DNA from: Blastocladiella emersonii ATCC 22665
Lineage: Eukaryota > Fungi > Blastocladiomycota
Reading direction: 5' to 3'
Length of the DNA: 64,000 nt
Assembly: GCA_025594325.1 (NCBI GenBank)
Contig: JANHCV010000014.1
Span: 1,116,001-1,180,000 of the forward strand
In this document: positions 1-64,000 of the stretch, piece by piece
How positions within the stretch are numbered: the stretch's first letter is position 1
Layout of the letters: every line of letters starts with the position of its first letter
Notes under the pieces: model-generated
Told to the model about the DNA's origin: nothing
Seen by the model: only the letters and a program-made list of their open reading frames with translations
The model's database searches: none
Program-made: the position numbers and the translations under genes

Positions 1-1944
1 CCTGCACCACCCGCACATCCTGCCGCTGCTCGGCGTCTCGCTTACGTGCAACACGCCGTTCCTCGTGATGCCGCTCATGGAGGGCGGCGACCTGTCCAAA
101 TACGCCGCGGGCCGGCCGCGCGAGCACCTCCGGCTGCTGCACGAGACGGCGCAGGGCATGGCGTACCTGCACGGCGAGCGGATCCTGCACGGCGATCTCA
201 AGGCCAACAACGTGCTCGTCGACGGGTACGGCCGCGCCCAGGTGTGCGACTTTGGCCAGTCGCGCGCGCTCTCGCAGGCCAGCCGCGCGTCCACGTTCAA
301 GAGCGGGTCCGTCGGCAACGTGCGCTGGATGGCGCCCGAGCGGTACAAGCGCGGCGCCAAGTACGACTTACACCCGGACTTGTTTGCTTTCGCAATGCTT
401 GCGTACGAGGTGGTTGCGGGGAACATTCCGTTCCACGACGAGCACGATGTCGAAGTGGTCAAGGACTGGATCAAGGAGGGCGAGCGCCCGGACCCGCCGA
501 CGGACGCGGCCAGTTACTCGCCCGAGCTTTGGGCGCTGGTCGTCAAGTGCTGGGCGCACGATTGGACGACGCGGCCGACCTTTGCGGCCGTCGTGACCGA
601 GCTTAGTGTTCTGCGACCTCCTACTGCTTCTGCTTCTGATCTGCCCACTGTCACCGTCGTCAACCAGCTGACCGCTTTGAAGCTTTCTCCTGCCTCCTTG
701 TCGCCCTCGTCGTCGGTCGAACTGCCTGTCGCGGCATCCGCAGATGGTTTCGAGGTCCATTCCTACCACTCGCTCCTGTCGCTACTCGTCCAGACTCACA
801 CCACGTTTGACACGTTTTGTAGGGACTCGTCGTTCCGACCGAGCTCGACGGCGACCGCTTTATTTGGGAGCAGCGCCACAAGCTGGCCAGCGGCGCCCGG
901 TCCTCGCTCAACGTGACCGAGCTGGCCGTAGGCCCGTACGGCCTGGACGTCATCGAGCGCGTGCGCGACTTTCCGCAGCAGCGGATGACGGAGCTGATCC
1001 TGGACGGCTGCGCGCTGGGCCCGAACGACGCGCGCACGCTCGCCACCAGCTTCCCGCGGACGCTGCGCGTGCTGAACCTGAACAACAACCCGCTCGGCGA
1101 CCGCGGCGTCAAGGCGATCGCGTACACGCTGCCCGAGGGCTTGGCTGAGCTGTACTTGTTCAACACCCAGATCACGGACATTGGCGTGTACGAGATTGTG
1201 GCGATGCTGCCGCGCACCATGACCGCGCTGTCGCTCGCGTGCAACCAGATCTCGGACAACGGCGCGATCGCGATCGCCGCGCGGATGCCGAGCATGCTCG
1301 ACGAGCTGTACCTCGGCGGCAACCAGTTCACCGACGAGGGCGCGATCGTGCTCGCGCCGTCGCTGCCGCGCAACCTGGCCCGGCTCTCGCTCGAGGTCAA
1401 CCGGATCGGCTACGCGGGCGCGGTCGCGATCGCGGCCCGGATGCCGCCGTCGCTGCGCGAGCTATCGCTGTACACCAACCAGATCACGTCCGCGGGCGCC
1501 GAGGCGCTCGCGTTCCAGTTCCCGCCCACGCTGAGGAAACTCAACCTGTCCAACAATCCGCTCGGCGACGCGGGCGCCGTCGCGATCGCGGCCCGGATGC
1601 CGCGCATGCTGTGCGAGCTGTACCTCGGCGGGACTGGGATCACGGATAGGGGCGCCGGGTACCTCGGCACGGCGCTCCCGCCGACGCTCATGAACCTCGG
1701 GCTCGAGAACAACCAGATCGGCGACTCCGGCGCGGGCGCTATTGCCGGAAACTTTCCGATGGCGCTGCGCATGCTGTTCTTGTCGGACAACCAGATTGGC
1801 GACGCGGGCGCCGAGGAGATTGCAAGGTACTTGCCCCAGTCGCTCGCGTCGCTGTACCTGCACGGGAACAAGGTTGGGTTCACGGGCCGCCGGGCGCTCA
1901 AGACGGTGCGGCACTATGATCTGTTGACGCTTTTTGAGATGTGA
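1..1944 (+). CDS. TKL-type protein kinase fused to a C-terminal RI-like leucine-rich repeat domain (5' end outside window)
   Basis: Frame +2 is open from base 2 (LHHPHILPLLGV...HGDLKANN...CDFG...WMAPE). A phase-0 GT..AG intron at 755-822 joins it in frame to the 913..1944 ORF, which carries about 12 LRRs of 26 aa (LxxLxLxxNxIgDxGAxAIA). Confidence 0.85.
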
Positions 1945-2262
1945 GCGAGTGTTGAACTTTGCGACTGTGCGACGGGCGCGGTTGCGTTCGGTTTTTGAGG
2001 ACTTCTCGCTTCGCTTCAGTTTTGTTTACACATATCATAGACCGGGGCGTGCGCTCCCATCTCTCGCAGTTTCCGTCGTTCTGAAACAGAATGTTTAAGG
2101 AGCCGAGGGTCGCGTGGCGCAGCGCGTCCTTCAGCCACTCGCGTGGCATGACGACCAAGGCGTACGCTCATGAAGGCAGAAATAGGCGTGTATAAAACGT
2201 TTTACTCAGGCACGAGCGTTTGCAATGACGAGTGAATCTGTACAGTGTGCGCAACATCACCG

Positions 2263-3114
2263 TTACTTTTTGCCGCCAATGGACTTGTACCCCGTGTAGT
2301 GCTTGGACGTGTAGCGGTACTGGGACATGGCGCCGATGATGGCGAGGACGACGACACCCGCAGCCATGCCGTAGACGCCGGCGGTAGCCTCGGGCTTGAG
2401 TGTCGGGTGGCCCATGAACTCCTTGGCGGCGTCCGCGAAGCCCGTCTTGGCGAAGAGGTCGAGGCCGAGGAAGGTGACGTAGGACCCGCCAAAGGCGGTG
2501 CCGAGGCGGACGACGTGCGGCTCGACGAAGAAGACGGCGATGCCGCCGAGGATGGCGCAGATGGCGATGAAGACGGCCTGGACGGTCGACCCGGAGATGA
2601 GGCCGCCCGTCTTGAGGGTGAGGATGAAGAGGGCGAGCGTGTATCCGCCGAAGGCGCCGAGCGCGAACATGCCGAGCTTGTAGAAGAAGGTGAGCAGGAA
2701 CCCGCCGATGACGGCGGCCGCGATGCCGACGGCGAGGTAGACGAGCTGGCGGTTGCCGAAGCCGGCGGCGGGCTCGACGCGCTGCAGGACCGAGAAGGCG
2801 ACCAGGGCGAACAGGTACGCGCCGGCAATGAACATGCACACGCGGAACAGCTTGCCGCCGAAGAAGCACGCGAGCAGGCCCGTGGCGATGAACACGACGG
2901 CCAGGGCAATCTCGTCGGCGAGCAGCTTGTTGGCGGACGCCGAGACGGACGCCGCCGACGGCAGGCCGACGGGCGGGTCCGAGGCGGGGAGCGCGACGAC
3001 CGTCTGCGCGAACAGGCTGAGCAGCATGGCGACGTAGCACAGCGGCGCGAGCCAGTGCGCGACGGTGCGCCGGATGGAGGTGGCGGTGCAGTAACTTGTT
3101 GTTGGTGCGTTCAT
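2263..3114 (-). CDS. TMEM198/TM7S3-like (DUF4203) multi-pass membrane protein
   Basis: ATG at 3114, then a signal-like segment and about 7 Gly-rich hydrophobic helices (GLLACFFGGKLFR, AFGGSYVTFLGLD). Strong C/G third-position bias. TAA at 2263. Confidence 0.75.
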   Translation of the reverse strand: MNAPTTSYCTATSIRRTVAHWLAPLCYVAMLLSLFAQTVVALPASDPPVGLPSAASVSASANKLLADEIALAVVFIATGLLACFFGGKLFRVCMFIAGAYLFALVAFSVLQRVEPAAGFGNRQLVYLAVGIAAAVIGGFLLTFFYKLGMFALGAFGGYTLALFILTLKTGGLISGSTVQAVFIAICAILGGIAVFFVEPHVVRLGTAFGGSYVTFLGLDLFAKTGFADAAKEFMGHPTLKPEATAGVYGMAAGVVVLAIIGAMSQYRYTSKHYTGYKSIGGKK

Positions 3115-3920
3115 GGTGGGGTGTGTATAGCGTGAGAGTGCGATGGTGGGTGGGAGGGAGAGGGAGGCGCGGGGGCAAGGGCCCTTTTTGTAGGCGAGGC
3201 CTCGCCGGCGGTCGGCCCTCCTCGCAGCGCGCCAAGACCCGACCGTGGAAGCAGTCCCTCGCTGGTCGAACGTTGCAGCGGGAGCAAGCCACCGCTTCGA
3301 ACGACCGTCGAGAACAGCTATAATTACGCACCGTAGCAATATTGTACGAGCGTGAAGTGTGTCAGGAACGCCCTGGCTGACTCGCCTCGGTGGGCTCTCG
3401 CGCGCGGTGATCCCTGAGAGACGCGCGGCCATGGGGAGAGGAAGGTGTGGCGCAACGCGACCACGCGGGGACGGCATCCTTGGCCATCACCCCACGCTTG
3501 ACACTGAGGAGGTTGGGATCGGCGACGCGGCTGAGGGAAGCAGCCGACCAAGCTGTGAGCGCTCGAGGGTGCTGGATCAGCGTTGGAAGCGGATCCGCTG
3601 CAGCCAAGCTCGCTCGAGTCAGCCTGGCTGGATCCAAATGATTTCGAATCGTATTCTCTCACATCAGGATTATATAAAGCGTTATTTCGCGTTAGCGAGA
3701 GTCATCCAGAGAGGGGAAGACTACATCTAGATGAGTGCGTTGAGTCACATGACCCGTGTTACCGCCATTTACCATCGCTCGGCGCTGCGCCGGCGCGCGA
3801 CCGTGGCCGGCGGCGGGGGTGCCGCGGCCGTCGTCATGGCGGCGCCGAGCGCATCGCTGGCGGGGCACCTGCTGCACTGCGCCCATCGCACTGCCACGTA
3901 ACATCTGAACAGCCGTCGCC

Positions 3921-4483
3921 ATGATCGCCTCGACGATGCTGCGCCGCCTGGCCCACACCTCGGCCGCCGTGGCGCCCTCGGCCGCCGCCGCCTCGTCCTC
4001 CTCGACCCCGACCGCCGCGGCCGCCGCTGCGCCGCTGGCCGCCGGCGAGTACAAGGAGTCGGACGCGACCCACCTCGCCGTCTTCTCGCGCGCGTCCGCC
4101 GACCAGGCCGACGCGCGGGCCCGCGCGCTGTCGCTGTACCGCAAGTGGCTGCGCAGCGTATGTTGACTCTTGCTTGGGCGAGTGTGGTGAGTGGGGTAAC
4201 CAACCAAGAGAATGTGTAGGCCGACGAGATTGTTGCGCTGTACTACCTCGACGTGCCGGCGTCGGCGGTGCGGCAGCGCGTGCGCGAGGAGTTTGAGAAG
4301 AACCGGTTCGTGACGGACCTCGGCACCCTCGACATTGTGCTGTGGAAGGGCCAGCTCGAGCTGCAGGAGACCATCAACCTGTGGAAGCAGAAGACCCACA
4401 TCATGCGCTACTTTGAGCCCGCCGAGTTTGGCGACGCCAAGAACGCCCCCTTCATGGACCGCTTCCTCCAGGGCCGCCACTAA
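3921..4483 (+). CDS. NDUFA6: NADH:ubiquinone oxidoreductase subunit B14 (LYR family)
   Basis: Exons 3921-4157 and 4220-4483. Motifs ALSLYRKWLRS, VRQRVREEFEKNRFVTDL and LQETINLWKQKTHIMRYF are typical of NDUFA6. Confidence 0.9.
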
Positions 4484-4821
4484 GTCGCTGCCGTCCCCGT
4501 TGTCGCCGATGGTCGCTACCCTCCCTCCCTCTGTATTCACCCTACTCTGTCAGTTCAGTCTTCCCCATCCCTCCCCCGTTGGTCGCTCATATAGCAAGTA
4601 ATGATGACGCTTTCCGATATCTCGCGCGAACGAGGCGTCCATTTGGATCGGCAAATGTGCAGCGCCGCGTCCTGCCAGTCAGCGGGCGAGGCAGCGGGAG
4701 TCGGGGCAGGGGATCGCGCGCCGCGGAAATCGCCGGGACGCGTGTGCCCGCCCGCCGCCTCAACACGGCCCTCGCCCCACCGCTCCTCCTCTCTCCACAC
4801 TCCTTAGACACTACATTGTTC

Positions 4822-6298
4822 ATGCGACGCATCAACACCATGTTCACAACCACCCGCATCGCCTCGGCGGTGCTGCGCCGCCACGCGGCGTCGGCCGCTG
4901 TCGTCCCCGCGCGCCTGCTCGCGACGACCACGCCGACCGAGCCCGCGACCCCGGCGAGTAAGCCGCGCACGGCCAAGTTTGCCGAGATGCTCAAGCAGGG
5001 CCCGTCGTTTGCCGACTTTGTCACGGGCGGCAGCGACCCGAGCAAGCTCACCCTCGAGGAGGCTCTCGAGCTCGGCACCCCCGAGCAGCCCGCCGCGGGT
5101 CAGAAGCTGACGCCCGCGCAGCTGCGCAAGAAGAAGCAGTGCGTTCATCCATCTTGGACACAGCTCCGCGCTTCGCTCACCCCCGCTATCCGCGTAGCGT
5201 GCGTCTGCCCGAGTGGCTCAAGACCGACATTCCCGTCGGCACCGACTTCCAGCGGATCAAAAAGGATCTGCGCGGGCTCAAGCTGCACACGGTGTGCGAG
5301 GAGGCCAAGTGCCCGAACATTGGCGAGTGCTGGGGCGGCAACGAGACGGGCACGGCCACGGCCACCATCATGCTCATGGGCGACGAGTGCACGCGCGGGT
5401 GCCGGTTCTGCGCCGTCAAGACCAACCGCGCGCCCAAGCCGCTCGACCCCAACGAGCCCGAGAACACGGCCGAGGCCATCTCGCGATGGGGGCTCGACTA
5501 CGTCGTGCTGACGTCGGTCGACCGCGACGGTACTTACTCTCACTGCTCAACGTGCGACTCGGGATACTAACTCGACACACCGTAGACGTGTCGGACGGCG
5601 GCGCGTCGCACTTTGCGCAGACGGTGCAGCTGATCAAGCAAAAGAACCCCAAGATCCTGGTCGAGTGCCTGACGGGCGACTACATGGGCGACCTGACGGC
5701 CGTCGAGGTGGTGGCCAAGTCCGGGCTCGACGTGTACGCGCACAACATTGAGACGGTCGAGGCCATGACGCCGTTTGTGCGCGACCGCCGCGCCGGGTAC
5801 CGCCAGTCACTCGCGGTGCTCAAGCGCGCCAAGGACACGGTGCCCACGCTGCTCACCAAGTCGTCCATCATGCTCGGGTGCGGCGAAAAGGACGAGGAGG
5901 TGCTGCAGGCGCTCAAGGGTGCGTTACTCTGCGTGTGCGCGTGCGACGCAGTTCACTCACTCTCGGCGGATGTAGACCTCCGCGCGCACAACGTCGACGT
6001 GGTCACGCTCGGCCAGTACATGCGGCCCACGACCAAGCACATGAAGGTGTCCGAGTACGTGACGCCGGCCAAGTTCAAGCACTGGGAGGACACGGCCAAG
6101 GAGCTCGGGTTCGTCTACGTGGCCAGCGGGCCGCTCGTCCGCTCCAGCTACAAGGCCGCCGAGTACTACATTATGAACAAGCTGCGCCCCGAGAAGGCCG
6201 CTGAGGCCGCTGCGGCTGCGGCGGCGGGGTCGGCGATCCCGAACGTGGTCGAGGTCGGGTCGCCAGCGCCAGGAGCGGCGCAGGCTACCAGCGCGTGA
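4822..6298 (+). CDS. LIP5: Mitochondrial lipoyl synthase (radical SAM)
   Basis: [20 protein letters not shown] and CTRGCRFC iron-sulfur motifs, [17 protein letters not shown]. Introns 5139-5197, 5530-5585 and 5919-5975 restore the frame. N-terminal presequence-like segment. Confidence 0.95.
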
Positions 6299-6587
6299 GC
6301 CGTGTAAAGATGTGTCCCGTCGTCGATTATATAGTACCCATCCATTTGTTGTAAATCTTCCTGACTTGGCGCGATGAATGAAGGCGGGCGTGACGTCCAG
6401 TGGCCGAGTGAGTCGCGGTCGCGTTTCGTCTGCAGCGACGCGTTGGAGCCGCTGCGCTGGCCGCTGCCCTCTCCTCTCTCCCTCATCCTAACACCATATC
6501 CCGCTGGCGGGCCCATGTATCTACCGTAACCCATTGCAACGCATCGACCATCCAACGACCTCCCCGTGCCACACGCTCGCCGCCGCA

Positions 6588-7966
6588 ATGGTCCTCATCA
6601 CGCTCGCGACGCGGAGCCTCGTGCACGGCGCGGGCCTGCTGCTGCCAGCGTACCGCGCCTTCAAGCGGTTCCGCACCGAGCACGCCGCCACCCACACCCA
6701 CCATCCGCTCGACGCGGGCAGCGACCTGGGCCCGTGGTGGGTCGCGACCGTGCAGCACTTTTCGGTCATGGCCGTGTTCGTGTCGGTCGAGTGGTACGCC
6801 GACTGGGCCCTCTTCTGGTGGGTCCCCTTCTACTACGAGCTCAAGCTGCTCGCCGTGCTGTGGCTCGTCCTGCCGCACACGCGCGGGTCCGTCGCCCTCT
6901 ACCGCAGCGTCCTCGCGCCCTTCCTCGTCGAGCACGAGCGCGATATCGACCGCAACCTCGAGCTCGCCCACCGCGCGGTCCGCACGCGCGCGGCAAAGTA
7001 CCTCGTCGCGCTGTTCCAGTCAGTGCGTGCCGCCGTGATGCGCGCGCTCGCCTCGGTACGCGTGCATTCATCGGACGGCTCGTGTGGGATCGCTCACCAC
7101 TTGCCTCTGTGTGATAGGTCCTCGGCCTCAATCTTGGCGGTGCCAATGCTGCCGCAGCAGCACCACCAGCGGGCGACCCCGCCGCCGTCGTCGCAACCGA
7201 GACGACAACCGCCGCCGCCGCCAACTACGTCGCGTACGGCGTCATCTCGTCGCTCCTCGGCCAGGCCACGCGGTCCGCCACCGCCTACATGGATACGACC
7301 GTGACGACCACCACCACCACGGCGTTCACGTCCGAGTCGCGGTTCGAGGAGCTCCCGCCCGATGCCGATACCACGCCGCGGCACCACCCGCACAACGTCG
7401 CCCCCGACCCATCCACGCCCGTCGCACCGCCTCACCGCCGCCGCGGCACCTCGGACCCCGGCGACTTCCCCGCCAGCGCGTCGCCCAACGCCAACCTCAT
7501 GGCCTCGACGCTCATCGACCCACCTCGCTCCCCGTCGCCCGCGGTCCGCGACATCCTCGCTGCGCGCCGCCGCATCACCGTGTCGAGCCCGACCCCGCCC
7601 GCCGAAGATCTGGCCGTGGCCGGCGGGTGGAGCACGAGCTTGGCGTCGCTCGTGGGACTTGGGGGGCCGAAACGCACCCCGTCTGGCTCGTCGGTTGTCG
7701 AGGGTAACGCGCCGCCGCAGTCCCCGAGCCCAAGCGGTGTCGACGACACGCCGCGGCCGCCCGCGCACCCGCCGGTCGCGGGGAACCCGCGGAACCGGCG
7801 CCCGGTGCCCGCACCGACTCCCGTCAAGGGTGCCGAGGTCGACGAGCTCGTCACGTCGTCGCTGTCGTTCGAGGAGTACAACCTGATCGACGCTGCGGCG
7901 GCGGGGGCGCCCGCGGGAAGTGACGGCGATGGGGGCCGGCGCGGTAAGAAGGTCAAGAAGTCGTAG
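6588..7966 (+). CDS. REEP/TB2-DP1/HVA22 family ER-shaping protein with long Pro/Ser/Thr-rich tail
   Basis: LLLPAYRAFK and WVPFYYELKLLAVLWLVLPHTRGS...YRSVLAPFLVEHERDID signature. Intron 7056-7117 joins in frame to the 7289..7966 ORF. Confidence 0.85.
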
Positions 7967-8091
7967 TAGTAGTCGTCCGCGAGGTATCCCAAATATTCAC
8001 ATTTATATTATGGCTGCTGCGTGCAATGTATGGTGAAGACAGGATGAATGAATGCAAAGTGACACAAAACTGTGGAGCTGCGCTCCTTGAT

Positions 8092-9375
8092 CTACCGGTT
8101 GGCCTTGAACACGAGCGCGGCCAGCGCGATCCACGCGAACCCGGCGAGGTACGCGGTCGCGACCGCCGTGCGTGCCTGGGTGCAGATACTCCCGGCCATC
8201 TTGATCCCCGTCTCCGAAACCCCCACGAGGTCCGCGTCGCCGAGACACGCGATCGAGTACATGTCCGTGTAGTACCCGGTGACCTTATCTTTCCCCTTGG
8301 TCCACGCCATGGACGCGGCGACCACGAGCGCGAGCCCGAGCGCGCCGCCCACCAGCACCTGGATCAGCGCAAACGTCGACTCGCTCATCGCCATGCGCAT
8401 CTTGCCGCGCTTGAAAATCGCGGACGCCGTCGCTGCCGCCGCGAGCACGCTCAGCCCCGCCAGCCACATGACGGGCGACAGCGCAGATGTCGGCACCAGG
8501 TACGCATTGAAGACCGGGAAGTTGGCCACGAACGTCGCGTCCGTCCACGCGTTCCGCGCCGCGAAACTCGTGTAAGCGCCCAGCACGCTCAGCGCGCACG
8601 CCAGTGCCGCCAGACCGAACCGCTGGTTCATCCAGTGCTTCGAGTTGTCGTCGGCCGCTGCCGCAGCGGGGTCCGTGTGGAACGACGCCGCCGTCGCCGT
8701 CAGGTGTGTCGTCGACGCGCCGCCGAGAGTTCCGGACGAGGCGGAGGCGGGTAGTACGGCGGGCGCCTTGTGCTCGAGCGTCGCGGCGGGTGCAGGGGCG
8801 GGCGCGGGAGCGACAGTGGCGGGTGGGCGCGACGAGGACTCGGCGACGAACGGGCGCAGCGTCGCCTGCTGCGGCTGCGGTTGAGGGGCGGGCGCAGGCG
8901 GCGCCTGGTGCGACAGCGTTGGCGGGGCATGGAACTGCTGCTGTTGCTGCTGCTGCTGGTGGTGGCGCAGCGTCGGCGGGCCAGGCGGTGGCGGCGGCGC
9001 GTGCGACCCGTCGTCGTAGACGGTCTCGACGAGGTACTCGTTGGCCGACGAGCCGCCGGCGCCCGGGCGCTTCGAGAACGGGATGATGACCACGTCAGGT
9101 TCGACGGTCGAGGCATGCGCCGAGTACATCTGCGGCTGCTGCGGCGGCGCCGGCTGGTAGTACATCTGCTGCTGCTGCTGAGGGACAGGGTACGGCCCGC
9201 CGGGACCCTGCGGCATCGCCTGCATCGGCTGCTGCTGCTGCTGATAGTACATGAACTGTTGCGGCTGCTGCGGCTGCATCGGCTGCTGCTGCTGGTAATA
9301 CATGGCCTGCTGGAGAGGAGGCGGCCCGCCGCCACCGCCGCCGGTTGGGTTGGATGGGACGTGCTGCTGCGCCAT
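8092..9375 (-). CDS. Gln/Pro-rich N-terminus plus four predicted TM helices (MARVEL-like topology), function unknown
   Basis: Single 427-aa ORF with coding-like codon bias, polyQ tracts (MYYQQQQ) and four hydrophobic segments at the C-terminus. Confidence 0.65.
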   Translation of the reverse strand: MAQQHVPSNPTGGGGGGPPPLQQAMYYQQQQPMQPQQPQQFMYYQQQQQPMQAMPQGPGGPYPVPQQQQQMYYQPAPPQQPQMYSAHASTVEPDVVIIPFSKRPGAGGSSANEYLVETVYDDGSHAPPPPPGPPTLRHHQQQQQQQQFHAPPTLSHQAPPAPAPQPQPQQATLRPFVAESSSRPPATVAPAPAPAPAATLEHKAPAVLPASASSGTLGGASTTHLTATAASFHTDPAAAAADDNSKHWMNQRFGLAALACALSVLGAYTSFAARNAWTDATFVANFPVFNAYLVPTSALSPVMWLAGLSVLAAAATASAIFKRGKMRMAMSESTFALIQVLVGGALGLALVVAASMAWTKGKDKVTGYYTDMYSIACLGDADLVGVSETGIKMAGSICTQARTAVATAYLAGFAWIALAALVFKANR

Positions 9376-10091
9376 GGCCGGGAAGTGGGTTTACAGGATA
9401 GTGCGTGGAGTGGTTCCCGCGGGCAGGCAGGCAGCGTCTCGGTTAGCAGCAATTCATCGACGGGGGAGCGGAAGCGGAGGGGACGGCGCAGGGCGGCGAT
9501 GGGGCGAAGGCGAGGAACAAGCGCCACACTCAAATTGTGGCGCGTCTCACGTCACATGATATCGCAACGCGTCGAGCCGAGACGCGATCACGGCGCCATC
9601 ACGGCGCCATCACGGCCGGAGAACGGGTCTGATCGAGAATGGAGAGCTGCCCACATCGCGCATCAATAGCGACGAGACTCGGTGGCATCGCAAATAACGA
9701 ACGGCCGGAAGCCCGGGTCGACGCGTATTGTGAGAGGGAAGCGGGACATGCGGGACAAGTCGGAGCAATCCATGCAAGATACACGTGGGCGTGATAAACC
9801 AAACGGCAGCGACCACGGCGACGCCGGCTGGCCCGCGTGGGCTCGGGTCCGCGTGATCAGCCGCCGAGCAAACGAAGTGCACGATGCACTCGGACAGCCA
9901 GCTGACACCGCGGGCGAGGGCGTCGCCCTGGGCGTCGCCCGCTTTCGCCTCTTCGTCTCTTCGCCCTCCACCCTCTCTCTCCCCGCTCCCCCCGCCGTTG
10001 CGCTGCCGACGATCAACACCGCCCGCCTCTTGGACACCTGCTTCGCTTCTACTTCGCGCAACTTGCTTCGCCTCCTGCTTGGCCACCGACC

Positions 10092-13000
10092 ATGACCTCG
10101 CAAGCGGTCGAAGGACCCGCTTCCAGCGACGCCCCCGGGCGGATCTGGAAGAAGCTGACCAAGCCCTTCAAGTCCGCCAAACAGCGCATCAAGCACAATC
10201 TTCTTGCCGCCGCCGCTCGCCAGTCGGCGGGCCCTACGCTTGCCCTTCCGCCCGCGCCTTCGCCTCCTGCCCTTCCGCCCAAGACTTTGCCTCGTTCTGC
10301 CCTTCCGCCCGCTGCCGGACCTTCGGCTGCCCTTCCGCCCGCTGCTGGACCTTCGGCTGCTCTTCAGCCCGCTGCTGCACCTTCGGCTGCCCTTCAGCCC
10401 GCTGCTGCACCTGTGCAGGAGGACTCGATTGCCCAGGCGCAGGAGCCAGCCACCCCGACGGAGACCTCGAACAAGCTCGTCGACGACGATGTGGGCCCCA
10501 TTCCTGATCGCGACGACTCTGGAAAGACTGCTCCCAACGCTATCGACCGTGCCTCTAACTTTTTGGATGGTGCTCAAGCTGCGACCAAGTTTTTGGCCAT
10601 GGTTGGCAAGGACATCCCCGTCGCTGGCGCGCTTCTCGCCTGTGTTGATGTGCGTCGACTCGTTCCAATATGCTATTGCTGCTTGACCACTAACCGAACG
10701 TAAAAAATCCACCAGGCAATGGTTGAAGTCGAATGCAAAGCCGGGGATAATGCAGCCGCCATCGAGCAGCTTCGGGACAACGCCATCTTCGCGTTTGACT
10801 TAGCGAAACAGTCCAACGTCACTGACATGTGGTCGGGCGAGAAAATTCTCGCCGAGATGGTCCTGACGCCGCTCTTCTCCGTCATCAAGTCCTGCTTCAC
10901 GCTCATTTCCCATCAGCGCTCAATGACCTGGATCCAACGCCGTGCCCAGGCCTTTGACAATTGCAAGAAAATCAATGAACTGGACAAATCGCTTCAGGAC
11001 TTGCTCGAACGACTTTCGACCTTCATTTCCATCACTCCGCCTGTTCGCAAGCCCATTGACGCCAAGCCGACTCCGGAGGCGAAAAAGTTTTACAAAGAGC
11101 TTTGCGACCACGGTGGCGTCAAGGGCCTAGTCAATGAAAACCCCGAGGCGTTGGAGTGTGTGCAGCGCCTGGCCGGCGATGAGGGGATTGACTTCAACAA
11201 GCAAATGATTGACGACCTCCGCACCGACTTCAACACCGCTTTCGACCGACTTGAGCGCGGCTTCGACATCGTCCTCTCCAAGATCACCGAGCAGGGCAAG
11301 TCCATTGACGAGGCCAAGGCAATGCTGGTTTCTCTTGCCGAGCGTGGTTCCATGTTTACTTCAATCAAGTGCAACGCCATCCGGAAACTCTGGGCTCGAG
11401 CTGGGTGGGGCGCGCGTGCCAAGGTTCGGGACTTTGCTGACGTCCTTGTCGACCACCTACGCGACGAGCTTGACGCGATGCTGCCCGATCCCGACCCAGT
11501 TTTGAAGGCCGATCTCAACCGCCGCATCGCCCATTTTTCTACGTTCCTTTACGGCCTTGACGAGGATCAGGTACGGCGCTGGACGCGGATAGCCTTGCGC
11601 GCCCCATGTTCTAACATTCGACTGCGATAGACCAACACCATCTCGCCAAAGGAAGTCAACTCGTTGTTTGTGGTCGAAGACTGGCCGGTTCTTGACTACT
11701 TCCGCCTCGTCTCGTTTTTCGCTCCGTACACTGAGCACGCCTTGTACGCGCCCGCATGATCTTTCAGAATCCGACCCACCGGCACTAACACATATCCCTC
11801 GCTAGGCTTCACTCGGTCTCGAACTGTATGGGAAATATCCTCAAATCCAGGGTCTTGATCAAACCGACGGGTGAGCTTCGTGTGCTTTTCGTTCAGCTCA
11901 AACAAATTCTTTTCCTCTTGAACCGCGTCGCAAAGCAACAGGCCTGCACACACTCAAACAGCTACGTCGGTTCTGCAGTCGCAGAGGACGCGGATCCTGC
12001 TGTGGGTTCCAAGGCGTTCGAGTGCTCCCCGACTATTCCGCACCGTTTATTCGAGCTGAACATGTTTTCGGACAAGGTTAGCCGCGAACTCAAGTCGTGG
12101 CACTGGAAGGACACCATTCGGTACTTGCAGCCGCGGTTTCGCTCCTTGCACCAGGTCCTTAGTGCGGCTAAGGAGCTTCTCGACACCATTGAACTTTCGC
12201 GTTGTGGCTGGTCGGTGCTTGGCAAAACGCTGCATGAGTTTTATCGCTTTGTTCACGAATGGACTCCAGAGCACTCGTTGGCCCTCCGCGATCTTGTTGA
12301 TGCAGCTTCCGTTTGGTACGGGGATGGAAAGCTCCTTGACGATTCAGACGCGAACGTCTACACCTCCACCCGTGTACGACCTTTTCCGAACACGGCGTGG
12401 CAGCCGCACATTGGCGCAAAGATTCCAGCCCGCGCCGTGGTCGCTGGAATTGTTGGCGATCAACTCTACTACTTTGCTCGGACTGGTGACGGGGCTCCAG
12501 CGATTGTTGCTGCATCAACTGGCCCTCTGAAGCCGTTTCCTTTGCGCGACGGTTCCAAGTGCGATGAGCTCTCATTTGAGTGGCTCGTTTATGTACGTTT
12601 GCTTTTAATTGTTGGCGCTTGACCATTTCGTTCGGGTTCGTTGACCCTGCAGTTGTAGGCCGACCTTCCAAAACCTACCAGATCCGCCGAGTCTCCCGCC
12701 AACCCGACCGCCGACCTTTCTTCCCCCCTAGACCACCCAGGACCCCACATTATCTGGTGGAGTTCGTGGAAACTCGACGTTCCGCCGCCGCCTTCCGCGG
12801 CTCAGGTACGGGGCGCCCTGTGGCATACGATGAACAAATCATTCACTGACATACCTGGCTTCGAAACTTGCACAGATTGGCAGTTTGACGGCGCGTAGCG
12901 GTGGTACTTTCTTTGCTCGGTACCGCCGGGGCATCAACGCATTTCCTGGCGTAGCTTACGTTCGGAACGGCACGGTTCACTTCACATCGCGCAGCTTTGA

Positions 13001-14796
13001 CTCAACGGTGGTGCTCAGCACTGACGTGTCGACAAACCCAAAGGAGCTTCTGCGACCTGACATTACCATTGATTACCTCGTTCCCGTGCACTTTGCAACG
13101 GGTTTTAGTCGAGTGCTTGAATGGAAGACGAAGGAAGCCGCTCGAGCCAAGCCTGAATCCATCAAGAAAAACATGCCTCCTGCTCTGCTTTTTGGGTCGC
13201 CCAACCGCCACGGACATCTTGCCTGGTGCCTTGGAGGCAGCGCGGACGGTGGTAGTGCTGGGGACGACGGACTGCATCTCGGAACTGTTTTTGCTTCTCT
13301 TACCAACGTTGTTGAGTCGGACGCGTACTACGTGGATCCTGCAACTTCGGAACTTGTGACAACGTCGCGTTTTTTGGTGCTTTGCCCGCGCAAGGTGTCC
13401 GATCCGCTTGTGTGGATTCCAGCCGCGACATTTGCTGCCGACCGGTCCCAGCACCACAACGTTGCGCGGCAACTTGTCCAATTTCCAACGGCCCATGGCG
13501 GCTGCACCGTCGTGGCTCGCCAGTACCTCGATGCCAAGTTCAATTCGCCCCTGGGTACGTCAACAGCTGCAGAATTCTGCAGTTATACACCGTGAGCTAA
13601 TTTTCGATTCGTGCCTTCATGCAGGTTCATCTCCGCACACCATGTGTGTCGCGCTCCAACCAGCTTCGCTTTCCGACCCCTCCAACCTTCCCCCAGTCGC
13701 CATTCCAGCGAGCTGTGACGACGGACTTGAGCTTTTGTACCTCATCACGGACCGCAACGGCTTTGTCAAAGCTCTCAACGTCATGGACACGGCCAGTGCT
13801 CAGGGTCATCTTGGAGTCCTCGAATGGCTTCGTGCCAGCAAACTCGAGGCCGATCATTCGAATGCAACCATGGATAAAGCATCCGCAAACAATCGCAGGG
13901 ACGTCCTTGATTGGTGGTTCACGCACAAATCCAAGCTGAAACTCAAGTACTCGAACGAGGCCATGGACGATGCCAGCGGCAACGGTCACACCGAGGTGCT
14001 TGATTGGTGGCTCATGCAACGCGGTGAGCTTGAGCTCAAGCACGGCGGACTCAAGTACTCTGAAATCGCTCTCGAACTTGCTAGCAGGAACGGCAAAATC
14101 GAATCCCTCAAGTGGTGGCTTCGCAATAAGTCAGATCTTGCTTTCCGCTACAACAATCGCGCCATGGACGCGGCAAGTGCAGCGGGCCAAACCGAAGTTC
14201 TTGATTGGTGGTGCGCCCACAGGAGCCAGCTTGATCATGGTCTCAAATTCACCGACTACGCCATCAATGAGGCCAGTGCCCGCAACCACGACCAAGTCCT
14301 TGACTGGTGGTTTGCGCGTTTGAGCGACCCGGACTTGGGTTTCAAGTATTCTGATCGCGCCATTGACGAGGCGAGCAAGCGCGGCCGCATCGAAGCTCTC
14401 AAGTGGTGGTTCGACCACCGCGACAAGCTCAAGCTGCTTTACACTGACAAGGCCATGGACAGTGCCAGCGGATACGGCCATCTTGAGATCCTGGACTTGT
14501 GGCTCGGCTCCAATCTCCCGCTTCGCTACACGGAGTCGGCCATGCACTCTGCTGCCAAGTATGGGCGCATTTCCGTCCTCAATTGGTGGCGGCAGTCGGG
14601 GCTCAAGCTCAAGTTCGCAGCGACCGAGCTTCAAAACTCGTCGTCCATGTCCGTCCGCAGATGGTACGCCAAGCACCTTGCGGAGCAACCTCAGCCAGAG
14701 GACCCTGCCGTCGACTACTTTACGTCCCGCGGCCGCAAGTGGCTGGCCAGTCGCAGCAACTCGAGTTACAGCGGGCCCAGTCGCTGGCGGACCTAG
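10092..14796 (+). CDS. ~1430-aa multidomain protein: Pro/Ala repeats, MLKL-NTD-like helical bundle, EF-hand, DM9-like repeats and 9 ankyrin-like repeats
   Basis: Exons 10092-10649, 10716-11570, 11631-11725, 11806-12592, 12659-12805, 12876-13554 and 13625-14796 are all GT..AG and phase-compatible (4293 nt, a multiple of 3). EF loop DEDQTNTISPKE spans a splice junction. Nine AMDxASxxGxxxVLDWW units. Confidence 0.7.
10291..10410 (+). repeat. Coding minisatellite, 4 x 30 bp (SAALPPAAGP)
   Basis: cttcggctgcccttccgcccgctgctggac-like units start at 10291, 10321, 10351 and 10381. Confidence 0.9.
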
Positions 14797-15292
14797 TTGC
14801 AGCGTATCGACGCCTTACGAATCGGACCGCGATTGATCGAGTCGCGGCAGGGCACGCTGGCAGGCAGGCTTGAGTGTCGATGTGGATGAATTTCGTGTTG
14901 TGTGTGATTGTTTTCGTTTTCATTTTTTGTTCAAATACTTTTCTTCGTCACATTTTCAAATTGGTTCCCTTGCGTCGTGTTCCGAGCCATTGCCGCTGAG
15001 ATCCGCGACAACGGGCTCCTTCTCCTGTATCTTCATATCACGGAACGAAAGGCAACGCTTACCTTTCGGCACAAGCTTGGTACAAATCCGAATGTTTCTC
15101 ACTGAGGGGAGGTGATTGAGGACTTGACTCAGGTCGGGGCGGGTCAGCGACGCGATGGTCACGCGCACGTGATGCCGTTCGCCGCCGCAGCTGGCCGCGT
15201 GGGCCGCCACCTGTGGCGCAGAGATCGCCGCAACACGAAGCTTCTTGCTCGTCTGCGATCCTCGCTCTCCCACAATAACGAATGATAAACAA

Positions 15293-16740
15293 ATGCTACG
15301 CGTACTTTTGCACTTGACATTTTTGTTTCTAGGCCTCGCCAAGGTCGCGATCGGCGGCGGCGGGCCTTCATCAAGCGACTTGGACCTGCCCGCGAGACTG
15401 GGCAACGTGACTGCGCTGCTCGTACCCAAGGGCGCCCTCAACCTCGGCACTTCCGGCGAGGCCGTGATCCTCGTACAGGGAAACGAGTCGGCCGTGCTTG
15501 ACTTTGGCGTCCCGTGGACCCTCAACTCGGCCGCGGCCGCTCTTCCGCTCTCATCTCGGATCAAGGCCAACTCGACCGCTGCTCCTGCCGCCCTTCGCAC
15601 GCTCAACTGGACGCTCTTCGGCACGGACGCTCGCCTCCTGCCGCACGCCTTCCCTGTCGCTGGCTCAGCTGCGGCCGATCGCATCCGCTTGTTCAGCACT
15701 ATCCCCGCCACGACCAGCAACAGCAGCGCCGGTGCTGTGCTTGACGGTCTTGACTACACCGCGGGATCGGCCAAGGTTACTTACGCTGCGACCGGTGGTG
15801 GCGGCGCAGCTCAGCCCGCATTCGACTGGGCGACCGTCAGCGCAACCAAGTCGGCGCGCTGGTCGTCGGCCGCTGCAGACAACACGGCTTACATTCTTGA
15901 CAAGAGAGGCGAGCTGTACTCGATCGATGCGGTGCGTCACTCAAACCAGTGCTGTAATCAGTCCTTGCTGACGGAATCATGCTCTAGGATGGCCGGATCA
16001 AACTCGTCCCCCTCAGCGACCCCAAGGCCGCACGTCCATCGCCTCGCAGAAACGGCTCTCTAACCCGTGTCGGCGCTTCAACTCTACTTCTTACAGGCGG
16101 CCACGACGGGCTCAAAACCCTTGGCGACATTTGGACCTTTGACCTGTCGCGCAACGAATGGTCGCTTTCGCGCTCGGTGATGTTCAAGGCGCGCGCCTTC
16201 CACCAGTCGGTCACGCACGATCCGTCCGGCGACGGCTCCAACATCTTTGCGATCTCGGTCGGCGGCGTCGATGGGTTTGGCGACACGGCTCCCCTGCCTG
16301 CCGAATGGTGCCTGCTCGGCAGCGATCGCGGCTCGTTCCTTGACATGAGTGGGTCGGCAAAGGCTGGACCTGGCACGACTGCCGTCGTCACTACACCGGC
16401 CAGCAAGGACGACGCGCGGGCGTACATGCTGCTCGCGGAGCGTGAACAGGTCAAGCTCGTTGCTCTCTACCCAAACCAGCAACGGAAACGCCTTGCCTTC
16501 GATTTGGCGGCGGGTAACAGCTTCAGTCGCCCAGTCAGCTATGCGGACGACCTTGAGCGCGAGCAACGGGAACGCGAGTCCAGCCAGTCCAACTTCCAGG
16601 GACTTCAAGAAGTCGTGTATGTGTTTTGTGGTGTCACGATGGTCGTGCCCTCCCTGCTCGCAACGTACACTTGCTGGAAGTGCGGCTGCTTGCGGCGCGA
16701 TAAGCTGCCAGGCAAACCCGGTGCGTCCGTCGCGGTCTGA
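15293..16740 (+). CDS. Type I membrane protein with signal peptide, a Kelch-like motif and a Cys-rich juxtamembrane tail (paralogue 1)
   Basis: MLRVLLHLTFLFLGLAKVAIG signal, GGHDGLKTLGDIWTFDLSRNEWS, TM followed by CWKCGC. Two introns are inferred between ~15933 and 16096; the boundaries are approximate. Confidence 0.7.
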
Positions 16741-16819
16741 TGGCATGTATGATCGGCGGGCGAGATAGAATAGACCCCCTTTGTGAACCAAAACCTGCTG
16801 TACATTCACCCACCCACAC

Positions 16820-18448
16820 TCAAAACACGCTCCCGAGCATCTCGAACCACGAGATAAGCGTCGCATCGCTCGCGACGTACGCGCGGAACTCGGGCTCCTC
16901 AATGTACCCCTTCTCGTCGCTGCCGTCGATCCCGTGGAACACGCGGTCGACGAGCTCGAGGATCGCCGCCTGCGAAATTTGCTCCATGATCGGCTGCACG
17001 CGGTAGCTCGCGGCCGCCGCCGCGTTCTCGCCGCTGAGGTCCATGGACATGAGCCGCGACGCGAGCGGGCGCGGGCCAACGGCGGCGGCGGAGTTGCGTG
17101 TGGGCGAGGTCGGGCGGCTACTCCATGGCCGGGAGCGCTGGGGCAGCGGACGCGACTGCTGCTGCCGCGGGGTGCGGACCCCGTCCTCGTCGTTATCGCT
17201 CGCAGACTCGGGATCCGCGACGTGCGGCGCGTCCGAGAACAGCGGGTGCGCGGGCGGTTCCTCGGAGATGGGGCTCGGAAGCGCGGACGAGAGGGCCGAG
17301 TGGAACCCGGTATCGATGCGGCCCGCCAACTGCTGCGGGCTGACATGGTGGTGGTGGTCGATGCGGCCCGTCATGGTGCGGAAGGGGACCCCGCGACCCG
17401 CCGGCGCGGGCCCGGATGCGCCGGGGTCGTCGCGCAGCTCGGCCTCCTCGTCCTCCTCGTCCTCCATGGCCTGAACCACGTCGCGGACGAGCTCCATGGA
17501 CAGGTGGAAGTAGGCCTTGAACATGGCGTGCAGCTCGGCGCGGGTGATGCGGCCGTCGCCGTCGAGGTCGTAGCCCTTAAAGGCGAAGGTAATCTTCTCC
17601 TCGGGAGCGCCCTTGGCGAGGACCGACATGCCCGCGGCAAACTCGGGAAAGGTAATGAACCCGTCGTTGTCGCGGTCAAAGAAGGTGAAGATGCGCTCGG
17701 TGATGAGGTTGCGCTCGAGGCCGAGCGGGCCGAGCGACTGGTCGTAGACGGTGCGCGAGATGCCGCGGGCGTCGGTGGCGAGCGACTTGAACTGGTCGAA
17801 GAGCGCGTCGAGCTCGGCGAGCGAGAAGTGCGTGATGAACTGCAGCTTGGCGGCGTCGGCCGACGCCAGGGAGTCGCCGGCGGGGCGGTTGCCCGGGTAC
17901 AGCGGGGCGGCGAGCTGGCACCCGGGCCGCTGGTACGGCGGCAGCGGGATGCGCAGCTTGAGGAAGACGTGGGTCGCGTCGTGCACGCCCTGCGACTCGC
18001 AGTCGGCGCACAGGTCGTAGTCGGCGCACTTGGTGCACTTGAACCGCACGCCGTGGATCTCCCTGGTTTTGTTTTCGCGGGTTAGTCCCTGCTCCCACAG
18101 CTACGGTCCATAGAGACGCAAACCGTACTTTCCGCAATGGTCACACCGGATCCCGGTATGTGCGACGGCGTCGGCGCGCGCCTCGTCCTCGGCGACGGCG
18201 TACAGCACGTCGAGCAGCGTGCGGCACTCGCACCCCTCGGCGGCGGCGTCGCACTCCTCGCCGTCGGCGTGGTCGGGGTGTTTGGTGCGTGCCCAGCGCG
18301 CGTACACCTTCTCAGGGGCTGGGTCCATGCCGTTGACCTCGCGCGGAGGGGTGGTGTGGTAGACGAGGCCGGCGGCGGCCAGCGCGGCGCCGGCGAGCGC
18401 CGAGGCGGCGACGTGGAAGGCGAGCATGGCGGGGCTGGTTGGTGACAT
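16820..18448 (-). CDS. ZZ-type zinc finger and EF-hand (NCS-1/recoverin-like) protein
   Basis: HTGIRCDHCG | IHGVRFKCTKCADYDLCADCE across intron 18063-18128. EF loops DRDNDGFITFPE and DLDGDGRITRAE. Confidence 0.9.
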
Positions 18449-18634
18449 GGTTTCGCTTAGTGATGCATGGAGTGGTTCATGGAGGGGAGGAGGGTTGATG
18501 AGGTCGCTGAGAGGAGAGCGCGGGCCGAACGCGGCGACGCGACCCTGGACTATGCTCGCCTCACTCCACCGTCGCCGAGTCGAGTCAGTTGCATGCGGAA
18601 TCGTAGTGTATTGGAGGCAAAACTGAGGGCGGCA

Positions 18635-20105
18635 TCAGAGACACTTTGTTTCCACGATTCGAGCGCCGTGCTCCTCGTAGTCCTTCTTAGAGACCCACAG
18701 CTGGTGGAAGGTGCCGAGCGAGGCGAGGATCGACCCGCCGAGCCACGCGCCAAATTTCTTCTCGGGGAGCCCCGCGCCGGAGATGAGCTTGACCTTGGCC
18801 TAGTGACGGTAGCGAGAGTAAGCACGCATCCGCAAAGCAGCGACGGGATCAGACGACGTACCCCGGGCTGGATGGCCGACAGCTCGTTGGCGATGCGCTC
18901 GGTGAACCCGGGCAGCTGGGCGGTGCCGCCGGTGCACACGAGGTTGGCGAGGAGGCCGGGCCGCAGGTCGGCGTCGGTGGCCTCGAGCGCGGACCGCAGC
19001 ATGGTCGGGATCGACGCGACGTTGGCGGCGGAGACGCCGGGCGACGGGATTATGTACTTTGCGGGCTGGAACAGGGCCTCGGGGACGCGGAACCGCTCGG
19101 CGACGAAGATGTTGTTGTAGCCGTCGGGGAACTCGTAGCCGCGGCCGGGCCCGAGCGAGGCCATGGCGTCGGGCGTGGGCTCGACAAAGGGCCGCTCCGA
19201 GGTGGCGCACACGGACGCCTTGAAGTCGTGGAAGGTGCGCATCAGCTGGTGGTGGTGGTAGGTCGGGTGGGTGTTGGGCCGGTCGCGGCGCACCACGGCG
19301 GCGGCCAGGCTGGTCGGCACCTGCTTCTTGCCCGCGATGAGGTACTGCGGGCAGATGTCGATCTTGTTGTACCCGAAGGTGAGGGCAGCCTGGTGCGAGA
19401 GGAACTCGCCGGCGTACGGCTGCTTGGCCACGGCCTTTTTCAGCGCGTACCCCTCGTGCACGGGGACCACGCTGGTGACGCCGCCGCCGCACTCGACGAC
19501 GAGCCCGGACCCCTTGCCCGCGGCAAACGTGGCGAGGACGGCCGACTTGGCGAGGTAGAAGGCGGGGAAGTCCATGGTCTCGAAGGCGAGCTCGGCGAGC
19601 TTCTCGCGCGCGTCGCGCGGGTTCCACGACGGCTCGACCATGAGCAGCGGGTGGTCCTGCGGGTCGACGCGCAGCGCGCGGCGGAACGTGTAGTTGAGCA
19701 GGTGCTCGAAGGCGTCCCAGTCGGTCACGACGCCCTCGGTCAGCGGGCTGCGCACCTCCATGTGCGGCCGCCAGTAGTTGCTCTCGTCCTCGCCCACGTA
19801 CCACTTGGCGGCGCCGCCCGAGCGCAGGCTGCCCGAGCTACCGGCAGCCTCGGCCTCGTCCATGGCCACGTCGCCGTTTGCGTCGGGCCCCGCACTGCTG
19901 CCGGGCGTGTAGCCGACGGTGGAGGGGAAGTAGGCGTCGGGCGTGTCCTCGCCGGCGTACCCGGCCTTGGTCCACGTCGACCCGACGTCGAGGACGAGCG
20001 CACCAACCTCGTCTACGCGGTTGCGGGATTGGGGTTGAGGTCAGGGCCGGCGTTCCATTGCTCCATGGCGGGTCGATGCATACCACCGCCGTAAGTGGCT
20101 GCCAT
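18635..20105 (-). CDS. ARP4: Actin-related protein 4 (ACTL6/Arp4)
   Basis: MAATYGG|[43 protein letters not shown]...[35 protein letters not shown]. Two short introns. Confidence 0.92.
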
Positions 20106-20318
20106 GGTTTCGTGTGGTACAGGGTGGTCGTTTGCACCGAGTTGCTGCTCAGGCGCGAGGGCGGGGAGTCGTCGTCGATGGGCGGCAGGGGGGCGCGGCC
20201 GGCCGAGCGACCGGCGGCCGCGGCAGAGCGCGTGCGCCCGCCGGCGTGACCGCGCGAGTCGCTTCTCCTCGCCTCTCGTCCGCTCTCCCCTCGCTCTCTC
20301 GAGCCGCATGCTAAACAG

Positions 20319-21766
20319 ATGGAACCACCAAATGAATCAGACGTCGTGCGGCACCAGCGCGCCATCCTGAACAACATCCGCGGCGGACCGGGCATCCCGC
20401 TCGCGGGCCTGGACGAGCAGCGCGGGTACGGCCCTGTCGCCGTCGTCCCCCGACCCTGCCCGATCCCTGACGCCGCACCGAGTCCGTAGGGAGCTCATGC
20501 GCGTCCTCGAGCGCACCGTGGTCCACGGCGAGAGCAACTCGCTGCTCCTGCTCGGCCCGCACGGCGCGGGCAAGTCGGCCGTCCGTTTTCCTGCGATCTC
20601 CGCTCCCTCGCAGCTGCTGACGGCCACCACGAGTAGCTCCTGACGTCGGTCCTGCGCGACATCGACGCGTTCCCCGCGAAACCGGCCTACCGCGTGCTCA
20701 AGCTGCACGGGCTCGTCCACGCGGATGAGAAGGCGGCCTTCCGCGACCTCGCCGCCCAGCTGTCGCTCGCCGACGCCTACGAGGCCCAGTCCTTTGTACG
20801 ATTGCTCTCCGTACTACGCGAACCCGATTCTGACCCGCACGGTGTAGTCGTCCAACGCCGACGCGCTCGCGTACCTCCTACGCACCCTGCGGTCCGGGTC
20901 CGACGAGTCGACGCCGCTGGTAGTGGTACTCGACGCCTTTGACGAGTTCACCCTGCACCCGCGCCAGACGCTGCTCTACACGCTGCTCGACGCCGTCCAG
21001 GGCCAGCAGAACGCCATGGCCGTCATCGGCATGTCGACGCGACTGGTGCGCACTTTTAGTTACCTCGATCGGGCCACACTAACACCTCGGAGTGTAGGAC
21101 GTGGTCAGCAACCTCGAGAAACGTGTACGCTCGCGCTTCTCGCACCGCGTGCAGGTCGTGTCACCGATCGCCACCCGTGACGCATACCTCGCCGCCGCGG
21201 CCGCGCTGCTCGACCACGACGCCGTGACCGAGGACCCAGCCTTCACTGAGATTGCCGAGACCGTGTTCACGCTGACCGCGAGCCTGCACGATCTCGCCGC
21301 GATCGCGACGCCCGCGACCTTCCACCTCTCACCCACCTCGCCGTCGCTCTCGCTCACGCACCTGACCGCAGCCTTCAACGAGTGGCTACGGCTCAACGCG
21401 CCATCGACGCACTGGCTGACGTACCTGCACCTCGCCCTCCTCGCCGCCTCGCGCGTCCTCGCGTCCCGCGGCCGCCCCGCCGCCACCTTCGAGATGCTGT
21501 ACGACGCTTACGCCGACTTCAGCCGCCGCCAGGCCGTCGGCGCCGCGCCGCTCGCGGTCCGCCGGCCCGTCGCGTTCCACGCCTTCGGGGAGCTCGTTGT
21601 CCACGGGTTCCTCGCCGTCACGTCGGGAGGCAGTGGTGGTGGGGCGGCGGGGACCGGGTTCTTGCGCGAGTTCACGGTCGTCACGCTCGCGGTCCCGCCG
21701 CGCGTCGTAGCCGCTGTCGTCGAAGAGCACGCGTGTACGACGCCGGCGCTGGCAAAGTGGATGTAG
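20319..21766 (+). CDS. ORC4: Origin recognition complex subunit 4
   Basis: LERTVVHGESNSLLLLGPHGAGKS (Walker A), VLDAFDEFTLHPRQTLLYTLLD, LEKRVRSRFSHR and a C-terminal winged-helix-like region. About 4 short introns. Confidence 0.9.
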
Positions 21767-21996
21767 TATACACGCGTTGAAATGATCTGCCAAACGACGC
21801 TGATGCGTGCCGTGATGATCAGTGCTTCCCAAGGCGGGCAACTATTTCTCGCATCGCGCCCACGTTGGCCTCGAACGCCGGACGTTTTTTTGCGCGACGC
21901 CACAGCGATCGGCCGCTCAGCGGCAGCACGCACTGGGCGGCGCCTTGGAACTCGCCGAGACCCTTCCTCCCTTCTCCCTCGGTTCTGCGGTCAAAG

Positions 21997-22622
21997 ATGA
22001 AGCGAATGAAACTCTTGCCTGGTCTGCTCGCCTTGTTGTGCCTCCTTCTCAGCGGCGTATTTGCTCAGAACGCGACCGGCGGCAGCGTCAGCTCTTTGAC
22101 CAGCAATGACTCTGCGCAGTGGCCGCGCGGCATGGCGCCTGGGCTCACCGACGTGTCTGCCCTTCTCGTGCCCAAGGGCGCCCTCAACCTCGGCACGACC
22201 GGCGAGGCCATGATCCTCGTGCAGGGCAACGAGTCGGCCGTGCTTGACTTTGGCATCCCGTGGGCCCTCAACTCGACCGCGGCCGCACTTCCGCGCACGG
22301 CCCGGTCCGAAAACAGCTCGACCGCCCCTCCGCCAACTTTCCGTCCGCTGAACTGGACGCTTGGTGCCGCTGGTTCAGGCGCGCGGCTTCTGCCGCACTC
22401 GTTCCCCGTCATTGGTTCAGCAGTACCCGATCACGTTCGCTTGCCGATAAGTCGCAGGACACTGAGAGCGGGCAGGACCTGCGCGGCCTCGGAAACGCCG
22501 TGTACCTGTTTGGCGGTATCTTCCTGTTTGCCCTCGTCGCAATCCTAGCGTGTATCTGTTGGATGTGTGGTTGTTGCCGGCGCAAAAAGATACCGAGTAA
22601 ACCCGCCGGATCCGTCGCCTGA
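21997..22622 (+). pseudogene. Internally deleted copy of the Kelch-motif membrane gene (paralogue 2)
   Basis: The N-terminus matches paralogues 1 and 3 (VSALLVPKGALNLGTTGEAMILVQGNESAVLDFG). At ~22441 the sequence jumps, out of frame, to the TM/CWMCGC tail; roughly 0.9 kb including the Kelch motif is missing. Confidence 0.75.
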
Positions 22623-22689
22623 TGCCGTTTGTGATGGGGAGGCGAGAATAGACAGAGCAGTCTCGTTTGTGTTCCAAACTGATGTATCC

Positions 22690-23040
22690 AGAACCTGCCC
22701 GCACCGGACGCTGGTCCTGCACGCCTTCAGTCGTTGTACAGTACCAGCAGAACGACATGTCCGCCATTGGCTTATCCATGCGCCTGGCACACTCTCAAGG
22801 TCCATCTGAGTTCTTACCGGTACATGCCATAGCCCCAAGGAGTAGAACTGTAAGTAACTTCGAGAAACGTGTGTGCTCGCGCTTCCCGCACCGCGTGCAG
22901 GTCGTGTCGCCCATTGCCACCCACGATGCGCACCTAGCCGCCGCGGCCGCAACACTCGACCACGAACGCCGTGAAGGAGGACTCGGAGTTTGCTAAGCTC
23001 GCCGAGACGGCGTTCAAGCCGACCGCGAGCCTGCGCAATT
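22690..23040 (+). pseudogene. Degenerate ORC4 fragment (middle of the gene, intron region retained)
   Basis: QQNDMSAIGLSMRL vs QQNAMAVIGMSTRL, and NFEKRVCSRFPHRVQVVSPIATHDAHLAAAAA vs NLEKRVRSRFSHRVQVVSPIATRDAYLAAAAA. Corresponds to ~20930-21295. Confidence 0.85.
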
Positions 23041-23267
23041 TTACAATTAAATGACATCTAGTTTTACTTTCAGCCATTTTGACCAAAAGGGGAGAGTTGG
23101 AAGTAGCGTCCACGTTCAACAAGCAGGGGTTGCTGGCACAAGTAGGCGCCCGCGACGCGACGCGACGCGCCACAGCGTGACTAGCGCACAGAGCCCCCCG
23201 GGGAACCGCCGCGCGCCGATCTCTTCCCTGTTTCCGGCCTCACGCACCGCATAACCACCAGTCAACC

Positions 23268-26200
23268 ATGAATTCACTTGATGCATCGCGTTTCTATCAA
23301 TCACGGCGGCGATATGCGACCGCCGTCGCGGCAGCCGCTCTCTTCGCGCTCTTCCTCGTGGGAACGACCCCGTCGGCCAGCGCGTCGATCGCCCCATGCC
23401 GCACGGGCACTACTTCCGCTTCCACGTTGGCTTCGGCGAGCGGTTGGGCCGTCAATCTGCCGACGTGTCCGTCATGCCCCGCAGGAGCGGCGGTCACCCC
23501 TGAAGGATGTCAGTGCCAAGCCGGCTCAATCCTTCGCTCTGGCTCGTGTGCCTCGTGTGGAGCAAACCAGATGGCTGTGACCGCAACAAACGAGTGCATT
23601 GCTTGTCCTGCTGGATCGACCTACAACGTGACGTCGGCCGCGTGCACCTGTCCCGCCTCACAGTACCTCTGTAGGTACCGTTCACAGTTGCGCCTCCCTC
23701 GTAGCTGTGAGTTGAACTAACAACCTCCGAACAGCACTCTCGCTCTCATCTGCGAATGGATCTACTACGGCCGAATGCAGGCCATGCCCATCCAACAGCT
23801 ATCCCTCCGTGACCCAGCTTGCATGCGTCGCCTGCCCCGATCCTCTCATGACCGCTGCGCCCTCGACAAACGGGCATTCGTGCACCTGCCCTACGGGTTA
23901 CATTGCGAGCGACGGGGGCGATGCACCTGTTTGCATGCCCTCAACATTTGTCGCGTCCATGGAGTCGGCCTACGCCAACTTCAATCTGCTGCCCGTCAAC
24001 GTCACGACGAACGCCGGGGGCATTGTCGCGCAGTCGTCGGCATCGAGCTACCTCAAATCACAGTTCTTGCCAGCGCTCTACCAGTGCGCCACCACCCCAT
24101 CTACCTCGACGACCACGGCCACGATATCGCCTGCTGCATGCCAACGACTTGCAAACTTGTGCGCTCTCGTGTACGGCGACCCGCGTCACCCCATTTGTGC
24201 CGCGTACTCGGCCAATAGCGCGCCAACCGTGCCGAGTGCCATGTTGCCCGTGTCCGAGGACGATGCCATGACGCTCTCATCGTCGGCAAGCACTCTCAAC
24301 GTAACCGTAGTACGGTACTCGGCGACGACCGGACTCGTGGAGCAAGCCGAGGACTGGGCCTCCTGGATCCAACGGCTTTGCAGCCCTTCGACACTGCCCA
24401 ACTCTGTCTCGAGCACTCCAAGTTTGGGCGATTCCAACGTCACAATTCCCGCTCTTGGTCGCGGCACCTCGCTGACCTGTGTCATCGATCCGGCAGCGTG
24501 GCGCGACGCGACCTTCGAAGTTTACATTGCGGATGCTGCACCCCGGTGGTCGCCTATCCCCGTCATCGTGGCCCGGGGCCAGCGTGTCCGCCGATTCTTT
24601 GTCTACGACGACCGCGTGCTGGGCCGCTCCTCTGGGAACGGCGGTGTCCGCTGGCTCACTTCTGCGACGCTGACCACGGCCATGGCCGGATCCGACACCC
24701 AATATCCCATTCTCAAGCTGACACACGCCGAGTCGCTGACCCCGCTTGCCGTCTCGCCGCCAACGGCCACAGTCACGGTGCGCTTCATCATGTCGACGGC
24801 GCGGTTCTGGTCAGCCGTCGGTATCGTGGCACCCATCACAGCTTGCGTCATTGTTGCGACATGGCTTGCGGGGGCAACGGCACGCGCTCAGCGCAACCGG
24901 CGCCAAGATCTTGTGACGGACGCGTGGTCGCTGGTCCTCCTCGTCGACGCGCTCGCCGCAGTCGTGGCGCCCGTCGTTACTGCGGCAGCGCTGTGCGTGG
25001 CCATTTACGTTTATGTCTTTTACACGTTCCAGGCGACGCGGCGGTTCATGTGGCTGCCCGGATCGGCCGACGAGGGCGCGTTCTTCGGCGCGCTCGTGGC
25101 GGCCGCCGTCGTGCAGACCTTCCACGTCGCCGTCACCACGCTCCGACAGTGTCAAACGCGTGTCTACGTCGTCGACTGGGAGAAGCCACGGATCAGCGCC
25201 GACGGCATGAACGCGGGTGCTCTTGCGGTCCCAGGCACGGTAAGCGCTTGGCGAAGCGTTCACGTCGCCCGCAAGCTGGTCGAGGTCGCCACTTACCGCC
25301 GCATTCATCTCGGACTCACGGCCCTGGCGGTCGCCGTCCTCGTCCCTGCGGATCCCAACTGGTTTGTCGCCGTCGCGCAGCAGTCGCTCGCGTTTCTTGG
25401 GCTTGCCGCGGCGCAGTTCCTCGTGGTCACTCTCGCAATTGAGCGGTTTGCAAGCAACCCGCCCATGGACTTTGTCGACCTGCTGACCGTCGCCAACCTG
25501 TCGCTCATTCTGCTCGACGGCGACGACCCGCGCGGCTTCTACCTCCACGGCCGATCCGTGTTTCCCGAGGCCGACACGGACATGGCGTCGCTCGTGGGCA
25601 ACCTCAGGCGCGAGGCATCGGACGTCGTCGGCCGCCGCGGGCTGACGGCAGGCGGCGACGTTGTGTTCGAAGTGATTGCCTCACCGAGTCTACACCGTGC
25701 GATTGACGCCATCGAGCATGTCTCTGGGTCAGGCGATGATGCTGCTGAACCGCTTCTATCATCGACACGCGGTACCGTTGCTCCTCGCCGCCCGTCGTCG
25801 TGGGGTCAAGGTGGTGGTGGGGCGACCAAGTGGATTACGGCGCCGTTCACGGACCGGCTCGGGGTAGTGTCGACCGCACCCGTGTCGAGCCGCCGGCACA
25901 AGACGCTTAACGTATTCTTCACCCGTTTCCTCGACCAGGTACGTTACACCTTGATTCTCGTGACGCAAGCCGCCCGCTGACCTGGAGCACGAGTAGAACC
26001 TCAAGGAACAGCGGTACCGCGTCATCCAGCGGACGTGGTCCGACCGATGGCTCGGATCGTACCCGCAGACCGAGTCCAACGTCTCGCTCTTCTGCCGCGG
26101 TGCGTTCGGACGCGCCTCCCATCGCGAACCCCGCCTCACTCACTGGATGCGTGGGAACGCGTCTGTTTAGAGGATACCGCCGTCTTCCTAGAAACCATGT

Positions 26201-26433
26201 GGGCGGGCATGGAGCTGCGCGTCATGCTCCTCGTTCTGCTCACGTTCAACCTCGCGACCATGGCCGCGGCACCCTCATCCTCTTCGTCCAGCGCCGCGAC
26301 GACTGCGGGTTCCCGCATCGTGCCTGCCGTGGCCGCGTACCTGGTCCAGGCTGTTTTGAGATGGGCCCGCGGGCACTTTGGCCGGCGGGCGTTATCGCAC
26401 TTCACAGGCCTCGACCAGCGGCTCGTCGAGTGA
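23268..26433 (+). CDS. TMEM67: Meckelin (ciliary transition-zone protein), copy 1
   Basis: Signal peptide and Cys-rich ectodomain, then CQTRVYVVDWEKPR, VSAWRSVHVARKL, DFVDLLTVANLS, GFYLHGRSVFPEADTDM and C-terminal LSHFTGLDQRLVE, matching the meckelin consensus. Introns near 23673-23733 and ~25940-26000. Confidence 0.85.
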
Positions 26434-26648
26434 GAGTGGGCGAGCACGCGGAGACAGGGTGGGTGGTGGCGCAGCAGCGCTGGGAGATCACGTCACTTTG
26501 AGCGCGGGTGGCGCGAGGCGCGTCGCCCACGCGGCTTCGCCCTTCACTTCACAAGCTTCCTACTGACGGTCCTCTCTTCTCCCACGAATGAAACTCCATG
26601 CATTTGACACTGTAACTTGAATAAGACGTCCTCACACTGCAAACTATT

Positions 26649-27780
26649 ATGTGCCGCTGGATCTGCTTCAAGTCAAAGACGCCCGTCCTGCTCGCGGACC
26701 TCCTCACGCGTCCGCAGCACTCGATCATCAACCAGTCCTTTGACTGCCGCCTGCGCCTCGACGAGGTGCGCCCGCTCAACGGCGACGGCTTCGGCGTGGG
26801 CTGGTACGGCGGCTACGGCGACGCGGCCGCCGCGGGCAGCGAGGGCGAGGAGTCGTCGCACCCCGAACCGCCGTGTGTGTTCACGTCCACCCTCCCCGCA
26901 TGGAGCAACTTAAAGTGCGCTCTTTTCTCTTCAAAACTCGCTCGTTTCGTGCATAGCGCTGACATGTGCGTGTAGCCTGACGCGGATAAGCAACCACGTC
27001 CGCTCTGGCCTCGTCTTCTGCCACGTGCGCGCGGCCTCGGCCGGCTTCCAAATCTCGGAGACGAACTGCCACCCTTTTTCGTTTGGCAGCCTGTTGTTCC
27101 AGCACAACGGCTACATGGCCCACTTTGCCAAGATCAAACGCGCTTTGCAGGCGCGGATCCCCGACGACTTGTTCAACACGGTCCACGGGAACACGGACTC
27201 GGAGTGGGCGTTTGCGCTGTTCCTGTCGCTGCTGCGCGACCCGGCACGGGCGCGGTTCAGCCCGTACGAGCTCAAGGACGCGCTGCTCAAGACGATCGCC
27301 ACCATCAACGAGCTTTCGGTCGCCGCGGGCGTCGCCAGCACGCCGTCGCTGCTCAACTTTGCCGTGACCGACGGGCAGTCGATCCTGTGCACGCGCTACA
27401 CGAACACGTCGGCGCGCGAGGCCGCGTCGCTGTACTGGTCGAGCGGGTCCGAGTTTACGACTGACGCCGACGGCGACTACCACATGCGCAAGGCGGGCAA
27501 GCGCGAGGATATTGTCGTCATCTCGAGCGGTACGTTCATTGTTCCTCGACCGAGTCCCGCGGACTGCGCTGACTCGCTCTCCCACGCGCGAACAGAACCG
27601 CTCACCTTCAACCGCGCCGACTGGTGCAAGATTCCCGACAATACGCTACTCATGGTGACCCCGAAGACCAATGTCCTGCTCTTCCCGATTGAGGACGAAC
27701 ATTGGGACCCCACCGCCGAGCGCGCTCCCGAGGTGCCGTGGTGGACTGTCGCGGGTCGGATCCGGAGCGGGACGGAGTAG
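26649..27780 (+). CDS. DUG3: Class II glutamine amidotransferase (Dug3-type), copy 1
   Basis: N-terminal MCRW, LLADLLTRPQHSIINQSFDCRLRLD, NGDGFGVGWY, HVRAAS, ETNCHPF, GNTDSEWAFALF, SLLNFAVTDG. Introns ~26915-26975 and ~27530-27592. Confidence 0.93.
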
Positions 27781-28879
27781 CTCACGAGATGATCAAGAAT
27801 ATATGAGCAGTGCCATTGGTCTGCTGGACCCGACTGGATCTGCTCGATCGAGGTGGGCTTGGCGGTGGCCGCTGGTGCGAGGGACTGCAGCTGCTGCATT
27901 TTCTGCTGCTGACTCTGCTGAAGCACGGCTTCGAGGAGGGCGTTGAAAGGTTTGAGAGCGAGGCGCGGGTCCAACGCAAGCGCCGAGTCGACAATGTCGC
28001 AGTCCGCGGGATGCGGGACCCATGACCGAGGCGAGGGCGACGCATCCGAGCTGATCCCGGTGTGTAGCAGCGAGGTCGGCGAGCGGCTTGGGACCCCGCC
28101 ACCGTGGCGATCATGGCGGCAATCGACCAAGACCGGCTATCGTCGCCGTCGCCACGCGCGAACGAGCCAGAGTCTGGCGCGAACCCGTGGAAGACGTAAG
28201 CCCTTTTCGAATTTGTTGTTCGTCGCCTAATTTTATGGATTGAAATAGGAGAATATAATCCTAACTAGGATTCCACTATGATGAATCCCGCGAGGGAGTG
28301 GCGGTGATGAACAAAGTCTCGCGACGCGTCTCGCATCTCCCACGTGCCTGGTCACGCAATTTCGCGACGCGTCTTTCCTCTGCTCCTATCTGTCTCCCGT
28401 GGTCGTTTACAAAGCGCGATTTCGCGAAATCTGTAAGAAAAAGACAAAAGAATGAAGACACAAATCCCAAAAGAATAAGTGAGCGCTCACTGCGTCAAGG
28501 TGGAAGGAGGGTTCGCGAGGGCGGAGGGGTACCAGCCAGAGCTCGGAGATAATGACAAGATATGAATTGGACCGATTGTAGTCGATCTGTCCCCAGGGGA
28601 TCCCTCAGCCGTGTCGCGTTTGCACACCCGTCCTTGCCGCTCCGCTCGCGCTCACGCGAGGGTTAGAAACAAACTCAGGCAAAGAGCACCCCTGACCCGC
28701 TGTCTAGAGATTCTCAGTCTATGCTAATATAAAGAATAACCTGGTCTTAGGGCTCAGCCTGGCCTGACCTGGCCCGTCCTGCGCGCCTGTGCGAGTGGGG
28801 GATCCTGGGTTTTCTTGCCGCTACGCCGCCGGATCCATGTCGGACGAGCCGCACACCTCAGGTCCAAACAGCTTGAGTT

Positions 28880-29405
28880 ATCCATCTCATCGTTGGAGCG
28901 CAAGCACCGCAATGCGCTCGTCGTCGAACCCGGCGTGGCCATCGGCACGCTGTCGATCGGCAAGCCGGGTACCCAAATGTCGCTGTAGACGTTATGCTCC
29001 ACTGAGGTCACGCCCATGAGTATGACGCTCGGCGTGCTGATCCTCAACGGGCTGATCAATGCAAACAAGGGCATCATCTTCATCCCGCCCGTGGTCATGG
29101 TCCAGCACTGGAACCCCGACCTCAAGCTCGCGGAGGGCGTCGTCAAGGGCCAGATCAAGACGTCGCACCTCAGCAACTTGACGTGTCTCTCCCATCGTGC
29201 GGACCAATCCTTTGATAGAGCCGCCGTAGCTGTGCCTCGAGCTCGACGTCGACGTTGAAGTCGAGGTCATCAAGAAGCTGCTGCGCTGGCTGTACGAGGT
29301 GATGGTCACCGGCACCCTGCTTGCGGTCGAGGCCGATCAGGTCACGGCCCTGCCACACGACAACTGCCTGTACGTGTACACGAGGCGATGGGGCAACAGA
29401 TACTG
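28880..29405 (+). pseudogene. Possible degraded BTB-like coding relic (mirror copy ~58450-58975, minus strand)
   Basis: Broken frames include ELDVDVEVEVIKKLLRWLYEVMVTG, which resembles the BTB 'D..F..LL.FLYTG' motif. No continuous frame. Confidence 0.3.
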
Positions 29406-30905
29406 AGGAGAGAGACACGTTGTAACAAGAACATATCGCTGTGACGGATTGGCGATTGTATACATCTGCAAAAACACTCTTAGTGCATCGCCGCGCCTCA
29501 TGGTGATCGAGCCGACGAACGACCGACGACAACGGCGAAGAGAAAATGCCCGAAGCGCCGCGTGGCCATGAAGATGGCGGCGTGGTGGCTTGGCCGGGTT
29601 TAGTACGACAAGATGTCGTCGCGCTGAACTGGCGGCACTCGTGGTGGAACTTGTCGAGCCTGCCACATGCCCAGCTTGCGGAACTCGGGGATCGAGGTAG
29701 AACAACACGCGCAGCGGGCAAGTACCTTGGAGTCGTTGCGGCCCGCGGCCACGGTCGGACCCGACTTGTACTGTACGACTCGGACTTGACGCCGCCGTGC
29801 ACGACGTGAAGAACCATGAGGACAGTTGGTCGGACGCATGGTTGTTGGTCAGCGAGTCGGACACGTGGGACATGGCCGCGGCCGTGGGCCAAGGACCACG
29901 GCCGAGGCGATCGTCCACACGTGCGGCTCGACCACGTTCCCGGTTACTTGCTTGGCTGCGATGAACGGGCACTGAATGAGGAGAGTTGAAATAATCTATA
30001 CAAACGGGAGCGCGTGGGCGCGTGTCAGCAATTCTGATCGTCGGCGACACGGCAGTCACGACGACGACGGCGCGCTTGCGCTCAGACCGCTCTCGCGACG
30101 CATCCTTATTGAGCCCGCCGAGCCGATTGAGTCGATTGGCCGCCTCAGCATGCCGAGCGTGAGCGAGAGCAAGAGGGCGACGGCGACGGAATCCCCAAGC
30201 AATGGAACATCGGGTGCTCGATCCAGGAGGCCGCTCGGTCCGCTACCGGCACACACGCCGTGCGCGCGTGCGCGCCGCAATCCAACACACGCGACGAGGA
30301 AACTTACATAACCGCTCAGCCAACCACTGCTATCGTAGCCTCGTATCCCTTCATCGAGGCCGCATCGAGAGCGTGTCGAGAGTGCGACGAGAGTTTCGAG
30401 AGCGTGTCGAGCGAGAGCAGCGCGTTGGGTCTCGGTCGAAGGGCGGTAGGCACGCGGTGGCGAGCGTGTTCGGTTTTCAGGTATGGCTCTGCATAGATTT
30501 GATGCTGTCGAGAAAAGAACTGCATTGCATAGAGTGGGGGTGTTGCGGTGCAGTGTGCGTGGACAGCGGTGCCGGGTGCTCGGGGAGTGAGGGCGGGGGC
30601 GGGAGCGGCCTCGAGCGGGAGGCTGTCCGCACACAGTACGCGCCTCGAAGCGCGTCGCGTTTCAGCCGCACGTGGCGCCGGAAGGGGGTCGCGCTGGGGT
30701 CGCGCGCCGGCGCGTCTCGGCCTCGACTTGTCCTTCCTCCCTCCCCTGCTGGTGCTCTCAATCGGTCCTGTCAAGTTCTGCGACTTGCCGCAATTCATGT
30801 ATCACGGCCGGACTGGTCCGACTTGACCTTCGGCGACCCCCAATGAAATGACCGGCGGCCGCGGCCGCGCCCGCCTTCCCGTCGCTCGCTCGTCCCCTGC
30901 CTCTC

Positions 30906-32883
30906 TTGTGTTGCCCGGACGAACTCAACTGTGATAATGCGGGCCAAAACCTGATCTCGAGCCCCGACCGCATCGGCACTGTGGCGGGAGCCGCCGTGCA
31001 CATCCCCTTCACCGCGGTCGTCGCCTACACGTGCCATACCACTTCGTCGTACCGCACTCCTTTGAGCTTCGCGACGTTTGTTCCGCGCGCAAAACTCGCC
31101 GCTGCGTACCTCGCCGATGCCAACGCAACGGTCCTTGCCAGCGGGCAGCGCGACAACCAGGTCCTCCCATTCGACACGCTTTAGTACAACTTTGGTCCGT
31201 CTTTGCTCCTGCCGCTGCCGAGATTTCCCACCAACCTCTCTCACCTCTCTCTTAGACCCGAGAACATGGACCACCGTCCCAGCGACTTTGCCCGGCCCGT
31301 TGGACCGCTACTCGCACGGCCTCGTCGCCTTCAACTCGACAATATACCTGTACGGCGGGATCGGCAACCAGGGTGCGACCACGGACCTGTGGCAACTCTC
31401 GTCGGGTTCGGATTCCGGTTCGCTGCAGTGGTCGCGCATCACGCCGCGGCCGGGACCTTCCGGCACCGTGGCCGTGACGCCGCCGCCCCTGTACTGGCCG
31501 ACGGTGGTCGCGGCCGACGATCTCGGCAAGATCATTGTCATTGGCGGGCTCACGCTGCAGTCGGGCTACTACTCTTACTCGCGGCTCATGTTCGAGTTTG
31601 ACACGCGTATGGCCTTTCGTCCTTCCAATGCTCTGTTTAATGATGCCGTACCCTCACACAATAAGCACGCTCGTGTGGTCTCAGCGCAACAGCAGCTCGC
31701 AACCGACCATCTCGACGTCGGCCGCGGTCGCCGCCTCGGCTGTCTCGCGGCCCGCGTCACGGATCATCCACGGCTTCACTGAGTACGCCGTGCAGAGCTA
31801 CCATGTCCCGACCGACACGTGGTTCTTTGATCCCATCGACAGCCTGACCTCGCCCCTCGACTCGGCCACCGTCATCGACCCGCGCCTGTACCGGTCCGCG
31901 ATGCTGTTTGGCAACAACTGCGCGGTGCTCTTCGGCGGGCAGATCAAGTCCGTGACGCCGTCCTCGACGGTCCGCACGTGCTACACGGACGTGCTGCACA
32001 TCGTAGACCTTGACTGCTGGGCCATGGTCCACGCGACGTCGCTACCCGGACGGCACCGCATGGGCCACGCCGCGGTACGGCGCGGCGACGTCGAGCTGGT
32101 GATCGCCGGCGGGTTCAACGGCGTGTCGCAGTCGGACGTGGCTCGCGCGCGCATCGCACTGCCGGCGGCCAACGCGACAGCACGGGCGGCGCGCTGCGCC
32201 CGGACGTGGTGCGCGCGGTCTAACGACTGCGCCGACTGCGGGGCCAAGCCCGGGTGCGGGTGGTGCGGCGACGCGTGCGTGTACGGGTGCTCGGCCGTCA
32301 CCTCGATAGCGTCGTGCCCAGCGCGCGTCCCGCTGACGCTCGGCGCGCCCAAGACGGGCCGGACCGCGGGTCTGGCGGTCATCGAGTTCGACGCCTTCAT
32401 CAACGCGCCCGACAACGTCCTGTTCATCCGGTACGACAGCGACGACGTGGGCAGCGGCGACCCGCCGTTCACGGGCACCATGCGTAACTTGTCGCTCAAC
32501 GCCACGTTCATCACGCAGTCGACGGCGACCGTGTCCCCAAGCACCCACCGACGCGCGCCGGTTCGGCGGGTGGCACGTCTTCCGACTCCAGTACTCGCTG
32601 CTAGTGTCGGCCGAGGGCTTCTCGTACTGCAACCCGATCGATTGCACTCACGCGGACGCGCAGACGGTGCCATAGAGTAGCGTCTCTCTACAATACGTCT
32701 CTCACGAGGTATTGCGTAGCTCCTCGGCGTCGGGATCATCTGCCTCATGGTGTCGGGCACGCTGGCGATGCGTCGTCTCGCGCGGCGACACCCGGCAAAC
32801 GCCAACGTCGGCGCGCTGCCCAAGTTCCGGCCGTCCATCGACCAAGTCGACGCCAAGGTGCTGACCGACTGCGCCGTGCCGTG
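30906..32883 (+). pseudogene. Attractin/MEGF8-like Kelch-PSI-TM gene, 5'-truncated and frameshifted (copy 1)
   Basis: Kelch repeats (RYSHGLVAFNSTIYLYGG, RMGHAAV...LVIAGGFNG), PSI motif CADCGAKPGCGWCGDAC and a TM segment. Apparent frameshift near 32540 and no clear start codon. Confidence 0.6.
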
Positions 32884-33102
32884 ACGATCGCGGAGGCGCC
32901 CAAGCCGGTGGCCACGTCCGCGAGCAGCGCGATGTCGTAGACGCGGTCGCTGCTCTAGAGCGAGATCAAGACGTTGGTGTCGCCTTCACTCGCGGACTGC
33001 GGCGGCTCGACCTGACCTCGCTATGACCAGCAGCTCTACTGTTTGTAAAGAGTGAATATATAGCCACCATTTCACACACCACGAACACCAGGCCGATGTC
33101 GG

Positions 33103-35067
33103 TCACTCCATCGCGTTTTTGGCCTTCTTCAAGGACTTGAGAACGCGGTTGAACACCGTGCGGAGCACACCGGCGGGGTTCTCGCTCACGGGGAACGCGA
33201 GTAACCCGCTGAGCCCAGCGACCGCGACGTCGCGGGCCACCGCCAAGGCCGACTCGGGCTGCGTGCGAATTCCGCGGATCTGGTCGCACAACACACGGGC
33301 GCAGTCCATGCGCACGTCGTCGTTGACAGCCCATTCCGAAGTCCCAGTGATGGTCTCCTGGAGCTCGGTGCACTGCGTCAGGCACTTGATGAGCGCGAAC
33401 GCAAGGTGCTTGGAGTTCCGGAGGAGCTGGCAGTCGACAACAAGGTGCCGGTCGGTACGGAGCCGAGCGGAAGTATCAGCAAGGCCAACCGTGTCGCAGT
33501 AATCGCACCCGAGAACGTGTACGCCAGCACCTGGGACCGCGGTGGCCGTGACGGCGTTCACGCCAGTAGTAGAGAGCAGGCTCCACGACAGGTCGATGGT
33601 GGTCATGGCGGGCGAGGGCGCGGACCCCGAGAAAGTCAACGGGCCGGGGAACGTGGTCGCGGGACCCGAGAGGAACGCCGATGGGTCGGCGAAGGCACCC
33701 GCGCCGTCCGAGATGCGGACCATGGGGTCGGCGAACGCGGTCGCGGGACCCGAGAGGAACGCCGATTGGTCGGCGAACGTGGTTGCGGGACCCGAGAAAA
33801 ACAGAGACGGGTCGGCGAACGCGGCCGTGGCGCCCGAGAAGAACGCAGACGGGTCGGCGAAGGCGGCCGCGCCGTCCAAGAAATAGGCCATCGGGTCGGC
33901 AAACGCTGTCGCGGGGCCCGAGAAGATCGCCGACGGGTCGGCAAACGTGGTCTCAGGAACCGAGAGGAACGCCGACGGGTCGGCGAACGCGATCGCGGGA
34001 CCCGGGAAGAACGCCGATTGGTCGGCGAACGCGGCCGCGGCCGCGGCGTCCAAGAGGAACGCGGGGAATGGGTGCCCGGATCCCGCAAGGACCGGAGGCG
34101 CAGCAGCCAGTGCAGCGACCGAGTGCGCGGCGCTCGAGATGGCCGTCGGTGCTGTGGATGAGCCCGCGGGGGCCGTGGCCATCTCCACGCCCACGAAAAC
34201 CGGGGCAAGCCGGCCGCGCAGGCGATCAATGATGCTGCGCGAGTGCAGGCTGTCCATGACCAAGTCCACAGCCTCCGTGTACTCGATAGTGAGATTGGCG
34301 AGCAAGTCGAAGAGCTGGCCCTGGAAGTCGAAGCTATGCGAGGAGGTGTTGCCGTTGGTCGCCATGTTCGTCGCATGGGCAAGCGTCGCGCCGACTGCGC
34401 GGATGCGCTCCGCGCCAATGATCGTATGCTTGATGCACTGCGTTTCAAGCGTGCCGAACTCGGTCTGGACGTCCAAAAAGGCGTTGAGCGAGTCGAGCGA
34501 GTCCAGCGACCGGGTGGTCAGGTCAAGGGCCTCCGCGGAGAGCGAGTCGGCTGAGCCCGTCGACAGCGGCGAGCCTGCAGCCAAGTTGGCGGGCGGCGAC
34601 GAGGGCAGGGTACCGGCGATCGGCGAGGGCGAGGATGCGATAGTCGGGTCCGGGAGGAGGAAGTCACCGTCAAAGGCCGCGGAGAGGCGAATGAGCTTGT
34701 CGAGAGCGAATTGCAGGAGCGAGAAGTCGTACAGCGCGTCTGCGCAGCGCGTGGCCTCGGAGCTAAGCTCCTTGAAAGTCTGGACCAGCCGCAGCAGCTG
34801 GATCGGATCGAGCGGGTAAGCCTTGTCCCACTCGATGCTTGTCGCCGTAGGTATCACCATTTTGACGCGGACGCGTCGCATGGCGAGCTCGAGCTGCATG
34901 TTGACCTGGTTTCCCAGGGCCACACGCTCGGCGTCGACCTCGAAGCAGTTGGCGGACGGGTCCGATGCCATTGCAGCCAGGTCAGACACGGCCTGGGTCA
35001 GCAGCGACAAGTCGTCGCGCCAGTCGGGCGTCCGTGTGCCGGCTGCTTGCGTGGTTGCTTGATTCAT
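33103..35067 (-). CDS. Hypothetical protein with helical N-terminus, 14-aa tandem repeat array and C-terminal CxxC..H..C motif
   Basis: Long uninterrupted ORF, first ATG at 35067 (MNQATTQ). Repeats of AFADPSAFxSGPAT; CDYC-x16-HLVVDC. Confidence 0.65.
   Translation of the reverse strand: MNQATTQAAGTRTPDWRDDLSLLTQAVSDLAAMASDPSANCFEVDAERVALGNQVNMQLELAMRRVRVKMVIPTATSIEWDKAYPLDPIQLLRLVQTFKELSSEATRCADALYDFSLLQFALDKLIRLSAAFDGDFLLPDPTIASSPSPIAGTLPSSPPANLAAGSPLSTGSADSLSAEALDLTTRSLDSLDSLNAFLDVQTEFGTLETQCIKHTIIGAERIRAVGATLAHATNMATNGNTSSHSFDFQGQLFDLLANLTIEYTEAVDLVMDSLHSRSIIDRLRGRLAPVFVGVEMATAPAGSSTAPTAISSAAHSVAALAAAPPVLAGSGHPFPAFLLDAAAAAAFADQSAFFPGPAIAFADPSAFLSVPETTFADPSAIFSGPATAFADPMAYFLDGAAAFADPSAFFSGATAAFADPSLFFSGPATTFADQSAFLSGPATAFADPMVRISDGAGAFADPSAFLSGPATTFPGPLTFSGSAPSPAMTTIDLSWSLLSTTGVNAVTATAVPGAGVHVLGCDYCDTVGLADTSARLRTDRHLVVDCQLLRNSKHLAFALIKCLTQCTELQETITGTSEWAVNDDVRMDCARVLCDQIRGIRTQPESALAVARDVAVAGLSGLLAFPVSENPAGVLRTVFNRVLKSLKKAKNAME
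33630..34050 (-). repeat. Coding minisatellite, about 10 x 42 bp
   Basis: gggtcggcgaacgcggtcgcgggacccgagaggaacgccga-like units at 42-bp spacing on the + strand. Confidence 0.85.
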
Positions 35068-36599
35068 GGTGCGGATCGCAAGGTTTGGTCTGTTTTGAGG
35101 ATGGGAAGCCGTTGCGGCGAGAGCGAGAGCGATCAAGCGGGGTCGCGCGGGAGGGCGGGGGGAGCGGGAGCACCGCGCCAGGGCGCGAGCCGGTGCCGAG
35201 CGGGCCTCTGCACCAAGTACTGTAATCAAGGATCAAGGAGGCGGGAGACGATATCGCGGCCAGGAGGAGCGAAAACGCGTGCAAAACGCGTCTCGCACCG
35301 CGTGCTGGAAACGTCTCGCACTCGGCGCCTTGCGGCAGCCGTGTCACGCGAGCGACGATCGCGCGTCGCGCCCGCTCCGGTCACCGAGGCGGGACTACAT
35401 ACGAAGCGAGGAGCCGCAAACTCCTGGACGCATGAGCCGTTGTGGTGTGGTCGAGGAAGTCAGTCGCGAAGAGGTACCAAGTCCGGGGCGTGAGCGGGCG
35501 GCCGACTCGGGTGGCACCTCGACACGCGAGTTGGTTCGCCTTCGTCGGCTCGGGCCCCAATAAGGACTCCCGCTCTTGGACGTCACAACCAGGCGACTCT
35601 CAATCGCCACGGCAAGTCCTTGCAATACGTGTCCAAGGGGCTGTCGCCTGAGAGGCCGGAGACCAGAGCTTGAGCAACGTCGGTCGGTCCGCATGTTGGA
35701 CATGCTGACCTCGCCGACCCGCACGATCGAGGCTCGGACGCGCCGCGGAGATGTGCAGAGTATGGCGCTGTAGTGTCGTAGAGGCAAGGTCCTCGCCTTC
35801 GTCCAAGCGGCCGGGAAGCACGCTGTTCTGGCCGATGGACCGTCGCCCTACTGCTCGATCTCGCTGCTGCCCCTCGATCTCCGCCCCAACTACTCACGGT
35901 CAGTGTCCCTCCATCCGGTGCTTCAGCTCCCATGGCTGCGTGGCGGCAACTGACACGATGGAAGCGGTGGTGGAGGGGAGGGAGCACGGCGGGGGGCGAT
36001 CCGAGACGGCGACGCGTCGGGTCGCTCGACGACGCGAGGGGGCCTCTCCGGGTCGGCGGCACGGAGCCAGGCCAGGTTGTTTCGCGAGTTCGCGGCACCG
36101 ATTCCCGTTCTGCCGAAGCCTAAAGATGTTGCGCGGGGTGCGGGCCCGCGTGGACCGCCGCGGGACAAGGAGCAACGTCAGCGACGCGACGCGCCGCGCC
36201 ACCGAGTCACGCGTGTCATATTTGAGCGGGTATCAGGTGACACCGCCGCGGGTCGCTGCTCTGATCCGCCGGCTCGCCGCTGAGGAGCTCCGTACCTGCA
36301 CAAGCTCTCGTCGCTCGCCGCAGAGTCTCCTGGCGAGGGCGACTTGACCCGGGACCAACGACCCCCGGGCTGCTCTCCGCCGGGGTTGGCCGGGTTCAAG
36401 GCGGTCTCCACAGTGAGGGTCATCGGCACGCGCCATCAAGGATCGGGCGAGTCGTCACGGTCAAAGTTTTGCGCAGAGTCGAGGGCGGAGGTTGGTCCGG
36501 CGCGACGCCCGGCACGGCACTGGCGGCGAAGCTTGCGCCTTGGCGCCCGCTCGCGGCCGACGACATCGCTCTCTCCCTTTAACCGCCGACGCCCGTATC

Positions 36600-37115
36600 A
36601 TGGAAGCTCATGCAAACGTCGCTGCCGTGCCGACCCGCGCGCTCGTCGAGGACACGCTCGCCTACTACCGCGACATGCTCGACGGCGCGGACCCCACGGC
36701 GCTGGTCGCCTTCGCGTCGCCCCCGACCGCATCGCCACTGGACCCGCGTCAGGGCGTGCGCGCTGTTGAGTCCGTAGTGCACCCAGACCGTGCCATGGCC
36801 CAGATCCTGCTGCCACGCCCACTCCCGTCCGGCCGCCGCGGCGCGACGTGCGCGCTCGTCGAGTTCACGCCCGTGGGGTTCACCGTCGCTGACGTGGTCC
36901 CGTGCTACGCGTCCGAGCCGGAGTCGGGCGTGCCGCTGTCGTCCGAGGACGACGACGCACTGGAGTCGGCAGCAAGGGATCTCGACGCGATGCGCGGGCG
37001 CACCTTCGACTCGCTCGAGGCGCTGTTTGACGTGGTCGGCGGCACCGGCCACCGCGCCAACCTCGCATCGGTCCTCGGCGCGCGGCTCGCGGCGCTGGCT
37101 GCCTCTCGCTCGTGA
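36600..37115 (+). CDS. GSKIP-domain (DUF727-like) protein
   Basis: 171-aa ORF ending TFDSLEALFDVVGGTGHRANLASVLGARLAAL, similar to the GSKIP consensus YET..ALL..LSP.YR..F...L..RL..L. Confidence 0.6.
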   Translation: MEAHANVAAVPTRALVEDTLAYYRDMLDGADPTALVAFASPPTASPLDPRQGVRAVESVVHPDRAMAQILLPRPLPSGRRGATCALVEFTPVGFTVADVVPCYASEPESGVPLSSEDDDALESAARDLDAMRGRTFDSLEALFDVVGGTGHRANLASVLGARLAALAASRS

Positions 37116-37233
37116 ACCCGCTCAATGGATTCTTCCGCCCAGTCGATGATTGACTAGTGGACAGATACGATGAGAATGACAAAACTACGACTAGCTACAA
37201 CTTCTCGTCCCGCCAACAGCCTCGTGGCGGCGC

Positions 37234-37830
37234 CTACTTGACCTCGAGCCTGAGGCGGATACCCATGACGAGCAGCTCCGTGCACAGGGTGCCTGAACAC
37301 TTACGGATCGCCACCACGTCCATGACCTCGCCGTCGCCGCATATCCGGCAGATCACCTCGCGCGGCGAGAACGAGTCCTGCGGTGGCGGTGACATGGCCG
37401 CCAGGAACGACTCGCGCTTCCTGCGCACGTGCGCCTGCGAGTAGTCGGAGCAGTTCATCAACCGGTCCTGCTGCAGGAACGACACGCCGTGGCCCAGCAG
37501 CGAGTCGCGCTCCATCTCGCCGAACCGGATCCCACCCGCGCGCTTGCGGCCTTTCACCAACTCTATCGTCAGATTGTGTACCGGACCCGTCGCGCGCACC
37601 TGGAACCTGTCGCTGATCATGCGGCACAGGCACTGGTTGTACACGGCGCCGAAGCCAACCGCAGCTGCTCGCCCCAAAGTAGTCGGCCGCGGGGCCGTCC
37701 TCGCTGAACTAGAACGGCGTCGCGTCCTGGTAGATGCCGCGCAGCGCGCCCGCCTTGGCCGCCATCGGCTCGACGAACATGTCAATCGTCATTCGCGACG
37801 GAAACGCGTGCGGGTGGATGATCACGCCGG
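37234..37830 (-). pseudogene. RPA135: Degenerate 3' fragment of RNA polymerase I second-largest subunit
   Basis: IIHPHAFPSRMTIDMFVEPMAAKAGALRGIYQDATPF* and RFQVRATGPV...KGRKRAGGIRFGEMERDSLLGHGVSFLQQDRLMNCSD. In-frame TAG at ~37710, a frameshift, deletions and substituted conserved residues. Confidence 0.88.
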
Positions 37831-38030
37831 ACAGGATTTCCGTCACGCAGCGTGCCGAGCAGCGTGAGCGCCTTGAGGACGGGCGGTAGCAGTAGCGCGT
37901 TCGGGTCCTGGGGACGTAACTAAATGGGTTGAATAACGATATATTCACATCGGGACGTCGGGCCCTGACCGGGACGGGCGCCGCCGGTCCTACGGACCAC
38001 GGGATTGAGGGCTCTCACAAGGGTTCGGTG

Positions 38031-39102
38031 TCACTCGGCGCCGACCGCCGCCGCCGCACCGCCGGTAGCTATGGCTACCGCCTGGGAGGGGTCGGATTGC
38101 AACGTGTGATCAGACTTCATCTCGCCAGCCGTAATGCCGTCGAGCTTGGCCGTTGCAATGGCAACAATCTGGTCGCGCGCGGCGGCCGCGAGTTCGTGCC
38201 GCTCGAGCATGCCTGCGAGCTCCATAAGCTTGCCCCAATCGGCCAGGGTCATGGCGGCCATGTCGAAGCCAAGCTCGTCCAGCGCCTGCGGAATCGGCTC
38301 CGGGATTGGTTCGCCCGGGAGCCAGCTCGTGTAAAGGTTGACGAGTGCAAGAACGAGTACTGGATGCGGCCAAGCGGTGAGACGAAGCGGCTCGGTTGGA
38401 TTGGCGCTTTCGGCAAAGTCGCTGCAGAACATCCTCTCGAAGAACGGCGAGGCGGAGGCAAGGATTGCCCGAGAAGCATGGATTGGAGTCGTGGAAGCGT
38501 CGCCAGCAACGATTTGGACGTCGGACACGGGCCTGTTGTTGAAAAGTCGCGACATGCGGTCCACAGGGCGAGCAACGATCCGGGCTTGAGGATCAAGGGA
38601 TGGTGCAACCGAGGAGCCCGAGTCGAACCGGATCGTGATCCAGGTTAACATGGTCCAAATGAGCTTTTTTTCGAGGGCCTCCCACGCAAGATGGGTGGTC
38701 GTCGCGGACGAGGAAGTCGTCACTGGAAAGCGCGTCGATGCACGCTGTCCGTCCGTGTACTCACATGCCAACGTGCACGTCACGGTCTCGGGCTGTGCAG
38801 TCGCTTTTTCGATGTAGAGCAGGACGGTCCATTTAGGGACTTCGGGCTCGGAGAAGCGTTTCAGTTTGACGTGGAAAGACGGTGACTTGAGAACGCCGCG
38901 CAGCTCCACTGATGGTGACTGAAAGCCCGTCCCCGACACAGTTTCAGCCAGGTGGGGAAGCAAAGCAAGGTGATATACAGGCACGCCGTTGTCCCAGGTG
39001 ACGAGAGCGCGACGAAAAGCGACCTGGGAGGGCAAGCAGGTCAGTAGCGGCCCGCACAGTCGTTGTAAAGGTGCAAGCAGCATCAATTACCTTCAAATCC
39101 AT
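38031..39102 (-). CDS. BTB/POZ-domain protein (probable Cul3 adaptor) with MATH-like N-terminal region
   Basis: A 12-nt first exon MDLK (ATG 39102) is followed by a GTAATT..CTGAC..CAG intron. BTB motif SDVQIVAG...IHASRAILASASPFFERMFCSDFAES. Confidence 0.8.
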
Positions 39103-39626
39103 GATAATTGAGCTGGTTGGTTGGCTTACACTGGCGGGAGCGAGGACGGGCTTGAGCTCGCGTCCGAGTATCGGCGGCGATCCCAAGGGCAAGCAAGATG
39201 GACACGAATTCGACAAGATCACACGGATGCGGCTTGAAATGCTCCCACGGCGAGTCCCACCGCCGGAGCACTCGTGAAAGCGGGCAAAGATCATGCAAGT
39301 GCTGGCCGGTGCGGTCAACCTTGAAAGCCCACGAGCAGCTGCGACTACCACCGCCAATACGATTGCAGCAAGTATATATACATGAGATTCGTTCGTTTTC
39401 GTTGTACGAAGAGGCCCAGAGAGCGCGTGCGTCGACATGTGGTCGCCGCTAGCCTGGCCGCTAGCCCGTGCAGTGTGGCGCCGGCGCCTTCAGCCTTCGC
39501 AACGCCACTCGCCCACGCTCTCTCTCCCCACCATCAAATCCATGCATCAATAGAGCCATAGAACGGCCATACTAGCGTCAGAGACCACCTGCAACCACTG
39601 TAAACCATCACGTTTGAGAGCACCAG

Positions 39627-41597
39627 ATGCCGCGGCGCTCGACCCGCCCCGTGGCGCTGCTCGCCCTCCTCGCCCTTCTTGTCGCCTCCACATCCGTCAA
39701 CACCGTCCGCGCGCAGGCCTCGGGCCACCGCTTCGATGCCGTCGTTGACCCTGCGCTCGGCGGCGGCGTCACATACCGCCGCGACGCCCCGCTGACGACC
39801 GCCTCGGACCCGGCAGGCGCGGGCTCGTCGTCGTGGTCCAGCTGGCTGGCCTCGGTCTTCTCGCCGCCCGCGGCGCAGACGCCCGTTGCGGTGCCCCGCT
39901 CATCGACCGCCAAGCGGGCGGGCGACGACGCCCCGCCGGGCGCCATCTCGCTCGAGCTGTCGTCGGGCGCGTTCAAGTTCAAGCTGCAGTGCCTCGACGT
40001 GGACGACGCGCGGTGCCGCAAGATGGGCCGCGCGCTGACGACGGCCGGGACCATCTACTCGATGCTGCTGCGGCTCGAGACCCCCGTGGTCGTGACGGCG
40101 AGCTTCAAGTCGTTCTGCGTGCACCCGCCGACGCAGCCGTCGGCGTCGCCGGGCGAGTTTGGGAACACGGCGAGCGCTTCCGCTAAGGAGTGTCCCGACC
40201 GCCTGCGCAACGCGGTCGGGTCCGCGTTCCCGTCGGCACAGTGGAACCTGTTCGGGATCGACGGCGTCGACCCGCGGTACACGTACCCGCAGGCGCTCGC
40301 GAAACAGGTGGTCCCGAAGCCGCTGGCGTGGAGCGCGAGCGACATCACGGCGCAGTTCAACGTGGACGCGGACCTGTGGTTCGAGGACGACGGCGCGCCC
40401 ATCAAGCCGGCGCAGACCGACGCCGTGTACGTGGTGGTGCACGAGCTGCTGCATGGCATGGGCCTGACCACGTCGTGGAACGCGTACGCGCAGTCGCTCA
40501 ACATCGCCAACCTGCCCAGCACCAACTTCCTGTCGCCGCACCCGAGCCTCGTCAACGACGGCACCCGCGTCGCCGGGTTCCTGCCGCACACCGTCTACGA
40601 CAAGTTCCTGTACGACACGGTGCACCAGCGCCCGCTCGCCTTCTACGCCCACGTCATGGCGACCTGCACTCGCGACGGCACCCCGGTCTCCGCCCCGCCC
40701 GCTGACTTTTACGGCAAGTTCCTGACGTCGCGCGTCGGCCAGTACGCGTACGAGCTGTACGCGGCCGCTACCACGGCCAACGGCATCGTCTTTGTGTTCC
40801 CGGACCCGCCGCGCCCCGACATGGAGAGCCCGAGTCTCGTCGCAGGCAAGCCCGACGGGTCGGCGCCTGCGGCTGCCCCTGCCGACGGGTCTCCCGCGGC
40901 AAGTGGTGGCTCGCCCGCTTCCTCGGGATCGGCGTCGGGCGGTAGCGGCAAGGCCGCCGCGGGTAACACTGCCTCTGATGGCGGGACCGGTGCGGGCCAG
41001 GCGGGTCCCGGTGCCGCTGTCCCTCCTCCGGCCGCGTCGCCTTCATCGTCTTCCTCATCAGCCAGCCGCGCATCGACCGCGACGCCAACCGCCTCGGCTG
41101 CGCCCACGGCCTCGCCGAGCGCAACGCCCGTCCCCGGGCGGACCAACACGACCAACCCGGTGGCTCGCCTAGTCCGCCGCGACGCCGCTCCCGCTTCCGC
41201 GCCGCCCGAGCACCTGGTCCTGCACACGCCGAACACATACGCCTTGGGCTCGTCGCTGTCGCACGTGGTGAACCTGGTTCCCGGCGGTCCCAACTTTCTC
41301 CTGCGCCCGTTCTCGCAGCCGGGCGCGAGTCTTCTGACCGTAACCGCGACCAACGCCAACACGACGGTTGAGGTCTCGGGGAATGCGACGATGGCGGACG
41401 CGTTCGCCAAGGCCAAGCTGTCGCCGGTCGGGCTCGGTGTGCTGCGCATGCTCGACGCGCTCGGGTACGAGGTGCAGCCGGGGTTCGGGCTCCCCGACAA
41501 GCGCAAGGTGCGGCGCGAGGCGGCCGACCCCGAGTGGCGCGAGGTCAGCATGACGCCCGTGCAGTGCGCCAACGCGTGGTGGCCCGCGGCCAAGTAA
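39627..41597 (+). CDS. Secreted putative zinc metalloprotease (HExxHxxG), paralogue A
   Basis: Signal peptide, YPQALAKQ, DITAQFNVDADLWF, VVVHELLHGMG, downstream GSSLSH and a Ser/Ala/Pro-rich insert. Intronless 656 aa. Confidence 0.75.
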   Translation: MPRRSTRPVALLALLALLVASTSVNTVRAQASGHRFDAVVDPALGGGVTYRRDAPLTTASDPAGAGSSSWSSWLASVFSPPAAQTPVAVPRSSTAKRAGDDAPPGAISLELSSGAFKFKLQCLDVDDARCRKMGRALTTAGTIYSMLLRLETPVVVTASFKSFCVHPPTQPSASPGEFGNTASASAKECPDRLRNAVGSAFPSAQWNLFGIDGVDPRYTYPQALAKQVVPKPLAWSASDITAQFNVDADLWFEDDGAPIKPAQTDAVYVVVHELLHGMGLTTSWNAYAQSLNIANLPSTNFLSPHPSLVNDGTRVAGFLPHTVYDKFLYDTVHQRPLAFYAHVMATCTRDGTPVSAPPADFYGKFLTSRVGQYAYELYAAATTANGIVFVFPDPPRPDMESPSLVAGKPDGSAPAAAPADGSPAASGGSPASSGSASGGSGKAAAGNTASDGGTGAGQAGPGAAVPPPAASPSSSSSSASRASTATPTASAAPTASPSATPVPGRTNTTNPVARLVRRDAAPASAPPEHLVLHTPNTYALGSSLSHVVNLVPGGPNFLLRPFSQPGASLLTVTATNANTTVEVSGNATMADAFAKAKLSPVGLGVLRMLDALGYEVQPGFGLPDKRKVRREAADPEWREVSMTPVQCANAWWPAAK

Positions 41598-41619
41598 CGA
41601 TAAATAAACTCTGCCCAAT

Positions 41620-44600
41620 TTATGACGTATCGTACAACCCCTCGTATTGCTCGACAAGAAACGCCATGACGCGGGCCTCGGGCGGCAGCGCGTCGGCGGC
41701 CGCGTCGCCGCGCAGGATGCTGCCGAGGACCCGCGCGATCTGCGCGCGCAGCGCCGTGATCTCCTCCATCATCCCCGCCACGTCGTCGGCGCACATGGAC
41801 GCGGCGAAGATCGAGCCCTCGTCGGCGTCCGCCGGGTTGAGCGTGCGCAGCGCCAGCTGCGAGGTCACGGACCCGCGCCGGCTCGTGTTGCCGAGCGGCC
41901 GCGGTTCGCGGATCCCCCCCTCGCCGTCTCCGTCGTCCTCGTCGTCATCGTCATCGTCGTCGAGGGACGTGGACGACAGCGAGCGGAAGGTGCCGCGGCG
42001 GATGGCGTCCAGGAACGACTTTGGTTTGGCGGGCATGAGCTCGGACGTCGACGTGAGGGTCGGGAACAGGATGGACCCGAAGATGACGACCATCGGGTGC
42101 GCGAGCGTCGCGGAGGTCGACGCGTGCAGCAGGCGGAACGCGTGTCCCAGGACCGCCTTGTAGTTGAGGTACTGCTCCTTGGGCAGGTCGGTGAAGACGC
42201 GGCGGAGCGACTGGACTTTGACGGCGGGGTCTTCCTCGGACACTACGCACAGCGGTCAAAGGTGAGTACGGCCGCGGCGGCGTTGAGCGACGACGAATAG
42301 AACGTACAGACGAGCCGCGTCACGTACTGCCGCGTCGACAGCGGGAGAAGGAACTCGCGGCCCATGGAGTGGATGAAAAAGTACATGTTCCAGCTCATGG
42401 TCATGAGCTGCTCGTCGCTGATCTCGTCGATCTTGCGCGTGTCGACGTCGAGCGTCGACAGGTTGTTGTTGACGAGCGCCTTGGTCGTGTAGTCTTCGTG
42501 CCGCTTCATGAGCCGCGCGTAGTCTACACGTTCCCCGCACACAGTCAGCCGGGGTCGCGCGGGGAAGGAGCGAGACGGCCGGATGTACCCATGACGAACG
42601 TGTACCGCTGCGTGTGGTCCATGGACATGAGTCGCGGGCAAAACTGCTCGACGAGCGCGTCGAGCACCGCGGCCATCGGGTCCGGCGCCGGCTCTTCGGG
42701 TGCTGGCTCGGCGGGCGTCGGGTCTGGGACAGGCTCCGGCGGCGGCGGCTCGACGCGCTCGACGGGCCGCGGGATCGCAATCGGCGGCGGGACCACGGGC
42801 GGGCCTGGCCTCCTCAGGATCGGTTTCGGCGGCGGTGGGGCGGGGGCCGGGGACACGGGCCGTGGCGGCTGCGCGAGCGTCGGGACGGGTGCCGGGACCG
42901 ACACGCTGCGCCGCCTTCCCGCGGACGGCGCGGTCGGCGGGCGGTGCGCGACGGGCGGCGGCACCGCGACGGCACCCGGCAGCGGGACCGTCGCGGTACG
43001 GAACCGGCCGCCGGACTCGGCGCGCATCGGGCCGTTCGAGTTGGTGGGCGCGGGCGGCGGGAGCACCGCGCGGCGGACGTGCAGGCTCGGCGCCGCCATT
43101 GTTTCAGGCTGCTGAACCTGCTGCTGCTGGAGCGCGACCGGGCTCCCCGCCTCGTTGTGCGTGAGTACGAGGGCAAACTTGTGCACGCCGTGGATCGGCT
43201 GTTTCGGCGGGTCTGCGCGTTTCCGGACGCCCGTGGCGGCGTCGACGTGCGGCGGGGCCAGCGCGACGTGGTGCTGGTTCACCATGAGCGTGGCCTGGAT
43301 GTGGTCGAGCAGCGCGGTCGCGGGCGCGAGCCCGCGCGACGACGACGGGATCGTCACGGACGACGGGCGACGGCCCGGGAGCGCGCTGGGCGCGCGCGAG
43401 GTCGGGGAGGACGGCTGGTCGGTGCCGTACCCGAGCGCAGTCCGCGGCCGCGAGGCAGGGAGCCCGGGGACGGCGTCCGAGTCCTCGGGCCTGGTGGACC
43501 GCGCGTCGAGCTCAAGCGTCGGGGGCGGTGGCTGCTGCTGCATCTGGTGCTCGTTGCGGGCCATGGCGAAGCGCGCCGTCTGCAGCGCGAGGTTGAAGGC
43601 CTGGCCGAACGAGCGGCCGTCGTCGTCGCTTGCTGCGGGTTGTCGCGCGAGACTCGTGCTCGGTGGGCGGACGGGGCTGCTGCTGGGCGGGCGCATGCCG
43701 ATGCGGCTCGCGGGCCGGCTGCGGCTCCGGCTCGTGCGGCGGGCCGTGAGAAAGTCGCCGTCGCGCGAGACGGGGGCGAGGGCCACGACAAAGTCCGGGA
43801 CGGGCCCGTCGTCGTCGTCCTCGGTGTCGGGGCGGAACGAGGCACGGCGTGGGGTACGGCGCGGGCGCGGTTCGGGGTCCTCGGCGGGCTCCGGGTCGTC
43901 GTCGATGGTCGCGATGCGCTGCCGCGAGTGCCGACCCGGTGCGCCACCGCCTCCGCCACCTCTGCCCGTGGCTGCGAGTTCAGCGAGTTCGCCGCCGAGC
44001 GCGTCGAGAGCTTCGGTGGAGATGATTCCGCTGCCGAGCTCGCGGCGCGTGGAACTGCGTGGGGCAGGCGCGTCGTTGGCGATGCCGGCGAGGACGGCAA
44101 AGTTGGACAGCGATCCCTGCGACGAGCGGTGTCGCGGGCGGCGCGGCGATGCGTCGTTGAGCCCGTCGGCGAGCGAGCCCATGCTGGGGAACACGTTGGG
44201 CCCGCTCTGGCCCGTGACGGCAATCGGCCTCGGCGGCGACCCAAAGTCGGCCGCGGCAGAGACGTCCTGCAGGCGGTCGCCGACACTGCTGCTGCGCCTC
44301 CGTCCGCCGGCGCCGCGGGCCACGAGGGCGGCGAGGCGGACGGTCGAGCCCGTGTGCGGTTTGGGCCCCGCGCCGGACCGCAGGACGGCGTAGTAGCGCG
44401 CCATGGGTCCCGCGGTGGTGTTGGTGGAGGTGGGGACGTCGCGCAGCGTGTCGGTCGCCATGACGGCGTCAAAGGCGTTGGGGTCGTCGGTCGGATGCCA
44501 CCACCCGGCGCCGTCGGGACGCGGCTGCATGGTGGTAGCGGCGAGGTTGAGGACGCTGGCGGACGAGGATCCGGTGCGGGTCAGCGGGCGCGACGTGGCG

Positions 44601-45082
44601 GTCGTCGGCGGGCGCCGCGACACGGGACGGCTGCCGCCGCCATCCTGCCCACCCGCCGTTTGCGGCGGTGTCGGGGTAGGCGTAGCGGAAACGACGGGGA
44701 TGCGGCGCGAGGTGGTGCGCAGCGACGGCTCGAGGGCGCCGCGGATGGTATTGGTGCGCTCGACAAAGCCAGGGCGGCGAGCGGGGAGCGGGGCGATGGG
44801 CGGCGGCGGTGCAGCATCGGCGTGCGGCGAGCGCAGGAAGGCGACCTGCGCCGTCGCGGGGAGGCGGGTCAGACGCGGCGGCGCGGCAGCCACGGGAGGG
44901 GGCGATCGCGGTGGCGCGCCGCGCTTCGGTGTAGTGGTCCCGGTACCCACACCCGCAGTCGCAGTCGGAGCGGGAGGCAGCGCGGGCGGAGGCACATCGG
45001 CGAGATCCGGGTCCATGGTGGCGCGCGCGGCAGGGTCGCCGAGGGCGAGGCGCGAGGTGGAGGGCAGGTTCATGGTGGCCAT
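41620..45082 (-). CDS. Long Pro/Arg/Ser-rich disordered protein with divergent C-terminal RhoGAP-like domain
   Basis: ATG 45082, a large first exon to ~42590 and two introns. LRRVFTDLPKEQYLNYKAVLGHAFRL...MVVIFGSILFP resembles the RhoGAP C-terminal helices. Confidence 0.6.
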
Positions 45083-45901
45083 GATCGGCGGGCTGCGGCG
45101 GATCGGAGGCCGACCGAGCGACCAAGCGGTTCGAGTGCATGCCCGTACTGCATTGCAGGCAGTGTGGCGGGATTCCGGGGTCAGGAGACGCGCCCGAAGC
45201 CCGCGCGACGGAAACGCGCCGCGCGCGCGAGAGAGAGCGACTGTCTCGCGCGCGTCACGTGCAAGGGGTGAGACGCGTTTTTTCGCGCTCGTTCGCTCCC
45301 CCTCGAGCGGCAACCTTCCCTCCTGGGCGCGATCGGCGCACGGAGGTTGCGTCACGGCGACCAGTCGTGCATACACGCCACCTCACATGCTGTCCGCAGC
45401 AGCGAGGGGAGGCTTCCTGCGAAGCGAGCGGCGAGGAAGGTCGGCCACGGGCGCGAACGGACGGGTGCGAGACGCGAAGCCGACCGTTCGCCGTCGTCGG
45501 CATGCCCGCGCCTCCTCCCTTACCCTCTCACTCCACCACATCCACCCACCCGCCCTCGTAACTGTGCGCAGTCGGGCACTTGATCACTTTAATGTACGTC
45601 GCCCGATCCGCCGGACGCGCGTTCTGCGCGGGGTGTGGCGCATGTGGCGCTGGGGCCCGAGCTTTGGGGACTCATCTCGCCCGCAACGGTGATTGGCCGA
45701 CCGCCGTCTCGGACGCTGATGCGACCCGCGTTGCGAATGACGCTGCCGTGTTCCGGGCTGCTCCGAGTTCCCACGCTATCGTTCGCTTCCCCCTTTTGGA
45801 GCTAGCCCGCTGCGGGCCCTACTTAAGCTCGCTGCTCCCCGCTCCCTCTCGCGCTCTCTCACACCAATCTCCACACACGTAGCACATCCACCACCACCAC
45901 C

Positions 45902-46480
45902 ATGTCATTCCTCGCCGTCGCCCTGTCCTCGGCCCTGCTGCTCAGCACCCCGCTGATCCTCACGGACCGCTCCGAGCTGACGGCCGACAGCGCCGCCGCC
46001 GCCGAGCCCGCCACCCCGACCACGCCCGGCTTCGACGCTGCCGACTCGATCGCCGCCGTCCCCGCCGACGTGCCCGCGCCCGGCCCCAAGCACTCGGTCT
46101 CGGCCGTCGACCTCGCCAAGCAGCGCACCGACTCGGCCGTCTCCGTCTCCACCATGCTCGCCCCGCTCGCCGCCGCCTCGGCCTCGGGCCTGCCCGGATC
46201 GCCAAGTAACGACGACGAGGACGACGAGGGCGTGCTCGTCGAGGACCTCGACGACGCCCCGCTCACGATCCACACGTCGTCGTCGTCGGCCGCGTCGATG
46301 CTCGCGCCGCCGCAGCTCCGCCTCCCGTTCCCGACCACGCTCGTCGACTTTGCCATGGACGGCGCCGCCATCAAGCACGACGCCGCCTGGGCCGCCGACG
46401 CCGAGGACGTGGACGTGCCCTCGACGCCCGGCGCCGTCGAGCCCGCCCACCTCGGCATCGGCTTCGCCTTCGGCATCTAA
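45902..46480 (+). CDS. Hypothetical acidic Ala/Ser/Pro-rich protein with hydrophobic N-terminus
   Basis: 192-aa ATG ORF with almost exclusively C/G-ending codons. No family recognised. Confidence 0.65.
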   Translation: MSFLAVALSSALLLSTPLILTDRSELTADSAAAAEPATPTTPGFDAADSIAAVPADVPAPGPKHSVSAVDLAKQRTDSAVSVSTMLAPLAAASASGLPGSPSNDDEDDEGVLVEDLDDAPLTIHTSSSSAASMLAPPQLRLPFPTTLVDFAMDGAAIKHDAAWAADAEDVDVPSTPGAVEPAHLGIGFAFGI

Positions 46481-46759
46481 GGTCGGACCCCGGCCTCGCT
46501 GTAAATACCTCTCCCCCTCCCTCCTGGTGTGATTATCCCTCTCCCCTCCCTCTTGCGTGACTTCCATAAACTACATTGCGTTCTCCATTGCGTGTGTCGA
46601 CTTGTCTGGTGCCTGCGGTGGTGGCCGGTGGGTCGGTCGGCGCGATGGCGCCATGGCGTGGGCGGGCAAGTCGCCACCCGCTCGCTGCCCGCGCTCCTGC
46701 GCCTCATGCATCAAGCTCTGATCCCTGAACCCCACACTAGACTAGAATCACGATATCCC

Positions 46760-48475
46760 ATGAAACCACTACCCGCAGCGGGACCGAGGATACCCTTGCT
46801 CGCGCTCCTGGCGCTGCTCCTCGCCACCGCCGCGGTGCACGCCGGCGCCGGCGCCGATCCGCGGGAGCGCATCCTCACCACGGCGCGACAGGCATTTGAC
46901 CTCAACTCCTCTGTCGCCATCCTCCCCGACGGCGCCCGCCAGCAGCAGGAGCCGACGGCCGACTCGCGCTTCGTCCGCGGCCCGCGCCGCTTGCTCGTCT
47001 CGCCGACGGGCGAGGCCACCGAGCTCGCCACCGCCTCGCCCGACCCGTCCGCCGCATCGTCAACCGGATTGCTGTACCAGGTGGCGTGCGACCGCGCCGT
47101 CCCGGCCTCGTTGTGCAACCGCGCGACGCTCGCCGTCGACGGGGCCGCGCGCCGGCTGCTCGCTGCGTTCACCTTCCCGCGGCCCGTGTACCTCGCCGCC
47201 ACCTTCTTCCGCCCGTGCGGCGCCGAAACCGCGGCCGAGCTCGACCAGTGCGATGAGAAGAACACGCTCGGCGCCGCTGCGCCCGCCGCGCAGTGGCCCG
47301 TGCGGTTCCCCGGTCTCGCCACTGCGCTGCCCAGCTCAGCGTGGGTACCCGGATACCCCGGCGTCGTCGCGGTCCCGCAGGCGCTCGCGCGCCAGCTCAA
47401 CGTCACGGTGCGCGGCCGGCCCGTCGCCGCCGTCAACGCCGGCGTCGATATCATTGCCGGGTTCAACGCGCTTGCCGACTGGTGGGTCGCCGGCGACCCC
47501 GCCGAGATCCGCGCGGGCCAGGAGGACCTCGAGTACGCCGTGCTCCACGAGGCCATGCACGGGCTCGGGTTCGGGATCGACTCGTGGACCTACGACGCCG
47601 ATAAGTTCCCGAACGCGCTCCTGCCCAACGTCGCGTCCGCGTCGCCGACCGCCGGATCGGCGCTCGTCCAGTTCCCCGCCCTCTGGGACGCGTTTGTCGT
47701 CGCTGCACAGTCTAACGGGTCGTGGACGCCGTGGCTCGCCGGGTACGCCGACTGGACCTCGGCCGCCGCGGCTGCGGCTGCAGCGGGATTGGCTGCGCCC
47801 AAATCGGCGGCAACGCTTCTCGCCGCGTCGCTCGCGGACCAGCGCGTCGCTTCGCAGGCCGCCTGGCGGCTCGCGGCAGCCACAACCGACGGCGCCGTCG
47901 CCGTAGCTGTCCCGGCCGACGTGCCGCTCAACGCGTCTCTGGTCACCCTTCGCAACACGCGCCATTACCTCCTCCCCGTCGAATCCGCCGCCACCCCGTT
48001 CGCCCCCGGCTCGAGCCTGTCGCACTGGTCGTGGGCTGTGGCGTACACGGCGCCGCCGTCGAAATGGCGCGAGCTCGCCGCCACAGGCGGCACCGCCAAC
48101 ACCATCTCGAGCCCCGACGTACTCATGGCCGCGACTACGCTGCCCGTGTCGCTCCGTGGCGAGGCCGGCCAGCGCGCCATCGCGACCGACGCCGGGTGGA
48201 TCGGGCCCGCTACGCGCGCCGTGATGCGGAACCTCGGGTTCGCGGTCCGCGGGATGCCGCCCGCCGACGCGGTGGGCGCCGGAGGCGTGCTCAGCACCGG
48301 CGAGGTGCTCGTGGATGCCGCCGATCGCACGCTGGCGCCCGGACCGGGAGCAACGGGAGGCGGGGGTGACGGTGGCAGGGGACCTGCGACGGCGGCGTCG
48401 GCCGCGGTAAATGTGTGTAGATTAGAGCGGACGATGGCGCTCGCGGTGGTCGTTCTCCTCGCGGTTTCGGTTTGA
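46760..48475 (+). CDS. Secreted, possibly GPI-anchored zinc metalloprotease (HExxHxxGF), paralogue B
   Basis: MKPLPAAGPRIPLLALLALLLATAAVHA signal, VPQALARQ, DIIAGFNALADWW, AVLHEAMHGLGFG, GSSLSHW and a hydrophobic C-terminus after a Gly/Ala spacer. Confidence 0.78.
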   Translation: MKPLPAAGPRIPLLALLALLLATAAVHAGAGADPRERILTTARQAFDLNSSVAILPDGARQQQEPTADSRFVRGPRRLLVSPTGEATELATASPDPSAASSTGLLYQVACDRAVPASLCNRATLAVDGAARRLLAAFTFPRPVYLAATFFRPCGAETAAELDQCDEKNTLGAAAPAAQWPVRFPGLATALPSSAWVPGYPGVVAVPQALARQLNVTVRGRPVAAVNAGVDIIAGFNALADWWVAGDPAEIRAGQEDLEYAVLHEAMHGLGFGIDSWTYDADKFPNALLPNVASASPTAGSALVQFPALWDAFVVAAQSNGSWTPWLAGYADWTSAAAAAAAAGLAAPKSAATLLAASLADQRVASQAAWRLAAATTDGAVAVAVPADVPLNASLVTLRNTRHYLLPVESAATPFAPGSSLSHWSWAVAYTAPPSKWRELAATGGTANTISSPDVLMAATTLPVSLRGEAGQRAIATDAGWIGPATRAVMRNLGFAVRGMPPADAVGAGGVLSTGEVLVDAADRTLAPGPGATGGGGDGGRGPATAASAAVNVCRLERTMALAVVVLLAVSV

Positions 48476-48811
48476 ATAAATCATCCATTCCATGTGTGTA
48501 TACTTTCAGCTCGCGCCGGCGTCGTACACGCGTGCTCCTTGGCGACGGCCGCCACGACGCGCGGCGGCACCGCAAGCGCGGCGGCCGTGAACTTGCGTAA
48601 GAACCCGGCCCCCGTCGCACCACCGCTGCTTCCCAACGTCACGGCGAGAAACTCGCGGACGACGAACGTCGAAACGAAGTGGGTCAGCGTACCGTGGGCG
48701 GCGCGGCGCAGACAGCCTGGCGGCATCTGAACTTGGCCTTTGCGTCGTACAGCATCTCGAAGATGGCGGCGTAGCCTTCAAGTAAACTTACTCCCTTGGT
48801 GGCGATTTGGG
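48231..48811. repeat. Direct repeat copy 1 (partner 54303-54883)
   Basis: Offset 6072 bp. Appears identical from 48294/54366 to 48811/54883, and the overlapping ORF translations are identical. Confidence 0.92.
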
Positions 48812-48930
48812 ACGCGCTTTCCGGGTGGTAGTGCTCCCGTTGTGAACAAGGAAGCCCCCACGCAACTCTCTGATTGAAGACATTGGCGCGATCTCGATGT
48901 TCAGCGGTCATGTATCACAAAAAACGGCGG
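48490..48930 (-). pseudogene. Degenerate ORC4 3' fragment
   Basis: The reverse complement reads gccgccatcttcgagatgctgtacgacgc...gagcacgcgtgtacgacgccggcg, matching 21478-21755. Fainter similarity to ORC4 ~21000-21175 is visible in 48800-48930. Confidence 0.85.
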
Positions 48931-48973
48931 CGCCATCTATTCCTTCCATCAACAATGCTGGCCACGTACAGCA

Positions 48974-50455
48974 TCAGGCTGCGGGACCATCTACCGACTT
49001 CTTCTCGCGTTGCCAGCAGCCGCACTTCCAGCATGTGTACGCGAGGAGCACACAAAGAACGAGCGCCGCGAGACCGCCATACAAGTAAAAGGCCTCCATA
49101 ACGCCACGGAAGTTGGACTCGTTGTACTCGCGCTCCCGTTGCTCGCGCTCGAGGTCGTCGGCATAATTGATTGATCGGGCAAAGCTGTTGCTGGTTGCTG
49201 CATCAAAGACAATGCGAGTGCGTTGCTGGTTGGGGTACAGGGCAACGACCTCGAGCTGTTCGCGCCCTGCGATCACCATGAACGCCCGCCCGTCGTCCTT
49301 GCTGGCTGGCGTGGTGACAATGGCAGTAGTGCCAGCTTGAGCCAGAGCCGACGAGTTTTGATCAAGAAACGAACCGCGATCGCTACCAAGTTGGCACCAT
49401 TCGGCAAACAAGGGAGCGGTGGCGCCAAGCACGTCAAGGCCGCCGACCGAGATCACGAACACCTTGGATCCTTCGCCGGACGGGTCGTACGCGACCGACT
49501 GGTGGAAAGCGCGCGGCTTCAACAACACCGATCGCGAGAGCGCCCATTCGTTGCGCGACAGGTCAAAGGTCCAAATGTCGCGAAGCGTGTTGATGCCGTC
49601 GTGTCCGCCGGTGAGAATAAGGGTCGAGGCGCCAAGGCGAGTAAGGGCACCGTTCCTGCGAGGCGCTGGACGCGCAGCCTTGGGATCCCCCAGCGGGACG
49701 AGTTTGACCTTGCCGTCCTACATCGTGCTCAATTGTCAGTTCGGAACAGATCCCGTCCTATTTCGCGGCCAACGCACCGAATCAATCGAGTACAGCTCGC
49801 CGCTCTTTTCCAGGACGTAGACCGAGTTGTCGGCGGCGGTCGACCAGCGCGCCGACTTGCTCGAGCTGACTGTCGCCCAGTCAATCGTGGGCTGAACTGC
49901 GCCACCGGTCGCACCGCTGGCGGCGCCACCATTGGCAGCGGAAGTAAACTTGGCCGATCCCACGGCGTAGTCAAGCCCGTCGAGGGAACCACTCGCGCTG
50001 CCGCTGTTGGCGGTCGTCGCAGGAACGCTGCTGAACAAGCGGACGCGATTGGGTGCAGCTGAACCGACAGCGGGGAAGGCGTGCGGCAGGAGCCGGGCGT
50101 CCGTGCCACCGAGCGTCCAGTTGAGCGTGCGAAAGGCGGCGGGAGCTTCGTTCGAGTTGGTCTTGATCCGAGCCGTGAGCGGAAGCGTGGTGGCAGTCGA
50201 GTCGACGGTCCACGGGACGCCAAAGTCAAGCACGGCCAACTCGTTGCCCTGCACGAGGATCACAGCCTCGCTGGCCGTGCCGAGGTTGAGGGCGCCCTTG
50301 GGCACGAGAAGGGCAGACGCGTTGCCCAGCCCCGCAGGCACGTTTAAGTCGCTTGAGGAGGGTTTGCTGGCGCCGATCGCATTCTGTGCGAGGCTGCCGC
50401 CAAACGTGAAGCACAGCAGCGTCAAGGTTAAGAGCAAAGAGTTCATTGCAATCAT
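48974..50455 (-). CDS. Type I membrane protein with Kelch-like motif (paralogue 3)
   Basis: Signal MIAMNSLLLTLTLLCFTFGGSLA, ASALLVPKGALNLGTASEAVILVQGNE, DGINTLRDIWTFDLSRNEW, TM followed by CWKCGC. Two introns in 49620-49790. Confidence 0.72.
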
Positions 50456-50885
50456 GTTCGCCAGCTGGGGGAGAGAGCAACTGTCCAGCAGCAACCTCCA
50501 GCTCAGCGTTCAGCACGAAAGGTGTGGCGCTGACCACGCTGTGGCAACGTGGGCGCACGGCAGAAATAGTCAGGCCGTGGGCCGCGTGGGCCATCACGGC
50601 GGGCATCAGCGTTGTCTCGCGATCCGCCAGAGCAAACCGCGATGCCCACCCACGCCCTCGGTTCCTCCCTCCCTCCCCCCTCCCCTCGCCTTGTTTGCCG
50701 CCACACAAAACGCCCGCCTCGCCCGCAACTCGTCCTCTCTCCCTTGGCCGTCTGCGTTCTGCCCCGCGGATCTCCAACGTAGGTGCTGAGCCCTCTTGTA
50801 TCGCGCGCACTCCGTGGTACTCACCACCGATCTGCAACGCACTCCCTTCTTCGTCCGTTCGCTTCATGCTTGCCGTCTAGACCAC

Positions 50886-53857
50886 ATGCCTCCTCCTCGT
50901 CCGCCTTCGCTGAAGCGGCTCGCCCTCTTTTGCGCGCTGATCGCTCTCATCGGCTCGCTTCACGTCATCCGAGCTGGTCGACCTGTGTATGATGGCCGCA
51001 ACCTGCTCAACCTGGTCGGCGGCGAGATCGCCGACGAGGGCAGCATGTTTCTGTGGAGCATCCGCCAAGGCGCGAACGGAATCGGCGACGGCTTACTTTT
51101 CAGCCCGCTTTCTGCGCTCTCGTTCTTCTACACGATTTTTGCCTGCCAAGATTACTCGGCGTTCAAGGGCGTGAAGCTTACGCTCACTGCTCCTGCTGGG
51201 TCGAACTTTCAGGTCACTATCCAAGACGCTGGCGTTGGATGCCAGGGTAAAGGCGCTAGTTACTCGAAGCGCACCGACTCTCTCATCTACTTCACTGGGC
51301 AGGGCCCTCAAGAGCTGTTTATCAGCTTTGACTATTACTCGATTTTCAATCCCTCGCGGACCAAGGCTTTAATCTTCTCTGGCTTCACCAATCCTCTCGA
51401 GCAGTTCATCCTGCATCGCATCGAGTTTGACGACGGCCCGCCCGCTCCCCAAATTTGTCCTCGGTACGTTTCTCTGGCCGTTTTGCTCCCGTCAGACGCG
51501 TTCTCACGTTCGGCGTTCATCCTTAGCTTTGACGAATCTCCTGTTTTCGAGTCGTTCAGCACGCTCGATGCGTGGGTCGACGATTCGCAGGCTAACGGGG
51601 GCCCGAACAACTACTTCATCGACAACAAGTCTTCGCTCGTTTTCTCTGTCAACCCGACTGCGTCTGTCCGGCCTAAACTAAAGCTTAAAGACCGCCGCTT
51701 TGTTGGCCCTGGTCGCCACGAATGGCGTGTCTACACGCCGATGCGTGAGCCGGGACAGGTCACCAGTATTGGAGCATTCCTGTGTACGTATTTCCTTCGC
51801 GTCGATTCCGAGATTCGTGTGCCTCCGCGTGCCGCGAAGTAACACCGACATGGCTATCCTACCACCAATTATGGTTGTGATCACGATCATGATTGTAATC
51901 AGGATGGGCTAACATGTTACGACAACTCCCTGAGTAAGTTTCGAATCTTGACTAACACAAAACCCCACCATCCAACTCCTGCAATCCCTCCATCATCGTC
52001 TGCATCAATCATTCTCCCTCTACTCTCTTCTTTCGATCAGACTTCGACGATTACCACGAGGTCGACTTTGAAATTGGTTACGGCGCTGCGGACTTGCGCG
52101 AGAAACTTGGCGCCCGTGATCATCAACCTGTGGCCTACATGACGACTCAGGCAACTGACGGGGGCTCCTGGATTACCCTGGACGGAACTCAAGTTCTCAT
52201 CGACGGAAACTCCTGGCACGACTTGGCCATTGATCTGGATCTCGACAAAACTGGAACTCTTTTCATTGTGAGTTGGTGGATTGACGGCACTCGTGTCCAG
52301 CGTTCTGGCCAATCATGGGGCCCGGCCAACATTGGAGCTGGCTTCACCGCTCACGTTTCCCAGGAAAACTTGTGGTGGATGGGCCTTGGTCCTGGCGAGA
52401 TCTCGAGACCTGCCCAGAAACCAGTCGATGCCAATGCTCAGCCTGCCATGGCAGTCTTTGACACCTACCGCTTTACGCCCACCGCTGGATGTGGGGGAGA
52501 TGGGCGTGGTAAACCTGACCCTATCCCTGCCGATTCGAGCTTCACTCCTGCTGCGCCCACTTCCGGCGCTCGTAAATGCAACGGTCTGGCTCAAATCTGC
52601 AACAAGGAGCTTCACAAAGTCGTTTTTCCTGGTGCACACAACGCTGGGACTGATGACCTGACTTGCCGGTACTTCGTTGAAACTGACTGCGGGATTGGTG
52701 AAGCACGCACAACTAATGCCACTTCTCACTTGAGGCGGCTACCACGCCGCGGTGCTCCTCAACGCAACGCCACCACCGACCTTGCGCACGTTGATGGATC
52801 AGCTCTTCCCAACAATAACCGAACTTCCACAGCAGCCCCCATGGGTCCCCTTCCGCCCCCGCCACCGCCGTGTAACCCGTTGAAGCCCATGTCAACGTGT
52901 TACACCGGAATTTATCCAATCCAGTGCTTGTTTGGGAATCAAGACGCGCCGGTGTCTGCTTTGCTCGACCGTGGAGTCAGATGGTTTGACCTTGACTTTT
53001 GCGGTAATCGCCTGGACAATCCAGGGGTGATTTCCATTTGCCACAAGGCCGACGGTGTTGGCGGTGTCGCTTACGGCCCAACGGCTGCGGATTTGCTTGG
53101 CGAGGTTCATATAACTGCGTCGCTCGTTCCATTTTCCGGCCACTAACCCAAACATCTACTCCAAACTGCAGTTGAGTCGCTGGCTCAGACGCCCGAGCAA
53201 TCGCAACGAGCTTGTCGTGCTTTTCCTTTCTGATCTCAACAACGGCATGAACGATGCGAAGGACGAGCTCGTTAAGTTGATCCGCACACAGCTTGGTCTC
53301 CTGCTTTACTCGGGCACGAACGCGGTGAAGACGAAGGTTAGTACGCTTCTCAACGACGGTCCGCGCGTCATTTTGACCGGGAAGTTTCCGCCCAGTGACT
53401 TGTCTGCGTCGCTTCAGAGTTTCTATCACGACGTACGGAGTATCCCGACGGCTTATTGTGGACGATCTCTAACCACCCTTGACCTCGATTGCTAGCTCAA
53501 ACTCATCGACACGTACAATTCGAAAACCACGCTTCCGTCTGGTGAACTGATCAAGCTAGCGTGTGAAACCGCGAAGGCGAATGATCAGCGGGTCATCCTC
53601 TCTCTGATGGGCGCTCCCAACTTTGTTACCGTTGTCGGAGGCAAGTGCAACTCCGTCCTGCAGCAGCTCGTAAGATTTTTGGACTAGCTGTCAGATTCTA
53701 CGTGCTAACTTTCGTTGCTCGTCTCATGTAGGTCGATATCCCTGAGCTCCTCCGCCATATGCCGCGGGATTGTCCTGTCCAGACCATCCTGAAGGACTTT
53801 GCTCGAGATTCCAATGGCATGTTCAGGTTCGCGGAGTATCGCAACATGGCGGAGTAA
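50886..53857 (+). CDS. Secreted fusion protein: CBM-like beta-sandwich, GH16-like hydrolase and PI-PLC X-like phosphodiesterase
   Basis: Signal peptide. WRVYTP..SIGAFL|YFDDYHEVDFEIGYG (ExDxE) across intron 51784-52040. CNGLAQIC..VFPGAHNAG, NQDAPVSALLDRGVRWFDLD and WLRRPSNRNELVVLFL. The 3' exons are approximate. Confidence 0.65.
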
Positions 53858-54099
53858 TCACCTGCCGACTACGCAGCTCTGCGGTTTCCCATCGTTTTTT
53901 TCTTCATTCGCTTGGTTTCGCCATGTCTTCTTTGCATTCGAGATGCGTGCCGTTCGTTGCAGGGCGTGTCGATTTTGCTCATCCCTGTTTCTCCCCCTGT
54001 CTTTCATCTCCAACGTCAGGAATGAGCAATTCTTTCCGTTTTAAAACTCGCGTCCACACTATTTTTCATGGAGAGGTCGCGTCGAGAACGACGCGTCGC

Positions 54100-54547
54100 G
54101 ATATCATGTGACCGCGAGACACCAGATTCTGGCTACTCAGTCTTGCTGTTGCGCTCGACCCCGCCGGGTGTGCCGGGGCTCACCGTTGACCCCCGGCTTG
54201 AACGTATTGCACTGGTCATGGGCCGTGGCGTACACGGCGCCGCCAGCGAAACCGCGACGGACGCTGAGTGCATCGGCCCCGCGGCGAACGCTGTGCTGCG
54301 CAACCTCGGGTTCGCGGTCCGCGGGATGCCGCCCGCCGACGCGGTGGGGGCGGGTGGCGTGCTGAGCACCGGCGAGGTGCTCGTGGATGCCGCCGATCGC
54401 ACGCTGGCGCCCGGACCGGGAGCAACGGGAGGCGGGGGTGACGGTGGCAGGGGACCTGCGACGGCGGCGTCGGCCGCGGTAAATGTGTGTAGATTAGAGC
54501 GGACGATGGCGCTCGCGGTGGTCGTTCTCCTCGCGGTTTCGGTTTGA
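54100..54547 (+). pseudogene. C-terminal fragment of metalloprotease paralogue B
   Basis: HWSWAVAYTAPP and ATDAECIGPAANAVLRNLGFAVRGMPP are diverged from 48020-48290; the sequence is then identical to the paralogue B 3' end. No catalytic HExxH. Confidence 0.8.
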
Positions 54548-54883
54548 ATAAATCATCCATTCCATGTGTGTATACTTTCAGCTCGCGCCGGCGTCGTACA
54601 CGCGTGCTCCTTGGCGACGGCCGCCACGACGCGCGGCGGCACCGCAAGCGCGGCGGCCGTGAACTTGCGTAAGAACCCGGCCCCCGTCGCACCACCGCTG
54701 CTTCCCAACGTCACGGCGAGAAACTCGCGGACGACGAACGTCGAAACGAAGTGGGTCAGCGTACCGTGGGCGGCGCGGCGCAGACAGCCTGGCGGCATCT
54801 GAACTTGGCCTTTGCGTCGTACAGCATCTCGAAGATGGCGGCGTAGCCTTCAAGTAAACTTACTCCCTTGGTGGCGATTTGGG
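54303..54883. repeat. Direct repeat copy 2, containing the protease B 3' end and a third ORC4 remnant (54562-54860, minus)
   Basis: Matches 48231-48811 and ends 4 bp before the right arm of the inverted duplication. Confidence 0.92.
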
Positions 54884-54890
54884 TCTGGCT

Positions 54891-56950
54891 CTAGAGCAGC
54901 GACCGCGTCTCCGACATCGCGCTGCTCGCGGACGTGGCCACCGGCTTGGGCGCCTCCGCGATCGTCACGGCGCAGTCCGTCAGCACCATGATGTCGATCT
55001 GGTCAATGAACGGCCGGAACATGAGCTGCGCGCCGACTTTTCCGTTGGCCGGGTGCCGCGACGCAACCCGCCGGACTGCCAGCGTACCCAAAATCTTGAG
55101 GCAGAGGATACCCCCGCCCAAAAACTACGCGACGATGTAGCCAGTGTGAGAGATCGTAGGCGAAAGAGACATCGTCAAAAAACTGTCCCGTCCGCGCTTT
55201 CGATCCAGTGTAGTCGACCGAGTTGCAGTACGAGAAGCCCTCGGCCGACACTAGCAGCGAGTACTGGAGTCGGAAGACGTGCCACCCGCCGAACCGGCGC
55301 GCGTCGGTGGGTGCTTGGGGACACGGTCGCCGTCGACTGCGTGATGAACGTGGCGTTGAGCGACAAGTTACGCATGGTGCCCGTGAACGGCGGGTCGCCG
55401 CTGCTCACGTCGTCGCTGTCGTACCGGATGAACAGGACGTTGTCGGGCGCGTTGATGAAGGCGTCGAACTCGATGACCGCCAGACCCGCGGTCCGGCCCG
55501 TCTTGGGCGCGCCGAGCGTCAGCGGGACGCGCGCTGGGCACGACGCTATCGAGGTGACGGCCGAGCACCCGTACACGCACGCGTCGCCGCACCACCCGCA
55601 CCCGGGCTTGGCCCCGCAGTCGGCGCAGTCGTTAGACCGCGCGCACCACGTCCGGGCGCAGCGCGCCGCCCGTGCTGTCGCGTTGGCCGCCGGCAGTGCG
55701 ATGCGCGCGCGAGCCACGTCCGACTGCGACACGCCGTTGAACCCGCCGGCGATCACCAGCTCGACGTCGCCGCGCCGTACCGCGGCGTGGCCCATGCGGT
55801 GCCGTCCGGGTAGCGACGTCGCGTGGACCATGGCCCAGCAGTCAAGGTCTACGATGTGCAGCACGTCCGTGTAGCACGTGCGGACCGTCGAGGACGGCGT
55901 CACGGACTTGATCTGCCCGCCGAAGAGCACCGCGTAGTTGTTGCCAAACAGCATCGCGGACCGGTACAGGCGCGGGTCGATGACGGTGGCCGAGTCGAGG
56001 GGCGAGGTCAGGCTGTCGATGGGATCAAAGAACCACGTGTCGGTCGGGACATGGTAGCTCTGCACGGCGTACTCAGTGAAGCCGTGGATGATCCGTGACG
56101 CGGGCCGCGAGACAGCCGAGGCGGCGACCGCGGCCGACGTCGAGATGGTCGGTTGCGAGCTGCTGTTGCGCTGAGACCACACGAGCGTGCTTATTGTGTG
56201 AGGGTACGGCATCATTAAACAGAGCATTGGAAGGACGAAAGGCCATACGCGTGTCAAACTCGAACATGAGCCGCGAGTAAGAGTAGTAGCCCGACTGCAG
56301 CGTGAGCCCGCCAATGACAATGATCTTGCCGAGATCGTCGGCCGCGACCACCGTCGGCCAGTACAGGGGCGGCGGCGTCACGGCCACGGTGCCGGAAGGT
56401 CCCGGCCGCGGCGTGATGCGCGACCACTGCAGCGAACCGGAATCCGAACCCGACGAGAGTTGCCACAGGTCCGTGGTCGCACCCTGGTTGCCGATCCCGC
56501 CGTACAGGTATATTGTCGAGTTGAAGGCGACGAGGCCGTGCGAGTAGCGGTCCAACGGGCCGGGCAAAGTCGCTGGGACGGTGGTCCATGTTCTCGGGTC
56601 TAAGAGAGAGAGGTGAGAGAGGTTGGTGGGAAATCTCGGCGCGGCAGGAGCAAAGACGGACCAAAGTTGTACTAAAGCGTGTCGAATGGGAGGACCTGGT
56701 TGTCGCGCTGCCCGCTGGCAAGGACCGTTGCGTTGGCATCGGCGAGGTACGCAGCGGCGAGTTTTGCGCGCGGAACAAACGTCGCGAAGCTCAAAGGAGT
56801 GCGGTACGACGAAGTGGTATGGCACGTGTAGGCGACGACCGCGGTGAAGGGGATGTGCACGGCGGCTCCCGCCACAGTGCCGATGCGGTCGGGGCTCGAG
56901 ATCAGGTTTTGGCCCGCATTATCACAGTTGAGTTCGTCCGGGCAACACAA
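54891..56950 (-). pseudogene. Attractin/MEGF8-like Kelch-PSI-TM gene (copy 2)
   Basis: Mirror of 30906-32883. The tail reads LMFRPFIDQ...EAPKPVA and shares the frameshift seen in copy 1. Confidence 0.6.
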
Positions 56951-59900
56951 GAGAGGCAGGGGACGAGCGAGCGACGGGAAGGCGGGCGCGGCCGCGGCCG
57001 CCGGTCATTTCATTGGGGGTCGCCGAAGGTCAAGTCGGACCAGTCCGGCCGTGATACATGAATTGCGGCAAGTCGCAGAACTTGACAGGACCGATTGAGA
57101 GCACCAGCAGGGGAGGGAGGAAGGACAAGTCGAGGCCGAGACGCGCCGGCGCGCGACCCCAGCGCGACCCCCTTCCGGCGCCACGTGCGGCTGAAACGCG
57201 ACGCGCTTCGAGGCGCGTACTGTGTGCGGACAGCCTCCCGCTCGAGGCCGCTCCCGCCCCCGCCCTCACTCCCCGAGCACCCGGCACCGCTGTCCACGCA
57301 CACTGCACCGCAACACCCCCACTCTATGCAATGCAGTTCTTTTCTCGACAGCATCAAATCTATGCAGAGCCATACCTGAAAACCGAACACGCTCGCCACC
57401 GCGTGCCTACCGCCCTTCGACCGAGACCCAACGCGCTGCTCTCGCTCGACACGCTCTCGAAACTCTCGTCGCACTCTCGACACGCTCTCGATGCGGCCTC
57501 GATGAAGGGATACGAGGCTACGATAGCAGTGGTTGGCTGAGCGGTTATGTAAGTTTCCTCGTCGCGTGTGTTGGATTGCGGCGCGCACGCGCGCACGGCG
57601 TGTGTGCCGGTAGCGGACCGAGCGGCCTCCTGGATCGAGCACCCGATGTTCCATTGCTCGGGGATTCCGTCGCCGTCGCCCTCTTGCTCTCGCTCACGCT
57701 CGGCATGCTGAGGCGGCCAATCGACTCAATCGGCTCGGCGGGCTCAATAAGGATGCGTCGCGAGAGCGGTCTGAGCGCAAGCGCGCCGTCGTCGTCGTGA
57801 ATGCCGTGTCGCCGACGATCAGAATTGCTGACACGCGCCCACGCGCTCCCGTTTGAATAGATTATTTCAACTCTCCTCATTCAGTGCCCGTTCATCGCAG
57901 CCAAGCAAGTAACCGGGAACGTGGTCGAGCCGCACGTGTGGACGATCGCCTCGGCCGTGGTCCTTGGCCCACGGCCGCGGCCATGTCCCACGTGTCCGAC
58001 TCGCTGACCAACAACCATGCGTCCGACCAACTGTCCTCATGGTTCTTCACGTCGTGCACGGCGGCGTCAAGTCCGAGTCGTACAGTACAAGTCGGGTCCG
58101 ACCGTGGCCGCGGGCCGCAACGACTCCAAGGTACTTGCCCGCTGCGCGTGCTGTTCTACCTCGATCCCCGAGTTCCGCAAGCTGGGCATGTGGCAGGCTC
58201 GACAAGTTCCACCACGAGTGCCGCCAGTTCAGCGCGACGACATCTTGTCGTACTAAACCCGGCCAAGCCACCACGCCGCCATCTTCATGGCCACGCGGCG
58301 CTTCGGGCATTTTCTCTTCGCCGTTGTCGTCGGTCGTTCGTCGGCTCGATCACCATGAGGCGCGGCGATGCACTAAGAGTGTTTTTGCAGATGTATACAA
58401 TCGCCAATCCGTCACAGCGATATGTTCTTGTTACAACGTGTCTCTCTCCTCAGTATCTGTTGCCCCATCGCCTCGTGTACACGTACAGGCAGTTGTCGTG
58501 TGGCAGGGCCGTGACCTGATCGGCCTCGACCGCAAGCAGGGTGCCGGTGACCATCACCTCGTACAGCCAGCGCAGCAGCTTCTTGATGACCTCGACTTCA
58601 ACGTCGACGTCGAGCTCGAGGCACAGCTACGGCGGCTCTATCAAAGGATTGGTCCGCACGATGGGAGAGACACGTCAAGTTGCTGAGGTGCGACGTCTTG
58701 ATCTGGCCCTTGACGACGCCCTCCGCGAGCTTGAGGTCGGGGTTCCAGTGCTGGACCATGACCACGGGCGGGATGAAGATGATGCCCTTGTTTGCATTGA
58801 TCAGCCCGTTGAGGATCAGTACGCCGAGCGTCATACTCATGGGCGTGACCTCAGTGGAGCATAACGTCTACAGCGACATTTGGGTACCCGGCTTGCCGAT
58901 CGACAGCGTGCCGATGGCCACGCCGGGTTCGACGACGAGCGCATTGCGGTGCTTGCGCTCCAACGATGAGATGAATAACTCAAGCTGTTTGGACCTGAGG
59001 TGTGCGGCTCGTCCGACATGGATCCGGCGGCGTAGCGGCAAGAAAACCCAGGATCCCCCACTCGCACAGGCGCGCAGGACGGGCCAGGTCAGGCCAGGCT
59101 GAGCCCTAAGACCAGGTTATTCTTTATATTAGCATAGACTGAGAATCTCTAGACAGCGGGTCAGGGGTGCTCTTTGCCTGAGTTTGTTTCTAACCCTCGC
59201 GTGAGCGCGAGCGGAGCGGCAAGGACGGGTGTGCAAACGCGACACGGCTGAGGGATCCCCTGGGGACAGATCGACTACAATCGGTCCAATTCATATCTTG
59301 TCATTATCTCCGAGCTCTGGCTGGTACCCCTCCGCCCTCGCGAACCCTCCTTCCACCTTGACGCAGTGAGCGCTCACTTATTCTTTTGGGATTTGTGTCT
59401 TCATTCTTTTGTCCTTTTCTTACAGATTTCGCGAAATCGCGCTTTGTAAACGACCACGGGAGACAGATAGGAGCAGAGGAAAGACGCGTCGCGAAATTGC
59501 GTGACCAGGCACGTGGGAGATACGAGACGCGTCGCGAGACTTTGTTCATCACCGCCACTCCCTCGCGGGATTCATCATAGTGGAATCCTAGGTAGGATTA
59601 TATTCTCCTATTTCAATCCATAAAATTAGGCGACGAACAACAAATTCGAAAGGGTTTACGCCATCCACGGGTTCGCGCCAGACTCTGGCTCGTTCGCGCG
59701 TGGCGACGGCGACGATAGCCGGTCTTGGTCGATTGCCGCCATGATCGCCACGGTGGCGGGGTCCCAAGCCGCTCGCCGACCTCGCTGCTACACACCGGGA
59801 TCAGCTCGGATGCGTCGCCCTCGCCTCGGCCATGGGTCCCGCGTCCCGCGGACTGCGACATTGTCGACTCAGCGCTTGCGTTGGACCCGCGCCTCGCTCT

Positions 59901-60074
59901 CAAACCTTTCAACGCCCTCCTCGAAGCCGTGCTTCAGCAGAGTCAGCAGCAGAAAATGCAGCAGCTGCAGTCCCTCGCAGCAGCGGCCACCGCCAAGCCC
60001 ACCTCGATCGAGCAGATCCAGTCGGGTCCAGCAGACCAATGGCACTGCTCATATATTCTTGATCATCTCGTGAG

Positions 60075-61206
60075 CTACTCCGTCCCGCTCCGGATCCGAC
60101 CCGCGACAGTCCACCACGGCACCTCGGGAGCGCGCTCGGCGGTGGGGTCCCAATGTTCGTCCTCAATCGGGAAGAGCAGGACATTGGTCTTCGGGGTCAC
60201 CATGAGTAGCGTATTGTCGGGAATCTTGCACCAGTCGGCGCGGTTGAAGGTGAGCGGTTCTGTTCGCGCGTGGGAGAGCGAGTCAGCGCAGTCCGCGGGA
60301 CTCGGTCGAGGAACAATGAACGTACCGCTCGAGATGACGACAATATCCTCGCGCTTGCCCGCCTTGCGCATGTGGTAGTCGCCGTCGGCGTCAGTCGTAA
60401 ACTCGGACCCGCTCGACCAGTACAGCGACGCGGCCTCGCGCGCCGACGTGTTCGTGTAGCGCGTGCACAGGATCGACTGCCCGTCGGTCACGGCAAAGTT
60501 GAGCAGCGACGGCGTGCTGGCGACGCCCGCGGCGACCGAAAGCTCGTTGATGGTGGCGATCGTCTTGAGCAGCGCGTCCTTGAGCTCGTACGGGCTGAAC
60601 CGCGCCCGTGCCGGGTCGCGCAGCAGCGACAGGAACAGCGCAAACGCCCACTCCGAGTCCGTGTTCCCGTGGACCGTGTTGAACAAGTCGTCGGGGATCC
60701 GCGCCTGCAAAGCGCGTTTGATCTTGGCAAAGTGGGCCATGTAGCCGTTGTGCTGGAACAACAGGCTGCCAAACGAAAAAGGGTGGCAGTTCGTCTCCGA
60801 GATTTGGAAGCCGGCCGAGGCCGCGCGCACGTGGCAGAAGACGAGGCCAGAGCGGACGTGGTTGCTTATCCGCGTCAGGCTACACGCACATGTCAGCGCT
60901 ATGCACGAAACGAGCGAGTTTTGAAGAGAAAAGAGCGCACTTTAAGTTGCTCCATGCGGGGAGGGTGGACGTGAACACACACGGCGGTTCGGGGTGCGAC
61001 GACTCCTCGCCCTCGCTGCCCGCGGCGGCCGCGTCGCCGTAGCCGCCGTACCAGCCCACGCCGAAGCCGTCGCCGTTGAGCGGGCGCACCTCGTCGAGGC
61101 GCAGGCGGCAGTCAAAGGACTGGTTGATGATCGAGTGCTGCGGACGCGTGAGGAGGTCCGCGAGCAGGACGGGCGTCTTTGACTTGAAGCAGATCCAGCG
61201 GCACAT
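60075..61206 (-). CDS. DUG3: Class II glutamine amidotransferase (Dug3-type), copy 2
   Basis: Both exon translations are identical to copy 1. Confidence 0.92.
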
Positions 61207-61421
61207 AATAGTTTGCAGTGTGAGGACGTCTTATTCAAGTTACAGTATCAAATGCATGGAGTTTCATTCGTGGGAGGAGAGAGGACCGTCAGTAGGAAGC
61301 TTGTGAAGTGAAGGGCGAAGCCGCGTGGGCGACGCGCCTCGCGCCACCCGCGCTCAAAGTGACGTGATCTCCCAGCGCTGCTGCGCCACCACCCACCCCG
61401 TCTCCGCGTGCTCGCCCACTC

Positions 61422-64000
61422 TCACTCGACGAGCCGCTGGTCGAGGCCTGTGAAGTGCGATAACGCCCGCCGGCCAAAGTGCCCGCGGGCCCATCTCAAA
61501 ACAGCCTGGACCAGGTACGCGGCCACGGCAGGCACGATGCGGGAACCCGCAGTCGTCGCGGCGCTGGACGAAGAGGATGAGGGTGCCGCGGCCATGGTCG
61601 CGAGGTTGAACGTGAGCAGAACGAGGAGCATGACGCGCAGCTCCATGCCCGCCCACATGGTTTCTAGGAAGACGGCGGTATCCTCTAAACAGACGCGTTC
61701 CCACGCATCCAGTGAGTGAGGCGGGGTTCGCGATGGGAGGCGCGTCCGAACGCACCGCGGCAGAAGAGCGAGACGTTGGACTCGGTCTGCGGGTACGATC
61801 CGAGCCATCGGTCGGACCACGTCCGCTGGATGACGCGGTACCGCTGTTCCTTGAGGTTCTACTCGTGCTCCAGGTCAGCGGGCGGCTTGCGTCACGAGAA
61901 TCAAGGTGTAACGTACCTGGTCGAGGAAACGGGTGAAGAATACGTTAAGCGTCTTGTGCCGGCGGCTCGACACGGGTGCGGTCGACACTACCCCGAGCCG
62001 GTCCGTGAACGGCGCCGTAATCCACTTGGTCGCCCCACCACCACCTTGACCCCACGACGACGGGCGGCGAGGAGCAACGGTACCGCGTGTCGATGATAGA
62101 AGCGGTTCAGCAGCATCATCGCCTGACCCAGAGACATGCTCGATGGCGTCAATCGCACGGTGTAGACTCGGTGAGGCAATCACTTCGAACACAACGTCGC
62201 CGCCTGCCGTCAGCCCGCGGCGGCCGACGACGTCCGATGCCTCGCGCCTGAGGTTGCCCACGAGCGACGCCATGTCCGTGTCGGCCTCGGGAAACACGGA
62301 TCGGCCGTGGAGGTAGAAGCCGCGCGGGTCATCGCCGTCGAGCAGAATGAGCGACACGTTGGCGACGGTCAGCAGGTCGACAAAGTCCATGGGCGGGTTG
62401 CTTGCAAACCGCTCAATTGCGAGAGTGACCACGAGGAACTGCGCCGCGGCAAGCCCAAGAAACGCGAGCGACTGCTGCGCGACGGCGACGAACCAGTTGG
62501 GAGCCGCAGGGACGAGGACGGCGACCGCCAGGGCCGTGAGTCCGAGATGAATGCGGCGGTACGTGGCGACCTCGACCAGCTTGCGCGCAACGTGGACGCT
62601 TCGCCAAGCGCTTACCGTGCCTGGGACCGCAAGAGCACCCGCGTTCACGCTGCCGTCGGCGCTGATCCGTGGCTTCTCCCAGTCGACGACGTAGACACGC
62701 GTTTGACACTGTCGGAGCGTGGTGACGGCGACGTGGAAGGTCTGCACGACGGCGGCCGCCACGAGCGCGCCGAAGAACGCGCCCTCGTCGGCCGATCCGG
62801 GCAGCCACATGAACCGCCGCGTCGCCTGGAACGTGTAAAAGACATAAACGTAAATGGCCACGCACAGCGCTGCCGCAGTAACGACGGGCGCCACGACTGC
62901 GGCGAGCGCGTCGACGAGGAGGACCAGCGACCACGCGTCCGTCACAAGATCTTGGCGCCGGTTGCGCTGAGCGCGTGCCGTTGCCCCCGCAAGCCATGTC
63001 GCAACAATGACGCAAGCTGTGATGGGTGCCACGATACCGACGGCTGACCAGAACCGCGCCGTCGACATGATGAAGCGCACCGTGACTGTGGCCGTTGGCG
63101 GCGAGACGGCAAGCGGGGTCAGCGACTCGGCGTGTGTCAGCTTGAGAATGGGATATTGGGTGTCGGATCCGGCCATGGCCGTGGTCAGCGTCGCAGAAGT
63201 GAGCCAGCGGACACCGCCGTTCCCAGAGGAGCGGCCCAGCACGCGGTCGTCGTAGACAAAGAATCGGCGGACACGCTGGCCCCGGGCCACGATGACGGGG
63301 ATAGGCGACCACCGGGGTGCAGCATCCGCAATGTAAACTTCGAAGGTCGCGTCGCGCCACGCTGCCGGATCGATGACACAGGTCAGCGAGGTGCCGCGAC
63401 CAAGAGCGGGAATTGTGACGTTGGAATCGCCCAAACTTGGAGTGCTCGAGACAGAGTTGGGCAGTGTCGAAGGGCTGCAAAGCCGTTGGATCCAGGAGGC
63501 CCAGTCCTCGGCTTGCTCCACGAGTCCGGTCGTCGCCGAGTACCGTACTACGGTTACGTTGAGAGTGCTTGCCGACGATGAGAGCGTCATGGCATCGTCC
63601 TCGGACACGGGCAACATGGCACTCGGCACGGTTGGCGCGCTATTGGCCGAGTACGCGGCACAAATGGGGTGACGCGGGTCGCCGTACACGAGAGCGCACA
63701 AGTTTGCAAGTCGTTGGCATGCAGCAGGCGATATCGTGGCCGTGGTCATCGAGGTAGATGGGGTGGTGGCGCACTGGTAGAGCGCTGGCAAGAACTGTGA
63801 TTTGAGGTAGCTCGATGCCGACGACTGCGCGACAATGCCCCCGGCGTTCGTCGTGACGTTGACGGGCAGCAGATTGAAGTTGGCGTAGGCCGACTCCATG
63901 GACGCGACAAATGTTGAGGGCATGCAAACAGGTGCATCGCCCCCGTCGCTCGCAATGTAACCCGTAGGGCAGGTGCACGAATGCCCGTTTGTCGAGGGCG
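61422..64000 (-). CDS. TMEM67: Meckelin, copy 2 (5' end outside window)
   Basis: The 682-aa ORF 61875..63923 matches copy 1 except for T>M, M>SV, D>A and L>V. Confidence 0.85.

Follow-up and report, generated by a model that had tools for sequence, protein, structure and literature searches.

We describe a predicted gene from the water mould Blastocladiella emersonii ATCC 22665 whose product joins an MLKL-type helical bundle, an EF-hand pair, DM9/MFP2-like beta repeats and ankyrin repeats in a single NTPase-less chain. The gene lies on the forward strand at positions 10092-14796 of the window (the whole stretch of DNA analysed, 64,000 nucleotides), where the GenBank record calls no gene. Seven exons (10092-10649, 10716-11570, 11631-11743, 11806-12592, 12659-12805, 12876-13554 and 13625-14796) give one frame of 1436 aa (CDS 4311 nt, no internal stops), confirming the original prediction of a seven-exon frame of ~1430 aa, and all the peptide strings quoted in that prediction are found in the translation. 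The six introns (10650-10715, 11571-11630, 11744-11805, 12593-12658, 12806-12875 and 13555-13624) are 60-70 nt long, with GTRCGY donors, CTAAC, CTGAC or CTAAT branch sites and YAG acceptors, and the reading frame is kept across every exon junction, each with consensus splice sites. The remaining five frames over the span of the gene contain 27-49 stops per ~1570 codons (one stop every 32-58 codons), and an open frame of 1436 codons is therefore not a product of chance. Furthermore, the paralogue P0010 (1307 aa) is collinear with aa 142-1400 of the window protein at 40% identity and has five of the six intron positions in common with it (186/187, 471/472, 508/509, 771/772 and 820/821), and the 4.9 kb locus is reproduced without a single difference by independent DNA contigs from four sequencing runs, all of them DNA from one sample, in which no exon-exon joints appear. 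At the level of sequence we consider the locus confirmed as a real, intact though unannotated gene, its exon structure being a predicted model.

The protein opens with an extension (aa 1-144, 10092..10523) that has a basic start and continues as a Pro/Ala-rich low-complexity stretch; this extension contains a 30-nt tandem repeat (10297-10412, 3.9 copies, TRF) and is not kept in P0010, the alignment with which begins at aa 142. Neither a signal peptide nor a strong transmembrane segment was found in the window protein, hydropathy included, and it appears to be cytosolic, not secreted. For the parts that follow, fold and family tools were run on contiguous paralogue segments standing in for the spliced 1436-aa protein, and the two structure models are of low confidence (pLDDT 65 and 55, the latter for the model covering the beta region).

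An MLKL_N-type four-helix bundle is placed at aa ~158-297 (10563..11046, split by intron 1) by Pfam matches in homologues and by the family profile, with a hydrophobic first helix at aa 167-185 according to hydropathy. At the position homologous to this bundle, three homologues score above the Pfam MLKL_N (PF22215) cut-off of 27 bits (P0006 32.9, P0007 29.2, P0008 31.2), and the family profile matches the solved human and mouse MLKL N-domains in the PDB (E=6e-5), so that the proposal of an MLKL-like bundle is supported at family level. The link between the window bundle and MLKL is transitive, supported by way of the homologues and the family profile: the window's own exon-2 piece, which is without helix 1, has no match to Pfam MLKL_N at E<=1, and Pfam returned ankyrin families only for the window's own pieces. 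In the paralogue model the bundle is helical (pLDDT 60-80) and its VIA superpositions reach Z 11.2 with NRC3, 10.2 with ZAR1 and 8.8 with the NRG1.1 CC-R, scores that generic bundles also attain; a Foldseek search with the N-terminal model had no match better than E=1. A conserved helical linker follows at aa ~298-405 (11047..11372), defined from the family alignment by the motifs HGG and QGKSIDEAKAML...ERGS; it is modelled as helical at low confidence, and by its position could be brace-like.

An EF-hand pair is supported at aa ~406-483 (11373..11664) by a PROSITE pattern, the family alignment and the paralogue model, with one loop canonical and putatively Ca2+-binding. The non-canonical loop sits inside the conserved RAGWGARAKVRDF motif. 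The canonical loop DEDQTNTISPKE (aa 468-479, nt 11559-11570 and 11631-11654) straddles the exon 2/3 junction, intron 2 dividing it into DEDQ and TNTISPKE. As read in the protein, DEDQTNTISPKEV is an exact match to PROSITE PS00018, any match to which arises in 29 out of 5000 shuffled versions of the sequence, and ligand positions 1, 3, 5 and 12 are kept in every member that reaches the loop, across four genera; the suggestion of a canonical-looking EF loop therefore stands. The EF region is modelled at pLDDT 80-90, with helices flanking the loop and two short beta bridges joining the loops. PDB profile matches at these positions are exclusively to EF-hands but weak (E 0.06-1), and Pfam EF-hand_5 is found weakly, in P0004 (E=0.0047).

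Between the EF-hands and the beta region, the paralogue model predicts a further helical bundle at aa ~495-684 (11700..12329, split by intron 3), which has no Pfam match and resembles nothing more specific than generic bundles (THATCH and talin R13, Z 10-11.6). The region includes the sole Walker-A-like string of the protein, GWSVLGKT at aa 643, yet its surroundings are predicted as helical bundle, and because the string is not conserved in the family we reject an NTPase reading. Moreover, Pfam detected no NACHT, NB-ARC or other NTPase family in any of the window pieces or in the homologues, in agreement with the absence of NACHT/NB-ARC originally put forward.

The following beta-rich region (aa ~700-1046, 12377..13551, split by introns 4 and 5) was delimited with Foldseek, VIA and ESM, with a first repeat at aa ~700-771 and the best-modelled units at aa ~800-993. 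Searched against the PDB, the paralogue model (pLDDT 55) matched MFP2 (8e-6), MFP2b (1.4e-4), DM9CP (0.058) and CGL1 (0.095), and against AFDB clusters the same model matched DUF3421 (2e-4). VIA gave Z 7.6 and 6.9 for the beta-region model (the latter for DM9CP and CGL1, over 64 residues, rmsd 2.3), and the model also matched the natterin-3 N-terminus with probability 0.77. ESM features place window aa 694-771 nearest to DM9 clusters (0.86-0.87, with 169-182/256 features in common), those of exon 6 resemble generic small beta barrels (<0.8), and an ESM Atlas shape search was uninformative. At the sequence level, Pfam DM9 (PF11901/DUF3421) matched none of the window pieces up to E=1 and none of ten family segments up to E=10, a PDB profile search with the beta region returned 0 matches, a word-index search with the beta-region alignment found no short stand-alone relatives, and hhalign comparisons among the four putative repeats were not significant (R12 vs R34, P=0.005). 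For the DM9-like repeats first proposed, the best beta-fold matches of the low-confidence model (Foldseek, VIA) and the ESM features point towards DM9, but there is no Pfam sequence match, and we regard the DM9 assignment as partly supported, at the fold and embedding level only. The mannose site of CGL1 consists of Asp/Lys/Glu residues (PMC4932603). Judged by eye and not from a residue-level CGL1 alignment, the Lys is at the expected position in P0007 only, and given this seeming lack of conservation the label of mannose lectin is at most tentative.

Nine ankyrin repeats complete the protein (aa 1092-1379, 13759..14622), followed by a 57-aa tail. The nine AMDxAS..VLDWW signatures recognised earlier are confirmed as an ankyrin array by Pfam (Ank_4 E=7.8e-19, Ank_2 3.2e-6). 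The units are 29-36 aa long and the DNA identity among repeat cores is 38-67%, on which measure we see no recent concerted evolution of the window repeats, a process typical of many fungal NLR sensors. A comparison of two recent paralogues gives a dN/dS of 0.14 for the bundle and EF-hand (dN 0.021) and 0.43 for the rest of the protein (dN 0.142); in windows of 70 codons it peaks at 0.76 in the beta and ankyrin parts, and as it is below 1 in every window it does not demonstrate positive selection.

The family to which the gene belongs numbers ~15 proteins, and all those with an assigned organism come from Blastocladiomycota. An exhaustive HMMER scan retrieved nine representatives, eight from Blastocladiomycota and one from a sequencing run, with none in other flagellated fungi; the resemblance to an Agaricomycete family suggested in the original prediction is not borne out by this distribution. 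A search of exon 2 against a collection of prokaryotic contigs found no relative. B. emersonii itself has four paralogues. The short members from Catenaria have nothing beyond a bundle, an EF-hand and a short tail, which indicates that the bundle-EF unit is the core of the family. Ankyrin content varies from member to member (absent, nine repeats or an array of ~850 aa). The bundle and EF-hand are thus the conserved core and the repeat modules the variable part.

By analogy only, the family may have a role in immunity or cell death. The reading that we favour, which we hold to be plausible though a little short of probable, is of a nucleotide-independent cytosolic sensor-executioner in a family confined to Blastocladiomycota. 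In the resting state, the bundle would be kept inactive by the EF-hand pair together with the binding modules of the C-terminal part, as the pseudokinase does in MLKL, where the bundle is held back by a C-terminal regulator. A glycan or protein ligand on the DM9-like or ankyrin part, and/or a rise in Ca2+ sensed at the EF-hand, would free the bundle, which might then form oligomers on membranes and permeabilise them, leading to regulated cell death or to a related defence or allorecognition response. Precedents exist for the parts of this scheme: HeLo-type domains occur on fungal receptors with ankyrin sensors, HET-B pairs a HET domain with a lectin fold without an NTPase (PMC12881547), and DM9/natterin lectins are fused to pore formers (PMC4932603).

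The same architecture could instead belong to a non-lethal, Ca2+-regulated scaffold of membrane and cytoskeleton, in which the bundle would act as a tether and the MFP2-like and ankyrin parts would attach to proteins of the cytoskeleton or of trafficking, with conceivable roles such as the formation of zoospores, motility or the repair of membranes. This alternative, which we think possible but rather unlikely, draws on the top structural match of the beta region, MFP2, which serves sperm motility in nematodes and is no lectin, on the apparent lack of conservation, by eye, of the DM9 mannose-site Lys, on purifying selection across all parts, and on the generic use of ankyrin repeats and EF-hands as scaffold or regulator modules. 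However, the characterised MLKL/HeLo/CC-R relatives of the bundle are all membrane-permeabilising modules of death or immunity (PMC12881547), and a small family of variable architecture, restricted to one lineage and missing from the other flagellated fungi searched, would be unusual for a core component of cell biology.

A different kind of doubt concerns the window copy itself, which might be an unexpressed or decaying paralogue, the annotated copies alone being functional. The missing GenBank call and the composition of the gene (GC 0.56-0.59, against 0.65-0.67 in P0010; GC3 0.66, against 0.88 in a neighbouring gene) would on that account reflect relaxed constraint, and the low GC3 does suggest weak expression or atypical evolution. 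Yet all 1436 codons and 12/12 splice signals are intact despite a nearest paralogue only 40-47% identical, amid the stop-rich frames described above, and the conserved family motifs, the EF loop ligands included, are all retained. Moreover, ab initio predictors can overlook genes of atypical composition. The B. emersonii annotation was produced with funannotate and ab initio predictors, in a paper that makes no mention of RNA-seq (PMC9730499). We judge decay improbable. In the surroundings of the gene, tblastn ruled out a paralogue in the second low-GC island of the window (50.8-54.1 kb), Pfam did not confirm an MLKL-like N-terminus on a neighbouring kinase-LRR gene, and no synteny was seen between the window locus and that of P0010. 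It is highly improbable that the seven-exon model wrongly joins two or more genes, such as one for the bundle and EF-hand and another for the repeats, as the short bundle-EF proteins of Catenaria and the division of one paralogue in GenBank into H9P43_004809 (422 aa) and H9P43_004808 (924 aa) might suggest, since those two calls break exactly at intron 2, within the EF-hand loop and with 73 nt between them, which marks the break as an annotation artefact, the window junctions are all in phase, and the annotation gives P0010, P0003, P0007 and four Sorochytrium proteins each as one chain that is collinear with the window model.

Compared with known systems, the putative sensor-executioner is like MLKL and the plant MLKL-like proteins in having a homologous N-terminal four-helix bundle, a helical linker and a C-terminal regulatory part without an NTPase, whereas in place of the pseudokinase of MLKL it has an EF-hand pair, a further helical bundle and DM9/MFP2-like and ankyrin repeats, a disordered extension of 150 aa precedes the bundle, and no kinase partner is known. 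The fungal HeLo and HeLo-like proteins (HET-S, HELLP), the HeLo-NLRs and the plant CC-R/CC NLRs (NRG1, ZAR1, NRC) belong to the same bundle superfamily; in these systems the bundle is the executioner and works with repeat sensors that lie in the same chain or pathway, and in fungal NLRs such sensors are often ankyrin repeats. The resistosome CC/CC-R bundles superpose best on the predicted bundle of the paralogue (Z 8.8-11.2), though not decisively. In contrast, the window protein is without a NACHT/NB-ARC oligomerisation switch, the Pfam match in its family is to MLKL_N and not to HeLo, and it comes from a zoosporic fungus of an early-diverging lineage outside the Dikarya. The beta repeats would belong, to judge from Foldseek, VIA and the language-model features, to the fold family of the DM9/natterin lectins (CGL1 and DM9CP of oysters, natterins of fish) and of MFP2 from nematodes. 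Natterins similarly join this lectin module to a pore-forming module, although here the candidate pore former is not aerolysin but a helical bundle, and the family differs from DM9 lectins in lacking a Pfam DM9 match at E<=10, in a mannose-binding Lys that is seemingly unconserved and in an apparently cytosolic location. Podospora HET-B, likened here by description, also fuses a fungal death-associated domain to a recognition domain of lectin fold, has no NTPase, and acts in allorecognition (PMC12881547). It differs in having a HET/TIR-like death domain in place of the MLKL bundle, and in being without an EF-hand or ankyrin array. That the window protein would be the first one-chain, nucleotide-independent and Ca2+-gated sensor-executioner of innate immunity, representing a cell-death branch specific to Blastocladiomycota that bypasses kinases and NLR oligomerisation, is a tentative and on balance unlikely proposition.

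The gene is absent from public annotation, and similar genes of atypical composition may be undercounted in the B. emersonii genome. Necroptosis, incompatibility in fungi and the resistosomes of plants all use MLKL, HeLo or CC-R bundles as executioners, and the pores of these bundles conduct Ca2+. To our knowledge, the release of all those studied depends on a kinase, on an amyloid template or on a switch by an NTPase, and almost nothing is known of the machinery of regulated cell death in zoosporic fungi. If the proposed role is true, an EF-hand and binding repeats in place of such switches would reveal another trigger for the bundle, would tie Ca2+ directly to bundle control, and would extend the machinery of regulated cell death to zoosporic fungi.

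No gene is called in GCA_025594325.1 across the 7.4 kb between a single-exon neighbour (window 8095-9375, minus strand; contig JANHCV010000014.1) and a ZZ/EF-hand gene, and because the gene described here (window 10092-14796, + strand) sits in this gap, it is unannotated. Its span corresponds to 4580-9284, minus strand, of the GenBank locus L002, whose ORFs are identical to those of the window. The published B. emersonii annotation used funannotate and ab initio predictors (PMC9730499); neither RNA-seq nor a transcriptome came up when the text of that paper was searched. The gene has a GC of 0.575 and a GC3 of 0.66, against a GC3 of 0.88 in the neighbour gene, while the gene of P0010, a collinear paralogue, has a GC of 0.65-0.67; it is plausible that this atypical composition caused ab initio predictors to miss it. 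A second low-GC island carries two ORFs of ~350 aa (window 50796-51842 and 52094-53146, + strand), with no Pfam match and no similarity to the gene's protein. A neighbouring 903-aa gene (window 1-1944 and L002 17432-20271) codes for a protein kinase (PK_Tyr_Ser-Thr, 5.6e-48) with LRRs C-terminal to it (LRR_6, 2.6e-50), and no Pfam match to an MLKL-like N-terminus was found at E<=0.01 in the ORF pieces examined.

The MLKL-like bundle of the original prediction is supported at aa ~158-297 of the product: Pfam MLKL_N scores above cut-off at the homologous position in three homologues, and a 12-sequence family profile reaches the solved human and mouse MLKL N-domains (E=6e-5). AlphaFold modelled the bundle-bearing segment of the paralogue with moderate confidence only (pLDDT 65), and the bundle in that model fits resistosome CC and CC-R bundles best, though by no clear margin over generic ones. 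The proposed EF-hand likewise holds, as a pair at aa ~406-483. Its loop, DEDQTNTISPKE, fits the PROSITE pattern (as do 0.6% of shuffles), its ligand positions are retained in all members that reach it, and in the model (loop pLDDT 80-90) short beta bridges pair it with a non-canonical loop within the invariant RAGWGAR motif. A second helical bundle (aa ~495-684) gave generic matches only.

For the beta repeats (aa ~700-1046), the evidence points to the DM9 fold family by structure and language-model features but not by sequence, since Pfam, PDB and intermediate-sequence searches returned no DM9. A poor model of the repeats (pLDDT 55) had MFP2, MFP2b, the oyster DM9 protein and CGL1 as its top PDB matches (VIA-align Z 7.6 and 6.9), and returned DUF3421 among AFDB clusters and the natterin-3 N-terminus in Swiss-Prot; language-model features also placed the protein's own first repeat among DM9 clusters. 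We take the repeats to belong, in diverged form, to the DM9/MFP2 fold family. This does not imply that they bind sugars, as the CGL1 lysine does not, by eye, look conserved. Pfam and a repeat list agree on nine ankyrin repeats, as predicted, and no NTPase was found in the protein or its family.

An exhaustive HMMER scan with exon 2 (10716-11570) recovered only nine matches among 1.84 billion representatives, eight from Blastocladiella emersonii, B. britannica, Catenaria anguillulae and Sorochytrium milnesiophthora and one from a sequencing run; none was from Agaricomycetes, so the suggested link to that group is not supported. In B. emersonii the copies number at least four: the present gene, P0010, P0007 (without ankyrin repeats), and P0001 with P0014, one gene cut by annotation exactly at intron 2 (11571-11630), within the EF loop. 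The two calls produced by this cut, H9P43_004809 (422 aa; 4594-5927 of GenBank locus L003) and H9P43_004808 (924 aa; 6001-9045), are 73 nt apart, are jointly collinear with the family and look like a single gene split at the intron inside that loop. Catenaria members are short (bundle, EF-hand and short tail only), and Sorochytrium members have an ankyrin region of ~850 aa.

Between two recent paralogues (dS 0.15-0.33), dN/dS is 0.14 in the bundle-plus-EF module and 0.43 in the rest of the protein, and in the beta and ankyrin regions single 70-codon windows go as high as 0.76. Both are therefore functional genes, each with a conserved effector-like half and a faster-evolving repeat half, a pattern that fits a receptor without proving positive selection. 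That the present gene, for all its unusual composition, is a silent copy is improbable: its open frame is maintained, the remaining frames of the span meeting a stop every 32-58 codons.

The single-gene model was sustained. Seven exons assemble into a 1436-aa frame, and the six introns (60-70 nt) all have consensus donors, branch sites and acceptors. The DNA shows no differences from independent contigs, bar a non-coding 1-nt deletion at window 10702, in the A-run of intron 1 (10650-10715), seen in one of the sample's four DNA runs. Support for the splicing is comparative: P0010 (KAI9179534, 1307 aa) is collinear with aa 142-1400 at 40% identity, and its gene shares five of the six break positions. 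The least obvious exon, exon 5 (12659-12805), is kept in P0014, P0003, P0007 and Sorochytrium proteins; its equivalent was probably skipped in GenBank's P0010 model, where a 237-nt intron (12364-12600 of locus L001) contains a tblastn match at 12446-12532 with 52% identity. A mis-joined locus is very improbable beside this collinearity. A 30-nt tandem repeat (window 10297-10412; 3.9 copies, 94% matches), encoding a Pro/Ala-rich decapeptide, falls in the non-conserved N-terminal extension.

In the library searched, a single paper names both Blastocladiomycota and MLKL, and it describes MLKL-family homologues in Glomeromycotina only (PMC8778642); the single paper there that names MLKL together with DM9 deals with a general receptor-prediction method and contains nothing to suggest this architecture. 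That the product is a non-lethal membrane or cytoskeletal scaffold is a possible but less likely reading. The reading we favour, though tentatively and at a little short of an even chance, is that the product may act as a Ca2+- and ligand-controlled MLKL-like executioner, the analogies being the MLKL, HeLo and CC-R systems and fusions of a lectin to a pore former (PMC12881547, PMC4932603).

Follow-up and report, generated by a model that had tools for sequence, protein, structure and literature searches.

Inverted segmental duplications in the human genome flank recurrent, passive inversions that arise through non-allelic homologous recombination. Site-specific invertible segments, such as those of the bacterial Hin, Gin and Fim systems and of FLP/FRT on the yeast 2-micron plasmid, are bounded by short sites, have a dedicated recombinase encoded nearby and rewire a promoter or a gene. 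Palindromes of mammalian sex chromosomes (P1–P8 of the human Y chromosome and those of the primate and mouse X chromosomes) are kept by arm-to-arm gene conversion, according to three reports (PMC8600007, PMC8327919, bioRxiv 10.1101/800185). As described there, such palindromes have inverted arms of >10 kb that are >99% identical, a unique spacer and intact protein-coding genes, and their arm identity is well above what the age of the duplication permits. The locus described here, in the fungus Blastocladiella emersonii, shares these properties with arms of ∼10 kb. Unlike the sex-chromosome palindromes, it lies on a fungal chromosome without evidence of sex linkage, and in place of testis gene families it carries ciliary and housekeeping-like genes. 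A further difference is that its homogenised tract ends within a gene, whose two copies are left with unlike tails. To our knowledge, no sexual cycle has been described for B. emersonii.

We analysed a stretch of 64,000 nucleotides (the window) together with the fetched rest of its 1.25-Mb contig, C6; positions above 64,000 continue the numbering of the window. Self-blastn bounded the repeat at 23160/23262-32965 versus 64697/64596-54884, and a repeat finder returned the inverted match as four collinear blocks of 99–100% identity (23858-32667 versus 55188-64000). The first-pass annotation had described an inverted duplication continuing past the window edge and had suggested extending the sequence to find its end. 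Both arms and the ∼21.9-kb spacer are now delimited, and the outer edge lies 596–697 bp beyond the window. The differences between the arms that had also been noticed, substitutions and a 3-bp indel at 25207, proved real in a global alignment. Over their whole 9.8 kb the arms are 98.0% identical. Both are on the same contig, 74 kb from its end, where a 2.57-kb satellite is found. The arm stretch occurs twice in the 32.65-Mb genome, the meckelin half having exactly two copies. Rfam and tRNA scans of the window gave no match.

Table. Features of the inverted repeat, its spacer and its left flank (positions in window numbering; + and -, strand)
Feature	Position	Strand	Size, identity and evidence
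Left arm (A)	23160-32965	+	9,806 nt; self-blastn, global alignment, Pfam
Right arm (A'), part in the window	54884-64000	-	runs on to 64697; full length 9,814 nt
Spacer	32966-54883		21,918 nt; unique except for older paralogous modules
Core of left arm (probably homogenised)	23371-32633		partner 64487-55222; 99.6% identical over 9,268 columns; longest identical tract 1,266 nt
Diverged outer margin	23160-23370		23160-23261 ∼61% identical; 23262-23370 (start of meckelin exon 1) 92.7%
Diverged inner island	32634-32873	+	partner 55221-54972; last intron and transmembrane/tail exon of the attractin-like gene
Inner terminal block	32874-32965	+	93.5% identical; homology ends at 32965/54884
Meckelin/TMEM67 gene, left	23268-26433	+	PF09773, 1.8e-52; 3' end as estimated in the first-pass annotation
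Meckelin/TMEM67 gene, right	∼64590 down to ∼61425	-	PF09773, 5.7e-53
Class-II glutamine-amidotransferase-like gene, left	26625-27777	+	two open frames; PF13230, 3.9e-11; GC3 map
Class-II glutamine-amidotransferase-like gene, right	60078-61230	-	
Attractin/kelch-like gene, left	30852-32883	+	PF24981, 3.3e-17 and 1.1e-17 across the two copies
Attractin/kelch-like gene, right	57004-54894	-	tail differs from left copy
Direct repeat X	48181-48811	+	3' end of ORF 46505-48472 and frameshifted C-terminal fragment of ORC4 (minus strand)
Direct repeat X'	54253-54883	+	631-bp direct repeat of X; abuts right arm
ORC4 C-terminal frame	21098-21763	+	PF14629, 2.6e-18; tblastn, blastn
Kelch-gene fragments, left outer flank	21964-22664	+	collinear, in inverted orientation, with 67375-65725 outside the right arm; 77–79% identity

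Identical Pfam families were found at equal strength in the left and right arms. On either side the meckelin, glutamine-amidotransferase-like and attractin-like genes retain intact open frames, with equal ORF lengths, the main meckelin ORFs being 754 and 755 codons. The left arm also holds a 2.8-kb stretch without a family match.

Identity is not uniform along the arms. From 23262 to 32633, 45 of the 9,377 aligned columns differ, 38 of them by substitution (26 transitions), and the differences within the core are clustered (index of dispersion 3.0–3.6, P<1e-4). High identity begins within ∼6 nt of the meckelin start codon. The weaker homology upstream is real, since a local alignment of 23160-23229 scored 50 compared with a shuffle mean of 20.8 ± 2.5; a search of the genome found no third copy of this margin. 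At the other end, the last intron of the attractin-like gene (32634-32719) is 42% identical between the arms and its tail exon (32720-32873) about 75% (74.7–75.2%). The terminal block beyond is near-identical once past 5 nt (GCCGT) that are tandemly duplicated in the left copy and give it an earlier stop codon, and homology ends ∼10–85 nt past the stop codons of the two copies. These strongly diverged arm ends had escaped the first reading of the sequence, as had the direct repeat abutting the right arm and the older, decayed copies of the same modules outside both arms. When core sites were polarised with outgroups, nine derived states fell in the left arm and seven in the right. Derived states divided about evenly between the arms are what two real loci that have diverged since they were last homogenised would be expected to show. 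GC-biased conversion in the core was rejected, AT-to-GC changes not being in excess among the 16 polarised sites.

The age of the duplication was judged from the final exon of the attractin-like gene, for which a paralogue on contig 2 (C2a) is available. The left copy is 89.5% identical to C2a, compared with 75.2% between left and right and 75.2% between right and C2a; 29 changes are specific to the right copy, seven to the left and seven to C2a. The left arm is thus nearer to C2a than to the right arm, which argues that the arms split before that paralogue arose. The right final exon has also fallen in GC from 0.686 to 0.614 and carries many amino-acid changes, so that in this comparison of three copies the long right branch could partly reflect fast, relaxed evolution rather than age. 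In the core, C2a is only 83–86% identical to the arms, compared with 99.6% between the arms themselves. Arms that split early and are nevertheless this alike argue for later homogenisation of the core through gene conversion. Two other origins of the right-hand island were rejected. Recent conversion from a third paralogue lacks a donor, as a genome-wide search matched only the left arm and C2a, at 71–77%, and RIP-like mutation does not fit 15 transitions against 14 transversions.

We therefore believe that the locus is probably an old inverted segmental duplication on a nuclear chromosome, a palindrome with a long spacer whose core has been homogenised by arm-to-arm conversion. Its core is inverted and at least 99% identical, its arms lie on one chromosome around a unique spacer, and arm identity exceeds what the age of the duplication allows, as in concerted evolution. 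Conversion between the arms of large inverted repeats had been cited as known behaviour in the first-pass annotation, and the patchy mosaic, the diverged margins and a final exon that contradicts the core bear this out. One copy overwriting the other during repair would keep the arms 99.6% alike, and conversion tracts would stop where homology breaks, in the upstream region and at the indel-bearing last intron. A crossover outcome of the same repair might flip the 21.9-kb spacer passively. The expected result is near-identical working pairs of the three genes, the members of the attractin-like pair being distinct only in their membrane-spanning segment and cytoplasmic tail. The genome paper states that 65-nt Illumina reads were used to polish the assembly, and such polishing could add or remove a few differences between near-identical copies.

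A second palindrome is present on contig 2 (C2:1531660-1539158/1602334-1594836), with arms of 7,499 nt that are 99.64% identical. Like the present locus it has near-identical (99.5–99.6%) inverted arms in the range of 7–10 kb, a long spacer, an attractin-like paralogue at the inner arm ends and an identity that declines toward the boundary. Unlike it, the contents of its arms are otherwise unrelated and its right arm is without the tail exon. The contig-2 paralogues extend beyond the inner edge of the left arm to 33004, and one is also collinear with 35092-36198. A match running across this edge means that the adjacency of left arm and spacer is older than the present identity of the arms. For this reason we rejected an inverted duplication of X' plus A' followed by inversion of 32966-48811. 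In the last intron of the attractin-like gene and the adjoining end of its penultimate exon, homology stops at three independent points within ∼100 nt, and this region might conceivably be a recurrent boundary or breakpoint.

The direct repeat in the spacer has a signature like that of the arms, an identical tract with a diverged edge: all 16 mismatches between X and X' fall in the first 112 nt of X', followed by 519 nt without a difference. X has four relatives, every one on this contig. In a comparison covering positions 1-90000, the ORC4 frame of the left flank was the only full-length ORC4 C-terminal reading frame, and its 3' end (21445-21761) is the source-like counterpart of the pieces present in X, X' and X'' (71263-71578). 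The repeats bound 5.4 kb of lower-GC sequence, and an LTR retrotransposon at 48181-54883 was considered and rejected. The ORFs inside gave no Pfam match and no reverse transcriptase, integrase or protease, and the interior has intact paralogues 17 kb away with 55–59% protein identity. Nor is this a composite bounded by LTRs or terminal inverted repeats, X and X' being gene fragments (an ORF 3' end plus ORC4). The earlier statement that transposase and terminal repeats are absent holds, the 631-bp repeat being a gene-fragment duplicate and not an LTR. The spacer genes proposed earlier (proteases, GSKIP-like, BTB, RhoGAP-like and GH16) found no Pfam support among the long ORFs even at E<=1, a test made on unspliced ORFs, whose frames may differ from the true exons; in the spacer Pfam matched only a C-terminal fragment of RNA-polymerase Rpb2 and a kelch fragment. 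The sequence beyond the two arms holds remnants of 71–82% identity (the ORC4 3' end and pieces of a kelch gene), inverted and in collinear order. The left-flank kelch fragments are 79% identical to the right-flank copy versus 80% to the spacer copy. Being no nearer to the opposite flank than to the spacer, they are suggestive, not proof, of an older and larger inverted duplication.

The sequence at the inner edge of the right arm lends itself to another reading, a young inverted duplication made by a single replication-based template-switching event that copied first X, in direct orientation, and then A, inverted, to the right-hand site. The diverged island and margins would then be later changes or the legacy of short paralogue fragments present beforehand. 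X' abuts A' with microhomology of a few nucleotides at most, and the 519 identical nucleotides of X' adjoin the near-identical inner block of A'. Judged by the contig-2 paralogues, the left-arm context is ancestral and the X'–A' junction derived, and the region is rich in other duplications. We nevertheless consider this reading unlikely. A final exon 25% diverged and a last intron 58% diverged beside a 99.6% identical core require an outside donor, and the genome contains none; the graded, significantly homologous outer margin is left unexplained, again without a third copy. Moreover, both arm ends would still need to have had old paralogues at the right-hand site beforehand, and a model with this premise comes down to the old duplication that we prefer. 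An assembly artefact, through a join of two haplotypes or a chimeric fold-back, with one copy present per haploid genome, is very improbable. The haplotype join had been offered earlier as the main alternative, and the genome paper does report that purge_dups and manual removal of duplicate contigs were needed to go from 247 to 21 contigs; a core divergence of 0.4–0.5% is also in the range that heterozygosity could give. However, all four arm junctions lie in distinct, non-allelic sequence, the outer flanks are alike only piecewise (71–82%) with kilobase-sized indels, the inner flanks are unrelated and the arm ends are 25–60% diverged. The structure is 74 kb inside a contig of more than a megabase and includes a 21.9-kb unique spacer, both arms carry derived states, and the longest identical tract is short beside HiFi reads averaging 10.5 kb at ∼190x (genome paper).

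The main proposal of the first-pass annotation was that the spacer is an invertible segment. In its strong form, a programmed flip-flop in which the orientation of the segment would set the expression of genes in the spacer or the arms, this has the geometry in its favour, long inverted repeats around a gene-bearing spacer that bracket a potentially flippable segment as in Hin/Gin/Fim and FLP/FRT. None of the short sites, the recombinase and the rewiring of those systems was found here, and we regard such a switch as extremely unlikely. A six-frame search of the genome for two families, tyrosine (PF00589) and serine (PF00239) recombinases, found none while its controls were positive. Pfam scanning of ∼45 ORFs likewise found no family of recombinases or transposases. 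Each arm is a 9.8-kb block of genes rather than a short defined site. Since whole genes with their own starts and stops occupy both arm ends, a flip rewires no promoter or gene, and the similar palindrome on contig 2 has mostly unrelated contents. The proposal thus gained no direct support. Passive inversion by homologous recombination between 9.4 kb at 99.6% identity is possible, and mechanistically expected. In this respect the locus resembles the human inversion-flanking duplications, with long near-identical inverted repeats, a gene-bearing segment of tens of kilobases and one recombination route that gives conversion or inversion; in contrast to them, it is known in one assembled orientation.

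Taken singly, the structure read here as an old, conversion-kept duplication is of an ordinary, familiar kind. With the contig-2 palindrome, the locus extends a pattern, not mentioned in the genome paper, in which inverted duplications of an early-diverging fungus are maintained by conversion. It is conceivable, if rather doubtful, that B. emersonii holds a genome-wide set of long-lived, gene-bearing palindromes kept by conversion, an autosomal fungal counterpart of the sex-chromosome palindromes, in which this one would be older than that on contig 2. For annotation, both meckelin, both amidotransferase-like and both attractin-like genes should be taken as real paralogues and not as assembly redundancy. 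Because the pair predates a paralogue that is 14–17% diverged, the near-identity of duplicates in B. emersonii is not to be read as youth.

The large inverted duplication in this part of contig 6 (C6) is real. A repeat search of the window returned four collinear inverted blocks of 99-100% identity, and self-blastn on 158.9 kb of joined C6 sequence was used to bound the arms. With a word size of 28 the repeat runs over 23262-32965 against 64596-54884, and at higher sensitivity over 23160-32965 against 64697-54884 (positions above 64000 are window-equivalent, position n of piece L003 being 64000 + n). Arm lengths are 9,806 and 9,814 nt, with 21,918 nt between them. Inverted arms around a ~21.9-kb spacer, as proposed in the first-pass annotation, are thereby bounded as well as borne out, and the continuation it foresaw past the window edge was followed beyond 64000 to an outer end 596-697 bp further. 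Genome-wide DNA searches found the outer half-arm (23100-27815) in exactly these two places.

Features of the inverted duplication and its surroundings
Feature	Position	Strand	Match or identity
Window (contig 1,254,856 bp; genome 32.65 Mb, 21 contigs, introns present)	G000:C6:1116001-1180000		
Outer zone of arm	23160-23261		~61% identical
Next zone	23262-23370		92.7% identical
Core	23371-32633		99.6% identical, 9,268 columns
Island, part 1	32634-32719		42% identical, indels present
Island, part 2	32720-32873		74.7% identical
Inner terminal zone	32874-32965		identical once 5-nt indel passed
Meckelin/TMEM67	start codon 23268	+ (left)	PF09773, 1.8e-52 left, 5.7e-53 right
Class-II glutamine-amidotransferase-like gene		+ (left)	PF13230, 3.9e-11
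Attractin/kelch-like gene		+ (left)	PF24981, 3.3e-17 left, 1.1e-17 right
Ankyrin-repeat ORF	13408-14796		Pfam
Second kelch gene family	15233-16704; 22054-22589 (fragments only); 48977-50509; 65781-67201		
EF-hand + ZZ-finger ORF	16823-18100	-	Pfam
Actin-family gene	18553-20040	-	Pfam, 1.7e-108
ORC4 C-terminus ORF (sole ORC4 C-terminal reading frame of full length seen, window-equivalent 1-90000)	21098-21763		PF14629, 2.6e-18
RNA-polymerase Rpb2-type C-terminal fragment	ORF 37237-37788	-	PF04560, 2.4e-16
Frameshifted ORC4 C-terminus fragments	X 48499-48770; X' 54571-54842; X'' 71263-71578 (L003:7263-7578)		
Fic/DOC-domain ORF, beyond right arm	L003:8537-9607		Pfam
Homology end-points	contig-2 arm boundary ~32600; island start 32634; C6:1.003-Mb paralogue end 32697		

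Global alignment of the left and right arms resolved six zones (table). In the outermost, the local alignment of 23160-23229 scored 50, where shuffled sequence averaged 20.8 ± 2.5. The stretch from 23262 to 32633 differs between the arms by 38 substitutions, 26 of them transitions, and by four indel events that account for 7 gap columns; the arms are non-identical, as had been claimed, and the 3-bp indel previously placed at 25207 is present and in frame. The differences are clustered (index of dispersion 3.0-3.6, P<1e-4 versus uniform placement), and the longest tract identical between the arms is 1,266 nt.

The arm genes, assigned to families by Pfam, read on the plus strand in the left arm. 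Codon counts of the main ORFs, left versus right, are 754/755 for meckelin, 288/288 for the amidotransferase-like gene and 400/400 for the attractin-like gene, with a mixture of synonymous and non-synonymous differences. A meckelin gene is consistent with a flagellated fungus. Its start codon lies ~6 nt or less from the onset of high identity, and the arm homology stops ~10-85 nt past the stop codons of both attractin-like copies. About 2.8 kb at 28.0-30.8 kb gave no family match. A 611-nt piece within it, present in both arms (28127-28737; 59119-59728) and likewise without a family match, recurs at 93% identity on contig 11 (L016:3177-3783), with weaker matches nearby to contigs 15 and 21, and may be a dispersed repeat.

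Older relatives of the arms allow the duplication to be dated in relative terms. C6:1002767-1006896 matches the inner half-arm (27815-32697) at 82-86% identity, and two paralogues of the attractin-like gene on contig 2, C2a and C2b, match arm ~30650-33004 at 81-86%. The final exon of this gene, which codes for the membrane span and the cytoplasmic tail, has no more than three copies in the genome: left arm, right arm and C2a. Here the left arm shares 89.5% identity with C2a, and the right arm 75.2% with either of them; 29 changes are right-specific, 7 left-specific and 7 C2a-specific. Elsewhere in the gene the two arms share 99.6% identity, and C2a matches both of them at 83-86%. Since the final exon, unlike the rest of the gene, groups the left arm with C2a, the arms probably separated before the split between C2a and the left-arm lineage, and the core has probably been overwritten since. 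The genome holds no other candidate donor for the right-hand island (55221-54972), the partner of the diverged last intron and final exon in the left arm. RIP-like mutation of this island was ruled out by its substitution spectrum. When 16 core sites were polarised with the older paralogues as outgroups, 9 derived states fell on the left and 7 on the right, which is the split expected of two real loci diverging since their last homogenisation.

The tails of the two attractin-like copies differ in frame as well as in sequence. In the left arm a 5-nt tandem duplication, GCCGT (32874-32883), advances the stop codon and shortens the tail to 54 codons. The right tail (54972-54894) keeps the longer frame of 77 codons, as in C2a, and is strongly diverged, with many amino-acid changes including a lysine within the predicted membrane span. 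With a conversion boundary inside the gene, the attractin-like copies have a common body and two different tails.

The region as a whole is built of stacked older duplications. Old duplication units end at three frameshifted ORC4 fragments, which are 60-79% identical in protein to the ORF at 21098-21763. Beyond the right arm, 66252-71546 is a collinear, directly oriented counterpart of 49439-54843 (~71% identity), and 71579-65725 is a collinear, inverted counterpart of the left outer flank, 21445-22664 (77-82% identity). The near-identical arms thus sit within older, decayed paralogy. These surroundings agree with a larger, older inverted duplication, though not cleanly, as the left-flank kelch fragments are 80% identical to the spacer copy and 79% to the right-flank copy. 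The first-pass annotation had also placed a GH16/PI-PLC fusion in the spacer; the two long ORFs there (50796-53146) gave no Pfam match even at E<=1, and have intact paralogues 17 kb to the right (L003:3984-6141) at 55-59% protein identity.

On its inner side the right arm directly adjoins X' (54253-54883), which repeats X (48181-48811) in direct orientation; both stretches carry ORC4 pieces. The 16 mismatches between X and X' are confined to the first 112 nt, and the final 519 nt match throughout: a tract with a graded edge, the same signature as in the arms. Microhomology at the joint of X' with the right arm is a few nt at most. C2a runs on past the inner end of the left arm as far as 33004, and C2b is also collinear with spacer 35092-36198; this continuity makes the adjacency of left arm and spacer the older arrangement and the junction of X' with the right arm a derived one. 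Inversion of 32966-48811 after the duplication is ruled out by the same continuity. At the DNA level, spacer positions 36567-37848, which include the Rpb2-type fragment, share 89% identity with C2:1627258-1628617, so that there has been exchange or copying of pieces between contig 2 and the spacer.

A further large inverted duplication was found on contig 2 (C2:1531660-1539158 and 1602334-1594836; L019/L014 and L015/L025). Its 7,499-nt arms are 99.64% identical, with 27 mismatches and no gaps, around a 55.7-kb spacer. On the inner side both arms end within the attractin-like paralogue, at the equivalent of window ~32600, and the right-arm copy is without the tail exon. Three independent homology end-points fall within ~100 nt (window 32594-32697 and equivalents in L013, L014 and L015), where the penultimate exon gives way to the last intron; the cluster may reflect a recurrent breakpoint or a barrier to conversion.

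The joining of two haplotypes by the assembler had been named as the main alternative to a real structure. The assembly was made from PacBio HiFi reads (mean 10.5 kb, ~190x) with the La Jolla Assembler, followed by purge_dups; 65-nt reads were used for polishing with Pilon (PMC9730499). Such a join would need allelic flanks, but the two inner flanks have nothing in common, and the resemblance of the outer ones is limited to family-level pieces with kilobase-sized indels. Divergence at the arm margins is 25-60%, a further 74 kb separate the structure from the contig end, and copies with no identical tract longer than 1.27 kb are easily told apart by 10.5-kb HiFi reads. Only a small residual doubt attaches to a real duplication on this account.

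The other reading, of the spacer as an invertible segment, found no direct support, and nothing supports a programmed switch. Six-frame whole-genome searches, with positive controls, returned no tyrosine or serine recombinase families; none of ~45 scanned ORFs matched a recombinase or transposase, agreeing with the earlier remark that no transposase was visible; and a flip of the spacer would rewire no gene. The earlier interpretation is partly supported: arm-to-arm gene conversion stands, in the form of an overwritten core. Passive inversion of the spacer by crossover between the arms would still follow from homologous recombination between long inverted repeats.

The genome paper reports 21 contigs, 34.27 Mb and the telomere motif AAACCT, and makes no mention of inverted repeats or palindromes (PMC9730499); the sequence analysed here amounts to 32.65 Mb. 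Long AAACCT arrays stand at the very start of contigs 2 and 11. At its end (C6:1224350-1254856; window-equivalent 108350-138856; L008-L011) C6 carries a tandem array 30.5 kb long; its ~12 units, of 2.56-2.58 kb, are alike at 99% or more, and each has 5.4 copies of an AT-rich 138-bp sub-repeat. The array has no AAACCT telomere repeat and no Rfam match, its repeat is abundant in the genome, judging from genome-wide candidates too many to score, and it is possibly of satellite or centromere-like type.

Primate and mouse sex chromosomes carry large palindromes whose >99% identity is kept by arm-to-arm gene conversion (PMC8600007, PMC8327919, bioRxiv 10.1101/800185). The B. emersonii structure agrees with these in their testable features, as assessed within this one genome. 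It differs in its host, an early-diverging fungus, in its gene content and in a conversion boundary that falls inside a gene. The inverted duplication is thus a further example of a known structure, of modest importance alone.

Follow-up and report, generated by a model that had tools for sequence, protein, structure and literature searches.

A likely secreted three-module enzyme of Blastocladiella emersonii with CBM-like, GH16-type and PLC-like domains

Overview

A single six-exon gene of Blastocladiella emersonii ATCC 22665, located on the forward strand of the 64,000-nucleotide stretch of DNA that was analysed (the window), is likely to encode a secreted modular enzyme in which a CBM8/11/30-like module, a GH16-type domain and a PLC-like domain are joined, the fusion being one of the Blastocladiella lineage. 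The initial annotation of this stretch had proposed a secreted three-module protein, and this architecture was borne out, with signal peptide, CBM-like, GH16-type and PLC-like parts all encoded in one gene; furthermore, every motif that it quoted is present in the translations at the place given.

Gene structure

As read from the sequence, the gene extends from an ATG at position 50886 to a TAA at 53855-53857 and is interrupted by five GT..AG introns (Table 1). Exon mapping identified equivalents of all six exons in a tandem paralogue, where, moreover, CPRFNDAP reads through without the in-frame intron 1, while the junction SIGAFL/Y/FDDYHE is backed by a further paralogue, termed C5, in which the same stretch is unbroken. 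Exon 3, an unbroken exon of 354 codons, carries the C-terminal part of the GH16-type domain together with the N-terminal part of the PLC-like domain, and these two parts therefore cannot belong to separate genes barring an internal promoter. The searches described below were run with single exons, with the contiguous paralogue domain or with database proteins.

Table 1. Coordinates of the gene and its parts within the window
Feature	Position	Strand	Evidence
Whole gene, six exons, 819 codons, ATG to TAA	50886-53857	+	Sequence, ORFs, paralogue exon mapping
Predicted signal peptide, ~30 residues	50886-50975	+	Translation; AF2; homologue starts
CBM-like beta-sandwich, remainder of exon 1	50976-51463	+	AF2, VIA-align, Foldseek
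Intron 1, 63 nt, in frame, stop-free	51464-51526	+	GTACGT..CTCAC..TAG; 21 codons absent in tandem paralogue
Exon 2, N-terminal third of GH16-type domain (RPK, WRVY, SIGAFL)	51527-51783	+	
Intron 2, 257 nt	51784-52040	+	Junction restores SIGAFLYFDDYHE, contiguous in C5 paralogue
Exon 3 first part, C-terminal two-thirds of GH16-type domain	52041-52489	+	Translation; paralogue-domain fold
Catalytic motif E-V-D-F-E (GH16 ExDxE, regular beta-strand type)	52058-52072	+	Family alignment, hhalign
Pro/Gly/Ser-rich linker	52490-52573	+	Translation
Exon 3 last part, N-terminal half of PLC-like domain	52574-53104	+	hhalign; language-model neighbours in PI-PLC clan
PLC-like motifs His-Asn; D-L-D; second His	52637-52642; 52988-52996; 53042-53044	+	
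Variable insert, ~87 codons, coding, within PLC-like domain	52664-52924	+	Codon-position pattern, frame, alignment
Intron 3, 67 nt	53105-53171	+	GTTCAT..CTAAC..CAG
Exon 4, PLC-like domain continuation	53172-53432	+	
Intron 4, 63 nt	53433-53495	+	Sequence
Exon 5, PLC-like domain continuation	53496-53669	+	
Intron 5, 62 nt	53670-53731	+	Sequence
Exon 6, PLC-like domain end and stop codon	53732-53857	+	Paralogue terminates at same place

Signal peptide and CBM-like module

The translation opens with a basic n-region, a hydrophobic core and VIRA/G, residues 9-24 form a lone helix in the AF2 model, and homologues begin likewise; on these sequence features, which amount to a predicted signal peptide, the protein would be secreted. 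The remainder of exon 1, which the initial annotation had described as CBM-like, was modelled with a mean pLDDT of 85 and adopts the beta-sandwich fold of type-B CBMs. VIA-align matched the model to CBM8 (Z 14.9), CBM30 (Z 14.3-14.4), CBM11 (Z 13.9) and NDUFAF1/CIA30 (Z 13.9), and Foldseek gave matches at an E-value of 1e-6. The CBM-like copy of one homologue returned a sub-threshold Pfam match to CIA30, and PDB sequence searches with exons 1 and 3 yielded either nothing or low-complexity noise. The beta-sandwich would hold the protein on a beta-linked glycan.

Fold and catalytic motif of the GH16-type domain

The GH16-type domain was modelled on the contiguous domain of a paralogue (L003:1246-1944), which is 58-68% identical to the split pieces of the window gene. 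The paralogue domain forms a jelly roll of the clan GH-B type (AF2 pLDDT 95.4), for which the top 50 rows returned by VIA-align are all GH16 (Z 17.6-19.3, rmsd 2.4-3.6 over 172-214 residues), and a PDB profile search with the GH16-type domain gave 13 weak matches, eleven of which are GH16 glucanases. The EVDFE sequence conforms to the ExDxE motif, its E, D and E being nearly invariant across 61 members, and was placed by hhalign on DEIDFE of a PF00722-positive, Crh-like GH16 protein of the same genome. The GH16-type character that the initial annotation read from ExDxE is supported by the fold of the paralogue model and by the register of the motif with that of a canonical GH16. Across the same 61 members, the branch also possesses a (nearly) invariant set of its own, i.e., RPK, WRVY, TSQ and S-x-ENL.

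PF00722 did not match the contiguous paralogue domain at E-values up to 10, nor ten homologues at 0.1, yet three or more further GH16 loci of the genome are detected by it, in agreement with the earlier view that sets the domain apart from the Crh/Kre6 type. Neither Pfam nor NCBIfam gave a usable match when each exon piece and the homologues were scanned, and no characterised member of this branch was found. Since standard domain libraries miss the branch, routine CAZyme counts may overlook it. The domain would be a retaining endo-glycanase or transglycosylase acting on the glycan held by the CBM-like module.

Distribution of the GH16-type branch

A search for the GH16-type family returned 215 cluster representatives, among which there was none from Dikarya, animals or plants. 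The branch comprises at least 201 stretches in genomes of bacterial species, mainly Bacteroidota, with a small number of further members in early-diverging fungi; its bacterial side includes Bacteroidota and the Planctomycetota-Verrucomicrobiota group. Some bacterial members adjoin SusD, GH18, GH20 or NagB genes, and five bacterial homologues are named ‘GH16 domain-containing protein’ in UniRef and hypothetical by NCBI. The Bacteroidota resemblance recorded in the initial annotation is supported by the abundance of the family in that phylum and by the UniRef naming.

In phylogenetic trees, all ten named fungal sequences, together with nine others, fall into a single cluster that excludes every named bacterium (SH-aLRT 95; FastTree 91) and within which the three B. 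emersonii paralogues constitute a clade (SH-aLRT 97). The closest relatives come from Sorochytrium and chytrids, and these proteins likewise combine a CBM with a GH16-type domain. The GH16-type domain, although part of a mostly bacterial branch, would accordingly be placed among domains inherited vertically in early-diverging fungal lineages; on this unrooted tree, an ancient transfer from a bacterium to a fungus may be regarded as a candidate origin.

The C-terminal PLC-like module

The C-terminal module is probably a PI-PLC-like phosphodiesterase, as judged from its sequence. The domain contains, in this order, His-Asn, Asn-Gln, Arg..Asp-x-Asp and His, as do the catalytic cores of Ca2+-dependent PI-PLCs, and AHN, D-L-D and C-H are present in order in both the window gene and its tandem paralogue. 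When compared by hhalign with two bacterial PF16670 proteins (E 0.009-0.018), HN and GVRxF[DE]LD are in register, and none of 300 column shuffles reached the score. A comparison with the PLC X domain of the same genome likewise aligned four motifs co-linearly, although that alignment is weak when taken alone, its score being reached by 15 of 300 shuffles. Language-model neighbours obtained with two separate queries all belong to the PI-PLC clan, with scores (0.79-0.88) that lie under the trust level of the tool. The CNG..C motif of this part presumably corresponds to that of fungal and plant PLC-like phosphodiesterases.

The alignment with PLC families covers only ~60 residues. Neither PF00388 nor PF16670 matches at the locus, and exons 4-6 showed no significant match to PLC families, including in a profile comparison of exon 4. 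A PDB sequence search with the profile of the PLC half gave no match, a word-index protein search with this half gave none, and a genome search detected no relative of the PLC-like part beyond the three paralogues.

The insert within the domain carries conserved Cys and a stretch of prolines, in addition to RRLPRRG and N-glycosylation sequons. In the C5 copy, the public gene model implies that the insert of that copy is an intron; for the window gene such a reading was rejected, because its differences from the paralogue are distributed over the codon positions as 35/29/57 and because the coding frame alone is free of stops. The PLC-like domain would cleave a phosphodiester located in the layer where the GH16-type domain has its target, the candidates being a glycan bridged by phosphodiesters and an anchor of the GPI or inositol-phospholipid kind.

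Paralogues and restriction of the fusion

The three paralogues, i.e., the window gene, its tandem copy and the C5 copy, share 43-62% protein identity over exon 3, and the 1134-residue product of the C5 copy is identical to NCBI H9P43_009112. In the C5 copy the His-Asn, one Asp and the second His have been lost together, as would be expected of residues that form one catalytic set, while the window and tandem copies retain all of them. The fusion of CBM, GH16-type and PLC-like parts was seen solely in these three genes. PLC motifs were absent from the orthologous locus of Sorochytrium, from an 846-residue relative and from 159 retrieved proteins, all of which carry other C-terminal regions, and a word-index search with the PLC region of the C5 product returned only itself, with no entry for the spliced protein of the window gene. 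The PLC-like fusion would have arisen in the Blastocladiella lineage and would have been followed by two duplications.

Alternative interpretations

The initial annotation had attributed the gene to horizontal acquisition of a GH16 part from Bacteroidota, followed by fusion to a resident PLC-like gene. As a recent event this is very unlikely. It has in its favour that the family is overwhelmingly bacterial, with Dikarya, animals and plants unrepresented among its 215 representatives, and that GC3, counted on pooled exon pieces, is lower in the two C6 copies (63-65%) than in the other ORFs of the window (68-90%); however, the C5 copy has a typical GC3 of 90%, a spliceosomal intron lies inside the GH16-type domain, the three paralogues are old and diverged, and the nearest relatives are fungal proteins of the same layout. 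The GH16-domain phylogeny of bacteria and fungi, which the annotation had itself put forward as a check, returned the fungal grouping at SH-aLRT 95, and on these trees recent transfer was rejected. The architecture, the CBM-like and GH16 folds and the likeness to Bacteroidota are supported, and the recent transfer is not. That the jelly roll of the GH16-type domain is instead lectin-like, or for some other reason does not hydrolyse, in the manner of the pseudo-glucanase Rv0315 or of GH43 C-terminal domains, we regard as improbable, albeit less so than recent transfer. Foldseek matches do include inactive concanavalin-like folds (GH43 C-domains, Emp47 and Rv0315 orthologues), but the motif residues E, D and E and several polar residues are (nearly) invariant in bacteria and fungi alike, ExDxE is in register with its catalytic counterpart in a canonical GH16, and some bacterial members are located in polysaccharide-utilisation loci.

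Of the alternatives weighed here, the one that carries most weight, while still being unlikely, concerns the C-terminal module, which could be a Cys-rich domain that is PLC-like by chance, or a PLC-derived domain that binds without catalysis. The lack of a match to any curated HMM or to PDB sequences, the short alignable segment, the splitting of the putative barrel by a large insert and the persistence of one paralogue without the catalytic residues are all compatible with such a domain. Against it, four motifs occur in canonical order and register relative to two different PLC families, the PF16670 score was unmatched by shuffling, both neighbour queries led to the PI-PLC clan only, and the losses in C5 fall exactly on the putative catalytic residues, all of which are retained in the window gene and in the tandem copy. 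A phosphodiesterase is therefore the preferred reading of this module.

Significance

The joining of a GH16-type domain to a putative phosphodiesterase suggests a substrate pair, i.e., a glycan together with a phosphodiester. B. emersonii is a water mould-like fungus whose encysting zoospores form a wall in a matter of minutes, and a speculative reading, to which we assign very little probability, is that a single polypeptide serves wall building by combining a PLC-like cut with GH16-type transglycosylation on a wall glycan held by the CBM-like module. The PLC-like domain may here cut the phosphodiester of GPI-anchored proteins or of inositol-phospholipid-linked glycans, and the GH16-type domain, with its Crh-like regular strand, may join the freed glycan to beta-glucan or chitin. 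To our knowledge, the step by which GPI proteins become attached to the wall of fungi has long been unresolved, and the protein, if this reading were true, would provide a tractable model for it.

The fusion is so far limited to one species, in which two paralogues with PLC catalytic residues and one without them constitute a natural experiment. More broadly, the data draw attention to a little-studied GH16 branch with a full catalytic motif that occurs in hundreds of genomes of Bacteroidota, Verrucomicrobiota and Planctomycetota, sometimes in polysaccharide-utilisation loci, and in zoosporic fungi.

Comparison with known systems

The N-terminal module resembles the beta-glucan-binding modules CBM8, CBM30 and CBM11 and the CIA30 (NDUFAF1) fold in being a beta-sandwich of ~155 residues (Z 13.9-14.9), yet its identity to them is ~10-12%, and the sequence tools used assigned it to no CBM family. 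Similarly, the GH16-type domain shares the jelly roll of GH16 lichenases and Crh transglycosylases (Z 18-19 to 3i4i, 1u0a, 1mac and the Crh5 structure 6ibu), with ExDxE on an inner strand aligned with DEIDFE of the Crh-like GH16 and with C-terminal ‘W.IDG’ and ‘FD.Y.F’ strands that align with those of lichenases. It differs from lichenases and Crh enzymes in that identity is only 10-19%, PF00722 misses its branch, and fungal members of this branch bear an N-terminal CBM-like module.

The C-terminal domain differs from PI-PLC cores in its ~87-residue insert between the first two motifs, in its position behind a glycoside hydrolase and in matching no HMM. Nevertheless, His-Asn, Asn-Gln, Arg-x-x-[DE]-x-Asp and the second His follow one another in the same order and register as in PI-PLC cores (PF16670 PI-PLC-C1; PLC X, PF00388; PF26146/PF26178), and the Cys-rich, secreted context is that of secreted fungal and plant ‘PLC-like phosphodiesterases’ (PF26146/PF26178).

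Gene structure and genomic context

The three-module gene at 50886-53857 on the plus strand is a single eukaryotic gene of six exons, with a coding length of 819 codons according to the sequence reading and the ORF table. Its introns of 63, 257, 67, 63 and 62 nt are bounded by GT..AG and carry CTAAC-like branch sites, and its splices are validated by the agreement of two paralogues from the same genome: SIGAFLYFDDYHE is contiguous in the paralogue on contig C5, and the tandem copy on contig C6 lacks the in-frame intron 1 (21 codons) and retains equivalents of all six exons in the same order. Exon 3, a single open frame of 354 codons, encodes the last two-thirds of the GH16-type domain, then a Pro-rich linker and the first half of the PLC-like domain, and the two catalytic modules are thus physically one coding unit. 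The initial annotation had described a three-module gene; this gene is real, and all of the motifs quoted for it were found in the translations. All search queries were single exons, the paralogue domain in its contiguous form, or database proteins, and the genome copy searched comprised 21 contigs (32.65 Mb). The published B. emersonii assembly consists of 21 contigs and 34.27 Mb (PMC9730499).

The gene and its minus-strand upstream neighbour, which was duplicated along with it, form a 5.4-kb unit flanked by 631-bp direct repeats, the right-hand one of which adjoins an inverted duplication; this arose by very recent segmental duplication or is an artefact of the assembly. Along the window, GC drops between 10 and 16 kb and again between 50 and 54 kb.

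Features of the three-module gene, its paralogues and its surroundings (exons from the sequence and the ORF table)
Feature	Position	Strand	Remarks
Exon 1	50886-51463	+	
Exon 2	51527-51783	+	
Exon 3	52041-53104	+	
Exon 4	53172-53432	+	
Exon 5	53496-53669	+	
Exon 6	53732-53857	+	
EVDFE catalytic motif	52058-52072	+	from the translation
Insert in the PLC-like region	52664-52924	+	~87 codons
Upstream neighbour gene	48974-50494	-	signal-peptide protein, no Pfam match
Second in-window copy of neighbour	15333-16704		77% nucleotide identity
Neighbour's tandem locus	G000:C6:1182252-1183201		~71% nucleotide identity
Direct repeats	48181-48811; 54253-54883		97.5% identity
Inverted duplication	54884-64000 vs 23858-32965		>9.1 kb, 98.7% identity, reaches window end
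ORF with Attractin/LZTR1-type Kelch beta-propeller	55175-56320	-	within inverted duplication
Tandem C6 copy	~17 kb downstream of the gene	+	exon 3: 62% protein identity, ~70% nucleotide identity
C5 copy (L003)	G000:C5:988910-992758		third gene with GH16-type and PLC-like combination

The CBM-like and GH16-type modules

Exon 1 begins with a typical predicted signal peptide, and its remainder was modelled as a beta-sandwich (mean pLDDT 85) whose top structural matches are carbohydrate-binding modules, i.e., CBM8 of Dictyostelium (Z 14.9), CBM30 (Z 14.3-14.4) and CBM11 (Z 13.9), with the complex-I assembly factor NDUFAF1 (CIA30 fold) also at Z 13.9. The proposed CBM-like module is thereby borne out at the level of the fold.

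The middle module returned no match in Pfam or NCBIfam scans, and PF00722 detects GH16 at three or more other loci of the same genome. Searching 1.84 billion cluster representatives with a profile yielded 215 relatives, 61 of which constitute the family alignment. Modelled from the C5 paralogue, where it is contiguous (58-68% identical to the two pieces in the window gene), the domain reached a pLDDT of 95.4, and the best 50 VIA-align rows for this model were all GH16 (Z 17.6-19.3, rmsd 2.4-3.6 Å over 172-214 residues), led by lichenases and the fungal Crh5 transglycosylase. Against PDB sequences the family profile gave weak matches only, 11 of the 13 being GH16 glucanases, and hhalign placed HELDFEIGYG opposite DEIDFEMLGGN of a Crh-like GH16 from the same genome. 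Nearly invariant across the 61 members are the motif's E, D and E, the RPK, one Gln, two Trp and the S-x-ENL Glu. The modelled fold and the conserved ExDxE support the GH16 assignment made initially, and the middle module belongs to a divergent, uncharacterised GH16 branch.

The C-terminal, probably PLC-like module

The C-terminal module, spread over four exons, is probably a PLC-like domain, as judged from sequence comparisons, and is the least secure of the three assignments. In the window gene and its tandem copy, FPGAHNAG, FGNQD, LLDRGVRWFD[LM]D and SICH occur in that order. A three-paralogue profile aligned by hhalign with two bacterial PF16670 proteins at E 0.018 (0.009 without the variable loop columns), with the His-Asn and GVRxF[DE]LD in register and a score attained by none of 300 column shuffles. 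The four motifs are also co-linear with SSHNT, VGNQL, RGCRCVEVD and VYH of the genome's own canonical PLC X domain, a comparison whose score is weak alone, being attained by 15 of 300 shuffles. Language-model neighbours of two queries, i.e., the whole PLC-like region of the C5 copy and the N-terminal half of the domain from the window gene, were exclusively PI-PLC-clan clusters (0.79-0.88, under the tool's trust line). The PLC catalytic residues of the C5 copy are lost, with AHN replaced by ARG, D-L-D by D-L-A and the His absent, a joint loss that is expected of a single catalytic set. The initial PLC-like call is probable. PF00388 and PF16670 gave no match at the locus, and the module had none among PDB sequences.

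The insert within this region is coding, because its differences from the paralogue are in excess at third positions (35/29/57 by codon position) and it is stop-free in the coding frame only; it bears N-glycosylation sequons, a conserved RRLPRRG and conserved cysteines.

So far, the GH16-type and PLC-like combination is confined to three B. emersonii genes. PLC motifs were found neither in 159 fetched proteins, nor at the orthologous Sorochytrium locus including 8 kb of flank, nor in an 846-residue relative sharing the first two modules, and the C-terminal regions of fungal members vary: one has a GPI-signal-like tail, and others carry unrelated regions. The C5 product is identical to NCBI H9P43_009112 (B. 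emersonii ATCC 22665), whose public model of 1134 residues removes as an intron ~140 stop-free Thr/Ser/Ala/Pro-rich codons inside the PLC-like domain and extends into an unrelated C-terminal region of ~360 residues; this model may merge two genes.

Distribution and origin of the GH16-type branch

Scanning one genome per bacterial or archaeal species revealed at least 201 stretches with the GH16-type domain, overwhelmingly from Bacteroidota (Flavobacterium, Lutibacter, Formosa, Prolixibacteraceae and Bacteroidales) and in a minority from Verrucomicrobiota, Planctomycetota or Lentisphaerota. The typical bacterial member is lipoprotein-like and ~240 residues long, while some proteins (P0010, P0013, L065 and L086) carry two tandem domains; one Bacillota (Anaerovoracaceae) genome encodes a tandem-domain protein amid otherwise Bacteroidota relatives. 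NCBI labels the bacterial members hypothetical, and of ten that were looked up in UniRef, five bear the name 'GH16 domain-containing protein', so that the Bacteroidetes GH16 pattern proposed initially is essentially right. The eukaryotic members that carry names come exclusively from early-diverging fungi, namely the Spizellomycetales Geranomyces, Powellomyces, Thoreauomyces and Borealophlyctis, the blastoclad Sorochytrium, and Endogone; Dikarya, animals and plants are absent among the hits.

Horizontal acquisition of the GH16 domain, as initially proposed, is unsupported as a recent event. Two unrooted domain trees (FastTree, 202 rows; IQ-TREE with a site-mixture model, 79 rows), in which the window gene and its tandem copy were represented by their exon-3 part only, both place all ten named fungal rows and nine unnamed rows opposite all named bacteria (support 91 and SH-aLRT 95, respectively). 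Both trees also unite the three B. emersonii copies (support 95 and 97), and the nearest neighbours of this clade, Sorochytrium, one unnamed relative and Borealophlyctis, share the CBM and GH16-type layout. Combined with the presence of introns and of old paralogues, these trees exclude a recent acquisition. Since the trees are unrooted and no Dikarya, animals or plants are among the hits, either an ancient transfer from a bacterium to a fungus or loss of the family elsewhere is possible. GC and GC3 are 56-57% and 63-65% in the C6 copies, and 71.5% and 90% in the C5 copy; the C6 GC3 values are unusually low relative to other long ORFs in the window (68-90%).

Proposed function

The window gene combines a secretory-type N-terminus with three modules, two of which retain intact catalytic motifs. 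The CBM would direct binding to a beta-glycan, the GH16-type domain would perform retaining endo-hydrolysis or transglycosylation, and the last domain would catalyze Ca2+-dependent phosphodiester cleavage, with all three acting on the same surface. The target may be foreign material or the wall of the fungus itself, where the protein could for example process GPI proteins during encystment; a specific wall-crosslinking role is very improbable. Bacterial neighbour genes offer a possible substrate lead: among 41 diverse loci, SusD-like proteins and arylsulfotransferase-like propellers each adjoin the GH16-type gene at six, and GH20, GH18 and glucosamine-6-phosphate isomerase each at two. In Formosa algae the gene is flanked by GH20, NagB, a sodium-solute symporter and an amidohydrolase, which is only a hint of HexNAc-containing glycans. 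The architecture is lineage-specific, joining to a probable PLC-like domain a divergent GH16 branch; the EVDFE of the window gene is the regular-strand ExDxE variant, as in lichenases, XTHs and Crh enzymes.
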